From Penicillus capitatus (Eukaryota > Plantae > Chlorophyta), in assembly GCA_965649825.1 (NCBI GenBank), contig OZ287701.1:981101-1045100 (forward strand): 64,000 nucleotides of DNA. Direction: 5' to 3'. The position numbers were made by a program, and so were the translations under genes. The notes below the pieces were generated by a model. The model made no database searches. It saw nothing but the letters and a program-made list of their open reading frames with translations, and had not been told where the DNA came from. Shown here in pieces: positions 1 to 64,000 of this stretch; position 1 is the first letter of the stretch, and every line of letters starts with the position of its first letter.

Positions 1-1287
1 GGCTCAGTCAAGAGAAAATACAATGCCAGCCAAGTCTATGCACCCCGCCCAACAACAGAGATCATCATCTCACTCGATCTGCAGAGAACGGCCTACCTGT
101 CCTTCTAGCTGACACAATCGAAAACGCTCATTGGCGGCGACGGTTGTCCATGCGTTGTCGACATACTTCTCGATCTGCAAAGAATACAACGTCGGCTGAC
201 TGTCACATCATGGCGGCGAACTCCGGACTTTGTTTCCTGAGTATCGAACCCAGGGAGAAGAGTGGATCAAAGGAATGAGTGTCATGATCATGTCCAACGA
301 TCGCAAGACACAGCCCATGACACACAGAGGCAGTCTAGGCAGCGTTTCCGCAATGTACCTATCCACAGCCGCTCTTCAAGAGAGAAGAGATCGTGGCTGG
401 TGCTGACGCGAAGATCGTCATGGCGCATGCCGCTGTGCTGAAACGGATCTGATGGGACTTTTCAGCCATGTCCTCTTCGGGCTTCATTTCCAGCAGTTCT
501 CGAACATCTGCAGCAGCAACAGTCACATCAATTATCTCACTCTATCGCAATGATGTGACCTCTTTGCTGCTTTTGTCGAATGGCTGAGACGTTGAGCCAC
601 GTGAGATGCCGATGGCACCACATAACGATCTCCAACAACGCATCGTCTTCCAAGTCTTCAAGCGAAGACTTGTCAAAGAAGCAGATCTGATCACGATCGG
701 CGTTGCTGTCTGCGCTCGGTCATCGATGATGCGTAACCTCGATGAGATTTGCGATGGTCACTTCGTGGTGCAGTACAAAATACCAGCTGAGTGCATTCTC
801 TTCTCGACAGAAATGCGATTTCAGTCGAGGGAAGACGTTCTCACGCCACGCCTGAGCTTGCGACCGTCCGTCACATCACGAAGGTCGTTTTAGTGATTGG
901 TCGCGGACCTCAATGACGAGCAGCTCATGCACAAGGGTGGCGATTTTCTCGTGGCTCGTCAGAAATTGGACGACGTACTCGTCAGACTGCGTCCTTGCGT
1001 TATGGTGGGCCTTAGAAGAACAGCACAGGTCATGAGACGTCGGGGATATGCGTCAGCGACGGACCTGCAGATTGAGCTTCTCGATCGCGTCCTTCTGCTC
1101 CATCCATCTGGCACTGCCGACCTGAACACGCAAACAGACCGCCACTCGATCACAAACAAACATACTCCCTTACCTCTTCGATACTTATACGCCGCAAGCC
1201 TTGAATCATCATTTCCGCAAGGGACGCCGTCAGTGGTGCCGAATCTTCATCTCTTGTGCGGCGTTCTTGGATAGGCAGTCTGTCCAT
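1..1287 (-). CDS. ZMYND10: ZMYND10/BLU-like axonemal dynein assembly factor (multi-exon, 3' end runs off the window)
   Basis: Manually spliced peptides VGSARWMEQKDAIEKLNLQ|AHHNARTQSDEYVVQFLTSHEKIATLVHELLVIE|AWRENVFP...VLHHEVTIANLIE, IVMWCHRHL and EKYVDNAWTTVAANERFRLCQLEGQ match the ZMYND10 pattern (EKLNMQA, VEELIAVEMWKQKVFP, HHEASIINLLE, YCHRKL, KLDGQVW). ATG at 1287; GT-AG introns of ~50 nt. Confidence 0.88.
522..559. repeat. Inverted pair GTCACATCA-N20-TGATGTGAC forming the 5' part of a ZMYND10 intron
   Basis: Read directly; the minus-strand intron 559-508 begins AG|GTCACATCA, and splicing restores the frame (QQR|DVRELL). Confidence 0.85.
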
Positions 1288-1352
1288 CTGCTTCGACGTG
1301 CTGGATATCTGGCGGCAGAGTCGTCAAGGCGGTCGTTGAAACGCTGAGCGGA

Positions 1353-4183
1353 ATGTCAAAGGAGTATGATGGACTGACTCATCGGCGCGCACAGACATCG
1401 TCGTCAACGCGCATCGCTCGCGGGAGGTTTCGTCCATCGACAGGTGCTGATCTCAGTAATGTCCATTGGATCGCAGATAACGCAATTGGCCTCGCAAACG
1501 CAGCGCTGTCATCGATACCGAATCTCATGGAAGGGGATATCGTCGAGGAGGTGGTCTCATGGTTAAGCGTCGACAGACAACGCCATCTGGCACGCCGCAG
1601 GTGGAACGCGAGATTCAAGGCTATGAGGATTTCTTGAATCGCAAGAGAGATGCGCCATCGAAGGCGACATCGCCACGTCTCCCTCTTACAAAGCCTTCGA
1701 TTTCCGAAACCCATCTTCCGTCGCATCCGTCTTCGCATGGGAAGAAAACGGAGGACGTGATGTTACCCGACGACCGACTGGAGATCGCGCTCTCGACGTC
1801 AGACGAAGAGGAATTGAGTGCACTCTTCGATCAAGCGCTTACCATACCGTCGGGAGCATCTGCAAGAACCTCCAATTCACTCAACGGTGCGATTCGTGCA
1901 GCGCTACGAGAACGTTACGAGCGACGACGTTAGATGCGCCATCGGCTCGAACTGTGTCACTGGCGGAGGCTGCCGAGATTCCAGTTCCACAGCGGGACTG
2001 GTTCGATTTCAAGAACGGAAATATCCAGACGAACAGCGGTGCGGCGATATTGGTGCCTTCCGTCGACGTCCTTCTGCGCGTTCAGGTCCGGAAGAGATCA
2101 CGTCGTCGGCCTACAGTCAAATCGGTGGCTCGTCATACGCAGCGAGTTTACCAGCCAGCGTCGCCAAACCCGAGCAGGTTACGAACGCGGCGGCATCGTC
2201 CTGTGGCGCATGACTGTCGATATCTTGTCACGATACAGGAGGCCAAGCAGAAAAACAGACATTCCAGAGATGCCGTCCAGAAGAATATCGAGGAGGAGAT
2301 GAAGAGGGAATTGACGTTTCGTCCACGACTGATTTCGAAGCAGCGGCGCTACGAAAAGACGCCAGAAAGGCAAGACAGGTGCGAGCCCAGGAATCGGCGG
2401 CATCTGACAGAACGAGGGCATTGTGGAAGGGATGCTCGACTGCTGCAGCTATCGCAGCCGAAGAGGCGCGTGTATGAGACGATGCGTCAGGAGACTGCCG
2501 TCGAACGACAAGAGGCGGCGGATTTGGCCGAGTGTTCGTTTCGACCCAAAACGGGCCGACCGCCAGAGAACCGTCGCAGTGATCGATCCGTAGAAGAACG
2601 GCTGTATCACGCACGCGACGGCAGAACCAGCGCCCTGTAATGCCCCTTGCTGACACCGAGAACACATCCGTATGGCTAAAGGGCGCGGCACACCGCCAAG
2701 AAAGAAGAGAGCGCTCTACTCGAATGCACTTTTCGTCCCGTGACGAACAGCAACAGAGTCAAAGTGAAGAGCTACGTGCCGCTGCAAGAACGGGCGATGG
2801 AAATTCAAATCGCAAAGAGAGAGCGTCTACTGAATCAGAGAGACGAGGTCAGGGAGCCGCCGCAAGTGTGCATCCATCGGCATCGCCTGCGCTTAGGAGA
2901 CGACTTTTGCGCCGGCAATCAATCCACGTTCACAGAAACTCGTCACGCTCAGGAAGAAGAGGTTGTTAAGGAGGATGGAACGGACAGATGGATTGTGTCG
3001 GATCTCTTCTTCGGCGTCGGAGGCCGACGAGCCAGAAGTGTCACTCAAGGCAGCGTGCGTCGCTAAGAGTCGTCGAGGCACGGCGTTGCTATGGCTGTGC
3101 TGCAGCAGGGCTTCATACGAAAGGGATGGCCCGTTTGTCCCGCGAATCAATCCTGCGTCGAAGCGGCTGATTCGCCGCCTCAGTGTTCCTGAAGACTTCA
3201 TGGCTCGGCAGGTGTATTTTGACGAACTCAAGAAGAAAAGGAAAGCAGCGATTCGGATGGAAATGGTGCGTGGCGGCGCCGTTATATACTCAGTCCTACG
3301 ATGTCCGCGTTGTAGGAGGGAGAGGACTGTACGTTTGCCCCTAAGACGAATAACACAGCGGACGTCTTGGCGGCGTCGAGATTCGCTGGACGTCTGGCAG
3401 AAGACGGCGATGAATTTCTGGAAAGATTGGCGCATAAGGATCCCGAATCAAAGGAAGCGAAGCTGCATGCGATGAGCCATGCCGAAATGGCGGCCTACCC
3501 TTTTAAACCCGAAATCAACTCGATCTCCAAACTCATCGGCAAAGTAACCGTCCATCTCACTCTTTTCGAGACTCGCCCATCGAGAGCACGGCGCCAGAGT
3601 CGCACGGTGGAGGAATTGTACGAGGAAGGGAAGAAAAGGAATCGAGTGACGGAACCACAAGATGACGTTATGGAATCGGAATGCACCTTCAAGCCATCGG
3701 TGCACAAGTCCTTACCTAAGTACCTTCGCCTGAAGGCATCGGATCCTCAGGTCGAGCATAAGATGACGGCCTCCTGGCGTTGTGCATCTCTCAAGGCAGT
3801 GCAGGTCGAGGCGAGATTGTGGCAAAAGGCCGAAACGAAGGCGGCGCTTCGGACGCGTCGAAACGAGGAGATGCAGAAGCGGGCAGCGAAACAAGAGATG
3901 AAGGAATGTACATTTACACCGCACATTAAATACCACGTTCCGCAGACCAGGGTGCGATTCGATCGCGCTTTGCTTTCATGGTATCTTTCGTCGTCAGGGG
4001 CCGATCGCCATAGCTGGATTGGGAAGATATCTGGAACTGAGACAATCGGCGCAGCGAATGAAAGAGGAGCAAAAGCGAAGGGAGGAAGAAATCTTTCATC
4101 TTAAATCTGACAGTCCAATGGCAAAATTCACCATTCCTGAACCGTTCAAGCTCTCGGCGCCGCCACTCAAGGGCGAAACGTGA
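1353..4183 (+). CDS. Charged coiled-coil protein with ~9 (E)CTFxP-type repeats and a C-terminal TxPxPF motif; possibly microtubule-associated
   Basis: Repeats seen across exons: ELTFRPRL, ECSFRPKT, ECTFRPVT, TFAPAINP, PFVPRINP, CTFAPKTN, YPFKPEIN, ECTFKPSV, ECTFTPHI. C-terminus reads FTIPEPFKLSAPPLKGET* (stop 4181-4183). Exon structure only partly resolved. Confidence 0.6.
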
Positions 4184-4289
4184 GGCAACGTGGTCTCTCG
4201 GTAGATTGCTTCCTCCTTGAGGCCGACGTCAAATTCGGCGTGCTTGGATGTGCTAAAGTACAGAGGGATGTTTGTTTGATGTGACAGAT

Positions 4290-5804
4290 CTATTGGATGT
4301 TCCGTGAGACGCCCAAGATTTCGGCGGCGTGCGTTGTCGTTAGCTCGGATGGAAAGATCTGAACGTCTGGGGCGCATTCTCTGAAAACGGCGGACTTCTC
4401 CAGGATCTCGCGTTCCTCTTCGGTTGTGATCATGTAGAGCCAGACGCCGTCACCCGCCGTCGCGCGACCGATCGAACAGAAGAGTGGAAAGGTGGGAAAG
4501 GGCGGCAAGGTATAAGCATAGATCGGTCCGCCAGATCCGAAATCGATATCATCAAATGCCAGTTTTGCATAAGACGGTGCAATGCTGATCATCTCCGACA
4601 GTTCTTCGTCCCCTGTCGAATTGGACGATCGGTAAAAGAAGAGGATCGCCTCGAGATTGGCCTCGGGTTTCTGCTGGATGTCAAAGACACGTCGCCGAAT
4701 CGACGATGCCGCTTGAGCTAACGCATCTGTGAATGTCGCCAGATGGTCTTGACTGAAGCTGCCTGTGACGAGAGACGCCGCTGTCGCATTGCCAAAGTAA
4801 TTCTGCGGAATCACGGGGACAGATGTTGTGCGGACGTCGACAGAGAGGAACAGCGATGTGCCATCGATGGGCAAGGCGGATGATGTGACAGGATGTGACG
4901 TTGACTTGCATTCTGCCTTGTACAGCCAATGCAGCGCACAGACCAGATCATTGGTCGAGACAAACGGCACCCCCTGTAGCTTGCCCTCGACACTCTTTTT
5001 CATTTGATCAATGGTTTTCTGTCAAAACATCCGGATCAAATGGATCAGGTAGGTAGTAGCGTGCAAATGTGTGACCTGTGGGCAGTGGACGAGGGCGATC
5101 GAGAGAGGCGGCATTTCGACGTCTGGCATCTCCGGTGCCGTGATGTGACGTGGATACATCTCGGGTGTGTGTCCCGGAACGTCAAAGTGTGAGATATAAC
5201 TGTCCGGCCAATAGAAACTCCGATCGAAATATCTCGCAGCGATCGGCATGTCGCGATAGGCGCGGCCAATATCGGCGAGCAACTGAACCATGCGTTCACC
5301 GTCACACACGAGATGCCGCAAGGCAACACTGAAGACGCACCCATCGTTGAGATGCGTGAGATGCACACCAAAGAGCGGCGCCGTATCGGAGAGCACCGGA
5401 TGCGACTCGACGGGATCCAGATAGAAAGGCCACGTCATACAGAGTGGTCCAGAGGGACTGGGTCCCACGATCATACGCTCAGCGCATCGTATGCCAACGA
5501 GATCGGTATCGACCCGAATCTCGACGGCGATGAATCCGTTGTCTTCATCCGGGTCGACGCGGATACAATGTCGTCCGTTTTCTGCCGGAACTAATCGCCC
5601 GCAGAGAAGGGGATAGGACTGCTCGAGTGTGGTCAGCGCTTTGAGCAGGGACGGCCATTCGATGTCGGTCGTGTAGAAGAGGGGCCAGCAAATCCAGCTC
5701 TGTAGCATGCCGGGATCCAAATCGATGGGGCACAGTTCATAGCTTTGCGCTTTTGTCAATCGCGTCGAGACGCGCTCGACTGCCAGTACAGAGATGGATG
5801 TCAT
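4290..5804 (-). CDS. BAHD-family acyl-CoA-dependent acyltransferase (2 exons)
   Basis: HXXXDG catalytic motif (LRHLVCDG), YPLLCGRL N-terminal motif, NYFGNA and a DFGSG variant of the DFGWG motif; one intron joins ORFs 5022-5804 and 4290-5003. Confidence 0.85.
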
Positions 5805-6335
5805 GGGATGGCTGTGATGGTTGCGTTGCAGCTCCTTCGTCTACGTTCACTTGATGTGACAGATCGACCGCCTCGTGTCTGACGAGCCGCCGCAGTGGCT
5901 GTCCACTGGTCGTGCGTGATGTGACGTTCAGAAGAACAGCGACGTTCGTTTGTGCCTTGCGCAGACACTCGGCTGTCACATCAGCATCACGCGTGTACCG
6001 CACAAAGCAGCGGGAGACAGAAGCCCGCGGATGCGCAGCTTTTTTGCCGTTTCTGGTGCCTTTCCGCTTCAGAGACGCGTCTGGGCTATTCTGTAAGGCG
6101 CACGACTCGTGTCTGTCACTCATGCCGCGTCGCGCACCTAATGGTACCCAGACACATCTGGTCCAACTGCTTGATACAGGTATCCACGTGTCCGTCTTCC
6201 ATCAGAAACAGTCTGAGCGTTGCCGAAATCCTGAGAGTTTTGATACAAAAGAGCGGAGTTCAGAATTCCATTGGATGATAAGGAATCATTGGGCTTTCGT
6301 GTTGATTGTCGTAATACGGATCGTAGAACATGGAA

Positions 6336-7304
6336 CTAGATCCTGCTGAAGATGCTGCACAGGGATACGGTGGAACAGAACCACTTCCTGGAGTACGACT
6401 CAGCAACGCCAGAGCACTCCCTGTGATCCACGACCCATGGTTCATGATGTGACAGGCATAAGGACCCACCCATAGTGATGATCTCAGCAAAGGCATAGAA
6501 CATCATATCCAGTACACCATCCTCCGAATACGTCAGTCCCTTCTCCTTCAACGTCGATGCGATTTCTGTGGCTGCCTTCAAAATGAAACTGATGACAGAG
6601 ATGGCAGTGATGGAAGAGACCTCTCGAATCTGAAGCGAAAGGACAGACATGGGTGCAGTGTGAAAAAGAGTGAGAAGTGTGACCTTGTTCATAAGAGTGG
6701 CGGAACGGATTGGAGAGTGCTTGAGCAAAGTTAAGAGTTTGCCTCCATAGTATGCGAAGGCGGCCATGGCGACGATGTCCAAAGTGGCAAGCAAAAGGGC
6801 AGATGCCCGACGCCCCACATGCAATGTCTCATCATAGGCACAGAGACTCCACAAGAGAGCACCTGTGACGTAGCCAGCCACATTGATCACAACAAAAATC
6901 GTCTGCAGGGAGCACTGCCATTGGACATCCATCTCCACATGAACAATTTCAGCCCAGAAAAGCACGAGCAGTGTGTAGGTGCTGAAGAAGAGCAGGCTGG
7001 TAAAGTCAACAACAAAAGTGGCAATTCCCGCTGTCTCAGGCTGACGATGCATGGGCTCACAGGCAAAGAGAGATACAGCCCTGAAGAGGCATATCACGAC
7101 ATTGAGTGTTTGAAATCCCTTTTGCATCGTCCATTGACTGATGTGGACCAGAAAGTGTATCCTTGCTAACTGAATCAGAGTAACGAGGCCCATGATGGAA
7201 TAGAGGGAAGCCAGGATATAGGGAATACAGGGACCACTGCCACATCCCGTTTGAAAGAGAGCTTGAGTAAAAGAAGCGTCGTCTTGCCCCAGAAGGACGC
7301 GCAT
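6336..7304 (-). CDS. TOM1: TOM1/THH1/TOM3-like (DUF1084) multi-pass membrane protein
   Basis: LIQLARI...WTMQK.F..LN...RA and LLFFSTYTLLVLFWAEI motifs, plus REVSSITAI, match the tobamovirus multiplication 1 family; at least one intron near 6630-6685. 5' end uncertain. Confidence 0.82.
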   Translation of the reverse strand: MRVLLGQDDASFTQALFQTGCGSGPCIPYILASLYSIMGLVTLIQLARIHFLVHISQWTMQKGFQTLNVVICLFRAVSLFACEPMHRQPETAGIATFVVDFTSLLFFSTYTLLVLFWAEIVHVEMDVQWQCSLQTIFVVINVAGYVTGALLWSLCAYDETLHVGRRASALLLATLDIVAMAAFAYYGGKLLTLLKHSPIRSATLMNKVTLLTLFHTAPMSVLSLQIREVSSITAISVISFILKAATEIASTLKEKGLTYSEDGVLDMMFYAFAEIITMGGSLCLSHHEPWVVDHRECSGVAESYSRKWFCSTVSLCSIFSRI

Positions 7305-7970
7305 TGACGCGCGCAGGTCCAGCAGTGCGCACTAACTACCACGCTGGTCACAGAAACGCTTCCTCATACGGGCGCGCCGTGCAGAATCGATGAGCAATTG
7401 TCGGGCGACGACGTGTGCAACGCTGACAGGCAACCAGCCAGTCCGTCAGTCCGTCAGACGGAGACGGTCATCTTCAGCCGAAATCGTTCAATGATGCATT
7501 TGATCGAAGGCACAAGGCGGGTGAAGGACAAGACAAGCAACCGTTTTGCTGAGCTGTTTGTGACCCACTGCTATTTTGCACATGGTGCGGTTTTCCAAAA
7601 CGGGTCTATGGAGTAAACGTTGCCGCAGATGCTCTCCGCGTCATCTCCTGTATGGCTGGCACTGTCTCGATGCGGCCAACATCCAAAAACCTTACAGCCA
7701 TCGAGCTGTCTGCGGCTAAGTTGGACGGAAGAGCTCGTCCGTGGCGTTGCCGTCGCCAAAGGGCTGTCCTTTCAGCGCGAATCGCATGGCAGCAAGGACA
7801 AAAGCGAGAAGGAGCTGCTAGCCGTGTGAATGTTGCTCGTGATGGGGGTGGTGGATTTCAGCCATGGCGCTGGGACACAGACGTGCTCTTCAGTTCATGC
7901 ATCTTAAGCTTTTTGCCGACGCCATCGTCGCGAACGAACGGACCATCTGTCTTTCGACGCGTGGCTCAGC

Positions 7971-8703
7971 TCAGGAGACAGAACGAAGGGCTTCCGCTGT
8001 CTGTGCTGCACGGCAGCGTCTAAACATGGCGTTCTTAACAGACAGCATCCGTCGCAGCAGCTGTCTGGTTATCCAACTGGCCCTCTTCCGCGCAGTTTCT
8101 GTGGAACGACCGCATGCTTCCATTAGAAGGACAGAACCGTTTTGCTGCGAGGATACGACGGCAACGGTCGTCTGAGCTGGGTAAACGAGGACAGCTCGAT
8201 CCGTGCTGTAAGAATCCGGTGCATCTGGAAAGCAGCTTCTCCTTGATTCGACGTCGGCATTGCGAATCGCCCGGTTTCCTACGAGCTTCGCATCCACGTC
8301 GTGGCTCCTTTCCGTCCTCGCGGAGACAATTTTCCAACGCTCGGTCGTTCCGTTAGAGCTGTTTTGGGACACAGTACTTATAGGAGTGAGCCACACTCAC
8401 GCGTATGACGCGGTTATCACGTCGCTATTCGCTGCATTCCGCATCGCGTTCCGTTTCGTGGGGATACGATTTTCGTTTGTTATCCTGCAGGACGCGGTAG
8501 CGAAGTTCCATACGACCAAGCAACTGTTCCTGTGTCTGGTCCAGAAAGGCGGAAAGTGACTGACTATCCACATCAGCCGCGTATGCCGCGTAGGCGCCCC
8601 GCGTCGCAGGACGAATAGTATTTCTTCTATAGACGAGGAGCTTTGCCAGAACGAGATTTGAACGCGTGGCCTTCTTTTGGAGCAGGACATCGAGGACGGA
8701 CAT
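7971..8703 (-). CDS. Hypothetical protein (probable spliced gene, product unknown)
   Basis: ATG at 8703 lies head-to-head with the kinase-like gene; coding-like segments and a plausible gtgag...cag intron near 8360-8400. No recognisable domain; frame not resolved. Confidence 0.25.
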
Positions 8704-8776
8704 CTTAGGGCACTACTTATCTTGCTGCCAGCTTGCGGTCTGCTTTGAAGCTGCTTATCTGTGACAAGAGAAATCG

Positions 8777-10144
8777 ATGATGGCCGCTGACATGGCGAAG
8801 CAGAGTCGCCGTTTTGTCATTGTACGTAGCAGGGCCAACAGGGTCCACAGAATTGACCTTTTTCCAAAGCCTTCTGCTGTGTAGGTTTCTGAGATTGACC
8901 TGGGTATACCCTGCTCTGTATCCGTGGCGACGGACGACAAATTTGACAACGGACTTGTTTGCATCCTGTCGATCTCCAGAGAAAATTGGGTACGCCCACG
9001 CCACGGACCCTCGCCTCGACCCGTCGGACCGCTTTGTAGGTCAGCGCTTGGCTAAAAACCGAATTCCGAGCCAGGTGCCGTCTATACCATCCCCATATAC
9101 TGACCCTCTACGACGTAAGCTTCGTCCTCCGCCTCTCGACTGCTCGTCGAAAATGACGTCACGTCTTGCCGAACTGAAGGGATGCGTTTCCTGTGTTACA
9201 GGTATTCCTATGCGGCGAGGAGATTCGTGTGATTTTTGAACATCCCAGAGGTGTGAACTTGTTACTGTTTTTACAGAGATGTCAACCAAATGAACACGTT
9301 GTTCGACATCTCTTTCAGCAACTGATCTTCGCTGTTGACTACTATCACCACGCGGTGGGCATCTCTCCTGCCGTCGATGATGGACATGAGTGTTGTGTGA
9401 TGGACGCCCAGGGTGTTGATGGTCTTGACCTTACATTGGAAAGAGTCTTCTGTAACATGGAGAGCGGCATCGTGAAGCTCATTGACTTCGGAATGGTCGA
9501 TGCGACTCCGACGGGCACAAGACTCTATGCTCTGCCTTATGTGGCGCCTGAACAGTTAAGGCAGTCCTTCTCCGAGACAAAACACAATAAGGTCAACGCT
9601 GGTTTGCTGTCTGGGATGACGTCACATCATCTATCTGTTCTAGGCGTCTGATGTATGGCACTGTGGTGTACTGTTATACTGTATGCTCTTTCGCACATTT
9701 CCTTTCTGTCCGAAGCACAGAGCATCCAAAGATGAACATATACATGTATGTACATCTCTGCCCGACCCATGCGTGATGTGACAGGTGGTGTGATGCTGTG
9801 TGCAGAATATCTTGAATGGAAAATGGAGTATTCCGCCTGCTGCCGCCGCCAGTGTCAGCTCCGAATGCAAGGAGCTGTTGCGAGGAATGCTGACACTGGA
9901 TCCGACAGAAAGAATCACTCTATCGCAAATCAAGAAACACCCATGGTATTCAAATGACTTACCCGAAGGCGTTTTACAATATCGATTCCTCGAACGACCT
10001 CAAGACGGATTGATCGAGGTGCGTGCCGACATCCGACCACACGTGTGACCTTACCCCTAACCCCACCCGTGGTGTGCTGTTCAGAAAGTGGAGGTTCTCA
10101 GAGGGTGTTGGGCCGCTGCTCAGTCGTCCCGGACATCTCAATAG
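8777..10144 (+). CDS. SnRK2/CAMK-like protein kinase fold, probable pseudokinase
   Basis: Spliced peptide includes LYHPHILTLYD, LFQQLIFAVDYYH, KLIDFG, YVAPE, SDVWHCGVLLYCML, ECKELLRGMLTLDPTERITLSQIKKHPWY. The G-loop, VAVK lysine and HRD motif are degenerate. Confidence 0.8.
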
Positions 10145-11051
10145 AGTGAGTGATCTGATGACCTGCTTTACTTCTTATTCGTCATCGTCGAGCTTATTAC
10201 TTTGGATGCATCCCATCGTAATGAAGGATCTTTGTACGATACCTTTCCTAATGAAAAAGAAATCGAATCTGTCAGCAGAATGAGGCATGCGACATATTTT
10301 AGAGCTGTACCCCTCTCTTTTCATACGACACCGACTGCAGAGATCTTCATCTTCGAATTTACCATGCAGTTCGTCTTGGTGGTTTCTTTTCTAATGCATG
10401 CATGCACCAACTTCCTCGCGAACGTGCTGCTTCAAGTTTCAGTTCCTTTGCCAATGACAACTGGTTGTGGGGTGGTGGTTGACTGCGGATCGTGATTGGA
10501 TGACATCTCTGCGAGACATCGGAGACAAAAATAAGTGACGGAGCGGTCCAAGCCGTTTTTCTAAAACGAAAACTGTCACCGATCGCCGAGAAGAGAACGC
10601 GTTCCAATATCGAGGGGGTATATCTATTACAGAACATCATGCCTGTCTGTCCTTTTCAAAAAATTTGCATGAGTCCTTTTCTTGCCGCTCGCTGAATGAG
10701 AGAGAGTTCTGTATAAGAAAAAGGCGAAGAATATTTGAAACGTTATCTTAGTCCTGTCTGAGTGACGACAAAGCCATTTGCAATAGGTTACATACCGTAG
10801 ACACTCTATCATCCCGTCCAGACGCATCCTGTAAACTCTCCCTTCAATATAGCAGGCTATGGGCTTGCAAAATCATCTACGTAGAGCCATGTGTCTGGTC
10901 CACACTCAGCACAACGCCAACGATAAGGAATTGGAAGGGGGATTGGACAGGTGCCACGCGGTGATGACACGACGTCGCTCGGCGAGAAGGCTGACGCGAG
11001 AGATAGCGGATCGTGCGTCTGTCTTACGCGGATAACAGCTGTGCGTGAGGG

Positions 11052-11879
11052 TTGTGGGTGCGTTCGTGCGAGCATAGGTCATCGGCCGCCATCGTCACGG
11101 TCTTGGCGACGAATGTCGACATTCCTCGGCGACGCAAACGGACTCCATTGCCCTCAGCTTCTTTCTCCCCATCCTTTGCGGATTGGAAGACAGCGAGAGG
11201 CGCAGACTGCGTGACTTCGAGGATGCTCTTGGAGAGTACCCGAGTCGGGACGACAGCCATTCGGATTCATTCGCGTCACATCTCGCCCGAAGCAACCTCC
11301 GCACTCGAGGCTATGCGTGTCTTGTGTCATCCGTCACGGCTGCGCTCTGCTCTGGCCCTTCCACCCTCGCTGCGTTCTTTGTGTTTCTTTTGCAAAGCGG
11401 ATGAGCTCGATTTCGAAGAAGACGTCTACTCCGAGCACTTTGTCAATTCTGTACACCTCTCGAAGCAGCTGCGCGAATCGGCTCTTGCCATCGAACAGGC
11501 GACGGAGAAGTTGCGCATACCGTGTTATCTGAAGGACGATCCCGACGACATCTCGACACGCAACTGCAGTGCCCGTCTCGCACTGGCTGAGGAACTCGGA
11601 GGACATCACCCAACGATACGTTCCCTCACGGACTCCTTCAAAATCCATCTGAGCGATGCCGTCGAAAGCGGAACGCTCTTTCGCTGCCTCTACTGTCAGA
11701 CGTTCTACTCTGGGTCTCTCCGTGAACTGGACCAATTGGACCTCCCCTGTGCCGTAGGAGGAAGCGAAGAAAACCAGTTCCGCTGCAAAACGGTGCCGGT
11801 CGCTTTTGATGATCTCTTTCGCCGCGTGGCCAATCTTTGGGCCAAGCGTCTCATGTTTCAAAGCCGACTGTCAGCGTAG
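11052..11879 (+). CDS. Hypothetical protein with a CxxC motif (FRCLYCQTF)
   Basis: Coding-like 3' exon ADELDFEEDV...WAKRLMFQSRLSA*; start and 5' exons uncertain; no family recognised. Confidence 0.45.
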   Translation: MWVRSCEHRSSAAIVTVLATNVDIPRRRKRTPLPSASFSPSFADWKTARGADCVTSRMLLESTRVGTTAIRIHSRHISPEATSALEAMRVLCHPSRLRSALALPPSLRSLCFFCKADELDFEEDVYSEHFVNSVHLSKQLRESALAIEQATEKLRIPCYLKDDPDDISTRNCSARLALAEELGGHHPTIRSLTDSFKIHLSDAVESGTLFRCLYCQTFYSGSLRELDQLDLPCAVGGSEENQFRCKTVPVAFDDLFRRVANLWAKRLMFQSRLSA

Positions 11880-11992
11880 GACGTCGCGCTATCCGTGATG
11901 TGACGTCTGAGCAAACGGAACATGTCAGGAAAGAGCCACCTGTAAAAAAGAGCCATTGCCAGCACATCGCTGCATTGTTTGGACTGTCGGCA

Positions 11993-13472
11993 ATGGAAAC
12001 GGATTCGACGCGGCAACGTTTTCTTCGCCAAATCACGTGGGCAGAACTCAGCGGTGCGTTGGGCGACTTGGGGACCTTCGTGCCTCTGCTGCTCGGTCTT
12101 GTCCGAGAGGTCGGCCTCGATTTGGGGACCACGCTCATTGCGACGGGCATCTACAATGTGGTCACCGGTTTGCAGTTCGGCATCCCGATGCCCGTTCAGC
12201 CAATGAAGACGATCTCTGCCGTTGCGCTCAGCGAAGAGCGTCTCACGATTCCCGAACTCATCTCCGCCGGTCTCACCGTCAGCATCATCGTTTTCGTCCT
12301 GGGCATCACTCGAGGAATGGCGCTCTTCAATCGCGTCGTGCCTTTCTGTTTGGTCCGCGGGATTCAACTGGGTGTCGGATTACGCCTCGCCGTGAAAGGA
12401 CTGAAGATGGTCATCTACGAACCCAATTCGGCAGATTGGCGCGAGTGTACAGGACCTGATGGACTGGTTTTGGGTCTCTTTGGCCTCATCTTCATCCTCC
12501 TGACGACTTTGCCTCACCGAGAGGCCACCGCGCCAACAGATGACGAGAACACCGCACGTACATGGCTGTTAACGCACAGCAGGAGATGGATCCACTCTAC
12601 AGGACAATCAAAGCCTGGCAGCGTAACGAACGAGACACCCGACACCGAACGGGAGACTGCGATCACGCTGGGCGTGACTCCAGGACTACCTGAGTGCAAG
12701 TAGTGCCTCGTGGATGGATCTGTGTGACATCGTGGTTGTCAGGTCTGGTCGGAATCGTCGAATCCCTGCCGCTCTGATCCTGGTGCTGCTCGGCATCGTC
12801 CTGATTTTTGCTTACCATCCATCGATCGCTCGCAGTCTGCGTATGGGTCCCAGCACGCCTTCCTTCGTTCGGCCAACGTGGGAGGAATTCAAGACGGGAT
12901 TCTGGAGAGCGGGACTGCCACAGCTGCCTCTGACGACACTCAACTCCGTCGTAGCCGTGTGCAAACTCTCGGAAGAGCTCTTTCCACACATGCCAGCAAA
13001 ACCCAGTGCCGTTGCATCCAGTGTCGGAGCGATGAATATCGTCGGTGCCTGGTTTGGTGTGATGCCTTGCTGTCACGGTGCAGGGGGTCTGGCAGCACAG
13101 ACGAAATTCGGTGCCCTGACAGGAATGGCGCCGATTCTGCTGGGCCTCATAAAAATTGCGCTCGGTCTTCTCTTCGGCAGTTCCTTGTTCAAGATCCTCC
13201 AACAGTTTCCTCTGCCCCTCTTGGGAAGCATGCTCGTCTTCTCTGGTGTGGAACTGGCAACCTGCTGTCGCTCGGAGAAAGAGATCCGGTTCGTACGGGT
13301 CTCTCACTCAATCTCACTCCCTAACGGTTAGTGGCGCAGGGGCGTGTCACTGATGTTGATGACCGCGACCGGCATTTTTGCGACAGGCAATACAGGGATC
13401 GGATTTCTCATAGGCAGTACAGCATATGGGATTATTTCATTGTACGATTTTGCCATCGATGTCTTCTCGTAA
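11993..13472 (+). CDS. MOT1: Molybdate transporter MOT1 family
   Basis: AELSGALGDLGTF.P, GLQFGIPMPVQPMKTI, VRGIQLGVGL, GLPQLPLTTLNSVVAVCKLS, PCCHGAGGLAAQTKFGA and FP.PLLGSML motifs; final exon GNTGIGFLIG...VFS*. Confidence 0.93.
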
Positions 13473-13507
13473 GTCCTCTCGTTGGACAAGACACAAAAAA
13501 CGCTCGT

Positions 13508-14444
13508 TTAGTCAAACGGATCGATTCGAGGATCGTGTTCCGTCACGAGATGCTTCCCCGTGCAGAAGCAGTTTGGACACATCACCTTTCCCGTTCCGCT
13601 ACACGACGTGCACTCCGCAGTCCCATCACCTCCCGTACCCACACATGCGCCACACGGCAAATAGCCTGCTCCTCTGCAATAATAGCACCTATCGTAACGA
13701 GAGCACGATGCAGAGTGAGAGGGGGTCGTCAAGTGCTAACCGGTTGCGTTGCTGGTTTTTGACGTTGTTGAGATCGATGACCAGCAATGTCGACAGAGCA
13801 CCGACGGCGCCGCCACAGAAGCTGGCGACGATGGGATCCACCTCTGCCAGCTGCTCGGGGAGATGCATGGACTGAATGAACTCCAGATAGGATGTCCCGC
13901 CCAGTCCCATACGCAGTTCCAGCGACGGTGCGATCAATCCACCGAATAGGATGATACATGTGACGATCCAGATGTAGAAGGCGATATACTTTTTCATGTT
14001 TTTGTCCTGCAGGTAATGCGCCCGGTTCAGCATGGGTACCACGGATTCGTACTCCTGCCCATCATCGTCAACAAGATCGTGTGTCGCTCGAGATCGGAGC
14101 GCGAGCTGAATGCGAAGGCGTCGGATCTCTTCGAGAAGCAAGAAGACGCGATTTCGCCGCGATTCGACTTGTTCTTTGAGATCTTCTTGCTGAAGGTCGG
14201 CGAAGTCGAGGAAGGAATAGCGACTCTCGATGAGACAGGAATCAGGCGGAAGGCCGACGCTGTTGATGTCGCTTGACGCTGAATTGCTCGACGGGGGTGT
14301 TTTGTCCGAATCGTCTGCGTCGCTGTTGGCCGCTTGACAAGGAGCGTGACGCCGTCGACGCGAGCGGGGCAGAACTCGACTTTTCCGACGGAGGCTGTTG
14401 CACCGAGGAATAAACAAAAGGCTGTGTGAATACAGCAGAGACAT
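13508..14444 (-). CDS. OR: ORANGE (OR) DnaJ-like zinc-finger protein, plastid-targeted
   Basis: VESRRNRVFLLLEEIRRLRIQ, LELRMGLGGTSY, LPEQLAEVDPIVASFCGGAVG, CxxCxGxG repeats and the terminal EHDPRIDPFD*; transit-peptide-like N-terminus. Confidence 0.95.
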
Positions 14445-15079
14445 AGCAACACCAGGGAAGGCTGTGTTCTCTCTTTGCGGTCGTGGCCACACGTGAGATG
14501 TGACTGGCCACGATGTGACAGGTGGAACGGATCGCCGCTTCGCAAACGACCGTTGGAAACCAGATCGTCCACAGGGTCAGATGGCCGATCGTCGAATGCA
14601 GTCTCCTCTCAAGCTAAAGGTAATGGTAGAGCTGTGACAGATGATTCGCTGTTTGGAAGTGACAAGTCAGGCTGTCGGTGTATTGTTTGACTTAACATGA
14701 TGGTCATTGTATTGCTTACTTGTGAACCATGTGTATCGGCCTGTCAGACCTCGTTTGGCAGCGTTTTTCCAAGGGGATGGTATGTCACATAATGTACTAG
14801 TAATCTACTGTTTCTGAAAAAGCTGACATTGTTAATAATCGATGCTGACGCGTCATACGAAGCGAACGATCGTTCACACACGAAGCGAATAACGCGATGT
14901 AACCCAAATTCGGCGTGAGATGACCCCACGTTTCTGTGGCCATTGGAACAGATGCCAGTCGTGTCTCAGAGCAGATGCGTCAGCTGTCAGAAGCATCACG
15001 TTCAGAATGAAGAGGCATAGGAAGAAAAAAGCGTTAGACAGAAGACCATTGTAAATCGTGGATGTGACACAGTCATCCA

Positions 15080-15715
15080 ATGCATATCAACGATCAACGA
15101 GAAACAGTCACATCAGCTCCTGACATTGCCGACTGTCTTCGTAGCAGTCTTTGGTTTTACCATCTGTTTTATAGATTCGCAAACTGTTGTATTGAAGGTG
15201 ACAGAATTGTTCTCCGACGTTCCTGTGATGTGTTTACTGTCCTCGCTATAAGTCGCTCAATATGTATGCCGCATCAGTGAATAGGATTGTTTTGCAGGTA
15301 GCGGAAAATATCGACCTCTCGGCATCCGTCTTTAGATCCGGCACTATGACGCAATGCCATCGAAAGTGCGAACCCGAGACAAAAAGTCAAGCTGAAACAC
15401 AGGTTTTCTTTCAGTAGTGTCCAAGACGTCAGTCAGCCTTATAGTATGGATCGTCTTGAAAAGGTCGTCCTGTTGCAGCTCGAGAAAAGTGTGTTCGCTA
15501 GACCGAAACAGGCAATAAAGGCTGCCGATGTTTTTGGGATGCAGGAATACTATGAGGTAGACTCTCTCGGACGTTGTTCGAGAATCGACATAGATTGTCA
15601 TATTCCATTAGGGGCTATCTGTTTTACGGCATCTGTTTTTGGAGCGCGTCGACTGCTCAAACGAGGACCGCTACAGGAAGTGCGCGCAACAATAGACGAA
15701 ATTGCCGTTCTGTAG
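15080..15715 (+). pseudogene. Decayed BTB/POZ-like gene fragments
   Basis: Fragments CLRSSLWFYHLF...EGDRIVL...DVFTVL and YSMDRLEKVVLLQL...AIKAADVFGMQE resemble BTB and BACK helices; interrupted by stops and frame changes. Resemblance judged by eye only. Confidence 0.3.
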
Positions 15716-16356
15716 CCTGGACACAGCAACGACGCCGTTGGTCGACAGTGCTGGTGGAGAGGTAAAGATGAACGCGTCATGCCTGTGAAGGACTGTGGCT
15801 CGAAAGCTGAGTCACCATCGTGTCATACACGCAGCTGAGACGACTGCTCAGGTGCTTCCGACATCTACTGTCGAACAGAAGTATCGCATAACTATGCTTT
15901 TCTTTCTTTCAGATCGTTTCAAAGGAGGCTCTTACAAGATGATGCGTCCCAGCAGCAACAAGAGATCCTTGTGACGAGATTTCTCAATAATTCAGCGTAA
16001 AGAGAGGGAAGTCGATTTCGTTCGCGCAGATAAGACAAATGCGTTCTTAACAAACAGTTTTGTACAATAGATGGGATCCTCACTTCTGTCCTTTTGATAA
16101 CAACGGTGAGCTTGCGAAGTAAGAAAAATTTAGGTTTAGTTTCGGCAGCTGAATCGTTCGGTTGCACACATCAATACATAAGGAAACAGACACATAATGA
16201 TTGATTAGTTGAGAGAGCCAAGTGATAGATGTAATCGATGGAACCGTTCTGAACGTTGATATCGTATTCGGAACTGAATGGAATAGATCGTGACTGCTCA
16301 AATAGCAAAGGGTTCTTTGAGCGAAGTACCGGAAAAAGTTGTCCTAATACCTCGAT

Positions 16357-18518
16357 TCAGCAACAAATGAGATCCATACCGTCGCTGATTGGAGGATCAA
16401 AGGGGCAAACGACGTCGCTGGAGGAGAGATTTCGCACTGCGGGATCAGGACGCCTTATCTCATTGTTGGATGCGCAAGCGTCAAGAGGAGGAATCTCGAT
16501 ATACCCTTTTTCGGGTATCTCTCCTAATTTTTCACCACACGGCCCCTCTGTTTGAAATTTGCATACGTAAGCCATCCTCTTGTTGCATTCCTTGGCGTGC
16601 ATGTTTCCAATGGCGCCTCTGGAGTCTATGGCGGCGCATTCTTCGTCTTTGTTTTCGTAGATAGGTTCTTGGACGCCCCAGAAATCAGACTCGTTTGGCA
16701 GATCGGGTAGATCGTCGTCCAACCACGAAAAGAATCGATAGTCAGACTTGTTAGCCCCGATCCATGACCCATCGAGCGAGGCCAGACGGGCGACAAAGGC
16801 GAGCTCGCCCTCGTCTTCGATGCTCACCAACTGCCCGCCCTGACTTCTACATTTGGAGACGGCATCCTTCCATCGAACTCTCTCCGAAGATCCTCTGTAG
16901 TAGTCGTCTCTGAATTCGTAACAGAGGGAGGAGGTCGTCTCGTTCTTCTCAGCGCTTTCGTCGACGATTGGCAAGGGATCCACGCAGAGAGCTCTGTCGT
17001 CGTGTGCGTGACGGTAGACCTGGAGCTCGCACGGCGTCTCCTGAGAGAATCCGCACTGCGTCGACCTGTCGATGAGCTCGTAGAGTACGTCGTCCGGTGA
17101 TGCTCCACTCTGGTTAAGTTCCTCCAGCAGCACATCGTGTCCGACCACTCCCAGGAAGATGTCGAGATCCGAGTCGCCTTTGGCGTAAAACGGCATGGCA
17201 ACAGTTGTGACGATGCCCAGTCCAAAAGCATCTTCGTAAGGTTCGATCCAGATTGGCGATCTGCCGCGCAGTCCGGCGGCCGTATACAGGTAGAAGGAGA
17301 TGAGAGAATCCAGCGGATCCGTCCTCGGGCCCACGTACGCCCACGCGCCGCCATTTGCGCATGCGATCTGGCGGGGAATGGCGTCGTCTGCGTCGTCAGA
17401 CATGGAGAACGTGAAGATGGTTGCTTGCTTTCTCGTTTTATGTTTTAGCCTCCATTGAAACCTGTCGATGGTATCGGCTATCTCTGACGGCTTGACGCTC
17501 TTTTCATTCCACCCTGAGGTGTCTTTACCGTCCGTCAGGAAGAGGATGATCTTCTGGCAACTCGTACACTGGGCGTCGTTGCATCGGTTGTCCCACAGCA
17601 GAGAGAACGCCGTTTCGAATGCTGCGCTGAAGTTCGTGTTGTTTGCCGGAGTTGTTGCATCCAGCGCCTCCTTGATCTCATTGAGATTCTCCTCCGTCGC
17701 GCGAAGGAGACTAGAGTCTGTCCAGAGAGCTCTGGCTTCGTCCGAGAACACCACGACGTTCACTCGGTCTGCAATGGTCAGGGTGTCCAGCGTTTCATAC
17801 ACTGCCGCTGTAAGCAGCTCCCATTTCGTCGCGCCTTCCCCGTTGAAGGTTTTGTTCATGGATTCAGAGGCGTCAAGTACCAGGACAATGTCTTTCGGAC
17901 CTGTACTTGCTCCGACAAACCACGGTCGTTTCCTGGGATCGTATTCGCCGCAAACGTAATCGTTTCTGGAACCGTTCCCTTTTTTCCGTTCTCGAGGCCT
18001 TCCAGGATACGTGCGGAAGTGACCATCCGGCGTTCCTAAGCCACAAGTTTACGCTCTCCACCGCTAACCTGTTACATACCTAAGTACGTCCAGGCGGATT
18101 CGCGCTCATCGCTTTCCCTTATAAAATCCTCGATTCCTCTGTAGACGCAGATACTCTCCTTGACCTCGTCACTCATCATCTTTACGTCCATCCCCGGCGG
18201 TGTTTCGCAAACCGAGTTGTCCAGGTCGACGTGACGGTTTGGCATATCGCATCCTGGATACTGCCCCAAGTAGTCGACACAAGAAACGTCCTGAAAATCG
18301 TCTGAACAGGCATGCTTCGAGCATTCACAGCTCTCTACAATCTCTTCTCTTGTTGCGTAGAGTTCTTCTGCACGCTCTGCCAAGTGGCGGACAAAGTTCT
18401 CTTTTCTTGTTATGAACTCGTCCAAGTCGAATTCGCGACCTGCCGACTGTCCCCGTGTCGGAGATAACAAGGAAAGGACGAGAAATGCCGAAACCAATAT
18501 CCTTTCACTCAGACGCAT
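16357..18518 (-). CDS. Secreted dCache + inserted VWA + C-type lectin domain protein (alpha2delta/CACHD1-like architecture), copy 1
   Basis: Signal peptide MRLSERILVSAFLVLSLLSPTRG; YLG|TPDGHFRTYPG; YDPRKRPWF; MIDAS DASES...TNF...LTDG; IWIEPYEDAFGLGIVTTVAMPFY...LGVVGHD; CTLD (WKDAVSKC...LVSIE...WIG...ECAAI...C...YVCK). One intron near 18035-18078. True C-terminus uncertain. Confidence 0.88.
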
Positions 18519-21030
18519 GTTAAAAGTTATACAAAACGGGAACGCAACTCTTGACAAGAAGGAGAATAGGGAGTTTAAATGTCGGCGGAACACAGTCAAC
18601 CGTTCTAGCTGCTGACCTCTTGTACACGTTTGACAATTCTGACCCGATATCCGTCATGTTCGCCTACGTTTACTGGGAACCGTTCGTTTGTGCAAAGAGA
18701 CGGTTGACACGCTATCGCATCTGTTCTGTCTACTCTGTCAGAGGGACTCTGATTTCGCAAAGTACGTCGCGCAATGGTTGGTTGCTTTGTATCACTACCC
18801 TTTTCTCATAGGGTCATTCCCTGCGCAATGACATTATTTCTCGCAACGCCTGTCTTTTCACAGATCATCATGCTTCAAATCAGGACTATCTTGCTGCTAC
18901 GAAAAATTGATGGGCGATTCTTCGGCGAATTAAACAGATGACGATTGCGACCACAATTTCGGACATTTGGCGTACGGCGCTGTTGAAAATCGAAGCAGAC
19001 GAGTTGCAGAATAGCGACCTGCGCAAATGCTGTGGACACGGTGAAGAGTGTACCGGTCCAAGTGGACTAGTGCACATCGATCCAGTAGAGTCGCAACCTA
19101 CCGAAACTTGATGGGCTGCAGTGATAAGTTAGGAGTTGACTGACAGCCCGCGGTCGAGAGAGGCGCTCAGAGTTCCGTGAAGCTGTCAGAACCGATAAAA
19201 AGGCACGATGGAGACAGTGTGATTTGATTCGATACAGTGAGCTGAGGGGAAGCGATAGAAACACTGGTCAATGGAGGCAGAAAGGACTAATGGTTCATGT
19301 CAGTCATTAAGGAAACGGCGATAGGACTGCAACGATGCCGAGTGAGTTGTTGTGGACGCTTTGCAGAGGAAGAACCATGCGCAGCGACGAGACGACGAGT
19401 GTTCAATGGTTGTTGATTGAACCGTCACTGTCACGAAGGATAAGCATTTGCGTTAAATTTGCGCAGATAGTTAGATACGCATCGCTGAAGCCGAGTTACT
19501 TAAAGAGCGAGACGCGTTGGATTCTTCCTTCGTTGATGCGGCAACCCGATGATAGAATCGCGAAAGCATCAACAGCAAGCCGACGTTTTGTCAAAACAGA
19601 AGCGACGAAGGCCGCATGCGAGAGTGAAGAAGAAAACGACGTTGAGCACTGGTCCTCACAAAGCTCATGTGACAAGGATGACGACGAAGGCCAGATAGCC
19701 ATGACGAGCTTGTGCTGCGCTACAGAGGTCGACAACAAAAAACCTATGGCAGATAGTACCTATGACACGGCGGAAGACTGTAGAAGAGAACAGCGAGAGA
19801 GTCTGTTCTGGGTTTTGTTTTCGACTGTTAGAGGAAGACAGGTAGAGAAAATGCTCATCGAAAAGGCGGTTATGGATCTCGAAAACCGGTCAGTGGCGAT
19901 CACAAGAGCGTTGTGATTGTCGTTTCATTGCTGAGCGACTCACAGGCTCCGCGTGTCGAAGTCCATAGATGTCGCGTTAGAGCCAATTACGCATGGATAT
20001 GTTCGATTTGTGTCATTAGCCGCATTGTATCGCTTGCGCCGTCCCATCGGCTGTCAAAGTTCGCACCTTCTATCTGAGTTTGTTTGTTCAGGTATTCCGT
20101 CTGCAAGAAAAACACAACGCGTTCATCGTTGTCGGAAAAACCAAAACCTCTGTTCATGAAGAATCGTTGTTGTGGCGGGCCGGCCGCTCGAACGATCAAT
20201 GCAGCGGAAGTCTTTACAGGCTAGGAGCCGAAGCAGTTCAAGGTTCAAAGTCTCACATTTATATCCGAAAAGTGATGTGACTCACCGAGGCAGGTGTATC
20301 AAACACCGCAGAAACACGCCTCTGATGAGTCATCAGCGTCTCTCTGCGCGATGAACCCTTTCACCACAAGACAGAATGACAGGACCCCTTGTCGAAGACA
20401 ACATCGTGACACGCGCTGTCTGTAGAACATCGACGACGGCAGCGTCGTGTCGCCGTGCATTGTGGAAATGCGTGATGGTTGTCTCTTCTGCGCAAAGCAC
20501 TTCGAAGGGCCAGGCAGAGAGGGTAACCTACACGAGTCTGTGAAGATGGTAAGGCGACCGACACATCCGTTGCGCCGTCACGCTGAACGTTTAAACTCTT
20601 TTTCCAGTGTATGCGTTCGCCAGCTTCCAACGGAGACGGGTCGACCGGAATCCGTAAGACAGAGCCGGTCGCAGCCGCGGACTGGATTTCTTTCCACGAG
20701 GGAAGCTCCAAGGGGACGGACACGGTCGACAGCGAGAGACACAGACCGCCTCTTCGTGTCGAGGCGAGTGCAGACTGCACGAAGCTTCTTTATCCGAGCG
20801 GCATGTTCTCCATCAGGGCCTGCGATCCAGAGAGTACACACTGAGTCCGAGTCGAGTCGAGTCGGCGTTTACTCAGTTACGAAAGTAGCAATCCCTCTTC
20901 TGGGGACTCATGTTTCGACGCCACGTTCGACAGATGTGGGATCCTGTCGGCGTGGCCAAGACGCTTCCTTCGCTCACGTTATCTCATTGCCGCCCCGGGG
21001 AGACCTCGTCAGGCATTTTATTCGGAGGAC

Positions 21031-23050
21031 TTGACCGTGAGCGGGCTTCCCGAGCCAAAACGCTTGTGCAGAAGGGGGATGACAAGCAGGAACCATTCTT
21101 CGGTTCACCCGCCTCGCTCCCAGGCAGAACGGCCTCGCTCCCAGGCTCTTGGCAGCGACTATGCAAAGGTGCTCATGTCTTCTTCCCGTTCTAGCTTTCA
21201 GCCATCTGCTCAGGGAGACTGCGAGGAAATCTGCCAGATCGGAGTCGAGGAACATGGCCTCGTGCAGATCTTTCGCGTCGGGGCAAGATTTTCAGGGAGG
21301 ATTGTCGAACGAATGGGACCATTCTCGAGAAAGAATACCATTCCACTCTTCTGCAAGGGTTTCGCCGATCCAGAAGAAGCGACGCGAGGATTGGCTCGCC
21401 TGCCGCCGAGTGCTGTCCGCCGTCGCGTTCATGTCTTTTCCAACAGAAAAAAGACGTGGAGAAGTGCATCTACGTGGGAGATCTCGGACCTCTCGGAAGC
21501 GAAGACAGAAAACCCCGTCTAACAGCGGCGCGCTCGGACGCCAGCTCCCGGTCAGAGAAGAAGCACTCTCTGATCTCGCCCGGCATCTTTCGCCACTATG
21601 TCGGGAGGAAGGATGAATTAAGCGAACTCCTCGAAGCTTTCACGTCAACCAACAAATCGGTCGTCGTCAAGGCAATCGTAGGTTCCGCTGGCATAGGAAA
21701 GACGCAGCTCGCAATAAAGGTGTTTGAATGGCTCAGAATGAAGGGCTGCTACGACCACACCTTTTGGATCCCTTCGGATTCGAAAGAGAACCTTTTCGCC
21801 GCCTTCTTGAACATCGCAGTATACTTGGAAATCTCCGCAGACAACGAAATCGCGGAGCTCGTTAAGAGTGTCCACCAAGCGCTCAGAGAATCGCGATGCC
21901 TCTACGTCTTCGACGACGCCTTTGACCTCGAACTAATTCGCGAGTACCTTCCACCGGAGGTTGGACATGCCATTGTCACGACGAGAAACGTTGGCTTGAG
22001 GAGCTGGGAGGGCGACACGGTGGAGCTCGGGCCGTTCGACGAATACGATGTGTGGTTTCTGGCGCAGAGTTTCGGATACACCGAGTTGGCGCATTCGAAG
22101 GGTGTGGAAGATTTGATCGAGTTGCTGCCTCCTTGACCACTCACTCTGGTACAGTTTTTCTCGATGATGAAGTATGAGGTGTGTCGAGTCCCGCCGAATG
22201 GTTTTATCAAGTGGAACGGTTTGCCCTCTTCAGATGCGAAACTGAGGTCATAGAAATGCTCTCCGAAAAACACGACGTCGGAGGAGCTAACGCAATGGTC
22301 TACCTGTTTCGCTCAAACGTGCGAAGAATTCTGAAGGAACCCGACGACCTCGGAACGCATTGTCTCGACGCACTCATCAAGCTGTTGCTGCTTGACCCAA
22401 ATGGAGTGCCCATCAAGCGGATGTACGAATGGCACGGACAAAGAAATCGACAATCCGAAACAGAAGTGGAAAAATCCATAAAACTCCTTGAGCACTATTG
22501 CTATGCCTCGTGGAACAAAAACAATAATCCCTCCTGCACACAAGCGACACTGACGAAAGAGAGCAGCGCGATATGCAGAGCTAAATTAAAATGTGCTACA
22601 TCGATCAATTTAAGACGCAAGCAAGAATGCGAAATCTGCTTCTGTAGAGTCTATCCATTACCTGTCTCTGTGCGATACGCAGGTGGTTAGATCCATGGCG
22701 GTGTCCTGCCAAACTGAGTCTACTATTGCAGCCAGCATGTTCTCTTAAATTCAGCTTGTGAGACGACAACGTTGAGAGTGTTTGACAACTCATCAGAACA
22801 ATCCAGCGCGCCGAACAGCAAAAATGCGCACCTTGAACAACAACCACTGGACGGATGCTCTATGCGGCGAGAGGTAAATTTGTTACCAATCTGGGAATCC
22901 TCAGGAGTGGCCAGACAAAACGCAACAGTCGACCACAGTACTTCTCACACGGCATGCATCCTGAAAGTTGCGGGTTCGCTCAGCAAAAGGAGAGAAATGA
23001 CTCACCGTATCCTTCGCGACAGAGCTTCATACAATGCGCTGCAGACGGAT
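21031..23050 (+). pseudogene. NB-ARC/STAND NTPase (NLR-like) gene with lesions
   Basis: YVGRKDEL, Walker A GSAGIGKT, FWI, Walker B LYVFDD and IVTTR are present. An in-frame TGA at 22134-22136 falls inside the GLPL-type motif (P*PLTL), there is a frameshift near 22180, and the downstream sequence has further stops. Confidence 0.8.
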
Positions 23051-24091
23051 GACTGGCCTGCTCCGAAGGAATCTCTCCGGTCCACCGCCCGATACCATGC
23101 CCTTGATCTGCAACACAGAACGGCATTCTGAGATTGGCCATTTCCTGCTGTGTTTGGCAATACGGAGATCGGTCGGCGGTGCATCTGCCACGAAACGGCT
23201 CTCAGCAACACGTGTCGGCAAGAAAAAGCATCTTACAAGGATAGCGGCGAAACCTGCTGCCTGTCTTGTCTGTCGTCGGTTCTATGTCCCCAACAGACAA
23301 CGGAGTCTCGACAAGAGATGGAACATGTCGCTTACTTTCATCGATCTCATATGCGCTTGCCTGTTCGGAACATCAAGGAATGCGTCGCGTCATAAGGGTA
23401 AGCGAATGTCAGAAGACAGCGACTGCGTTTGTTGTTGTTCGCTCAGGTAACGAAACCGCTCGTCGTCTGCCCGTCTGTGATTGTCGCTGTCACTGGAACG
23501 GCGACAACTGTCGGAATTCGCCTCAGCAGACGCGTCACGACTGCCATGATGTCTCTTTCGAGCACATTCCGCACCGAAACACTAAAACGGAAAAGTCGGA
23601 GGTCATTGCGCCTCGAATTGCTTTACGTGGACAACCTCTTACCGTGCGTCATTTGGCCGTTAGTCACATCACCAGTCAGCGTTCCCGTCTGCCATACTCA
23701 ATTCGGCTTCTTTAGTGAATGCGGGACAGTTTTTAGCGAGACACGCGCTCCCAAGATGAAAGAGCACAAAGACAATGCTTCTCAGTGTCCATCGTCTTCT
23801 GCAATGTCACATCCGTCCCGTCCAGAGTCTAGGATTCTTCGGCGTCGTCAGTTTTCCATCATTACAAATGCATGCCATCTTTGCAACCAGCATCTCGTCA
23901 ATTTCGCCTTCAGGTTTGCAGTCGACGACCGTTTCCCACACCCCAGCAGACACTTCTTTCTGTAGGCCGCGCTCGGAATCTCTCTCGGCGCGACTGGTCT
24001 CGCCGCCAACACCTTCGACAGCACAGCTCGACGCTGCGGCACGCGAGACCACAGTTGTCGCAGCGTCGAGTCGAAGACGCAAGGAAGCGCC

Positions 24092-25941
24092 ATGACTGAG
24101 ACCGCAATAACGATCCCCTTCGTTGGCGTCGCCCTCAGGAGAACGGGCGACGTCGTCGTCCTTCAGCCTTTCCGTTCGACAGGGGAATACGTCGAGACGC
24201 TGGAGATCGACCTCCGAACCGGCACGACCGAAGCTTCGACGCAGCCGCGTTTCCTTCGTAGCTGCATCGCGTTCCCTGGACTTCTGGGAATGCTGCGCCT
24301 TGCCAAAGCAACGGTCCTCGTCACCATCAAGGAAGCGAAACAAGTGCACTCGCCTGCTCACGCAGACCGGACGGCGACAGCCTTGGTTCTGCAGGTCGCA
24401 ACGGTGCATGATTCTCCAGTTTACCGAGTGGTTCAGACAGAACTGCGTCTTCCCAGGGGACGTTTACCATCGGAAGATCCCAAGTGCGTGCGTAGATGAG
24501 TGGACGCGTGATTTGTGCGAGCCCCTGTGTGTAGCCACATCGAATTGGTGAGATCGGCAGTGGATCCCAAACAAGCCGGAAGAGGACTGTGCATCAGCAG
24601 CGGAATCCGACTGACGCTGACCACTGAGCGACAGGCGGCCGTCGGCCATGAAAGAGGAGGAGGGTCGTGGGAACTGGAAGACACCCGCTTCTCCTGGAAT
24701 CGCCATGTGATGGAACCCGTCACACGTAATGCACATCCTTTTCCGCGAGGATGTCCAGATGTCGGCGGTGTAGAGTTGAGAGCACATGGATTTGTGTTAC
24801 CTGTCATTCAAGGCTTCGTACAGGAGCTGACGGATTCGGAATTCTCGCACCGAGTAACCGGGAAGTTGACCCTTGTGGCACGTCGTTCGGTGAGACGCCT
24901 GGGCACACGCAGCTGGAGAAGGGGCGCCGATCTCCAAGTGATTCTTCGCGTCTACTGATATGGACAGGTAACAAGGTTTCTTACAAAAGATAATCAATGT
25001 GACAATAATCCCCTTTTTATAATGTCGGGTTTCATAGGTGCTAAGTAGGTACTGGATGGGTGCTGGATAGGTGCTGGGTAGGTTCTGGGTAGGTTCTGAT
25101 GTGACGTGGCCATTAATAGCTACTGGCCATCGTTGCCTCTTATGATGATGAGGCAGTTCTTGGATAATCATCCTTCGGCGCTTCATCATCATGACACTAC
25201 GCATCACGAACCTGTATATGTTGATGTCAGGGATCCGTGGCAGATTCCGTCGAGACAGAACAGCTTCTGTGTCTGTCGAACGGACACATGTGTGTTCGTT
25301 CAGCTGCGAGGACCAATCCCCGCGTTTTGGACAAGCATTCCGAACGTCAAGCACAAACCACCCACGCGTCTCGGGAGAGAGATCGACTACACACATGCCT
25401 TCGACGTTCACGTCAATGACCTTCTCCGTACGCACACAGTGAGCAAGACCTATGTCGTGGGGGATGGGACACAGAGATGTTGTTGGACAAGAAAGCATTG
25501 CGGCGAATTTGGCACGCGCCACCGGATCTGAGGGTTCCTTGACAAGTGCATCCGAAAATGCCGCTCGGCGTTTCGCAAGGACGAAGGACGGCTTCCGTCT
25601 CAACAATTCTGATTTCCGTGAAGAATGTGGAACGACTCGATATCATCGTATCTCCATCCTCTTCGACAGAATCCGAGCAGATCTGGATCGCTTTGGCCTG
25701 TTCGTTATGGTATCTCTATCCTCGTCCGATTTCGTGTGCGAACACAAGTGCATGACAGGAGGAGGGCCGAGTGACATCTGTTCAAGACGGCATCGTTCGC
25801 ACCTATTGTGTCGATTGCCTTGATCGCACCAACGTCGTGACAACCGTGTTTGGCCGTTATGCCTTGGAGTCCTTTCTCGAGAAAGCGCATCTACTTGGGG
25901 TCCAAGCATCTCTGCCAGCATCTTTCCCTCGTGTCAGATAG
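24092..25941 (+). pseudogene. SAC1: SAC1-like phosphoinositide phosphatase, degenerate, frameshifted and lacking the C-terminus
   Basis: RFSWNR, VLPVIQGFV, LVARRSVRRLGTR..RRGAD, VETEQ, FVQLRGPIP.FW and the catalytic CVDCLDRTN are present. A frameshift (net 2 nt missing) is needed near 25290. The usual SAC1 C-terminal and transmembrane region is absent. Confidence 0.8.
25030..25098. repeat. 11-bp minisatellite (CTGGRTRGGTK), ~6 units, inside an unusually long intron
   Basis: ctaagtaggta ctggatgggtg ctggataggtg ctgggtaggtt ctgggtaggtt read directly. Confidence 0.85.
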
Positions 25942-25993
25942 AGCGCCTTCTTCTGTCATGTCGTCCGTAGCTCCGTAACAAACGACGCACTAG

Positions 25994-26991
25994 GCGTGAT
26001 TCCGCCCTGCCTGCTGCGGACCCTGGCAGGTCGTTTTACAACCTGTCTGGACAGAGGGGCTTCGACCGAAGACCTGGAGGAAGACGTCTTCAAGAAGCTA
26101 GAAGACAACAGGAAATCCGTTGCCATTCCCTTGGACAACGGAGGAGAGCCTCATCTGCCCATGGTAAACAAAAAGAATCTTCAAACTTTGATTTGAAAGG
26201 AGATTGTGCATGACAGGAGAGAGGAGGACGAGGCACCATCACAGTGGATAAGAGAGAAGTGCCAGCCTCACTTCTAGGGGCGATCGACAGAACCAATTTT
26301 ACGACTCGTCTTTACACCATTAAGGTAAGACAATGAGAACTACTATCAGATCTGTACAAACTGATTGTGTGACAGGTGGGTGATTACATTCTGACCCCAG
26401 AGATCGTCGTCGAGAGGAAGACGGTCTCAGATTTTCACGCGTCTTTCCTCTCAAGACGAGTCTTCTCTCAGATCGAGAGAATGACGCTTCAATACGAGCA
26501 GCCAATGCTGCTTATTGAGTCTTACAAGGGGCAGACTCACCGGCGCTCAAAGAAGACAGACCTGTCGATCCCCTCCAAGGACATCATTTCTCGCCTCGTC
26601 CTCCTCATCAATCAATTTCCATCACTCGGGTACTTAGTGATGATGCTTGTCTATTCTATAGACAGATGGTTTTTTCTGTTTTTACAGATTGATCTGGTCA
26701 TCATCTCTTGACGCGACCTGTCAAGTTTTCGTCGATCTGAAGGAGGATCTCTTCGATCCGGATCCGGATCCGGATGAAATCAAGAGACGAAGTGAGATGA
26801 TGACAGATCATTTGACTGATTGGAACTCCATTGACATCTACAGGTGTGCCTTCTTCTTTTTGTCTATTTGTCGTGATAGACATGTGTATAGGAATTTGCC
26901 GAAAGAGGTGACTAGCATACACCAGAAGCTGCTAAAATCTGTTCGAGAATTAAAAAACTCTCCTCGACAGTATTTTGTACAGTTTTTTTAA
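25994..26991 (+). CDS. ERCC4: XPF/ERCC4/RAD1 nuclease domain plus partial HhH (C-terminal portion only, divergent)
   Basis: Spliced EEDVFKKL...|GTITVDKREVPASL...YTIK|VGDYILTPEIVVERKTVSD...PMLLIE...IISRLVLLINQFPSL|IWSSSLDATCQVFVDLK follows the XPF VDMRE/VGDYILTPE/ERK/LLIE pattern. The N-terminal helicase-like region is absent. Confidence 0.8.
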
Positions 26992-27563
26992 CTTGTAATA
27001 GAAGACACATAAAGTGTGACATCATACTGACTCCGGCTGTGACCACAGTTCCGCGACAGAATCGTAGTTTTTGGCTGCCTGTGTGAGTGAGAGTGACAGA
27101 GTGACCATAGCTGTAAGCACAGCAGGTTCCGTCGGACATATTGAGTTTTGCAACATCTATGTTCGACATTGCGTATCGGCTGCGTGTTGCGAATTCTCCA
27201 TCGACAGTATCTGTTGAATTTCTGCCGAGACGATGAGACATGATTGTTCGGTTAAAGGAGTATCACAACACACAAACTCATTACAATGGCAGAGTTCAGA
27301 TATGACGGATTGAATGTTGAATACGTACGGCGGCTTGTTCTTGGCACGACGATGCCAGTGTGTCGACGAACGTCGACACATGGATCAATGAACGAAATCA
27401 CGTCGGTCGTTATCGTTTATCATTCATCATTGTTTATGTCTCCCATACCACATGCAATAAAAAACACTCAGGCAAAACACAACAGAGCGAACGCACTGAC
27501 TCGCAAAAGGAACACAACAACAAAGAATAACAAGATGCGCCCCCAATGATATCTGTACATTCA

Positions 27564-28941
27564 TCAGGGCTGTGCTGCTCCTTTCTGCAAATCCTTAGCA
27601 TCTTTATTCGGTTCCTCGGGGGAGGACGGAGGTCCAATCAGGGACAGGATGGTCGGTAGGAGGAGCAGGCCCGTAAACATGCCGGCGATAATGGAAATGG
27701 AATACTGAACGAATAAACGATTGCTAATGGCTGGATAATCTGAAAGAGCAGAGGGCAGAATTCCGAGAAAAGTTGTCACGCCGCCATTGAATACTGCAAC
27801 GCCCATAGTCTGAAGCGCGTGTATAGAACGTGTGAGACGATCCCCTTCGGCCAACATGAAATCTCGAGCAATGTGCGCACAGAACTCCACGGACAACCCA
27901 ACCGTCACAATGAAAGCAACGTAGGCAGAGTAATCCAGATCGATAACAGTCCAACTGGTCATTCCAACCGTCAGCAGAACAGAGAGCAGCACGCAGACAG
28001 ACACGATGAGCGCGGCAAAGATGTTGACGATGAGAGGCAGCATGACGACCGTCGCGACAGCCATGGAGATGCCTATCGCCTCTACCGTCTTCAACGCCAG
28101 GTCTTCGTACTGCTCGCCGATGGCATACACCACGTAGTCGAACGGATAGACCTCGATCGACTGTCGATCGAGGATGTCGCGTCCCTCTTGGAGGTGGTCC
28201 AGTTGACTGGGCACGCTCGTGAGGCCTCTGACATAGACGTACGACCGCGTGCCCTTTGGCGTGCCGAAGGTGTTTCTCTCCGTCGTCGTCTCCTCGTCCA
28301 GGTTGATGAAGACTCTGGATGCACGTCCGGTCGCCGTGTTGTTCAGGAAATCCACCCAGTAGCTCTCGATCTTGCTGTCAAAGCCTTCGGGGTTCTCGTA
28401 GAAGTTGCGCTGTGTCAGCATTGGTCGATAAGGGCAGTAGCATTCCATCGAGTCCTTTTTTGTACTGGCATCGTTCTCTCATTCCGGCTGCCGCCTGCGG
28501 ACAATGCGTCTCGCACCTCTGCTCACACTCTTCGGCTGACGCGACGCCGGCGCAGATGTTCTTCGACGGATGCGCAAACTCGGCAGAGGAGAAGCCATCG
28601 TAGTACCAGTGCACTTCGTCCATGCAGATCTCATTGGAACAGAACTTCGTTTCGACATACTGCGCGTAGAAATCCATCCACGACTGCGACAACAGCCGCT
28701 CCTCTGTTCGGTATCCTCCATCAACGTATTCGTACTCCGACTGCCTGGCCGCTTCAAACTCTTGAGGGTCTGTGTAGTCGACGGAGTCTCGGAACACGAT
28801 GTTGATCTGCGACGTGTCGAAGTAGTCTTCCATGGTTGTGAGGTAATCGTAAGTGTAACTCTTCGGGGGTACGGATTCGAAGTCCCTGTCGTGAAGCACA
28901 TTTTGGATGTACCGACGTTCCTTGTAGGGATCAGTTATCAA
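27564..28941 (-). pseudogene. Patched/NPC1-like RND protein, second half only; one frameshift
   Basis: VPPKSYTYDY...DY lumenal motif, then a 5-TM block with GLSVEFCAHI, RSIHALQTMGVAVFNGGVTTFLG and GLLLLPTILSLIGP. Frameshift at the T6 run (28456-28461); no upstream first half found. Confidence 0.72.
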
Positions 28942-29279
28942 AGCACATCAAGAGCGTAGGTGTCGATTCAGTGTCCATCCGGCCTAGAACCTAAAATGAA
29001 GCCGTCGATATAACATCCATGTCCGCTCTTCTCATCTAGCAAGTACTTTGCCAAAGCAATGGATGGTGAAAGAAGTACCACCAGTTTCTGTGTTCTTCAG
29101 AAAGATGATTTGTCTTTGAAGATGGCGTTGTCTGTCAGTGCCCCTGCGGAAACGCCCCGCCATTTCAGGTTCAAAACGGCAGAGGTGATTGATGCACGCG
29201 TATTAGTTTTTCCCGGCAGGATGCTGCGTCAGTAGCACTTGTCTGCTCCTATTTTCGTCAACTTCGTGCGGCACGTTAT

Positions 29280-29357
29280 CCTAAATATGAACTACAACTA
29301 CAGCCATCGGCCATGTGACCTAAATATGTACTATAAGTATAGCCATCGGCCAAGCGG
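29280..29357. repeat. Imperfect 39-bp tandem duplication upstream of the EamA gene
   Basis: cctaaatatgaactacaactacagccatcggcca followed by cctaaatatgtactataagtatagccatcggcca. Confidence 0.8.
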
Positions 29358-29392
29358 CCACTGCAAAGTGTCGCCGTCGTGTAAATCTCAGA

Positions 29393-30645
29393 ATGAAGCT
29401 AGCAGCACAACCTTCTTCGCCTATTCCGGAGCAAAGAATTGACATACCCCGACCTCCACGGGCACCTGACCCAACCGACTCCGAGCTGCATGAACGCGAT
29501 GATAGAATTGATGTTCGCTTACTACCTTTACAGGAGGCGTCGCTACCTGAGCCACCCTCTATTATTTCCAGGGCTGTCAGGTATGTTCCGTCCTTCGACG
29601 AAGGCAACGCACTAGAGAGACGACGTGATGCAGTTTGATATGGGACAGCTGCATCGGCTGTGCCGTACTGGGCGCTTTGTTTTTATCGGCGGCCGTCGTC
29701 GCCACCAAGGAGCTGTCTAATGACGACGCGTCTGTCTTCCAAGCCATCTTCGCTCGTGGAACTTTGGCATTGCCAGTCTTGGTGCCACTTGGATACTACC
29801 AAACAGGCTTCATCATCGGTCCGTCAGATCACAATATGAAATGGATCGTGCTACGTGGAATGTGTGCTGCACTGGGATTGTTCTTTGCTTTGGTCTCCTC
29901 TGTTCTCATTACACTGTCGGAGGCCGCTCTTCTGAACGGGACCTATCCAGGTCATTCGCAAGTGCTCATGATTTAAGAACGAATGCGTGTTTGTACAGCA
30001 ATGCTTGCTTTTATGGCGTGGATGTTCCGAACTGAATCCACTGACCTGTGTTCCTGGATTGGCATTGTTGGATCGATTGGTGCAAATGTACTCATCGCAC
30101 GTCCACCGTTTCTTGTTGAGGATGAAGATTCTCGCGTATGGGACATCGAGCGCATCGGTGGCCTGGTTTGTGCTTTCTTATCTGTCCTTTTTATAGCCAC
30201 AAGCTTCCTCCTTGTCGGGTAAAGCAACCATTATCCAAAACAGACTGCATCTTTTGTCTTTTGCAGGAAAATCGACAGAAGCATTCTATCCGTCGTGATT
30301 GCGAATCACTCAACAGTTCTTCTCGCTCTTTTTGCAGTTCCTTTCCTCACCATCGGCTATCCAGAGAAGATTGATTGGACACCTTCTCTCAAACACATCG
30401 GTCTGTACATCTTGACGGCCTGTGGTAGCGTGAATCATGTCTTCATCGTCCGTGCGTTTCAGATTGGTCCTCCTATCAAGGCTGCCATGGCCTCATCATC
30501 AAGTGTTATGATGATTGTGTGCGGCGGCGTCATTTTCTTTGCAGAAGAGATCAGCCTCCAGCTTGCAGTTGGAGGATCTCTGCTGATCTGTTCCATTATC
30601 CTTGTCATCTATAGCAGAGATCGTGCCAGAGAGACCAAGACGTGA
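29393..30645 (+). CDS. EamA/DMT (SLC35G-like) transporter
   Basis: About 10 hydrophobic helices in two repeats; WIVLRG, ITLSEAALL, NVLIARPPFL, RAFQIGP and GVIFFAE motifs; short GT-AG introns. Confidence 0.85.
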
Positions 30646-33351
30646 ACATCACGTTGTCCAAAACCGTGGTGATAGAAGCCCTTTTATTATTTCATTATCC
30701 AAACTATCGTTTCCGTTCTTGACGTGTGTTTTCATCAAGAATGACCAAGTCCACATCGATACCGTGCTTAACTCTGTGCCGGAACTCCAGATGGTGCAAG
30801 TATTTTGCAGTTATTCTAATGTTCAACTCTCAGTCCTGAAGTTCTTGGAAGATATGCGGTTTCTGTCGCGCGGAGGCGGCGCGTTTGAACGATACTAACA
30901 GCGGAAGACTTACAGTGATCGAAGCAAGGTCACAACACGTTCAGATTCTTCATTATATAGTCGCCTGCTGACGTAACCCTTCTAGAACGGTGAGTCAGCT
31001 CGTGCTCAGGGCCAGAGAAAGGCGTCTCAAGACGCAGTTGACAAGACAGGCAGCACCCCCTCGCACGGTGGACCCTTACAGAACAAGGCAGGGTCACATC
31101 GCTCGGCGACAGTTTCTTGTGACAAGTGCAATTTTATTCCAATTTTTTGTTGACTTATGAAACGTTCCTATCTGCCGATTTAGAATCTCTTTTACAGAAA
31201 GCAGGAATTCATATGCTCCACAGCACCGCGACCAAACTTCGGTCAAGTGTAAAAAAGATCTCGTTAATAGGCCAATGTTTCGGGCATGATGCCACAGGCT
31301 CCTCTCGATCCCGCACGTCATACACGCGACAGTCAGCTCATTGCCAACATCCTCTCTATGCGATTCGTCATCCCGGAAAGAATCTGCTCGGTTACAGAGA
31401 CGAGAGGTGTAAATGATGACGACCGTTCGAGTTTCGAGAGAGAAGAGTGCGTTATCGCGGCACAAAGTAGCCTATTTGTAAAAGCGAAAGCGTCAAAGCG
31501 TGCCCTTGAAGTGCTGGATGTGGGAATAATGATTCTGGCTCTTCTCTCAAAGCAAAGCGGTGCATTGCGGAGACGTTGTCACAACATATTGCTCGTAGAT
31601 GACGCCGGAGTTATTACCTCCGAGTGAACTCCGGGGCGAACAACGAAAGCTTTGAACGCCTAGCATTGGCGCCGTCCAAAGTTGAAGTGTCCTGTTGATT
31701 TCTTGCCTCTTTTTTTCCGAACTCTCTCTGTACAATCAAAACGACAGAACAGGTGTAGCCTACCGTTTCTATTCAACACATTAGTTGGATGATAGAACGA
31801 TGAATGAATGGCCTGCTTTTTTGTAACTCTAGAAAACCAGTTTATAGCAAATACCACGTAAAAAGAGGTGTCCTATAGACCGACGAATTCGGACTCTTCT
31901 TTCAGAACACGTTGTTGTGATATTCTACATGCCGATAATGGGCGGCATACATTTACAAAAGGCGATGTGGTTGACGCTTTTTGACAGATGCATTTATTCG
32001 GACGCGTTGCTCAAAAGCTGAGTCAACTTTGCTCGCGAAGCGTAAAGGTACCACGCATGCTCGCGCCCGACGATAGTCGCGATATACAAATGCCTGCATG
32101 TGTTCGTTTTTTGCGCTGCTGCACAGCAAACGGATGTCGTCCTTGCATTTATTTATGTTTGTGTTCAAGAGAATGAAGAGAAGAATGTAATCCGATTTAC
32201 ACAAGAGAGGTAGGGGTCGCCAGGGGCATATATCCTTGCCTCCCAGATCGGAAGCTATATGTTGTTTATAATGATTGTATGCAATTGAAATTGACAGTAT
32301 GCAGGATGAAATCAAAACAGTAATAGAGGAGTAAGGATTTGCGAGAAACGCAGACAGTTTTCGTAGAAGTTCGGGTTAATGATGATGTGTGAGATGGAAG
32401 GTTAGAGATCGTCAGTGGATCCAAAACCGTCATCCGAGCCTCTGTACGATTTGTTCTGGGTGACAGTCGGGTCCATACCCTCAATAACACAACTTGGACA
32501 AAAACATCAAAGCTCGATTGTTTGATTTACCAGCTGCTTCGGGCAATCGAACCGTTGGGTATCTTTCGTAGATAATTCGTCAATGGAGGTGAGGCGAGAG
32601 TTGCGTCATGTAGTCGCCACTAGGAAATCCACAGAGGAATTCTATCTTCCCACTTCTGGCACCGGCCCACGACTTCCATTGCTTGCGAAACAGACAGTAG
32701 CTGCGATAAACGTGGCGTTGTTCCTCCTTAGTCCGTTAGACGTAGACTTGACGGGAAGGATCTGACGCGAAAGGTTTGAGGCAAAGCAAGAAATCCAGGG
32801 ATTTTTCTTCGCGATTGCTGCTGCTGAGAGCGATGGAGGAAGACATGAGAAAGCTCAGTCAAATAGCCGACAAGGCTAAAGGGATGAGATATCCCGAAGA
32901 GGATGTTCACGACGTTCGGAGGAGCTTCCGAGGCAGAAGCAGCTGAAGAACCTTAGAACGTGGAACCTGAGCCAATCGTCCTGCTTTCTTTCAAACGGAA
33001 CTCCGTGCCTCGTCGGAGAAAGGAAATCTGATTTCTGATTTGACATTGCTCACATGCAGGAGTCTTCACGGCAATGGAGAGTGAGAGTGAGAAGCGACGT
33101 GCATTTGATGAGACCGCTCCTAAAATCGCTCCACCTAGGCGTCATCGTCGACATTGTCCACTTATCAGACATTTTTGCTGACTCCATTCAATGCGCCTGG
33201 ATGAAACCATCTATGCAACTTGATCAGCCAGGGACACGTCGTCACAACCTCTGCAGCTAGACGCGTGCTTTTACGTAATTTTTACGTTGCGCTGGTGTAT
33301 AAAGACCGAAGACGCAAACGCTCTGACGCGGTTTGAACAAGAGTTGTCAGT

Positions 33352-34553
<1,202 letters not shown>

Positions 34554-35145
34554 CCCCTTGTAGTGTTGTCGCCTGTCGTTTGAATACCTCTGCAGAACAG
34601 TGTCCGATTAAATGGTTTCCTGCGCCAGAAACGACTCACTGTTTTTTTCTTCTGAAATCACCAGCATTGACCATCGATCAATTGATCGACGTTTCCTGTA
34701 AACGCAGCACTGTTCGTTCGTGCGTTCGTCATCTAAAGGTTAAATTTTCCGCGTTAGACGTCGAGTGGTGGGCATTGCGTCGTTGGACGCTGACCTCAAA
34801 TAATTATGGCCAGTTGCTGAGTTGGTATCCCTTCTTAGCGCCATGACGACAGGACTGGTCATCATCGCGTCTTGATTCAACTTCGTGCTTGCAATCCGGA
34901 ATTGTTGGGATCGATGTAAACTTCTTCAGAAACTTAGAGTCGAAACGATATGCGAACGACGCACGCAAACGAACGCTCGGACGATAGCACAGGAATACGA
35001 GAATAATTATAGAGTCGCTTTCGTGGTTAAATACCACGGATGGTAAGGGCCCCCCACAAACCTCCACGTCCAGCAGCTGTAAACTTCAACACACGTTCGA
35101 TAACCATAAGCATATATATAGATAAACCGGTTGCTCAGCGTGCTA

Positions 35146-36566
35146 TCAAGTGTTTCCACGGGGGGCGCTAGTGATACGAACGAACGGGCGTATCGGGAGG
35201 ACCATGTAATCCAGTGTCGCGTACGGAGTCTTGCGCTCTTCATGGAGCTTCTCGTAGAGTGTCTTCGATATGAAGACTTTCAGGTTCTTGCTTGGTAGCC
35301 ATTTGGGAAGAGGGTGTCCTGAGGGATCACGTTTCCTGCGATTCAACCGGTGCGGGGCCGCGAGATGCGATTCTTGAAGGTCGGTCGCTGTGAGGTTCCA
35401 TCGGGATGCATTCTGTGTTGCGATAGCTTCGATAGCTGCTTCGGGGTCAATATCTGTGTCAACGTTGCCGATGACTATCGGTATCCTGTCTTTGGTGGGC
35501 GAGACGTACGGATTGTTGACTGTGAAGGTCCCGATGTCGTCCAGCTCCAGGTCCCATCTGGCGCCGGCGCATTCCAGGCAGCGGTCGAGAACCTGCTCGA
35601 ATTTCTGAATCAGTTCTGTCCGAATCTGCACGTAGTATCTTCCGCCATGGTCTGCCCGGATGTCTTCGACATATTCCTTCAGGTTCTGGATCTTCAGCGT
35701 TCGTTCCAGACTGATGCCAAGCTGGCGAAAGGACGGACGCTCTCCTTTCAGGGTAACTGGGCAGAGCTGGAAACTGCGTTCATCACAGCGGATCTGGGCC
35801 TTGATCGCATTGGTTTGCATCCGGATTCCTCGTGACTGGGCGGTTCGTTGACGCTGGGCGAGGGTCGTGGTCAGGGGCTGCTCTGAGGGCAAGGACTAAC
35901 GGGCGGCGTCGCGGTACGAGCGGGTGTCTTCTCGAGCGGCGCCGGCCACAGAAGGTGGTGTAACGTGGACCATTGGAACTGGGGGTGTTGGTGCGAACGA
36001 GACCATAGACTTGTGAAATCTAAGGCAGGTTCCTATCTCCTCGAGACGAGTGGCGATTCCCAGAAGCGTTTCTCGGTTTTCGGGTGGAACGGTTCCAGTG
36101 GCGCATGCCAGATGAGCCTGCGTAGTGGCGAGGTCTTGAGCGATTGCTTCCAGGAGATCTGACGGGGTAACTGTTTCTTTGTACCGGCAGATCTGTGAGA
36201 GGCAGGAAGACTTAGCGTGCGGATCATAGAAGGGACCTTCTGGGGCGAGTAGGAGCGAGTCTCGGGCGCTCTCGTGGTGGCGGACGAGTCGGAGCTGCAC
36301 GGCGTCTCGCCTTTCGTGGGCTGACAAGTAAGCTCGGATTCTCAAGATGAGCTGTGCAGAGTCCATGGAGGCAGCGTACTTTGTGGAGCACGCCCGGACT
36401 GCGGTGTTCACGAGTATGAGCTCATCCTTGCTCATGTTCTCCAGAACCTCGGGCGACCGGCGCAGGTCGCGCCGGTATCGGACCGTGTTTGCGGCCTGAG
36501 TAACCGCCGTGCGCACTGGTCGGGGGTGGTGTCAGGACCTCCAGACTGAGAGCCAGAAGGCTGCAT
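35146..36566 (-). pseudogene. LINE ORF1 (gag-like) remnant
   Basis: Begins MQPSGSQSGGPDTT (ATG 36566, one G-run indel at 36522-36526); SYRDAAR motif; in-frame TAG at 35896-35898; RRM-like IVIGNV...RL...LKVF region; stops at RPFVRITSAPR, where a CCHC knuckle usually begins. Confidence 0.65.
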
Positions 36567-36649
36567 AGTTCGTCGTCGCGCGTGCGGGCACCGTCGTTTA
36601 GCAAGGGTTTTTGAAACGGCGGAACGAAAGTGTCGTACGAGAAAAGATC

Positions 36650-36914
36650 AGAAATTTGCCTTCGTTGCACATTAGACTGATTGGTCTCCAGGAGGTCGGG
36701 TCAGCTCGGTTTTTTGAACTTTCGGGGAGCGGTAGGATCTGTGCGTGCCTTCAGGATTCCGGATAGTAGTCGTGCCGTAGGCAGGAGTTGTAAATGTTCA
36801 AGAGTACGGGGCACAGGAGGTCGGCACAAGCTTGCCAGCAGGCTACTGGGATTTCGTCACTTCCAGGTGCTGTTCTGCGCGCTGCTGTGATTGTATTCAG
36901 AAGTTCTAGATATG
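36650..36914 (-). pseudogene. LINE ORF2 reverse-transcriptase N-terminal fragment
   Basis: ELLNTI...TAPGSDEIP...LLNIYNSCLRHDYYPES*RHAQILPLP...SWRPISLMCNEGKFL matches the APG.D / N.cl..g.fP..W / RPISL non-LTR RT signature; the conserved W is now TGA. Confidence 0.85.
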
Positions 36915-38783
36915 CGATAACCATAAGCATATCGTTATTGAGAAGTTCGGTCGGGAGCCGACACCCGTGGCGACCGATGGTCAGAGCGCCAGGGTGGTTA
37001 CGACGGGGATCAACCGCTTCCAACGGCTACCGAGGACGGTTCTGCTATATCATCTTCTACACTTTCTCTAAAGCAAAGTGACCAAATAATTAAATTCCTA
37101 TTGTAATAAACGAAAAACTCCAATGGTTGGGGCAATCCAAACGAGTGCATAAAAAGGCTAAATTCTATGGCAGAACACTTGCCCCACCGCGCTGGAGAGG
37201 TTTTGTCGATACTGGCTAAAAAGTGCGGCGACGAACATTGGCGTGTGCGTCAAGCACAATGGCGCCATTAGCAGCGTCGTCGAGTCAGCGCCAAAATACG
37301 CCGGCGTTGTTCCCCTGACACTGGCAAGGGGGTTCGGCGATGAAGATATTGAACATATTCACTTACCTTTAAAATTTAAATGTATTAATCCTTCACAATT
37401 GTCAAAGGAAAGCTTCACGTATTATAGAGCAAAGGTATACACGTGTTTTCGTTCATGTCTTTGTATGCCACAGGTGACATGACACGTCGTGTAAGTGCCC
37501 CGTCAGAGACAGAACTCTTGGACAACAAGACAGTCACATCACGACGGCCCTGTTCCTCTGACAACAATATATTGCAACTTTAGAAATTAATGAGGCAATT
37601 AACTGTTGGATCAAGAAACGTCACTGTCGAATGACAGGACGTTTACCTATAAAACAACGTACTGATCGTCCTGAAAAGAATACCCGTCTGGATCTTCTCG
37701 CATCGCGGCCTCTAAGCGCTCAGACCAATCGCCGACCCTATCGGTCCTAACATAACGTTTAAACTTTTTCCCCGCCGTTTGCGTCGAGCGGCGATCGATG
37801 CCATCAACCGCGTTATCGCGGTATCCCCACACCACGCTGGCGATGTTCTGCCAACGCTGGTTATGAATTGCGGCGACGTCTCATGCGCCACTCCGGACGC
37901 GACTCGTTGAGGCCCACACGACGTTGCTGAGTAACATTTTCATCGCTCTGCTATAGCGGCTGCTGGCAAGTGGTCCAGAGTCTCTATCATAGCTGGTGAG
38001 CGGGGCGCTGCGAAGTGTGTTCTAGATATCTTTACTCTTCATCACAACGAATTGAGGGGATGTTGTCGCCTTGAGCGACTGCCCGCGTTAGCTATACGGG
38101 AGCGTACTAATCGATGAACGCAAACGCGGAACTCCCACGACTCTGTTGTCTTCTTTCACAATGGAGTTTTACACAGCATCGCTCTCGCGCAAGAGCATTT
38201 AATCATTCCTTTCGCTGGACTGTTTGCTCAGACACTTGTCTGATGACTGGTAAAACACCCAAGAATGCCGAGCCGCATTAAAGAGAGCGCCCCTACGCTT
38301 TGCATGTCCCATCATCGAACTGTGGAGCGATTCAAGATTTAACACTCAATGCCCCCGAGAAACAAGTTACCCCGATCGACGAATTCGACATACTATACAT
38401 ACATAGATTCTCTATACCGATCACATTAAAGGCGCTAAAAAATGTCCCGTCCACGAACGATCATACATATGAGAATACGACAGAAGTGGTCGATCGTGCG
38501 TAAAGCATACCATCCAGTCTCGAGATTTTGTCCGATGACAGCAGGTTCATTGCATCTTTGGTTAGTCCTTCGGTCCTTCGGATGATAGAAAATGCGACTC
38601 CCGAAAGTCGAAACAGAGAGGCTGTCTTCGGAAGCGTTTCTACTGGTAAAACGATATTCTTCGAAATCGCTGCAAAGGTGAAATAAAAGCGAAACAACTA
38701 AAATCATACACCCACAAATGACAGTAAACGAGAAAGAAATTGAAAGAGACCAAATGTCTGAGCAAGAAATCGGGTAGACGATC

Positions 38784-40972
38784 TTACTCATAATCAGCAG
38801 AGCAGCAAATGAGTTCCTTTCCATCCAGATTGGGTGACGTAAAATCGCACACCACACTGCTCGACGAAAGATTCTTAATCTGAGGAACGGGTTTTGTTGA
38901 TAGCGACGCCTTCCTGATGTCCGCGCAAGCGTCGAGAGGAGGGATGTTGAAATAACCTCTTTCCGGTATCTCTTCTAGTTTATCACCACACGGCCCCTCC
39001 GTTTGAAATTTGCACACATAGGCCATCCTCTTGTTGCAGTCCTTAGCATGCATGTTTCCAATGGCTCCTCTGGAGTCTATGGCGGCGCATTCTTCGTCCC
39101 TGTTCTCGTAGCGCGGCTCTTGAACGCCCCAGAAAGTAGAGTCATTCGAGAGATCTGGCAGATCGTCGTCCAACCACGAAAAGACTTCGTAGCCAGTCTT
39201 GTTAGCCCCGATCCACGACCCGTCGAGGGAGGCCAGACGGGCGACAAAGGCGAGCTCGTCATCGTCTTCGATGCTCACCAACTGCCCGCCCTGACTTCTA
39301 CATTTGGAGACGGCATCCTTCCATCGAACTCTCTCCGAAGATCCTCTGTAGTAGTCGCCTCTGAATTCGTAACAGAGGGAGGAGGTCGTCTCGTTGTTCT
39401 CAGCGCTTTCGTCGACGATTGGCAAGGGATCCACGCAGAGAGCTCTGTCATCGTGTGCGTGACGGTAGACCTGGAGCTCGCACGGCGTCTCCTGAGAGAA
39501 TCCGCATTGCGCCGACCTCTCGATGAGCTTGTGGAGTACGTCGTCCGGTGATGCTCCACTCTGGTTAAGTTCCTCCAGCAACACGTCGTGTCCGACCACT
39601 CCCAGGAAGATGTCGAGATCCGAGTCGCCTTTGGCGTAAAACGGCATGGCAACAGTTGTGACGATGCCCAGTCCGGAGGCGTCTTCGTAAGGTTCGATCC
39701 AGATTGGCGATCTGCCGCGCAGTCCCGCGGCCGTATACAGGTAGTAGGAGATGAGAGAATCCAGCGGATCCGTCCTCGGGCCCACGTATGCCCACGCGCC
39801 GCCGTTAGCACAGGCGATCTGGCGCGGAATGGCGTCGTCTGCGGCTTCGGACATGGAGTACGTAAAGATGGTGGCGCGCTTTCTTTTCCTCTGCCACAGC
39901 TTTCGCTGAAGCCTATCGATTGTGTTGGCTATCTCCGACGGCTTGACGCTTTCGTCATTCCATCCAGAGGTGTCTTTACCGTCTGTCAGAAAGAGGATGA
40001 TCTTCTGACAGCTCGAACACTGACCGTCGTCGCACCGATTGTCCCACAGCAGAGAGAACACCGTTTTGAATGCTGCGCTGAAGTTCGTGTTATTTGCAGG
40101 AGTTGTTGCCTTTAGCGCCTCCTTGGTCTCATTGATATTCTCCTCCGTCGCGCGAACGAGGCCAGAGTCTGTCCAGAGAGCTTTGGCTTCGTCCGAGAAC
40201 ACCACGACGTTCACTCGGTCTGCAATGGTCAGGGTGTCCAGCGTTTCATACACTGCCGCTGTAAGCAGCTCCCATTTCGTTGCGCCCTCTCTGTCGAAGG
40301 TATTATTCATCGACCCGGAGGCGTCGAGCACTAGAACGATGTCTTTCGGTCCTGTACTTGCTCCGACGAACCACGGTCGTTTGCGAGGATCGTAGTCGTC
40401 GCAAACGTAATCGTCTTTGGAGTTTTTTGCCCTGTGACGATCTCGAGGATCTCCAGGGTACTTGCGGAAGTGACCGTCCGTCGTTCCTAAATCACAATTG
40501 TCCGCATCCCATCCTTGACCTGTTTCATACCTAAGTACGTCCATGCTGATCTGGGTTCTCCGTTTTTCTTCACGAAGTCGTCGATACCTCTGTAGATGCA
40601 GATGCTCTCCTTGACTTCGTCACTTAAATCGTCCACGCGCATTCCTGGCGGAGTGTGGCATGTTGAGTTCTTCAAATCGATACGCCGTTCCTTCAAGTCA
40701 CATCCTGGATAGGATCCCAGGTACCCAACACACGACGCGTCAGAAAAATCATTTGAACAGGCATGTTTCGAGCATTCGCATTTCTTCACAAGCTCCTCTC
40801 TTCGCGCATAGTGTTTTTCTGCGTCATCCGCCAGATCACGCACAAATCTCTCTTTGGCGGCTATGAAATTTGTAACCTCTTTAGGCAAATCTCTTTGAGG
40901 TCGTCCCCGCGTCAGGAACAACATTGTAAGAAAAAGCGAGACAAAAAAGAACTCCCTTCCGCGAAAGCACAT
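38784..40972 (-). CDS. Secreted dCache + inserted VWA + C-type lectin domain protein, copy 2 (paralog of 16357-18518)
   Basis: Same intron position and architecture as copy 1; MIDAS DASGS; YDPRKRPWF; long near-identical nucleotide stretches shared with copy 1. Confidence 0.88.
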
Positions 40973-42025
40973 CGTTCAGTACACGTGGAAGAATGAAACG
41001 AGTGGTTGGAGTCTATCGAGACAAAGCTATGACACCAGAAGGAAACTCCGACCGTTTATGCGCGACCGTTGATCTCCTGTATGTACGTCAACGCAACAAC
41101 TGATGCTTTTCCTTTCAGGTACCAGGAAAATAGTGCACTCTTTAAAAGAAAAGCTGATGACAATGATGTCGCCTTACGCCGTCTTTTTACACAAACGTAC
41201 TGCGCCACAAGAAAGCGAACGTCTGTCGCTCGACTTGCAGGTTATGCAGCAAAACGCAGGACAAACTTCGCAGACGGTGAAACAAGGTTATGAAGATCTA
41301 GGCGTTTGTCTTTTCTACTAGACAGTGGGTGATGCGACAATCAAGACAACCTCGTCACCGTGTTCTTACAGCCAGAGAAAGCAGCCCATTCTACTGCCCT
41401 TAGAGTCAGCCTATCACAAGGCAACGATCTGGCCTTCAAGTGCGGTCGATGTCGTCATTGGACGTAATCTGCAAAGGAGAGGCATACAAAGCACAGAACC
41501 TGTCGCTTGTAGGTCTGACGAAGTTGAATGCGTACCCTCTAAGACAACTGATTTTCGCACTCGGCGATCCTGCACATTTGTGGACTTGTTTGCTGCCCGT
41601 GTCAGATCTCTCTTTAACATTCGCACGTGTTTCGAACGCGTTTTTTATTCCTAAGCCTCACGGAGAGGGTTGAAAGCATACTGTCTTTCATTCGCAAAGC
41701 AGCGAGCAATTCATTGGAATGCTATCGATATAACCATTCTAAGAAAGCCACATCGTCTGACGCAAAACCATCTCTACGATGCGTGTATCCTTATCGATCA
41801 CAACTACAGGTGAAATCTAGAAACAGAACAGTGGAAATTATTCACGCAGGACATTGCATCGCTGTCGTTGTCTTTGCGATGAGTTTAGAGGAATTGCCAC
41901 TTGTTGAACGGTCTTCGCTTTTTAGCAAACCGTTTACACGAGTTGTTGGCCAAATTGAGACCAGACAGAAACGAACAAGTGTGGCGGCTAGCAATAATCT
42001 ATGAGTCTTACACATTCAATTTCAC

Positions 42026-44193
42026 TTAAGCACACTCCATAGAACTCTTGGCAGCCTTAAGAAATTGCTTCAAGGCTGCCAGTCTTCTGTCCACATCGTC
42101 AAACTCCTCCCGACGTTGCGGCGCTGTGCTGTCCGTATCATCTGGATACCTTTCCTCTTCGGTCTTCCACGCTGGACAGCGCGAGACGCATTGAATGGAT
42201 GCCGTGATCAGGAATGATGATTACACACTTCTGCCCGGAGTTGCTGCGAATCTGTGGAGCTTCTCTTTAATCGCTTGCAAGGCATGGCACGGCGACAACG
42301 AGCCTTCCGAGCTCACAACAGATGATCCGACAGACGGTGGACCTGCGCCGCCATTCGACACCAATGACCACAAACGCTTATCTCACGCGTTTTCTTGGCA
42401 GAAGGTTTAGAAATTGACGGAGACTTGTGCGCCGAGTGGTCGTGCGAGACTGGATGGCCTCTCCGAGTCGACACTCGCGAACTGCTGTTTCCGCTTTTGT
42501 AAGATAGACGACTATCTATGATCACGACGCGTCGTTCGACGGGATAGATATCAAACACAAGAGTTGTACCTGCGGAACCTGTTCGGGAGCTTTCGCCTCC
42601 AGTTGCAGGGGTTTTCCGTCGACGATCGAGCTTCCTTTGCTTTTCCTGCTTCTCTCTGATGTATGCTGTCGGATCAAATCTGCCCTTCGATGACGTCGCC
42701 GACCGGCCGCGAGATCTTCCACTACCACTCGTGCAGTATCCTGCCAAAGAACCACGGGAAAGAAGAGAGTCCGATTATGACGGTGGTACCAGAGACGGCA
42801 GGAGAACCGTCTCTCTTCTTCGGCGTCTTGGACTCCCTGCATTCGAACGAAGCCAGTCGACAACGCCACGTGCCATCCTCGCCTACCCTATGGAACGATG
42901 CGGCGATGCCTGTGACTTCGACAGCGGCGCTGAGCGTCTCCTGGCCGTTGGCAGTCCGTGCGCAGCAGATCTGCAGAAGCGCATTGAACTGTCTGAAAAG
43001 GTTTGTGTACTGACCGGATGTGCTCTCGGCTAGTGCAGCTTTGCAGCATGTCGACCTGTCTTTGCAGCTCTCGGCTGTAACGCTTCTCCTCTTTCAGATC
43101 TTTCTCACACTTTCTCAAATCTCGCTCCATCTAAGCGTCCAGAGAATTCGGCAATATATTGCGCCACGACGCCGACTCCAACCGTTTCGCAGTCCTTGTT
43201 GCGTTTCCGCAGTTCTCTTCGATATCGACACCGTTCTCTCTCCAGTTCGTTCTGCATCTCTTGGAGTCGACTCCGCAGCGCATCTCTTTCTTTAGCAACC
43301 TCCACGAAACGGCCTCGGTTTGGGCACCTTGACTTGTGGCTTTCTTTCGACCTGATACCATTCGCGTTGCTGCGAAACGCCATCCGAGTTCGGTCGCCGT
43401 GTTCGCGCTCTTTGACATACGTCTTGACACTCCGCCGTCTTCGTCGGCGTTTTGACAGGCGCTTGCATCAAAGGCACGACGATCTACCTCCAAAATCAAA
43501 CCGTCCGCGCCACTTCATACATACTCCGTGCCTCACATCGCAGTCCTGGTCGTCGGCCGTTTTCCGAAACGTCTCCAGTTCCGCCCGAAGATCACAGATC
43601 ACACGTCTGAGGCGTTCTGGATCCGGAACGTCTTCGAATGCCAAAGGCAGTGGATAGTGCACCCGATCGAATTCCGAAGCATAGGTCAGAATCAGATACC
43701 GCTTGTTATTCGGAACCAGTCCACGTGTCCTAGCCGTCCGTCCAGGCGAAGCCGGACTGAGACCCTTGCTCTGACGCAAGTGCTCCACATCGTTGTACGT
43801 CAAAACGTCGACCGTCACCGACGCACTACGACGTTGCAGAGCGGATTCCAGCATCCGCACAAAGACACAGAATTTTTTGAAGCTTCCCGTCTTGCCAGTG
43901 ATCTCTTCGATATCTGAAGAGCGACATCGCTGGCAGAAAACGGTCGACAGCCGTCGGGCTTACATTTCGCACTGAACGCGCCTTTCCACCGCGACGCGTC
44001 GCATTTCTGCTCGATCTCCACTTCGAGGACATCCGGTTTGAGCGCAAAGACGCTAACGAGATAGTCAATGCCATTGAAGCTATGCTCAGCCTGTAACGGA
44101 AACGCACGTCGCCTTCGCTCGCAACGGCGAAAAGACGACCGTGTGGGACAACTCGCCAGGACGGTCGGACGTCTGACTGTCAAAGGCACGCAT
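42026..44193 (-). CDS. CCDC61: CCDC61/VFL3 centriole/basal-body coiled-coil protein
   Basis: IEEITGKTGSFKKFCVFVRMLESAL, VDVLTYNDVE, KRYLILTYASEFDRVHYPLPL, coiled coil, and the C-terminal DVDRRLAALKQFLKAAK...* motif. Confidence 0.9.
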
Positions 44194-44283
44194 CGTCCCA
44201 ACGCAAAATGACCCGTTTCGGCCTATATGACGCGTCATTGACCAAATCGCCCTGCACACCGCGATGCCGGATCGAGACGCCCT

Positions 44284-44969
44284 TTACACAGGTCGCGCTT
44301 TCGACACAGCCATATGGATCTCCACCAGTTTGCCCTGGAGTTCGCGTTTCCTCTTAGAATTGCGCTGGAGTTTCACATCCTCCGTCATGCGATCCAGCAG
44401 TTTAAAAAAATACCCATCGTTCATCTTCATCGCCTCCAAACTCTCGTCCGTCGCCAACATCTCCTTACGCTTCGGTTGCGACGTCTCTTCTAACAGTTTG
44501 TTCAGCAGCTGCAGGAGATCGCTGCCAGATCTAGCTACATGTCGGCATCGACGCATACCTGTATTTCGGGACGGAGTGATCGGTTCTTGGCGTGCATAGA
44601 GATTCGAATGACGGATTCGAGTTTTTCGACGACGGCAGGCTGATTCTCTTTCTTCGCCATTTCGAGATACGTCGAGGCAATGGTGAAGAAATTTTCGTCG
44701 AGCTTCTCGGCGAGCTCTTCCGCCTTTTTCTCGGTATCCTTGGCGGCGATAATCTGCGCGAGTGTACGCGAAGAGTCGACCTGTATCTGTCTCGAAGCAT
44801 CGGGACTGTAGAGCCCTTCCCCCGCCGCCTTTGTCACGACGACAGCCGATCGCTTCGTCCGCAAAACACGAAGACGCGATGCGCAAAGATTCAACGTAGG
44901 CGAAAGCCGACAGCGAGTGACAGGCAATCGGTGCATTTTGAGGGAGGCCTGCAAAACAGGCAGCGTCAT
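44284..44969 (-). CDS. Probable plastid-targeted helical protein (weak PALE CRESS-like resemblance)
   Basis: Transit-peptide-like N-terminus; EELAEKLDENFFTIASTYLEMAKKE...LRPEIQ|LLNKLL with one intron. Family assignment is tentative. Confidence 0.6.
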
Positions 44970-45470
44970 CAATTTGAAGATGACGTCGTTTGATGACGAC
45001 GACTCCTTCCTTCATCACGTCGCGGCTTGAGGCTCCTCTCGCCGCACAGGCGACAGTGCCACGAAACCGAACCCTTATCACCCTCCCTTAACACGCGACG
45101 GAACTTAGCACTGCTGCATTTCGAGGAGCGCTGCACTTGGTCAGAAACGTCTGGTCGAGAAGAGGAAGAGCACAGCGACGGCAGAAGCTGTTGCGAACTG
45201 GTGTGGTCAGCCTTAGACCGTTCTCTGCGGCATACTGACAACGACGGGTCACACTTTCCAATCGGAAGTGCCTTCCTTTACCAGTAGTGCGGTGTGACCC
45301 AAATAGCTCGCCACTCTGAGATCGCCGCCGTTTTCGCGCGCCGCCAGATGTGCCGCATCGCGCAGAAAGACAAAACGTTGGTACTCGACCGTCGCGCTTT
45401 GCTCTTTGTGTGTGAGCGGTCGTGCGCAAAAACGTTCTCGAGACATGAGGCTTTCACAAACAACCACCAT
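44969..45470 (-). CDS. RPP21: RNase P/MRP subunit Rpp21/Rpr2-like
   Basis: FVFLRDAAHL, ASYLG, LRLTTPVRNSFCRRC..LL and, after a 50-nt intron, VSWHCRLCG give the two CxxC pairs of Rpr2/Rpp21. Confidence 0.75.
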
Positions 45471-45510
45471 TCGTGACACCCTTGATCTATCACATTTTGT
45501 CCATTTGATC

Positions 45511-46010
45511 TCAATTCCAATAAAAAGTGTATAAAACGGCCGCCCCCACGACGAGGAAAGGAATGAGGATGCGTAAGAGTGTCACAAGTCCATTGTTGCG
45601 TACCACTGGAGGGAATTGCATTTGTTCTTCCTTCTTTTTCTCGATGGAGGGATCGCGCTCCTAGCAAACGTCACATCACCCAAATAGGACAGGCGGCATG
45701 TGGTAAACAAACGTTGCAGACACCGACTTCATACTTCACGAGCATCTCGCGTGCCGAAGGGCTGTGACCGATATCTTCAAACTCCTCTGACGCGTCGCGC
45801 CCTGCAGACCACACGTCACTTCAGCGCTACAGCCATGTGCATCGCACCGGCGTTCTCCAGGAGGATATCTTCGCCTCCCGGGTGCTCCTCTAGAAACGAT
45901 CCGACGTCATAGACTTTGCCGTGAATCACGAGCCAACATGACTCGCGTGTTACGTGCGCTCCGACGTCGGCTAAAGAATAGGTCTTCACCTCAGATGCGG
46001 TGTCCGTCAT
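45511..46010 (-). CDS. CYB5: Cytochrome b5, tail-anchored
   Basis: CWLVIHGKVYDV..FLEEHPGGE heme motif, EFEDIGHSPSAREML, and C-terminal TM LLRILIPFLVVGAAVLYTF; 3 exons. Confidence 0.95.
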
Positions 46011-46062
46011 TTTGGAGTGCGAATGGACGCATTTCGATGAGGTCGTTTTGCTTTCATACGCG

Positions 46063-46733
46063 ATGGGACGACATTGGAAGACGATCGCGCCGATGTTTCG
46101 TCGATGCCCTGTGTGGCGCATCGTCGAGGGCGATCTCGTGCAGATCGTCGCGGGAAAGGACAAAGGGGAAACGGGAAAAGTGCTGTCGGTGCTAAAAGAC
46201 AACAGAAAACCGAAAGTCATTGTGGAAGGACGAAATATAGTATGCAGTGGATGACCATCGACTCTCCTGTCACATCACGCCCTCTCCAGGTGCAGAGACG
46301 GATACCCAAGACAGTGGAAGGACCTGGACAGATCGTTCAAAAAGAGGTATCGCCCATGAACACGCTCGTGTGACTGAGTACCGCACCCAGGCGGCGATTC
46401 CCTATTCGAATGTACGTCTCTTGGACGTCGTGACGAAGAAACCTGTAAGAGTGACCTTCAGGTGTGAGATCAGTCTTAAGCAAGGGAAGGAGTGGCCGAC
46501 GGTACGGCAGGTTTTTGGAAGATGGGACGCGGGTCCGTGTCAGCGTGGGAAGACAAGCATCCAATACGATCGTCCCCTTCCCAGAGGTCTCTTCCGAGTC
46601 GTCCATCCCAGCGGACTACAAAGGTCACATCAGATACCGTCACACCATTTCTCACTCTTTCGTTACAGCGAGTGAGAAGGAGACGCCAGGGTCAGTTGCG
46701 TTGAGAGAAACGTACTTTCCTCCCATGAAATGA
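46063..46733 (+). CDS. MRPL24: Mitochondrial ribosomal protein uL24m
   Basis: WRIVEGDLVQIVAGKDKGETGKV (KOW), VIVEGRN, EAAIPYSNVRLLD, FLEDGTRVRVS; 5 exons. Confidence 0.9.
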
Positions 46734-46809
46734 CAGCCGATGTGACGTTTGGCATTTATCGATCGATGCATGTCGTCTGTTTCGATTTTTTGGCGCTCGT
46801 TTGGATATC

Positions 46810-49800
46810 ATGGCGCCTGTCGACGTTACGGAACTCCATTGGGAAAGCTTCACGCGTTTCCTCGCCCAATGCAATTTTCCATCACTCGTCCAACAGTTCG
46901 CTAATCGCCAGACGCCTTTCTTCAAAGGCCTCGGCCTTTTTCGAAAACGCGACGACGACGCCGATGACGACGCAATGAAACGAAGCGGCTTCGTGCTCAA
47001 CGGCACGCGGATCGAGATCAAGACCGAATGGTTCGACGACGCCCGCAAGATCAGCCGAGACCTCGTGAGCCACACCTCTACCCACCTGCTCCTCACATCG
47101 CCTCCCGCAGAAACTGCATCTCTACCAAGCGTATCGCATCCGAGAGATGTTGAATGACGTTATAGGGCCGATTGATGCGGCGACAGTTCGAAAAAGGGTC
47201 GGTCGATGGGTTGGGTGAACAACACAGAGGCTTGTGTGCGGCCTTAGGCAAAGGAAGTGTATTTTGTGGAGCGCCTTGCGCTGATCAAGAGCGTTCGCGA
47301 CGTCCTGCACGAAAGTGTGACAAGTACATAAGCCGCCTGTCTTTTCAGTTGATGTGACAGCTGCTGGTGATCAAAGGACTCAACGCACGGGATCCAGCAT
47401 TGGAGTTGCTGGTAGCAGAGCTGCAGACAAAGGACGTCATTTCGCAACTCGTCGCCGAACTGGTCTGCCATCTGAAGTCGCTATCACTCAACAACCATCC
47501 ATCTCCCACCCCTGTCAACGCGGTCCTGCTAAAAAGAGTGAGAACAGGGCACAAGTGTGATGCTGCAGGGAGAGAAAGAATTGGAAGTCTTGGTGGATAT
47601 TGCGATGCTCAGTTTTCGCAAACGATGCTGCGCATTGGCTTCTCTCCTCGATCTCTGCACCGCCATTCGTCATCTCTCCGATGGCAATATCCAGCAAGAG
47701 CTCTATGCGAAGCTGACCTTGGTGCCGATGCTGGGATACGGACTGTGGAGTCTGCTCGAATTGCAGCCGACAGAGAGACATCCGTTTCATGACGAATACG
47801 CCGATCTGGACAAGTTCTTTGTGGAATGGAACTATGAAGACAGTCAACCGCAAAACGCCATTGTCCACATCTCATGGCATCTCTTCCGCAGCATCTTCTC
47901 AACGATAACGACCGCCGCCACTTCTGGTCACTCTTCCATACCACTCCATTCTCACACATTGCCTCCTGTATTCTAGAAACGATGGATGTGACGTTTGTCA
48001 GCGATGTGGGCATCCAGTGCGTCCCGCCATTGATCCGGACAATGTTGAGTATTATGGAAGGAGTGGAGGAGGAGAGTCTTGTGCGTGAGTGTCTCTTGAT
48101 GATGATGGGCGCCTGTTTACACGATGCCAGTTTTCTGACCCATGGACAGCAATCGATGCAAGCATTCCAGGCCATCGCCGATATCTGCCACGGTATGCAT
48201 CCTCCCTATATCACCGCCCATCTCTAACCTCCAGGCAACGCCTTAGGGGATGAATTTGTGTGTCGGGCGTTTATCCTGTCGCCGACGCATCGTAAACTGT
48301 CTGCCCTGCTGTGCGAGATGATCAGTTACATAAACTTCGATCCGAAGCCAGCCATGACGCTGATGATGGGATTCTGTCACCCCGAGATCGCCCCGAGCTT
48401 TGCAGCATTTGTGAAGGAGAACGCCACACGCGCGACAGTCGTGCATTCCCAGAGCGACCTGCGATATGTCAATGCAGATCCCGACCGTGGCACCGTCACC
48501 GCCAGCACGAGCATCACTCCATCGATCGGATTCCAAATCATAATCCCACAGGTAGGCCACGCACGACACACGACCACAGAGATGACGACGACGTGTGTTC
48601 AGCATGCAAAGGGCGAGATCGCGGCAGGACGTCCACCGCAATGGATTGTATCGACGACGCATGATGCTGTCGCGGTGGCGTGGCAGATCTACTCCTTTGG
48701 CGATATCTTTACCTTTGCCTACCAGCGATGCATCACTCAGTTGCGTTCGGAAGAAGGTCGCCACAGAGATTCCATCCTGCCCGATGCAGAGAAGCTCCTC
48801 CACTTTGCCGTTGCGTTTTTTGACGCCACAGATCTGACGGAATCCAACTTCCTGCCCTTCCGGCAAAGTAATCGCGTCGCAGGCAGCCAGAGGAGCCTCG
48901 TCGAGGAGACTGTCTTCCTCATGAATGTCTTCCAGAACGAAGGGCGTCCAGTATCGCAAGTGCTGCTCTTGCTCAGGCAGTTCTGTCGTTTCAGTCCGTC
49001 CGAAGTGTTTACGGCCCTCCAAGAATCGCCGTTCCTATCGACGGCCCGTTCATCTCTGCATCAAATCCAAGAAACCCTATCGCTGTCTGCATCTGGCTCC
49101 GCAACGGAGAACTTTCATCAAGCCTATGCCACGATCGCACTGCTGACAGAGTTTGTGAGACAGAAGCATCTCTTTGACGAGCTGTCTCTCTGCTTGACCA
49201 CCATCTGCAACCAACTACTGGCCAAGCTGAAGCACCCCTGCGATGAAACCGAACAGAAGACAAGGATCACGCTCTTCGGATACGTTATCTCCTTTCTGCA
49301 TCAGATCTTCCTTCTCGGCGCCGAGGAGGAGCTCACTCAAAAACTCGTCGCCCAATTCCGAGAAGGCTTCTGCATCGAAGACGTCGTCCGTGGAGTGCTC
49401 AAGCTGATGCCGCGTCGCCTGGCAGATGTCCAACGACACCAGACACAGCTCATGACGACCCTCTGTGCTTTTCTCGCCGATGTCCTCAGCGAAACGACGC
49501 ATCTGACATCGGCACTCGTCCAGAAGATCGTGCGATCGCTCTTGACACGTGGCTACTGGGATTCTCAGTCGCCCACAGCGCAGCTGGCGCTTTTCATTGC
49601 TAAGGCTCAAGAAGTGGAAGCGGCGGCTGTTGCGGACGTCGAGTGTTCAACAGCGGCACTGAGATTCTTCTCAGCCTTGCTGCATCAGTTCGAGACGCAC
49701 AAACCAACACTCGAGAGCTTTCGACTGATCGATGCCTTGCCTAAGGATGGCACACACGTGCATCCGTCCTTTCGCCGAAGCGTCCTGCTCATATCTTACT

Positions 49801-52800
49801 ATCAAGGACGACCGATGGACATTCAAGTGATCCACGCAACGATGGATCTGCTGGTGACAGCCTGCATCCATGACTCAGAGTTCATCGCCTTTCTTGTCTA
49901 TCCCTCGACGCTGGTGCCCGATTGCGTCAACAAGGTGCCGAGCTTGTTAGATATGTGCTGGCGGGTTGTGTCGAACCATCAGAGAATGTTCCGTGAACAG
50001 CCGGCCCTTCTCTGTTCTGCCCTCAAAGGCATGCGTGCCATTCAGACAAGCGCAAAGAGTCGAGGAAAACAGGCGTGGGAGATTTTGAGGGGACAGAACG
50101 GATGCTATGATGCCCTCCTGGAGATCGGTATCAAGAAACGACCGGAGATGCGAGACCAGGGAGACCTCCGCGAGATCGATCGATTTCGCGAAGTCCATGA
50201 GCACAGCCAGGCACTGGCTCTCGAAATTCTCTCCGTCGAGATCCAGCAGGCAACGCCAGACACCGGACGAAAGGCATTGCTTCTGTCGATTCTCGATGCC
50301 AGATGGGACGCCTGGTCAGATCTCCTCAGAGATGTCTGCTATGCCGAGCGCGATGAGGGACTGGCAACCGGCGTCGACACCTCTGCCAATTCGATGGCCT
50401 TTGAGATGATCGCAGCGATGGGACCCAGTGGACCGGCATACGGAATATCGATGCCATGGATCACAGAACTGGAAGAGGTGCCTCTCTCGACAGCAGTCCC
50501 AAACAGAAGGCGCACGCGCGGGCTGCTTCTAGGTTGTGGGTGAAATCCTGATGAGTCAGGAGCAGAGGGTCGAAAACGTGTCACAGTACATTAAGTCTGT
50601 GATGCAGACTGGAACAGTGGACGATAACCAGATGGCACAACGCCTGTCACATCTCAAGTGCTGCTCAGCGCCTTACGAGTTCCTAGGCACCGATATGCGT
50701 CCTGCTCATTGTCTTCTGGAACGGATGATCAGGCGATGCGCTCAATGGAATCCCGGTCCTCTCCATCTCGTGCAGAATACTGACCACCTGTTCACCGTCG
50801 AGGAGCTCCCGGAGTGCATCACCTCGCATTGTACCATCTTCAGTGCCCTCAAGGGTTTCCTCGGTGTCTACCTGAGGTACGGCAGTTGTGGGCATCCATC
50901 GCCTTTGATGTGACGTTTGTAGGAGTCGTGTGCAGATGCCGTCGATTCGAATGCGTTCGGTGACGGCATGGCGCGGCATCACAAAGGCCATCTTCACCAC
51001 AGCCAATGCAGAATTCCCCAATGCCAGGGAACGATTGCGAGCAGCTTTGGCGCTGATCAGCGATCTCACTGTCCACTGGACGCGCAAGGCTCAGCAGATT
51101 CTCCACAATCTCGCCTCTGCTTTTGTCCATCCCTCGGACACGACAGGCACGGCGCTCATGAAGCAGGAGCTCTACTGGATCGCGCAGTTCTGTGCGGAGT
51201 TGACGAAGGGCAGCGTCGATATGGCCAATCAGATCACGCGCTTCAAATCGGAGCCCCTTCCCTTTCGTACGGCATCCGGTTCGCCTTCGCCCTTTCGCCA
51301 CTCCGTTGTGTCAACCGGCCCCGGCGAAGAGGAGCTATCGCTGCTGCCAAGAGAGAGCTGGACTCAGAGTCTGAGCGCCTGGTTTGTCTCCTTCTCTGAA
51401 TGGAATCAGTATCCAGATCTCAGCCAATGCGAACAGCCGGTCCAAGAAACCACGCAGCATCTCATTCTCCTCTCCGGTCATGTCCTTCCACACATGTCCT
51501 TCCGCAGAGGGTCGGATCGCGCCGCCCAGCGTCAGATCTTTACCGGGATTCTATTCGCGACCGATCCATCCAGGGTCGGCTTCTCCGTTGCGAACGCTGC
51601 GCTGATTGCTCTGTCTAAGTGGACGCAGTCGACGGAACGACGGGAAGACGAGATGCTGTCCATTCTGTACAGAGATTTGCCGCTGGATGACCTCTTCAAG
51701 ATCGCCGTCTACCATATCCGGCACCTCATCGTCGATTCTGGCGATTCTGATCTCGCCCGAGAACTGCGCCTCTGGTCGCAAAATCTCCTCATCCTCTGCT
51801 GCAGCTTCGCCCGAGATGCACAGCTGCAGCACTGTCTGCTCAAGAAGGACACCATATGGGGGCTGTGGAACTACTGCTGTGCGCTTTTCTCTCCCTTGGG
51901 TGGAGATCTCTACTGTCAAGGCGAAGAGCCCATTCACTTTCAGCTGCCGATCTCGATCGAGACCCTACGTGGCGCCTCCAAGGCCATAGAGTTCAACCAC
52001 GATGTCCATCTACGCAAGGCATACCTAACAGATCTCGAGCCCAGTCCAGCATACCGTCAGTGGTGCCTATTGCTGCGAGTCATTGGCGATCTCACACAAT
52101 CGGCCATCGGCAGTGCAGAAGGCCAACTGATGTCACTCTTTGAGCGAACGGCCTCTGTGCTATTCCAGTCCTTTCCGCAGTACTTTCAAGATACCTTCGG
52201 TACATACCGTCAGCCTCTGACGCTGGCCAGGGTCGAGAGGATGGAAGCGTCGCTACGGTTTCTCTTGATGACGCACGAGGCCTTTTCCGTTTCGACCTCG
52301 TTGCTCTCACACTATCACCATCGCCGAAACGATATCCTGACATTCCTGTGCGAGTCCTCCACGATCCTGCATCGCACGGATGGCCGATTTGTGTGCCCGC
52401 CGATATCGCCGTCGGAGAAGAGTCTGGCAAAGAAACGCATGACGTTCGATACAGACATGGGCCTCTTTCGTATCTGCAAGATCGGCGCCCATCGTCCTTT
52501 CTTCCCAGACGAAAATCAGAGTCCGTTCGGCGAAGCCCGTCCGGCAAGCTCCGCTCTGATCGTGAGCCATCCACGTCCAACCGTACCCAACTTTCCCCTC
52601 TCGCAATACGCCTGGAAACTGGCCAAGGGATTGTATCACTGTATTGCGATGTCTCTGGAGTACGTGCGTCGTTCCACGCCTTCGGAGATGCGACGCGAGA
52701 TGGGATCCAGCAGAATGGTCTTCAAAGAGGTGATGCTACGACTGCAGCACGATGTGCGAGATCTCTGCTCGTGGTTGGCAAACGCAATGCTGTCCGAAGA

Positions 52801-52969
52801 GATCCCAGAGATCCGTATGGACATTCCGGAGCTGGCGGAATCGTTCGCACGCATTGCCCATGTGACGGAAGAGTTTTTGGGAGACTGGGGTGTGCACAGG
52901 AGACGCGGACAGCAAGATCAGTTCCATTCTCAGATCGAGGTCATGCATCAGCTCATCGATGACCACTAG
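46810..52969 (+). CDS. NUP188: Very large alpha-solenoid protein, NUP188-like nucleoporin
   Basis: Multi-exon helical protein approaching 1900 aa; N-terminal FFKGLGLF...ARKISRDL...YFVERLALIKSV resembles the Nup188 N-terminus. Identification rests on size and these motifs only. Confidence 0.55.
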
Positions 52970-53049
52970 ATACTCCCACGCGAATGATGTGACAGATGTG
53001 TGAGAATACGTGTGAACAAGAGCGGTGTTTAAAAGAGAGCATCTCTGAA

Positions 53050-55908
53050 TCAAAGCACAGGCAAAGCTGTCGATGGGTTCGATTTGAGATAGTCTTCCGT
53101 CGCTTTGAGCGTCGCCGTGGCGTCCATCATGTCGTCCATACGTATCGAATCGCGTCGTCGGAGGGAGAAGAGCTCGGCCTTGAGGGCGGCGAAGAGTCGA
53201 GCGAGGTAAGGGTAGTTCTGATCGATGCCGTCTTGAAGAGACGCCACGAGTTGCAAGAGACGACGATCGGTCAGTCGAGAAAACAGCATGCCTTGTCGAA
53301 AGTGGAGAAATTCTGTCAGAAAGCCCTTGGCATAGGGATTGTGCCCTTTCAGAAGATCCGCCCGAAAAAAGGACTCGGCATATCTGAGCATAAAGAACGT
53401 GCCCATGCGCTTGATCCGGCAACGAAAGAGAAGCCGCCGGAAGGTATGCTCCTGAACATGTCTCTGATCCAGCTTCGTGGCAGATTCCAACATCTTCATC
53501 AACGATCCGTTATCGACGCGCTCGTGCGTCAGGAAGGTCTCCACCAGTCGTGCTGTCACATCAGATGGCATGCGTCCTGTATTGGACAGCGCCGTCAGGA
53601 CGCTGCTGAGACCGGCAGGGGTCATGTGTGAGATGGCCTCACAGTTATCGCGCTTAAGCTCGCTGACAAGTAACTCCCAGATTCCAGCGTCCGTCACTCG
53701 GAGCTTGCCAAGAGAGTGCACGATCCAAGGCAGCTGCTCGCGTTCTTCGGGTGACATCGCCGATCGACTGCCGACAGGGATGAGCGATCGAATGATCTTT
53801 TCCAGGGCGTCGCGATTAGAATACTGCAAAATCGTCAAGGCGTGCAGAATCACAGACAACTGTTTTTTGCTGAAGGTTGGGAGCCGTGCCGGATCCAGGA
53901 CGTATGATATGAGCTCGTCGAGTAGATGCTTGTCTTGTATTCTATGGTATGCCATCGACAAGACCAGCGTTGACAGAATCCCAGTGTCCATATCTGCACG
54001 GCGCTCCTTTCGCAGAATCTCCTCGAGCAAAGGTCCCGTCACCTGGCTCCGCTGATAGCCGCACTTGCCCAATCCAAAAAAGATATTGCAGACTTCAAAG
54101 GTGTTGAACGTCGACCAGTCCGTTCTGAAGAAAGGCAGCAGCAGATCGTCGAGCGTGCGCCAGTCGTGAAAGCGCAATTCGCCGAGGCCGAAGAAGAGAC
54201 AAGCCCAGAGCTTCGACGTGAATCGATCGATGACGTCTGGCTTCAGCGCTCTCCGGACGAACGGCGTGATCTCCTGTTTCGGAACCAGACGACAGCATCG
54301 GATTCCGCCAAGGGTATAGATCGTCAGGGCGATGGAGAGCGAAGAAGGCGTCGGCAATTGCAGAATGGCCTGACTCAGCGCGGCACCAGATTTGCGCAGA
54401 GTGGTCGTGGCCTTCCATCGCACACGGTTCAATGCCACGAAGGCGCCCACGAGATTCTCTTCGGACAGACAGCTCAGTCTCTCGGGCGTCGTGATCTCTC
54501 GGAAGAGTTTCGCGATCAGCGGCTGCTGTGGAATAGTCGAACGATGCACGAGGCCATGGATGGCAGTCATAAGGGTGACATCACGAAAAGAAGATAGCCG
54601 CCTTCGTCGGAGGATTTCGACGGATACCGCCTCCCATACGATCGGCCGTTGCACTCGGCTGCCAAAACTGTAGAGCACCATCGCCAGACCTTCCTCGTCG
54701 AAGTTCTTTAATCGAAGGCGAAAGACAGACGCCTGACTCAACTGATCCCACAGATTCAGGTCTTCGATATCCAGTAGATGCATTCCGAGGGCGAGCTGGG
54801 AGAGTCCCCGAGCATCGAGCTGTGCGATACGGTCCAGTTGCTTGATGTGACGTACGAGTCGTGCAATGTCGGAGGAGCAGGAGTGAGACAGACGACCAAG
54901 GGAGAGACAGATGCTGGCGAAGGTCCTGCCATCGTAGCGCAAGATGCGTTCCCGGCGACACGCTTCCGTCGCGAGCTTTGCATGGATATCATCATTTCGC
55001 CATTGCATTCTGGCGGCGCTCTCGAGTAGAGAAGCGACGGTGGCGTTGGAGAAGAGGCCAAAATTCATTTCGCTCAGTGCCAATCGCGTCAACGGCTGCA
55101 GCGTGTAGTAGTCGGAGATGCCCATTCGACTCAGTCCGTGCACCAGACAGGCGAGGTGGGTCGGCGAGAGGCCATTCAGTTTGGAAGCGGATTCGATACA
55201 TGCGACGATGCTCTGCTGAAGTGACGTTTCACGAAACTGTAACACGCTGATCGCATCGATGATCTTGACTGTGTGCTCGACATCGATCGCTGTCTCCAGC
55301 ATCGACATGATGTGATGTGACAGCTGATGCAGCACTTCATGCGATGCCTCTGCCATAGAGAACGACGCATCTCTGGCGATTCTGTGCAGCTGCGCCAACG
55401 AGGCAACGCAGTTTACGACGTCTTGATGCGAGAGATGCTCCTTTGAGAAGACACGAGACTGTCCACATGATGTGACAAACTGTCGCAGGGCATTTCGATC
55501 GAGAGAGGACTGTCGAGTGCAGGTCTGGAGAATGCGAATAACCGTCTGCGGCGCAGCGCCATCGAGTTTCTGCGCCGCCTCGATCAGCAACTCCGCGACA
55601 GACGCGTTCGATACGGACGAACGAACTTCGGCCGACGCCAGCAACTCATGGATCTGCAGAAGGGATAAGGAGGACACGTGCGTGCCTGTTGTACACTCCG
55701 TTGATACCAGCGTTGGTGGTGATCCAGCTACTGGACGGTCTTCGTCTCCTCCTGCCTTCGACGGCGCTGCATGAAAGACGCGTGATGTGACGTGCCGTGC
55801 GCTGTCGAGGACGCATGGCAGCAGTTCTATTTGCGGACAGCGACAGATTAGACGGACGACGTTGCAGACGGCATGTCTTTCAGTTGATAGGAAGAACCCG
55901 AGCCACAT
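53050..55908 (-). CDS. Organelle-targeted helical-repeat protein (OPR/FASTK-like, ~38-aa repeats), single exon
   Basis: 952-aa ORF with ~37-38-aa repeats, e.g. FNTFEVCNIFFGLGKCG, FSKKQLSVILHALTILQ, LSPTHLACLVHGLSRMG; basic N-terminal targeting-like sequence; no RAP domain seen. Confidence 0.72.
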   Translation of the reverse strand: MWLGFFLSTERHAVCNVVRLICRCPQIELLPCVLDSARHVTSRVFHAAPSKAGGDEDRPVAGSPPTLVSTECTTGTHVSSLSLLQIHELLASAEVRSSVSNASVAELLIEAAQKLDGAAPQTVIRILQTCTRQSSLDRNALRQFVTSCGQSRVFSKEHLSHQDVVNCVASLAQLHRIARDASFSMAEASHEVLHQLSHHIMSMLETAIDVEHTVKIIDAISVLQFRETSLQQSIVACIESASKLNGLSPTHLACLVHGLSRMGISDYYTLQPLTRLALSEMNFGLFSNATVASLLESAARMQWRNDDIHAKLATEACRRERILRYDGRTFASICLSLGRLSHSCSSDIARLVRHIKQLDRIAQLDARGLSQLALGMHLLDIEDLNLWDQLSQASVFRLRLKNFDEEGLAMVLYSFGSRVQRPIVWEAVSVEILRRRRLSSFRDVTLMTAIHGLVHRSTIPQQPLIAKLFREITTPERLSCLSEENLVGAFVALNRVRWKATTTLRKSGAALSQAILQLPTPSSLSIALTIYTLGGIRCCRLVPKQEITPFVRRALKPDVIDRFTSKLWACLFFGLGELRFHDWRTLDDLLLPFFRTDWSTFNTFEVCNIFFGLGKCGYQRSQVTGPLLEEILRKERRADMDTGILSTLVLSMAYHRIQDKHLLDELISYVLDPARLPTFSKKQLSVILHALTILQYSNRDALEKIIRSLIPVGSRSAMSPEEREQLPWIVHSLGKLRVTDAGIWELLVSELKRDNCEAISHMTPAGLSSVLTALSNTGRMPSDVTARLVETFLTHERVDNGSLMKMLESATKLDQRHVQEHTFRRLLFRCRIKRMGTFFMLRYAESFFRADLLKGHNPYAKGFLTEFLHFRQGMLFSRLTDRRLLQLVASLQDGIDQNYPYLARLFAALKAELFSLRRRDSIRMDDMMDATATLKATEDYLKSNPSTALPVL

Positions 55909-56045
55909 CGATTGTCAAACGTCCCATCATTCTTGGCCGTCTCTGTCATGCTGAGGTGACAGAGGCTAGAACCATACTCCGAACAAGCGTGACAAATGAC
56001 ACAGAGCTTACAGGTCAAAACACAGTTGATATAACCCATATGGTA

Positions 56046-57146
56046 CTAAGCAGGAGATGGTGGCTGCTCAGGAACCGTCAGTCCACGCGTCTTGCACGTA
56101 TGCTCCACGAACTCATCGATTAAGTACGGCCAGGCGCCATTGGGATCGAAATTTGAGAAATCTGATCGCACCGTCTGCAGGTCACACAAACGCATTTCTC
56201 ACACTTTGTCGGAAAGAGTGAGGCGTGTGACTGACCCATGCAAAGTCCAGCAGCTGATCCCATGTGTCTTTCTGGATGGCAATGAGGTCTTTGTTTTCGA
56301 GAAAGGCGCACCAATCGGGTAGCAATTCCCATTGACGTTTGTCACGGAACATCAACTGCCACAGCGCCGTCGCCAAATTCTTCTCCACAAACCTCTTCCC
56401 TGTCTACAACCATCGCCAGAACAGCATAAGAGATGATCATCTCGTGGCAGACTTCGCGAGCAAAGAGAAAAGAGAATTCGTAGACTTTCCGGAAAGTGAC
56501 ATCCGAGTCGAGCTCGGTCGGCAGTTCCGACAGTCGCTCTTTCAGTTTGTCTAGGGAGTCGCATCCGAGCCGCACCATGGCCGCCGTAAACTCCTCTTTG
56601 CTGAACATTCCCATATGGGCAGCATTAGCATAGTAGCTGAAGACCAACTAGATAGCCAAAGAGTGAGATCTCACACATGATGATCATGAAGTACGAGTGA
56701 GATGTCCGAAGGATCGACATCCAGGTCTTCACAGAACTGTCCGACACCATGGGCGGACATGATGTCTCCATCCGGATCTGGAAAAGAGTGAGAAGTGTGA
56801 GAATATTGTTATTTTGTGATACCTTTGTATTTGTTCCATAGTCTGTCGATGCTGCGCTTGTCCGTTCTCGAAGCGGATCGAACGGGAGCGCGTGTGTTGC
56901 TGTTGTTGAAGTAGGTATCGAGGGAGCGCTGCAAATTAAACCCGGCGTTTTTCAACGCGTCGAGCGCCATCCTCTCACTCCATTCACAAACGCAGACACT
57001 CAGCAAAGGACTGGCACAAGAGACGACGACGACTTGCTGCCCGTCACAGCGCGAAACTGCTCGATGTCTCTCTTCTGTTGACGATTGAGGCGATTCTACG
57101 ACACACAGGTCGCAGCTGCGGTGAGCGTTGTCGGGTATCCTACCAT
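56046..57146 (-). CDS. DCN1: DCN1-like (defective in cullin neddylation) protein
   Basis: UBA-like N-terminus (IEQFRAVTG...ALDAL), FCEDLDVDP, FSKEEF, VYEFSFLFA, W..FL, I.KDTWDQLLDF and D.NGAWPYLIDEFVE (PONY domain). Confidence 0.92.
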
Positions 57147-57291
57147 GGCAAAATGTCGTGTGGGATGACGCAGGAGCGTTGGACAAGTGGAAGGGAATGG
57201 CGGTGCGCGCACCGTTCATCGTTCCGTCCGACGTCTCCTAGGCCGTGCACGACACCTGCGCAGCACACGACGCAATCCCATCCGTCTGACG

Positions 57292-58665
57292 ATGTCCGAT
57301 AACGCTGAGCCTTGCGTCGTGCCCATCGTCTGCGATAATGGCTCTGGAATGATCAAGGCAGGATTTGCCGGTGCGTACATTCACCCTCCCTCACTCCTGA
57401 CCCTTTGCTATTTGTCGTACAGGAGAGGCCACACCGCGTGCCGTCTTTCCCTGTCTCGTTGGACGGCCACGTAGTTCCAATGCCTCAGTCATGACCGGCA
57501 GCAATCCGAAGAAGCATTATGTGGGAGAAGAGGCGCAAGGGAGGCGCGGGATACTGACGCTGAATTATCCCATCAAGTATGGCGTCGTGACCGACTGGGA
57601 TGACATGGAGAAGGCACGTCATCGCTGACATGACGTCTGCTCAGATGGTTGATGTGACAGGTGTGGCATTACACTTTTTACCAAGAGCTGAAGGTCGCCC
57701 CTGAGGAGCATCCGATTCTGGCCACAGAGGCGCCGCTGAATCCAAAGAACAATCGCGAGAAGATGACGCAGATTCTGTTCGAGATGTTTTCTGTACCGGC
57801 TGTCTATGTCAGCATCCAGGCTGTCCTCTCGCTCTATGCCAGTGGTCGCACAACAGGCATCGTGTTAGATGCGGGTATGATGTGACAGCTCGGTCATCTG
57901 TGTGAGATGCTGCCGTAGGCGATGGCGTTACACACACCGTGCCCATCTACGAAGGCTACGCACTGCCCAATGCCATTCTTCGTCTGCAACTGGCCGGACG
58001 TGATCTAACTGACTACATTGCTAAACTGCTACTCGAACAGGGCGTGTCCTTTCTGACCAGCTCCGAGAAAGAGATCGCGCGCGATATCAAAGAGAAGACG
58101 TGTTACGTGGCACGCGATTACGCAAAGGAGTTGGAGAAGACGTCGTTGGAAGAGAAGCCCTATACACTGCCCGATGGCCAAGTCCACCGCCTCTCTGCGT
58201 CTATGTGTCCAGAAATGAACGTGTAGGTCATTCAAATCGGCAGTGAACGATTTCGCTGTCCCGAGGCACTCTTTCAGCCGCATCTCATCGGCGTTGAGGC
58301 GGTCGGCATTCACGATACCGCGTTCAATTCGATCATGCGTTGCGATCTCGATATTCGTCGAGATCTCTACGGCAATATCGTCATGTCGGGCGGCACGACG
58401 ATGTTTCCAGGTGCGGTCGCGAGCCTGCGTGGATGTGACCGTGATGTGACAGGTTGTAGGAATGGCAAATCGGATTCAGAGGGAGTTGATGGATCTGACG
58501 CCGAGTTCGATGAAGATCAAAGTGGTGGCGCCGCCGGAGAGGAAACACTCTGTCTGGATCGGTGGGTCGATTTTGACATCGCTCTCAACTTTTCATAACA
58601 TGTGGATTTCGCAAACGGAGTACGAGGAGGCCGGGCCGTCGATCGTACACAGGAAGTGTTTCTGA
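57292..58665 (+). CDS. Divergent actin (NAP-like)
   Basis: [63 protein letters not shown]; full length, with many substitutions relative to conventional actin; 5 introns, one of them GC-AG. Confidence 0.93.
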
Positions 58666-58755
58666 TGGACGGAAGGACGTACTCGGGAGTCTAGTCACCT
58701 CATGCGACGATAATTTGACGTTCCCTCGCTCATCAATGAACGCCATTTTCGTTGT

Positions 58756-58760
58756 TGTAA
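58756..58760 (+). terminator. Chlorophyte TGTAA polyadenylation signal for actin
   Basis: TGTAA ~90 nt after the actin stop. Similarly placed TGTAA signals follow CCDC61 (42008-42012, minus), the acidic protein (~60936, minus), AKR (~34697) and the plastid protein (44284-44288, minus). Confidence 0.6.
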
Positions 58761-58797
58761 CTGCGACGAAATTCATCGCTCGAAAACGGCATGGGAC

Positions 58798-58829
58798 GTC
58801 ACATCAAGACACACCTTCTGTGATGTGAC
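58798..58829. repeat. Inverted pair GTCACATCA-N14-TGATGTGAC between actin and RNase HII
   Basis: Read directly from the sequence. Confidence 0.85.
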
Positions 58830-58977
58830 CGTTCTTCTGAATCTCTGTTCTGTTCTGTGCGTACATGGAGTGCCGCGCCAATTCGACTTCGGCCAGAAGA
58901 GCGTCGCTGTCACGTCGGTCACACTTCTGTCGCTATCCCATGGAGACGCACGTCTCGAAAGTGCTTGCCTTCGATGG

Positions 58978-59770
58978 ATGGCCTTCATCGAGTATGGGTC
59001 GTCTTTTTTGCAGCGAACACCGCCGCCGACGTTTCGATACGAGGAAAAGCATTGGAGACAGGGTCGACGTTGTGTCGTGGGTGTTGACGAAGTGGGTCGC
59101 GGGGCGTTAGCAGGACCCGTTGTCGCCGCAGCCTGTCTCCTCGATCCACGCGTCGAGATCGAAGTCTCCCGACACGATTCGATCCGATTTCCAATCAGAG
59201 TCCTTTCTTTCATAGGGACTGCGCGATTCAAAGCGCCTCACTCAACGACAGATTCGACGTATCTCCGATGTAGTGATGAAGAAGTCGATGACTTACTGCG
59301 TGTACGATTCCGTGACGATATCACACTTTCGGTCACTCTTTTTATCGCAGCTGTGTGATCGATCACGACGAAATCGATCGTCTCAATATCCGACAAGCGA
59401 CACTGAAAGCGATGCACGGCGCAGTATCGAATCTGCAATTGCGATCGGGCCACGATATCGATATGGTCCTCATCGATGGTCAAGATACCCCCGTCGATTT
59501 GACGATCGACTCCGAAACCATTGTCCACGGAGACGATCTCAGTCTTTCCATCGCCGCGGCGTCCGTCGTCGCAAAGGTTTCGCACAAAAAAAACGATCGT
59601 CACCAATGTGTGAGATCCAGGCAATGCGTGATCGGATCATGGAATCGTACGATGAGGAGTATCCTCAGTATTGCTTTGCCTCGAATAAAGGGTACGGAAC
59701 AGAAAGGCATCGGGCAGCGATTAAGGAACACGGTCCCTGTCCAATACACCGAAAAACGTTCAAGATGTGA
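58978..59770 (+). CDS. rnhB: Bacterial-type ribonuclease HII (probably organellar)
   Basis: [67 protein letters not shown]...[10 protein letters not shown]. Start may lie further upstream. Confidence 0.92.
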
Positions 59771-59837
59771 CCTGCCCAGATTTAAACGCATCTCAGACGA
59801 TGCACGGTTTGAAAGTGTGACCGAAGAGTGAGATCTT

Positions 59838-60170
59838 TCAGTCCGACGTCTTCTTCTTTTGCTGTGCCGCTTTGTACTTCTCCATGGCAAGCATACGTCT
59901 CTTGAAATCTTTGTACTCGCATTTTTCGTATTCGTGTAGTTCGTGTTTGCATGCCCACGGCATGTAGAAGTGCTCGTGGCGGCATTTGTTGAGCGGAATG
60001 AGGAGATGGGCACAGAAGTCGCGGTAGTTCAGGGGAAGCTTCGCCTCGGCCATCTCTTCCTGAAACCATATCACGTTCGCGATCGTCTCGCGCAGTAAGT
60101 TCTCGGTGTTGACCTGCGTCGCTATCATCTTGGGCGGTTTATAGTACGCTGCGGGATCGTCGGTCGACAT
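59838..60170 (-). CDS. NDUFB7: NADH dehydrogenase 1 beta subcomplex subunit 7 (B18)
   Basis: MIATQ|EEMAEAKLPLNYRDFCAHLLIPLNKCR...CKHELHEYEKCEY twin-Cx9C pattern. Confidence 0.95.
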   Translation of the reverse strand: MSTDDPAAYYKPPKMIATQVNTENLLRETIANVIWFQEEMAEAKLPLNYRDFCAHLLIPLNKCRHEHFYMPWACKHELHEYEKCEYKDFKRRMLAMEKYKAAQQKKKTSD

Positions 60171-60214
60171 GGTGTCGAATAGGGAATGCGTGAAAATGGA
60201 TCCGTCTTTGCGTG

Positions 60215-60881
60215 ATGAAGCTGCCGCCGAATCATGTACCGGGCGTCGGCGTCGTCCAGAGCACAGCATGGGGCGGCATTGGGCAGAAACTGCTGGAGAA
60301 GATGGGATGGTCTGCCGGAGAGGGACTCGGAAAACGGCGTGACGGTCGACGCGAGGCGATCCGTGTACAGACCAAACACAACACCCAAGGAGTACACACT
60401 CATGCTGACGAGACGTCACATCAGTCTTACTCCAGCTAGGACTCAAGAAGAAAGACGACTGGGATGTCGAGTCATGGAAAGAGATCTACGAGAACAGTCT
60501 ACAGAAATTGAGCCAGGTACATACGGAATGGAGTGAAGTGTGACGGAGACGTGTTTGTTCGTGCAGGTGGTGAATGCGAGCGATACCGACTCGAGTTCTT
60601 CAGAGGAAGACGCAGAGGAGAGGACCGAACGTAGAACGAATCCAGACGGCACTGTGTCTACGGCGGCCCATCGGGAATTGCAAATCTATGCCTATCTATC
60701 GAAGCCGCAGCAACGGCAGATGGGACGATGGTCTTCTCGGAGTGCCAAACTCGAACGGATCCGAAAACAAGAGCAGCAGCAAAAACAAGAACCGCCGCCG
60801 GATCGAACCAAAAAACGCAAAAAATTCAAGAAAAGCACAGACCGAACGGAAGCGGTATCCAACAAAAGAGTGAAAGAGTGA
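60215..60881 (+). CDS. G-patch domain protein (PINX1/GPATCH4-like N-terminal G-patch)
   Basis: GQKLLEKMGWSAGEGLGKRRDG...K.NTQG|LG G-patch, followed by a WxEIYENSL helix and a lysine-rich tail. Confidence 0.8.
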
Positions 60882-61004
60882 AAGAGTGAGAAACGTGCTT
60901 TGGATGGCGTGGACGGAAACGGACATGGTTTCTTTGTTACATGCAAAGCCGTCAAAAAATGATGTCTCAAAACAAAACGATGTGCGTATGGGGGAGGACA
61001 TCGT

Positions 61005-64000
61005 TTAGAAGGTCGTTCCGTCATCCCGGTCGTCCGTTGCATAATCCGATCCTTCATCGTCTTCATCATCGGCCGCGTATCTTGAAGCTCCTTTTTCGTT
61101 TCCTCCATCCGACGTCGCTGTCGTTTCATCATCCTCTTCATCCTCATCGACGACCCTAAGATCGATGTACCCAAAAGAGTGAGATATAGAGTGAGATCGC
61201 GTACTCGAAGATGTCGTAGATCGAAGGACTCGTGGTGGTGGTCGTGGATTTTTCAGCAAGGCTCCTGTGAATGACGGTCGTGTCTTTTCTGGACGCGGCA
61301 AAGAATGCCGCATAGACACAGCGAAAGACAAAGAAACCGACGATAACCGATGCAGAAAAGACGAACAGACGACTTTTGTCTTGGAAGAGGCCTCGAATAC
61401 CAGACGCTCGCTCCGAAGATAACACCCTCTCTTCCACACCTGTCACATCTGGAATCCAAATGGAATTGATCCATATCGAAAGGAATTGCTCAGAAGTGTG
61501 ACCTACCGTGCGATGCCGAATCAGATTCTGTCGTGGGCGTTTGAGAAACGTGGGCGGCGGAAAGGTCCTGACGCAGGCGTAGCGTACGATGCTGTCTTTG
61601 GTTGGGCAGGGGGTTACTTTGACAACCGGGATTCGATCTTGGTATTCAGCATCGGTTGGCTGTGTGTGAGGAAGCGTGCTGTCTTCGCCATAGAAAGAGT
61701 GAGATTCTTGACCGTTGCTTAAAACGACGGTCTCTTTCTCCACACCATCGTCCTTAACCGGCGCAGAAAATGATGCAGACGGTGGATCGTCTGTCCGGGT
61801 CTCGTTCGTTGCGATCGTTGCAAAGGCGCCAGCTCCGGCGAGAAACGTCTCTTCGTTTTTGCGGCTGTTCTCTTTCTCATTCAGTAGAACCTCGGCTTTG
61901 GACATGTCCTCTGTGATCGCTTTGTTGTCGACAGGTTCTATATCGGCGCCGTTCGATGATTGTTCGTCTTCGATCTCATCGCTGATCTCCTGGCTGATCT
62001 CCTGGCTGATCTCATCGCTGATCTCATCGCTGATCTCATCGCTGATCTCCTGGATGATCTCCTGGCTGATCTCATCGCTGATCTCCTGGCTGATCTCATC
62101 GTCGTCGAGTTCGTCGTCCGTCGATTCTGGCTTGGCTTGAGGGACTTCGTCTGTTTGGTCTTCTTCCTTTTCCAATTTCATTTTGGCTTCGTCTTGACTG
62201 CTGTCGTCTTCTGTCACCGTTTCGCCTCCGTTTGAACCCCATATCGAGGAATGCGATTCTAAGGATCCCATCACTGGCTGCAGTCCTGCTGCTTCTTCCT
62301 CGTCTGTCTCACTTCTTGGCTCGATGTGAGGCATGGCTGCCTCCTCTGTCTCGATCGCCGCGGCATCTTCCATGAGAACACTATCTGGTTGTTGAGGTGC
62401 CAATTCAGCAAGCTCGTCGACAATGCCATCATCCACCGAATCATCCATTCTATTCATTTCTGCCTTGTCCTCTTCCATAAAAGAGAACGAAATCTCCTCG
62501 AGTGCATCGCCAATATCCATATCTGTGTCGATCACTGCATCTGTCAGCTTTGATGTGACAGGTTCATATTCTGGGATTTTCTCATCAGATGCATCATCAA
62601 CCTCTGTGTCGATCACCGCATCTGATAACTTTGATGTGACAGGTTCAGACTCTGAGACTTCATCCTCCTCGGGTACATCACCAACTTCCACCTCTGTGTT
62701 GGAAAGTGTATCTGCCAGTTCTGACGCGACTGGCTCAGACTCTGGGACTTCGTCCTCCTCGGGTACATCACCAACTTCCACCTCTGTGTCGGTCACCATA
62801 TCATCCAGCTTTGTTGCCGTGAAAGTCTCGTTCTCCTCAATTTTCTCCTCGGGTGCATCACTAACATTCTCCTCTGTATCGGTCATCGTGTCTGCCAGCG
62901 TTGACATGACAGGCTCATATTCTTTCTGTATATGGGACGAGGTCGATTCGGATATGGCCTCCTCTTCTTCTTTGTTTACTTCTGGTTCTGCCTCTTTGTC
63001 TGCGTCAATTCCTGTCTCCGTTTCCATAACTTCTTCCAACACAGGCGCTGCACTCTCGGCAATCGTCATAACCACCTCAGCTGCTGCAGTTTCTTCCACG
63101 TCATCTGTGTTGACAGCGACAGCTGGTTGCTCTTCTTCCGCTTCGGACGACAACTCCTCATCATCTCCAGCATCTTCCGGCAATTCCGATTCTTGCTCCG
63201 GCATAATAGACATCTCCACTTCCTCCTCTTCCCTGTCCGCTTCCAAAATCCCAAGAGGAGACTTCGTCGCAGTCGCCTCTTCGTCATCCGATGCACCAAC
63301 GGACACATCATCCAGAGAGAACGATGACAGGACTGCTGGGTCCTTCTCTGGCAGGCCATCATCCGCAGAGATCTCGATCGGATCTGTCGACGCAACTGAC
63401 GGTTCTTCCAGCACTTCCATCTTCGTTTCTTCTGACGGCTGTGGTAATTTCTCTGCTTTTAGCATTTCTTCGGTAAACTCTTTTGGCGTCTCATACATGC
63501 TCACACTTTCTATGTCCTGTTGATCTTTAGCAACATCCACTTCATTCATCGTTTCGTCAAAATCATTTGCACTGTCTTCGCCGATCTCTTCCTCTGTGGC
63601 CACGATTTCTGACGCGACGGCGGGAGCAATCCCCTCTTCGATCAGCCCTTCCTCTTCCTCTTCTTCTTCAAGCTCCGTTTCCGTCACATCCTGCTTCGGC
63701 TCTTCCTTTTCGATCTTCTCTTGCTCTTTGGGTTTTTGAGAACCACCTTGAACAATCTATCCGCCATCCGTACTCGATCAAGATCCCTGCTGGATGATAG
63801 ACGTCTTACCGTTTGAAGAAGTTGAGCTCCGGCAATGAAAGCGGTGATGCCCACCAGGCCAACACTGTACTGTTGTTTCAACAGTGACGAAAAGTACTTT
63901 CGATTCGCCGCGCTGCGTCTCTTGAGCTCTCGACGGTCAGGTATCGCATCGTCACTGCTCGACTGCGTTTTCAGAATACGTCGACTGCGCGTTCGCGTCG
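61005..64000 (-). CDS. Highly acidic, repeat-rich membrane protein (5' end beyond the window)
   Basis: Frame open to the window end; hydrophobic segment SVGLVGITAFIAGAQLLQT|IV (intron near 63760-63810); ~750-aa D/E-rich region; second TM LFVFSASVIVGFFVFRCVYAAFF; acidic tail ending GTTF*. Confidence 0.7.
61972..62100. repeat. Coding 12-bp tandem repeat (GCTGATCTCATC/GCTGATCTCCTG), ~10.75 units, encoding EISD/EISQ
   Basis: Ten full units at 61981-62100 plus a partial unit, read directly from the sequence. Confidence 0.95.
62520..62915. repeat. Coding ~80-bp imperfect tandem repeat (~5 units; DTEVEVGDVPEEDEVxESEPVxSxL)
   Basis: Repeated CCTCCTCGGGTACATCACCAACTTCCACCTCTGTGT and CTTTGATGTGACAGGTTCA blocks. 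Confidence 0.85.

Follow-up and report, generated by a model that had tools for sequence, protein, structure and literature searches.

A short conserved word concentrated in the non-coding DNA of a compact genome, a putative binding site for an abundant DNA factor

The word TGATGTGAC, with a weak R-K extension, probably acts in cis as an element of double-stranded DNA, and the site of an abundant sequence-specific factor is the most likely explanation for it. In the window, which is the whole stretch of 64,000 nucleotides analysed here (contig OZ287701.1 of Penicillus capitatus assembly GCA_965649825.1), its octamer GATGTGAC/GTCACATC occurs 53 times (Table 1) and is mainly a non-coding element, a preference overlooked by the earlier note on this DNA. 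The host, an uncultured green-lineage microalga, has over one copy per kilobase on one strand or the other, chiefly in short introns and in the spacers beside genes. The same positions are kept in a sister species, which makes a site where an abundant regulator docks on DNA the most likely reading.

Results

Over-representation of an exact word

An exact scan found 32 copies on the + strand and 21 on the − strand, all of them matching the coordinates and strands in the earlier note. For GATGTGAC/GTCACATC, 100 shuffles that kept dinucleotide composition gave 3.59 ± 1.77 copies and never more than 8. The order-3 Markov expectation was 4.6 and the order-5 one 20.9, the latter from a model in which the word itself swells the 6-mer counts. 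The excess over chance that had been claimed persists under both Markov orders, and the observed count remains far above even the order-5 figure. GATGTGAC ranks first among the over-represented 8-mers of the window and TGATGTGAC first among 9-mers (38 observed vs 0.9 expected), with T at position −1 in 38 of the 53 sites. The previously described extension was recovered at positions +8/+9 as AG in 20 sites and GT in 14 of 53. Moreover, the word is sharp: single-mismatch variants in the window stayed at background level with zero enrichment, no enrichment of wobble-type variants was found, and at the spacer only G is tolerated.

Table 1. Copies of the word and the motif-poor zone in the window; every row is a motif copy except the one for the zone
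Position	Strand	Context	Sister species, conspecific contig or basis
202..209	-	non-coding by HMM	perfectly conserved
522..529	-	left arm of inverted pair with 552	absent
552..559	+	right arm of inverted pair with 522	conserved
870..877	-	non-coding by HMM	conserved
4278..4285	+	4 nt downstream of stop of transferase-family gene (-)	conserved
4882..4889	+	transferase coding, antisense; direct pair, 10 nt, with 4892	conserved
4892..4899	+	transferase coding, antisense; paired with 4882	conserved
5142..5149	+	transferase coding, antisense	conserved
5853..5860	+	~50 nt upstream of transferase ATG (5804)	conserved amid indels
5918..5925	+	~115 nt upstream of transferase ATG	conserved
5975..5982	-	~175 nt upstream of transferase ATG, opposite to 5853/5918	conserved
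6446..6453	+	3′-terminal part of TOM1/THH1 ORF (6336-7304, -)	conserved
9621..9628	-	52-nt intron 9592-9643 of kinase-like gene (+), antisense	conserved
9775..9782	+	60-nt intron 9746-9805 of kinase-like gene, sense	conserved
11275..11282	-	within open frame 11052-11879 (+); non-coding by HMM	conserved
11897..11904	+	~96 nt upstream of MOT1 start (~11993)	conserved
14497..14504	+	5 nt upstream of ORF 13689-14492 (-); direct pair, 15 nt	conserved
14512..14519	+	second of pair with 14497	displaced few nt
15061..15068	+	segment unalignable to sister	missing from L001 (99% identical)
15107..15114	-	segment unalignable to sister	present in L001
15201..45600	.	motif-poor zone, 0.23 copies/kb	insertion suggested by synteny of L003
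20274..20281	+	motif-poor zone	exact scan, HMM compartments
23663..23670	-	motif-poor zone	exact scan, HMM compartments
23806..23813	-	motif-poor zone	exact scan, HMM compartments
25098..25105	+	motif-poor zone	exact scan, HMM compartments
31093..31100	-	motif-poor zone	exact scan, HMM compartments
37533..37540	-	motif-poor zone	exact scan, HMM compartments
40697..40704	-	motif-poor zone, just upstream of second VWA/lectin ORF	exact scan, HMM compartments
45670..45677	-	non-coding by HMM	conserved
46269..46276	-	non-coding by HMM	conserved
46624..46631	-	non-coding by HMM	conserved
46739..46746	+	non-coding by HMM	conserved
47351..47358	+	non-coding by HMM	conserved
47985..47992	+	~270 nt upstream of 761-aa ORF	conserved
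50646..50653	-	103 nt downstream of 761-aa ORF stop	conserved
50907..50914	+	23 nt upstream of 679-aa ORF	absent, GATGGGAG instead
52986..52993	+	80-nt spacer of two convergent ORFs	conserved
53555..53562	-	952-aa RESC6/OPR-like ORF (-), sense, read D-V-T	conserved
54844..54851	+	952-aa ORF, antisense	conserved
55314..55321	+	952-aa ORF, antisense	conserved
55469..55476	+	952-aa ORF, antisense	conserved
55784..55791	+	952-aa ORF, antisense	conserved
57651..57658	+	3′ end of actin-like intron 2 (57614-57660, GC-AG), abuts AG	conserved
57879..57886	+	5′ end of actin-like intron 3 (57875-57918), overlaps 5′ splice site	conserved
58432..58439	+	actin-like intron 5 (58411-58459), first of direct pair	copy 12 nt away instead
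58443..58450	+	actin-like intron 5, second of direct pair	conserved
58798..58805	-	135 nt after actin-like stop, left arm of inverted pair	conserved
58822..58829	+	right arm of inverted pair with 58798	conserved
59764..59771	+		conserved
60415..60422	-	putative short intron by HMM	same 8-mer at aligned position
61442..61449	-	843-aa ORF (-), sense	absent, TTGACATC instead
62552..62559	+	81-nt coding tandem repeat of 843-aa ORF, antisense	conserved
62633..62640	+	next unit of the 81-nt repeat	conserved
63683..63690	-	near 5′ end of 843-aa ORF	absent, GGCACATC instead

Conservation in a sister species

Two contigs of the sister species, which has 84% nucleotide identity to the host, hold 18 copies in 20.7 kb and 32 copies in 22.6 kb, and the word is the top 8-mer there too. 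Enrichment, which might have been local to the window, is found on both window arms, in the conspecific contig L001 and on both sister contigs, and three independent assemblies are concordant on the word. When host and sister were aligned, 37 of 44 alignable sites were perfectly kept, compared with 31% of all 8-mers (P = 6.6e-13), and 40 of the 44 had a copy within 25 nt. Identity was 0.974 in the word vs 0.808 in the flanks, a footprint limited to the word. Where sites differed, a base had been substituted or the copy had moved a short way, as is typical when binding sites turn over. The transferase gene keeps its three upstream copies despite indels, and the 952-aa ORF (53050–55908), the single-exon OPR frame for which five copies had been reported, conserves 5 of 5 in a protein merely 80% identical. 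Enrichment was not found in more distant relatives of similar gene content or in an unrelated compact picoeukaryote taken as control; the word is restricted to a narrow clade.

Location, orientation and introns

Gene models were partial, comprising a self-trained HMM and a few hand-built genes, and hence the orientation and compartment counts given here are approximate. By HMM compartments, density in the core arms was 2.2–2.8/kb in non-coding and 0.4–0.9/kb in coding DNA, a difference of about five-fold. Non-coding copies were 19 sense and 19 antisense to the nearest gene, with no orientation bias. Antisense copies outnumbered sense copies in long open frames (about 16:6 by direct reading, 9:6 by HMM), and an excess of approximately 3:1 is what would be expected when two of the three sense frames of the word contain a TGA stop. 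Both orientation patterns indicate that the duplex is recognised. Across 13 long ORFs, 12 copies were observed vs 1.74 expected from synonymous-codon shuffling, and 0 of 2000 shuffles reached 12. The orientation counts, this excess under a codon-shuffled null and the tight phylogenetic footprint all support the earlier view that the signal lies in the DNA itself and depends on neither strand nor frame.

Of 10 genes, 4 have a copy in the 250 nt before them and 6 have one in the 250 nt after them, and the distribution of copies is patchy, with gaps of 2–3.4 kb. Most are single; direct pairs are 10–15 nt apart and inverted pairs 24–57 nt apart, and neighbouring copies have the same or opposite orientation equally frequently. 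In the 10 genes the copies favour no one distance from the start codon, and internal copies number zero in two long ORFs (4.3 kb together) and 3–5 each in two others; both features speak against a binding site, as does an all-or-none sharpness exceeding that of most transcription-factor site populations.

Word density peaks in introns of 44–60 nt. Nine hand-verified introns, about 460 nt in total, contain 6 copies, 5 of them sense, a majority that also counts against a duplex-binding site. Splice sites at the 5′ side are weak and differ in sequence (GTGCGT, GCACGT, GTATGA, GTCCAC, GTCAAC, GTCACA). Two introns start with GTCACAC, resembling the reverse complement of the word. This intron density could reflect a word acting in the transcript, bound by an RNA-binding protein or paired with a small RNA, so as to help very short, weakly delimited introns to be recognised or regulated, or with a role in UTRs. 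In the actin-like gene the word abuts the 3′ AG of one intron and overlaps the 5′ splice site of another, exact-match sharpness would suit base pairing, and inverted pairs are foldable as hairpins (−18.1 and −12.4 kcal/mol; z = −3.4 and −2.9). However, position within introns is inconsistent (at the 5′ end, in the middle or beside the 3′ AG), the verified copy at 9621 is antisense to its + strand gene, as had been claimed, and approximate orientation counts are even both in HMM-defined putative short introns (3 sense, 3 antisense) and in non-coding DNA as a whole. In addition, antisense copies are conserved within coding sequence, copies upstream of start codons stand in indel-rich, probably untranscribed spacers, and wobble-type variants are not raised. 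Recognition at the RNA level therefore appears unlikely.

The motif-poor zone

Recounting gave 20 copies in 1–15.2 kb (1.3/kb), 7 in 15.2–45.6 kb (0.23/kb) and 26 in 45.6–64 kb (1.4/kb), reproducing the densities first estimated and confirming the proposed depletion in an accessory zone (P = 1.3e-7). By the same approximate compartments, the zone's non-coding DNA has 0.36/kb vs 2.2–2.8/kb in the core arms. The zone carries an NB-ARC ORF, two VWA + C-type-lectin paralogues, an MMPL-like ORF and an aldo/keto-reductase fragment, and no transposon or viral genes were found in it. Its edges are common to host and sister species, and thus it is not simply 'new' DNA; the synteny of L003 suggests an insertion with the Cyt-b5/CCDC61 block on one side and MOT1 on the other.

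Depletion in a lineage-variable 30-kb zone, including its non-coding DNA, would suit a self word like bacterial DUS/USS or HIP1, maintained as a dense exact oligomer in long-resident DNA, by which a repair, recombination, silencing or defence system tells self from arrivals. A density of ~1.3/kb, all-or-none exactness, strand independence, conserved positions, coding copies above the codon-shuffled null and the presence of some inverted pairs downstream of genes point in the same direction. Uptake sequences differ between lineages as 'dialects', and the narrow-clade restriction is alike. Nevertheless, we consider a self word improbable, since the five-fold non-coding preference, the 2–3.4-kb gaps and the two ORFs lacking internal copies stand against it, clustering at gene boundaries and in introns resembles regulatory sites, and the zone has neither transposon nor viral genes and shares its edges with the sister. 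The cyanobacterial HIP1 is palindromic, whereas the host word is not, and we know of no eukaryotic self-word system of the DUS/USS/HIP1 kind, which also counts against this reading. Among the functions listed in the earlier note, a transcription-factor or architectural site fits best; patchiness and the bias to non-coding DNA make a DUS/HIP1-like self-mark the poorer fit.

Discussion

Footprints or termini of a small mobile element dispersed across the ancestral genome, such as an introner or a MITE bounded by GTCACATCA...TGATGTGAC, are very improbable. The word is abundant, clade-specific and frequent in introns, two of which start like its reverse complement, and some inverted pairs are 24–30 nt apart, all in keeping with such an origin. 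However, similarity beyond ~11 nt was not found in the 53 aligned contexts, most copies are single with neighbour orientations balanced, and gains and losses between host and sister are point substitutions, not insertions or deletions. Moreover, purifying selection acts on the word itself while its flanks are free to vary, and copies also lie inside conserved coding sequence. Readings at the RNA level, as a self-mark or as a mobile element are all less likely than the site of a factor on double-stranded DNA. Absence of function, with the excess arising from composition, codon usage, biased mutation or gene conversion, or faulty assembly, could draw on the order-5 expectation and on the two copies in a coding tandem repeat, but is scarcely tenable, being already contradicted by the conservation test (84% of sites vs 31% background, footprint limited to the word), by a count far above an expectation that borrows from the word itself, by the codon-shuffled null, by concordant assemblies, by single-mismatch neighbours that are not raised, and by the lack of any such word both in relatives whose gene content is similar and in the control picoeukaryote.

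Among algal elements already described, the nearest is the TALE-homeodomain-dependent Chlamydomonas ZYRE. The host word can be read as a direct repeat of two TGAY half-sites separated by 1 bp (TGAT-G-TGAC), and the GSP1-dependent ZYRE (YGACAYGAC; ZYRE-like CGTGACGTGAC) has the same half-site layout. ZYRE, too, has no strand bias; its copies are clustered and are enriched in promoters, 5′UTRs and introns, and it can act from an intron (PMC4889651). By architecture alone, a TALE-homeodomain dimer is one candidate class for the factor. The ZYRE consensus and the variant TGACGTGAC were not enriched here. The earlier statement that the word is not a described algal element holds within the literature searched, with ZYRE closely similar in architecture, and a factor reading the word is most likely one not previously described.

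We propose that one abundant DNA-binding protein or heterodimer reads TGATGTGAC, and that this factor may have arisen or been retargeted in the common ancestor of the host and its sister species. Copies occupy the free space of a compact genome, namely 44–60-nt introns, 50–400-nt spacers at gene boundaries and UTRs, with some copies inside coding sequences under stronger constraint. The bound factor would be general regulatory or architectural and serve constitutively used genes, and it may hold promoters or gene bodies open, boost transcription from inside the transcribed region, or insulate neighbours from each other. Genes of the variable NB-ARC/lectin zone are mostly without the word.

RESULTS

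An exact and abundant word

A search of both strands for GATGTGAC returned 53 matches, 32 on the plus and 21 on the minus strand, which reproduced the count and the coordinates of the earlier note exactly. Dinucleotide-preserving shuffles gave an expectation of 3.59 ± 1.77 copies with a maximum of 8. Markov models, which the same note had proposed as a null, gave 4.6 (order 3) and 20.9 (order 5) expected copies; the latter value is inflated, because the 5- and 6-mer counts of this model include the word itself. GATGTGAC is the top over-represented 8-mer of the window, and TGATGTGAC is the top 9-mer, with 38 copies observed versus 0.9 expected.

Alignment of the 53 oriented contexts recovered the extension described previously, with A or G at +8 and G or T at +9, and placed T at −1 in 38 of the 53 sites. 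Past these positions no flank signal was found, and the flanks are random beyond ~11 nt. Graded near-consensus sites were not seen: all single-base variants of positions 2–9 occur at background (0–3 copies), with the exception of the slightly raised TGATGGGAC (5 observed versus 0.6 expected), and position 1 of the 9-mer weakly tolerates G, A or C. The word differs from its reverse complement. When it was read as the half-sites TGAT-G-TGAC, other spacer bases, spacings and half-site combinations all lacked enrichment in the window. The data used throughout comprise the 64-kb window and orthologous stretches in relatives.

Conservation and selection

Proteins of the window are also encoded on long contigs of ENA metagenome assemblies. 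A near-identical contig with an identical TOM1 protein, L001, aligned to positions 1–17297 at 99.07% identity (142 mismatches and 19 gap positions) rather than perfectly, and the window therefore derives from another strain, haplotype or assembly within one species. This contig has 19 of the 20 left-arm sites, with 15061 missing. Two further contigs, which come from a second sample, represent a sister species. L002 aligned at 84% identity to 1–14.9 kb and at ~81% to 15.9–18.2 kb, and L005 aligned to 43.1–64 kb, with 84% identity as far as 62 kb and 76% in the remainder. In both loci of the sister species GATGTGAC again ranks first, with 18 copies in 20.7 kb of one and 32 copies in 22.6 kb of the other, and the enrichment is not confined to the window.

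The sites themselves are strongly conserved; lack of conservation would have counted against the claim of the earlier note. Perfect matches were found in the sister species at 37 of 44 alignable sites, compared with 31.3% of all 8-mers (binomial P = 6.6e-13), and a copy within 25 nt was kept at 40 of 44, with three sites displaced by ≤25 nt. Earlier tests of each arm had given 15/19 and 21/26. Mean identity reached 0.974 over the eight bases of the word and 0.808 in the flanks, where −1 and +9 stand out as secondary peaks. Upstream of the transferase gene, three copies have remained intact in a spacer that shows several indels around them. Where the species differ at a site, the difference consists of one to three substitutions or of a copy shifted by 4–12 nt, and no clean insertion or deletion of the word was found among differences between the window and the sister species.

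Selection also extends to coding DNA. Thirteen long ORFs hold twelve copies versus 1.74 expected, and none of 2000 synonymous shuffles reached this number, so that the enrichment survived the codon-shuffled null as well. Five copies lie in the 952-aa RESC6/OPR-like ORF, in agreement with the previous count for this single-exon ORF, and all five are kept in the sister species, in which the protein is only 80% identical.

Positions of copies relative to genes and introns

The division of the window into two dense core arms (1–15.2 and 45.6–64 kb) and a poor middle zone was confirmed as originally described. Coding and non-coding DNA were separated using a self-trained three-periodic Markov HMM, which is rough, and gene models are partial. 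The first training was too conservative (32% coding). The retrained version (49% coding) separated four of six exons of the actin-like gene, missed exon 1 and fused exons 5 and 6 across intron 5. With these approximate models, density in the core arms is 2.2–2.8/kb in non-coding and 0.4–0.9/kb in coding DNA, corresponding to a non-coding bias of about five-fold; in the middle zone the HMM compartments gave 0.36/kb and 0, respectively.

Most examined genes are flanked by copies of the word (Table), and most copies lie outside introns. The spread is uneven, with gaps of 2–3.4 kb and two ORFs totalling 4.3 kb that have no internal copy. Inverted pairs at 58798–58829 and 522–559 are predicted to form RNA hairpins with a 9-bp stem (−18.1 and −12.4 kcal/mol; z = −3.4 and −2.9), and the former pair is kept in the sister species with unchanged spacing.

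The organism, which is uncultured and known solely from metagenome assemblies, is a eukaryote whose spliceosomal introns measure 44–60 nt. Using protein homology and cross-species alignment, we rebuilt nine introns by hand, comprising five in the actin-like gene, two in the kinase-like gene and one each in the transferase and TOM1 genes. Together they span ~460 nt and contain six copies of the word. Those of the actin-like gene lie in introns 2, 3 and 5 but not in intron 1. The 5′ splice sites of this gene are very variable (GTGCGT, GCACGT, GTATGA, GTCCAC and GTGCGG), and its protein is divergent, with 72–73% identity to green-algal and plant actins as the best named matches. Since both position and strand of the word vary in the rebuilt introns, we rejected a role as 5′ splice site, branch point or 3′ splice site.

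Features of the window and positions of word copies
Feature	Positions	Strand	Remarks
Actin-like gene	57292-58663	+	Rebuilt model; five introns of 44-52 nt
Actin-like introns	57371-57422, 57614-57660 (GC-AG), 57875-57918, 58182-58226, 58411-58459	+
Kinase-like introns	9592-9643, 9746-9805	+
Transferase-family intron	5019-5075	-	Begins GTCACAC
TOM1 intron	~6630-6683	-	Begins GTCACAC
Word copy in verified intron	57651		Directly abuts 3′ AG
Word copy in verified intron	57879		Overlaps 5′ splice site
Word copies in verified intron	58432, 58443		Together, mid-intron
Word copy in verified intron	9775		23 nt from 3′ end
Word copy in verified intron	9621		Antisense to gene
Word copies at transferase gene ends			Three ≤180 nt upstream of ATG; one just past stop codon
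Word copy near MOT1			96 nt upstream
Word copies near ORF 13689-14492			Two, directly upstream
Word copies near 761-aa and 679-aa ORFs			One on each side; none internal
Inverted word pair near actin-like gene			135-160 nt after stop
NB-ARC ORF	21456-22136		In motif-poor zone
VWA + C-type-lectin paralogues	16357-17859, 38784-40544		85% identical over 300 nt
AAAGAGTGAGA(T/A), examples	6668-6678, 56661-56671, 56786-56796, 61177-61197	+
AAAGAGTGAGA(T/A), examples	46650, 535	-
AAGTGTGA(C), examples	6677-6685, 59810-59818

Independence from strand

Strand independence, a central claim of the earlier note, was upheld for non-coding copies, which divide evenly into 19 sense and 19 antisense when scored against the closest predicted gene. 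Short introns defined by the HMM hold three copies in each orientation, and in the verified introns five of six are sense. Neighbouring copies have the same orientation as frequently as the opposite one. In long open frames antisense copies dominate by ~3:1. This ratio is expected for a signal read on duplex DNA, because TGATGTGAC contains TGA in two of three sense frames, whereas its complement has no stop. Such a distribution argues for a word that would be recognized on double-stranded DNA.

Other raised words and repeats

Several further sequences were noted in the window. Both the transferase and the TOM1 intron begin with a sequence that resembles GTCACATC, the main word in reverse complement, without being an exact copy. 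A second raised word is AAAGAGTGAGA(T/A), with complement ATCTCACTCTTT; GAGTGAGA was observed 23 times versus 2.9 expected in the window. With slightly offset mapping, 11 of 20 aligned copies of this second word were kept in the sister species, compared with a background of 31%. In the TOM1 intron it lies right behind the 5′ splice site, as TTCTCACTCTTTTT on the sense strand, a position from which it may act as branch-point and pyrimidine-tract signal of short introns. AAGTGTGA(C) was also raised (15 observed versus 1.9 expected), as was AAGTGTGAC (8 versus 0.6). The former has GTGAC in common with the main word, and 8 of its 14 aligned copies were conserved, again with slightly offset mapping. 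In addition, the 843-aa ORF contains an 81-nt coding tandem repeat (62494–62921), of which successive units each have a copy of the main word (62552 and 62633), and the sister-species version has four copies. Rfam and tRNA scans of the window were empty.

Phylogenetic range

Among more distant relatives, 0–1 copies were found in each of L003 (syntenic, 21 kb, TOM1 54% identical), L006 (3.6 kb, TOM1 63% identical), L007 (9.8 kb, with actin and OPR neighbours) and L004, a more distant alga. K-mer profiles of L003, L006 and L007 revealed no comparably abundant word, and neither did that of L008, an unrelated compact picoeukaryote that has almost no introns and belongs to the same sample series. 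Judged from these contigs, the word system is young and restricted to a narrow clade, given that the sister species has it and more distant relatives do not. The closest named relatives of TOM1 are from green algae and plants, at 33% identity, and from these matches and those of the actin-like protein we regard the organism as a green-lineage alga.

L003 (GC 43%) has a mildly raised word of its own, (T)CCAATTCG, with 10 copies observed versus 1.4 expected, on both strands and also within the MOT1 coding sequence; it was not seen in L007. CCAATTCG could reflect chance or a different 'dialect'. When metagenome contigs were scanned for GTCACATCA-N8-30-TGATGTGAC, an inverted pair, at least 120 hits were obtained; the 120 listed were all chance pairs or unrelated tandem repeats, with no unlinked locus and no new member of the clade among them. 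In five unrelated JGI metagenome contigs (L014, L096, L010, L027 and L114), GATGTGAC recurs within TG/CA-rich tandem repeats, with 27 copies in 2.9 kb of L014, and its flanks are long and identical; these are satellites and differ from the phenomenon of the window.

The motif-poor zone

Depletion of the word from the zone regarded as accessory (15.2–45.6 kb) was confirmed (P = 1.3e-7). Besides the NB-ARC ORF and the VWA/lectin paralogues, this zone contains an MMPL-like ORF and an aldo/keto-reductase fragment, and searches of it revealed no transposon domains, viral domains or further internal repeats. The distance from the Cyt-b5/CCDC61 block to MOT1, between which the zone lies, is ~2.5 kb in L003 (positions 1–6300) versus >30 kb in the window, and therefore the zone appears to be a lineage-specific gain of immune-like genes, by insertion or expansion. 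Its edges are common to the sister species, where the two flanks sit on different contigs (L002, positions 1–2300, and L005). Of the two window paralogues, the second is the nearer one to the single VWA/lectin gene of the sister species (85% versus 81%).

DISCUSSION

On balance, we lean towards reading the word as the putative site of an abundant and highly specific factor that would bind duplex DNA. This reading draws on exactness, conservation, independence from orientation, preference for non-coding DNA, clusters at gene boundaries and in introns, and local turnover. Cis-regulatory elements are typically recognized by occurrence in either orientation, by a footprint confined to the site with turnover, and by concentration in non-coding DNA and at gene boundaries, all of which were found here. 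We keep other readings open mainly because near-consensus sites are absent, an uncommon trait among transcription-factor motifs.

Searching the literature for the word itself yielded nothing beyond primers and unrelated sequences, but motifs of similar behaviour have been described. Yeast Reb1, Abf1 and Cbf1 sites, Drosophila DRE/BEAF-32, and the plant telo-box and site II are general regulatory, housekeeping-promoter or insulator motifs. They are short, sharp and independent of orientation, lie at gene boundaries of very many constitutive genes with a concentration in promoters, and are conserved in position with local turnover, and their factor–motif pairs can change between lineages. The word resembles them in its shortness, sharpness, independence from orientation, boundary positions and conservation with turnover. 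It differs in being equally common in introns and downstream flanks, in occurring in coding DNA as well, and in being known from sequence alone. The plant intron-mediated enhancement signal, TTNGATYTG, is likewise a DNA word abundant in introns and transcribed regions, there of well-expressed genes. Its sequence is different, however, and the copies of the actin-like gene do not lie in the first intron.

The closest described algal element is the zygotic response element (ZYRE) of Chlamydomonas reinhardtii, YGACAYGAC, which needs the TALE homeodomain protein GSP1 (Hamaji et al. 2016, PMC4889651). ZYRE copies have no strand bias and come in clusters; they are enriched in promoters, 5′UTRs and introns and can act from within an intron, and a ZYRE-like CGTGACGTGAC is located in a DMT4 intron (PMC4889651). 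Both elements are 9 bp long, with two directly repeated YGAY/YGAC units that a 1-bp spacer sets in a 5-bp register (for ZYRE, PMC4889651), and TGAT-G-TGAC is one base apart from the core of CGTGACGTGAC. Lack of strand bias, enrichment in promoters, 5′UTRs and introns, and clustering are also common to both. Nevertheless, the word is not a ZYRE. TGATGTGAC departs from YGACAYGAC at positions 4 and 5, and the ZYRE consensus is not enriched in the window (seven copies of YGACAYGAC and none of TGACGTGAC). Moreover, the word is far denser (>1/kb), lacks degeneracy, is also kept in coding DNA and 3′ flanks, and accompanies genes such as the actin-like gene rather than a zygote-specific set. By analogy with the shared layout, a TALE homeodomain protein may be considered a candidate factor for the word.

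An element acting at the RNA level in introns or UTRs is unlikely. The density of copies in introns, the weak splice sites and the sense excess in verified introns would suit such an element, but the position within introns is variable, antisense and coding copies exist, and the non-coding total is evenly split.

We give a similarly small chance to a self word of the DUS/HIP1 kind, that is, an exact clade-specific 8–9-mer held by selection at >1/kb, even through synonymous codons. Here, a dedicated factor would read the word and license resident genes, for example by guarding them against silencing or by steering repair or recombination, and recently acquired or fast-turning-over DNA would lack it. 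To our knowledge, no eukaryotic self-word system has been described. Bacterial DNA uptake sequences (DUS/USS) and cyanobacterial HIP1 (for HIP1, PMC5861425) are, like the word, exact 8–12-mers with about one copy per gene or kb that are strand independent, present in coding and non-coding DNA, conserved beyond background, lower in accessory DNA and lineage-specific. Exactness, a density of ~1/kb over both strands, conservation above background in both compartments, selection in coding regions and scarcity in the variable zone fit this explanation. Against it stand the five-fold non-coding bias, the patchy spread with its long gaps and copy-free ORFs, the lack of the palindromy of HIP1, and a eukaryotic host with spliceosomal introns. 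The likeness does not imply a competence or methylation system.

Footprints of mobile elements are very improbable, being contradicted by the flank, turnover and conservation tests; an introner, MITE or other mobile element was rejected, since flanks are random beyond ~11 nt, differences between species are substitutions and a repeat search returned no families. The same tests make absence of function hardly credible.

If the duplex-binding reading is true, one exact word, present in several copies per gene on most constitutive genes, would offer a simple handle on the organization of transcription or chromatin in a compact algal genome that has hardly any intergenic space. It would also exemplify a regulator–motif pair that swept through a genome within a narrow clade. 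The sites are shared by the sister species and absent from slightly more distant relatives, so that comparative genomics can date the origin of the system and look for the gain of its factor. In metagenomes, the word would then be of practical use as a marker with which to bin this lineage, and expression constructs for small green algae could take it as a candidate building block.
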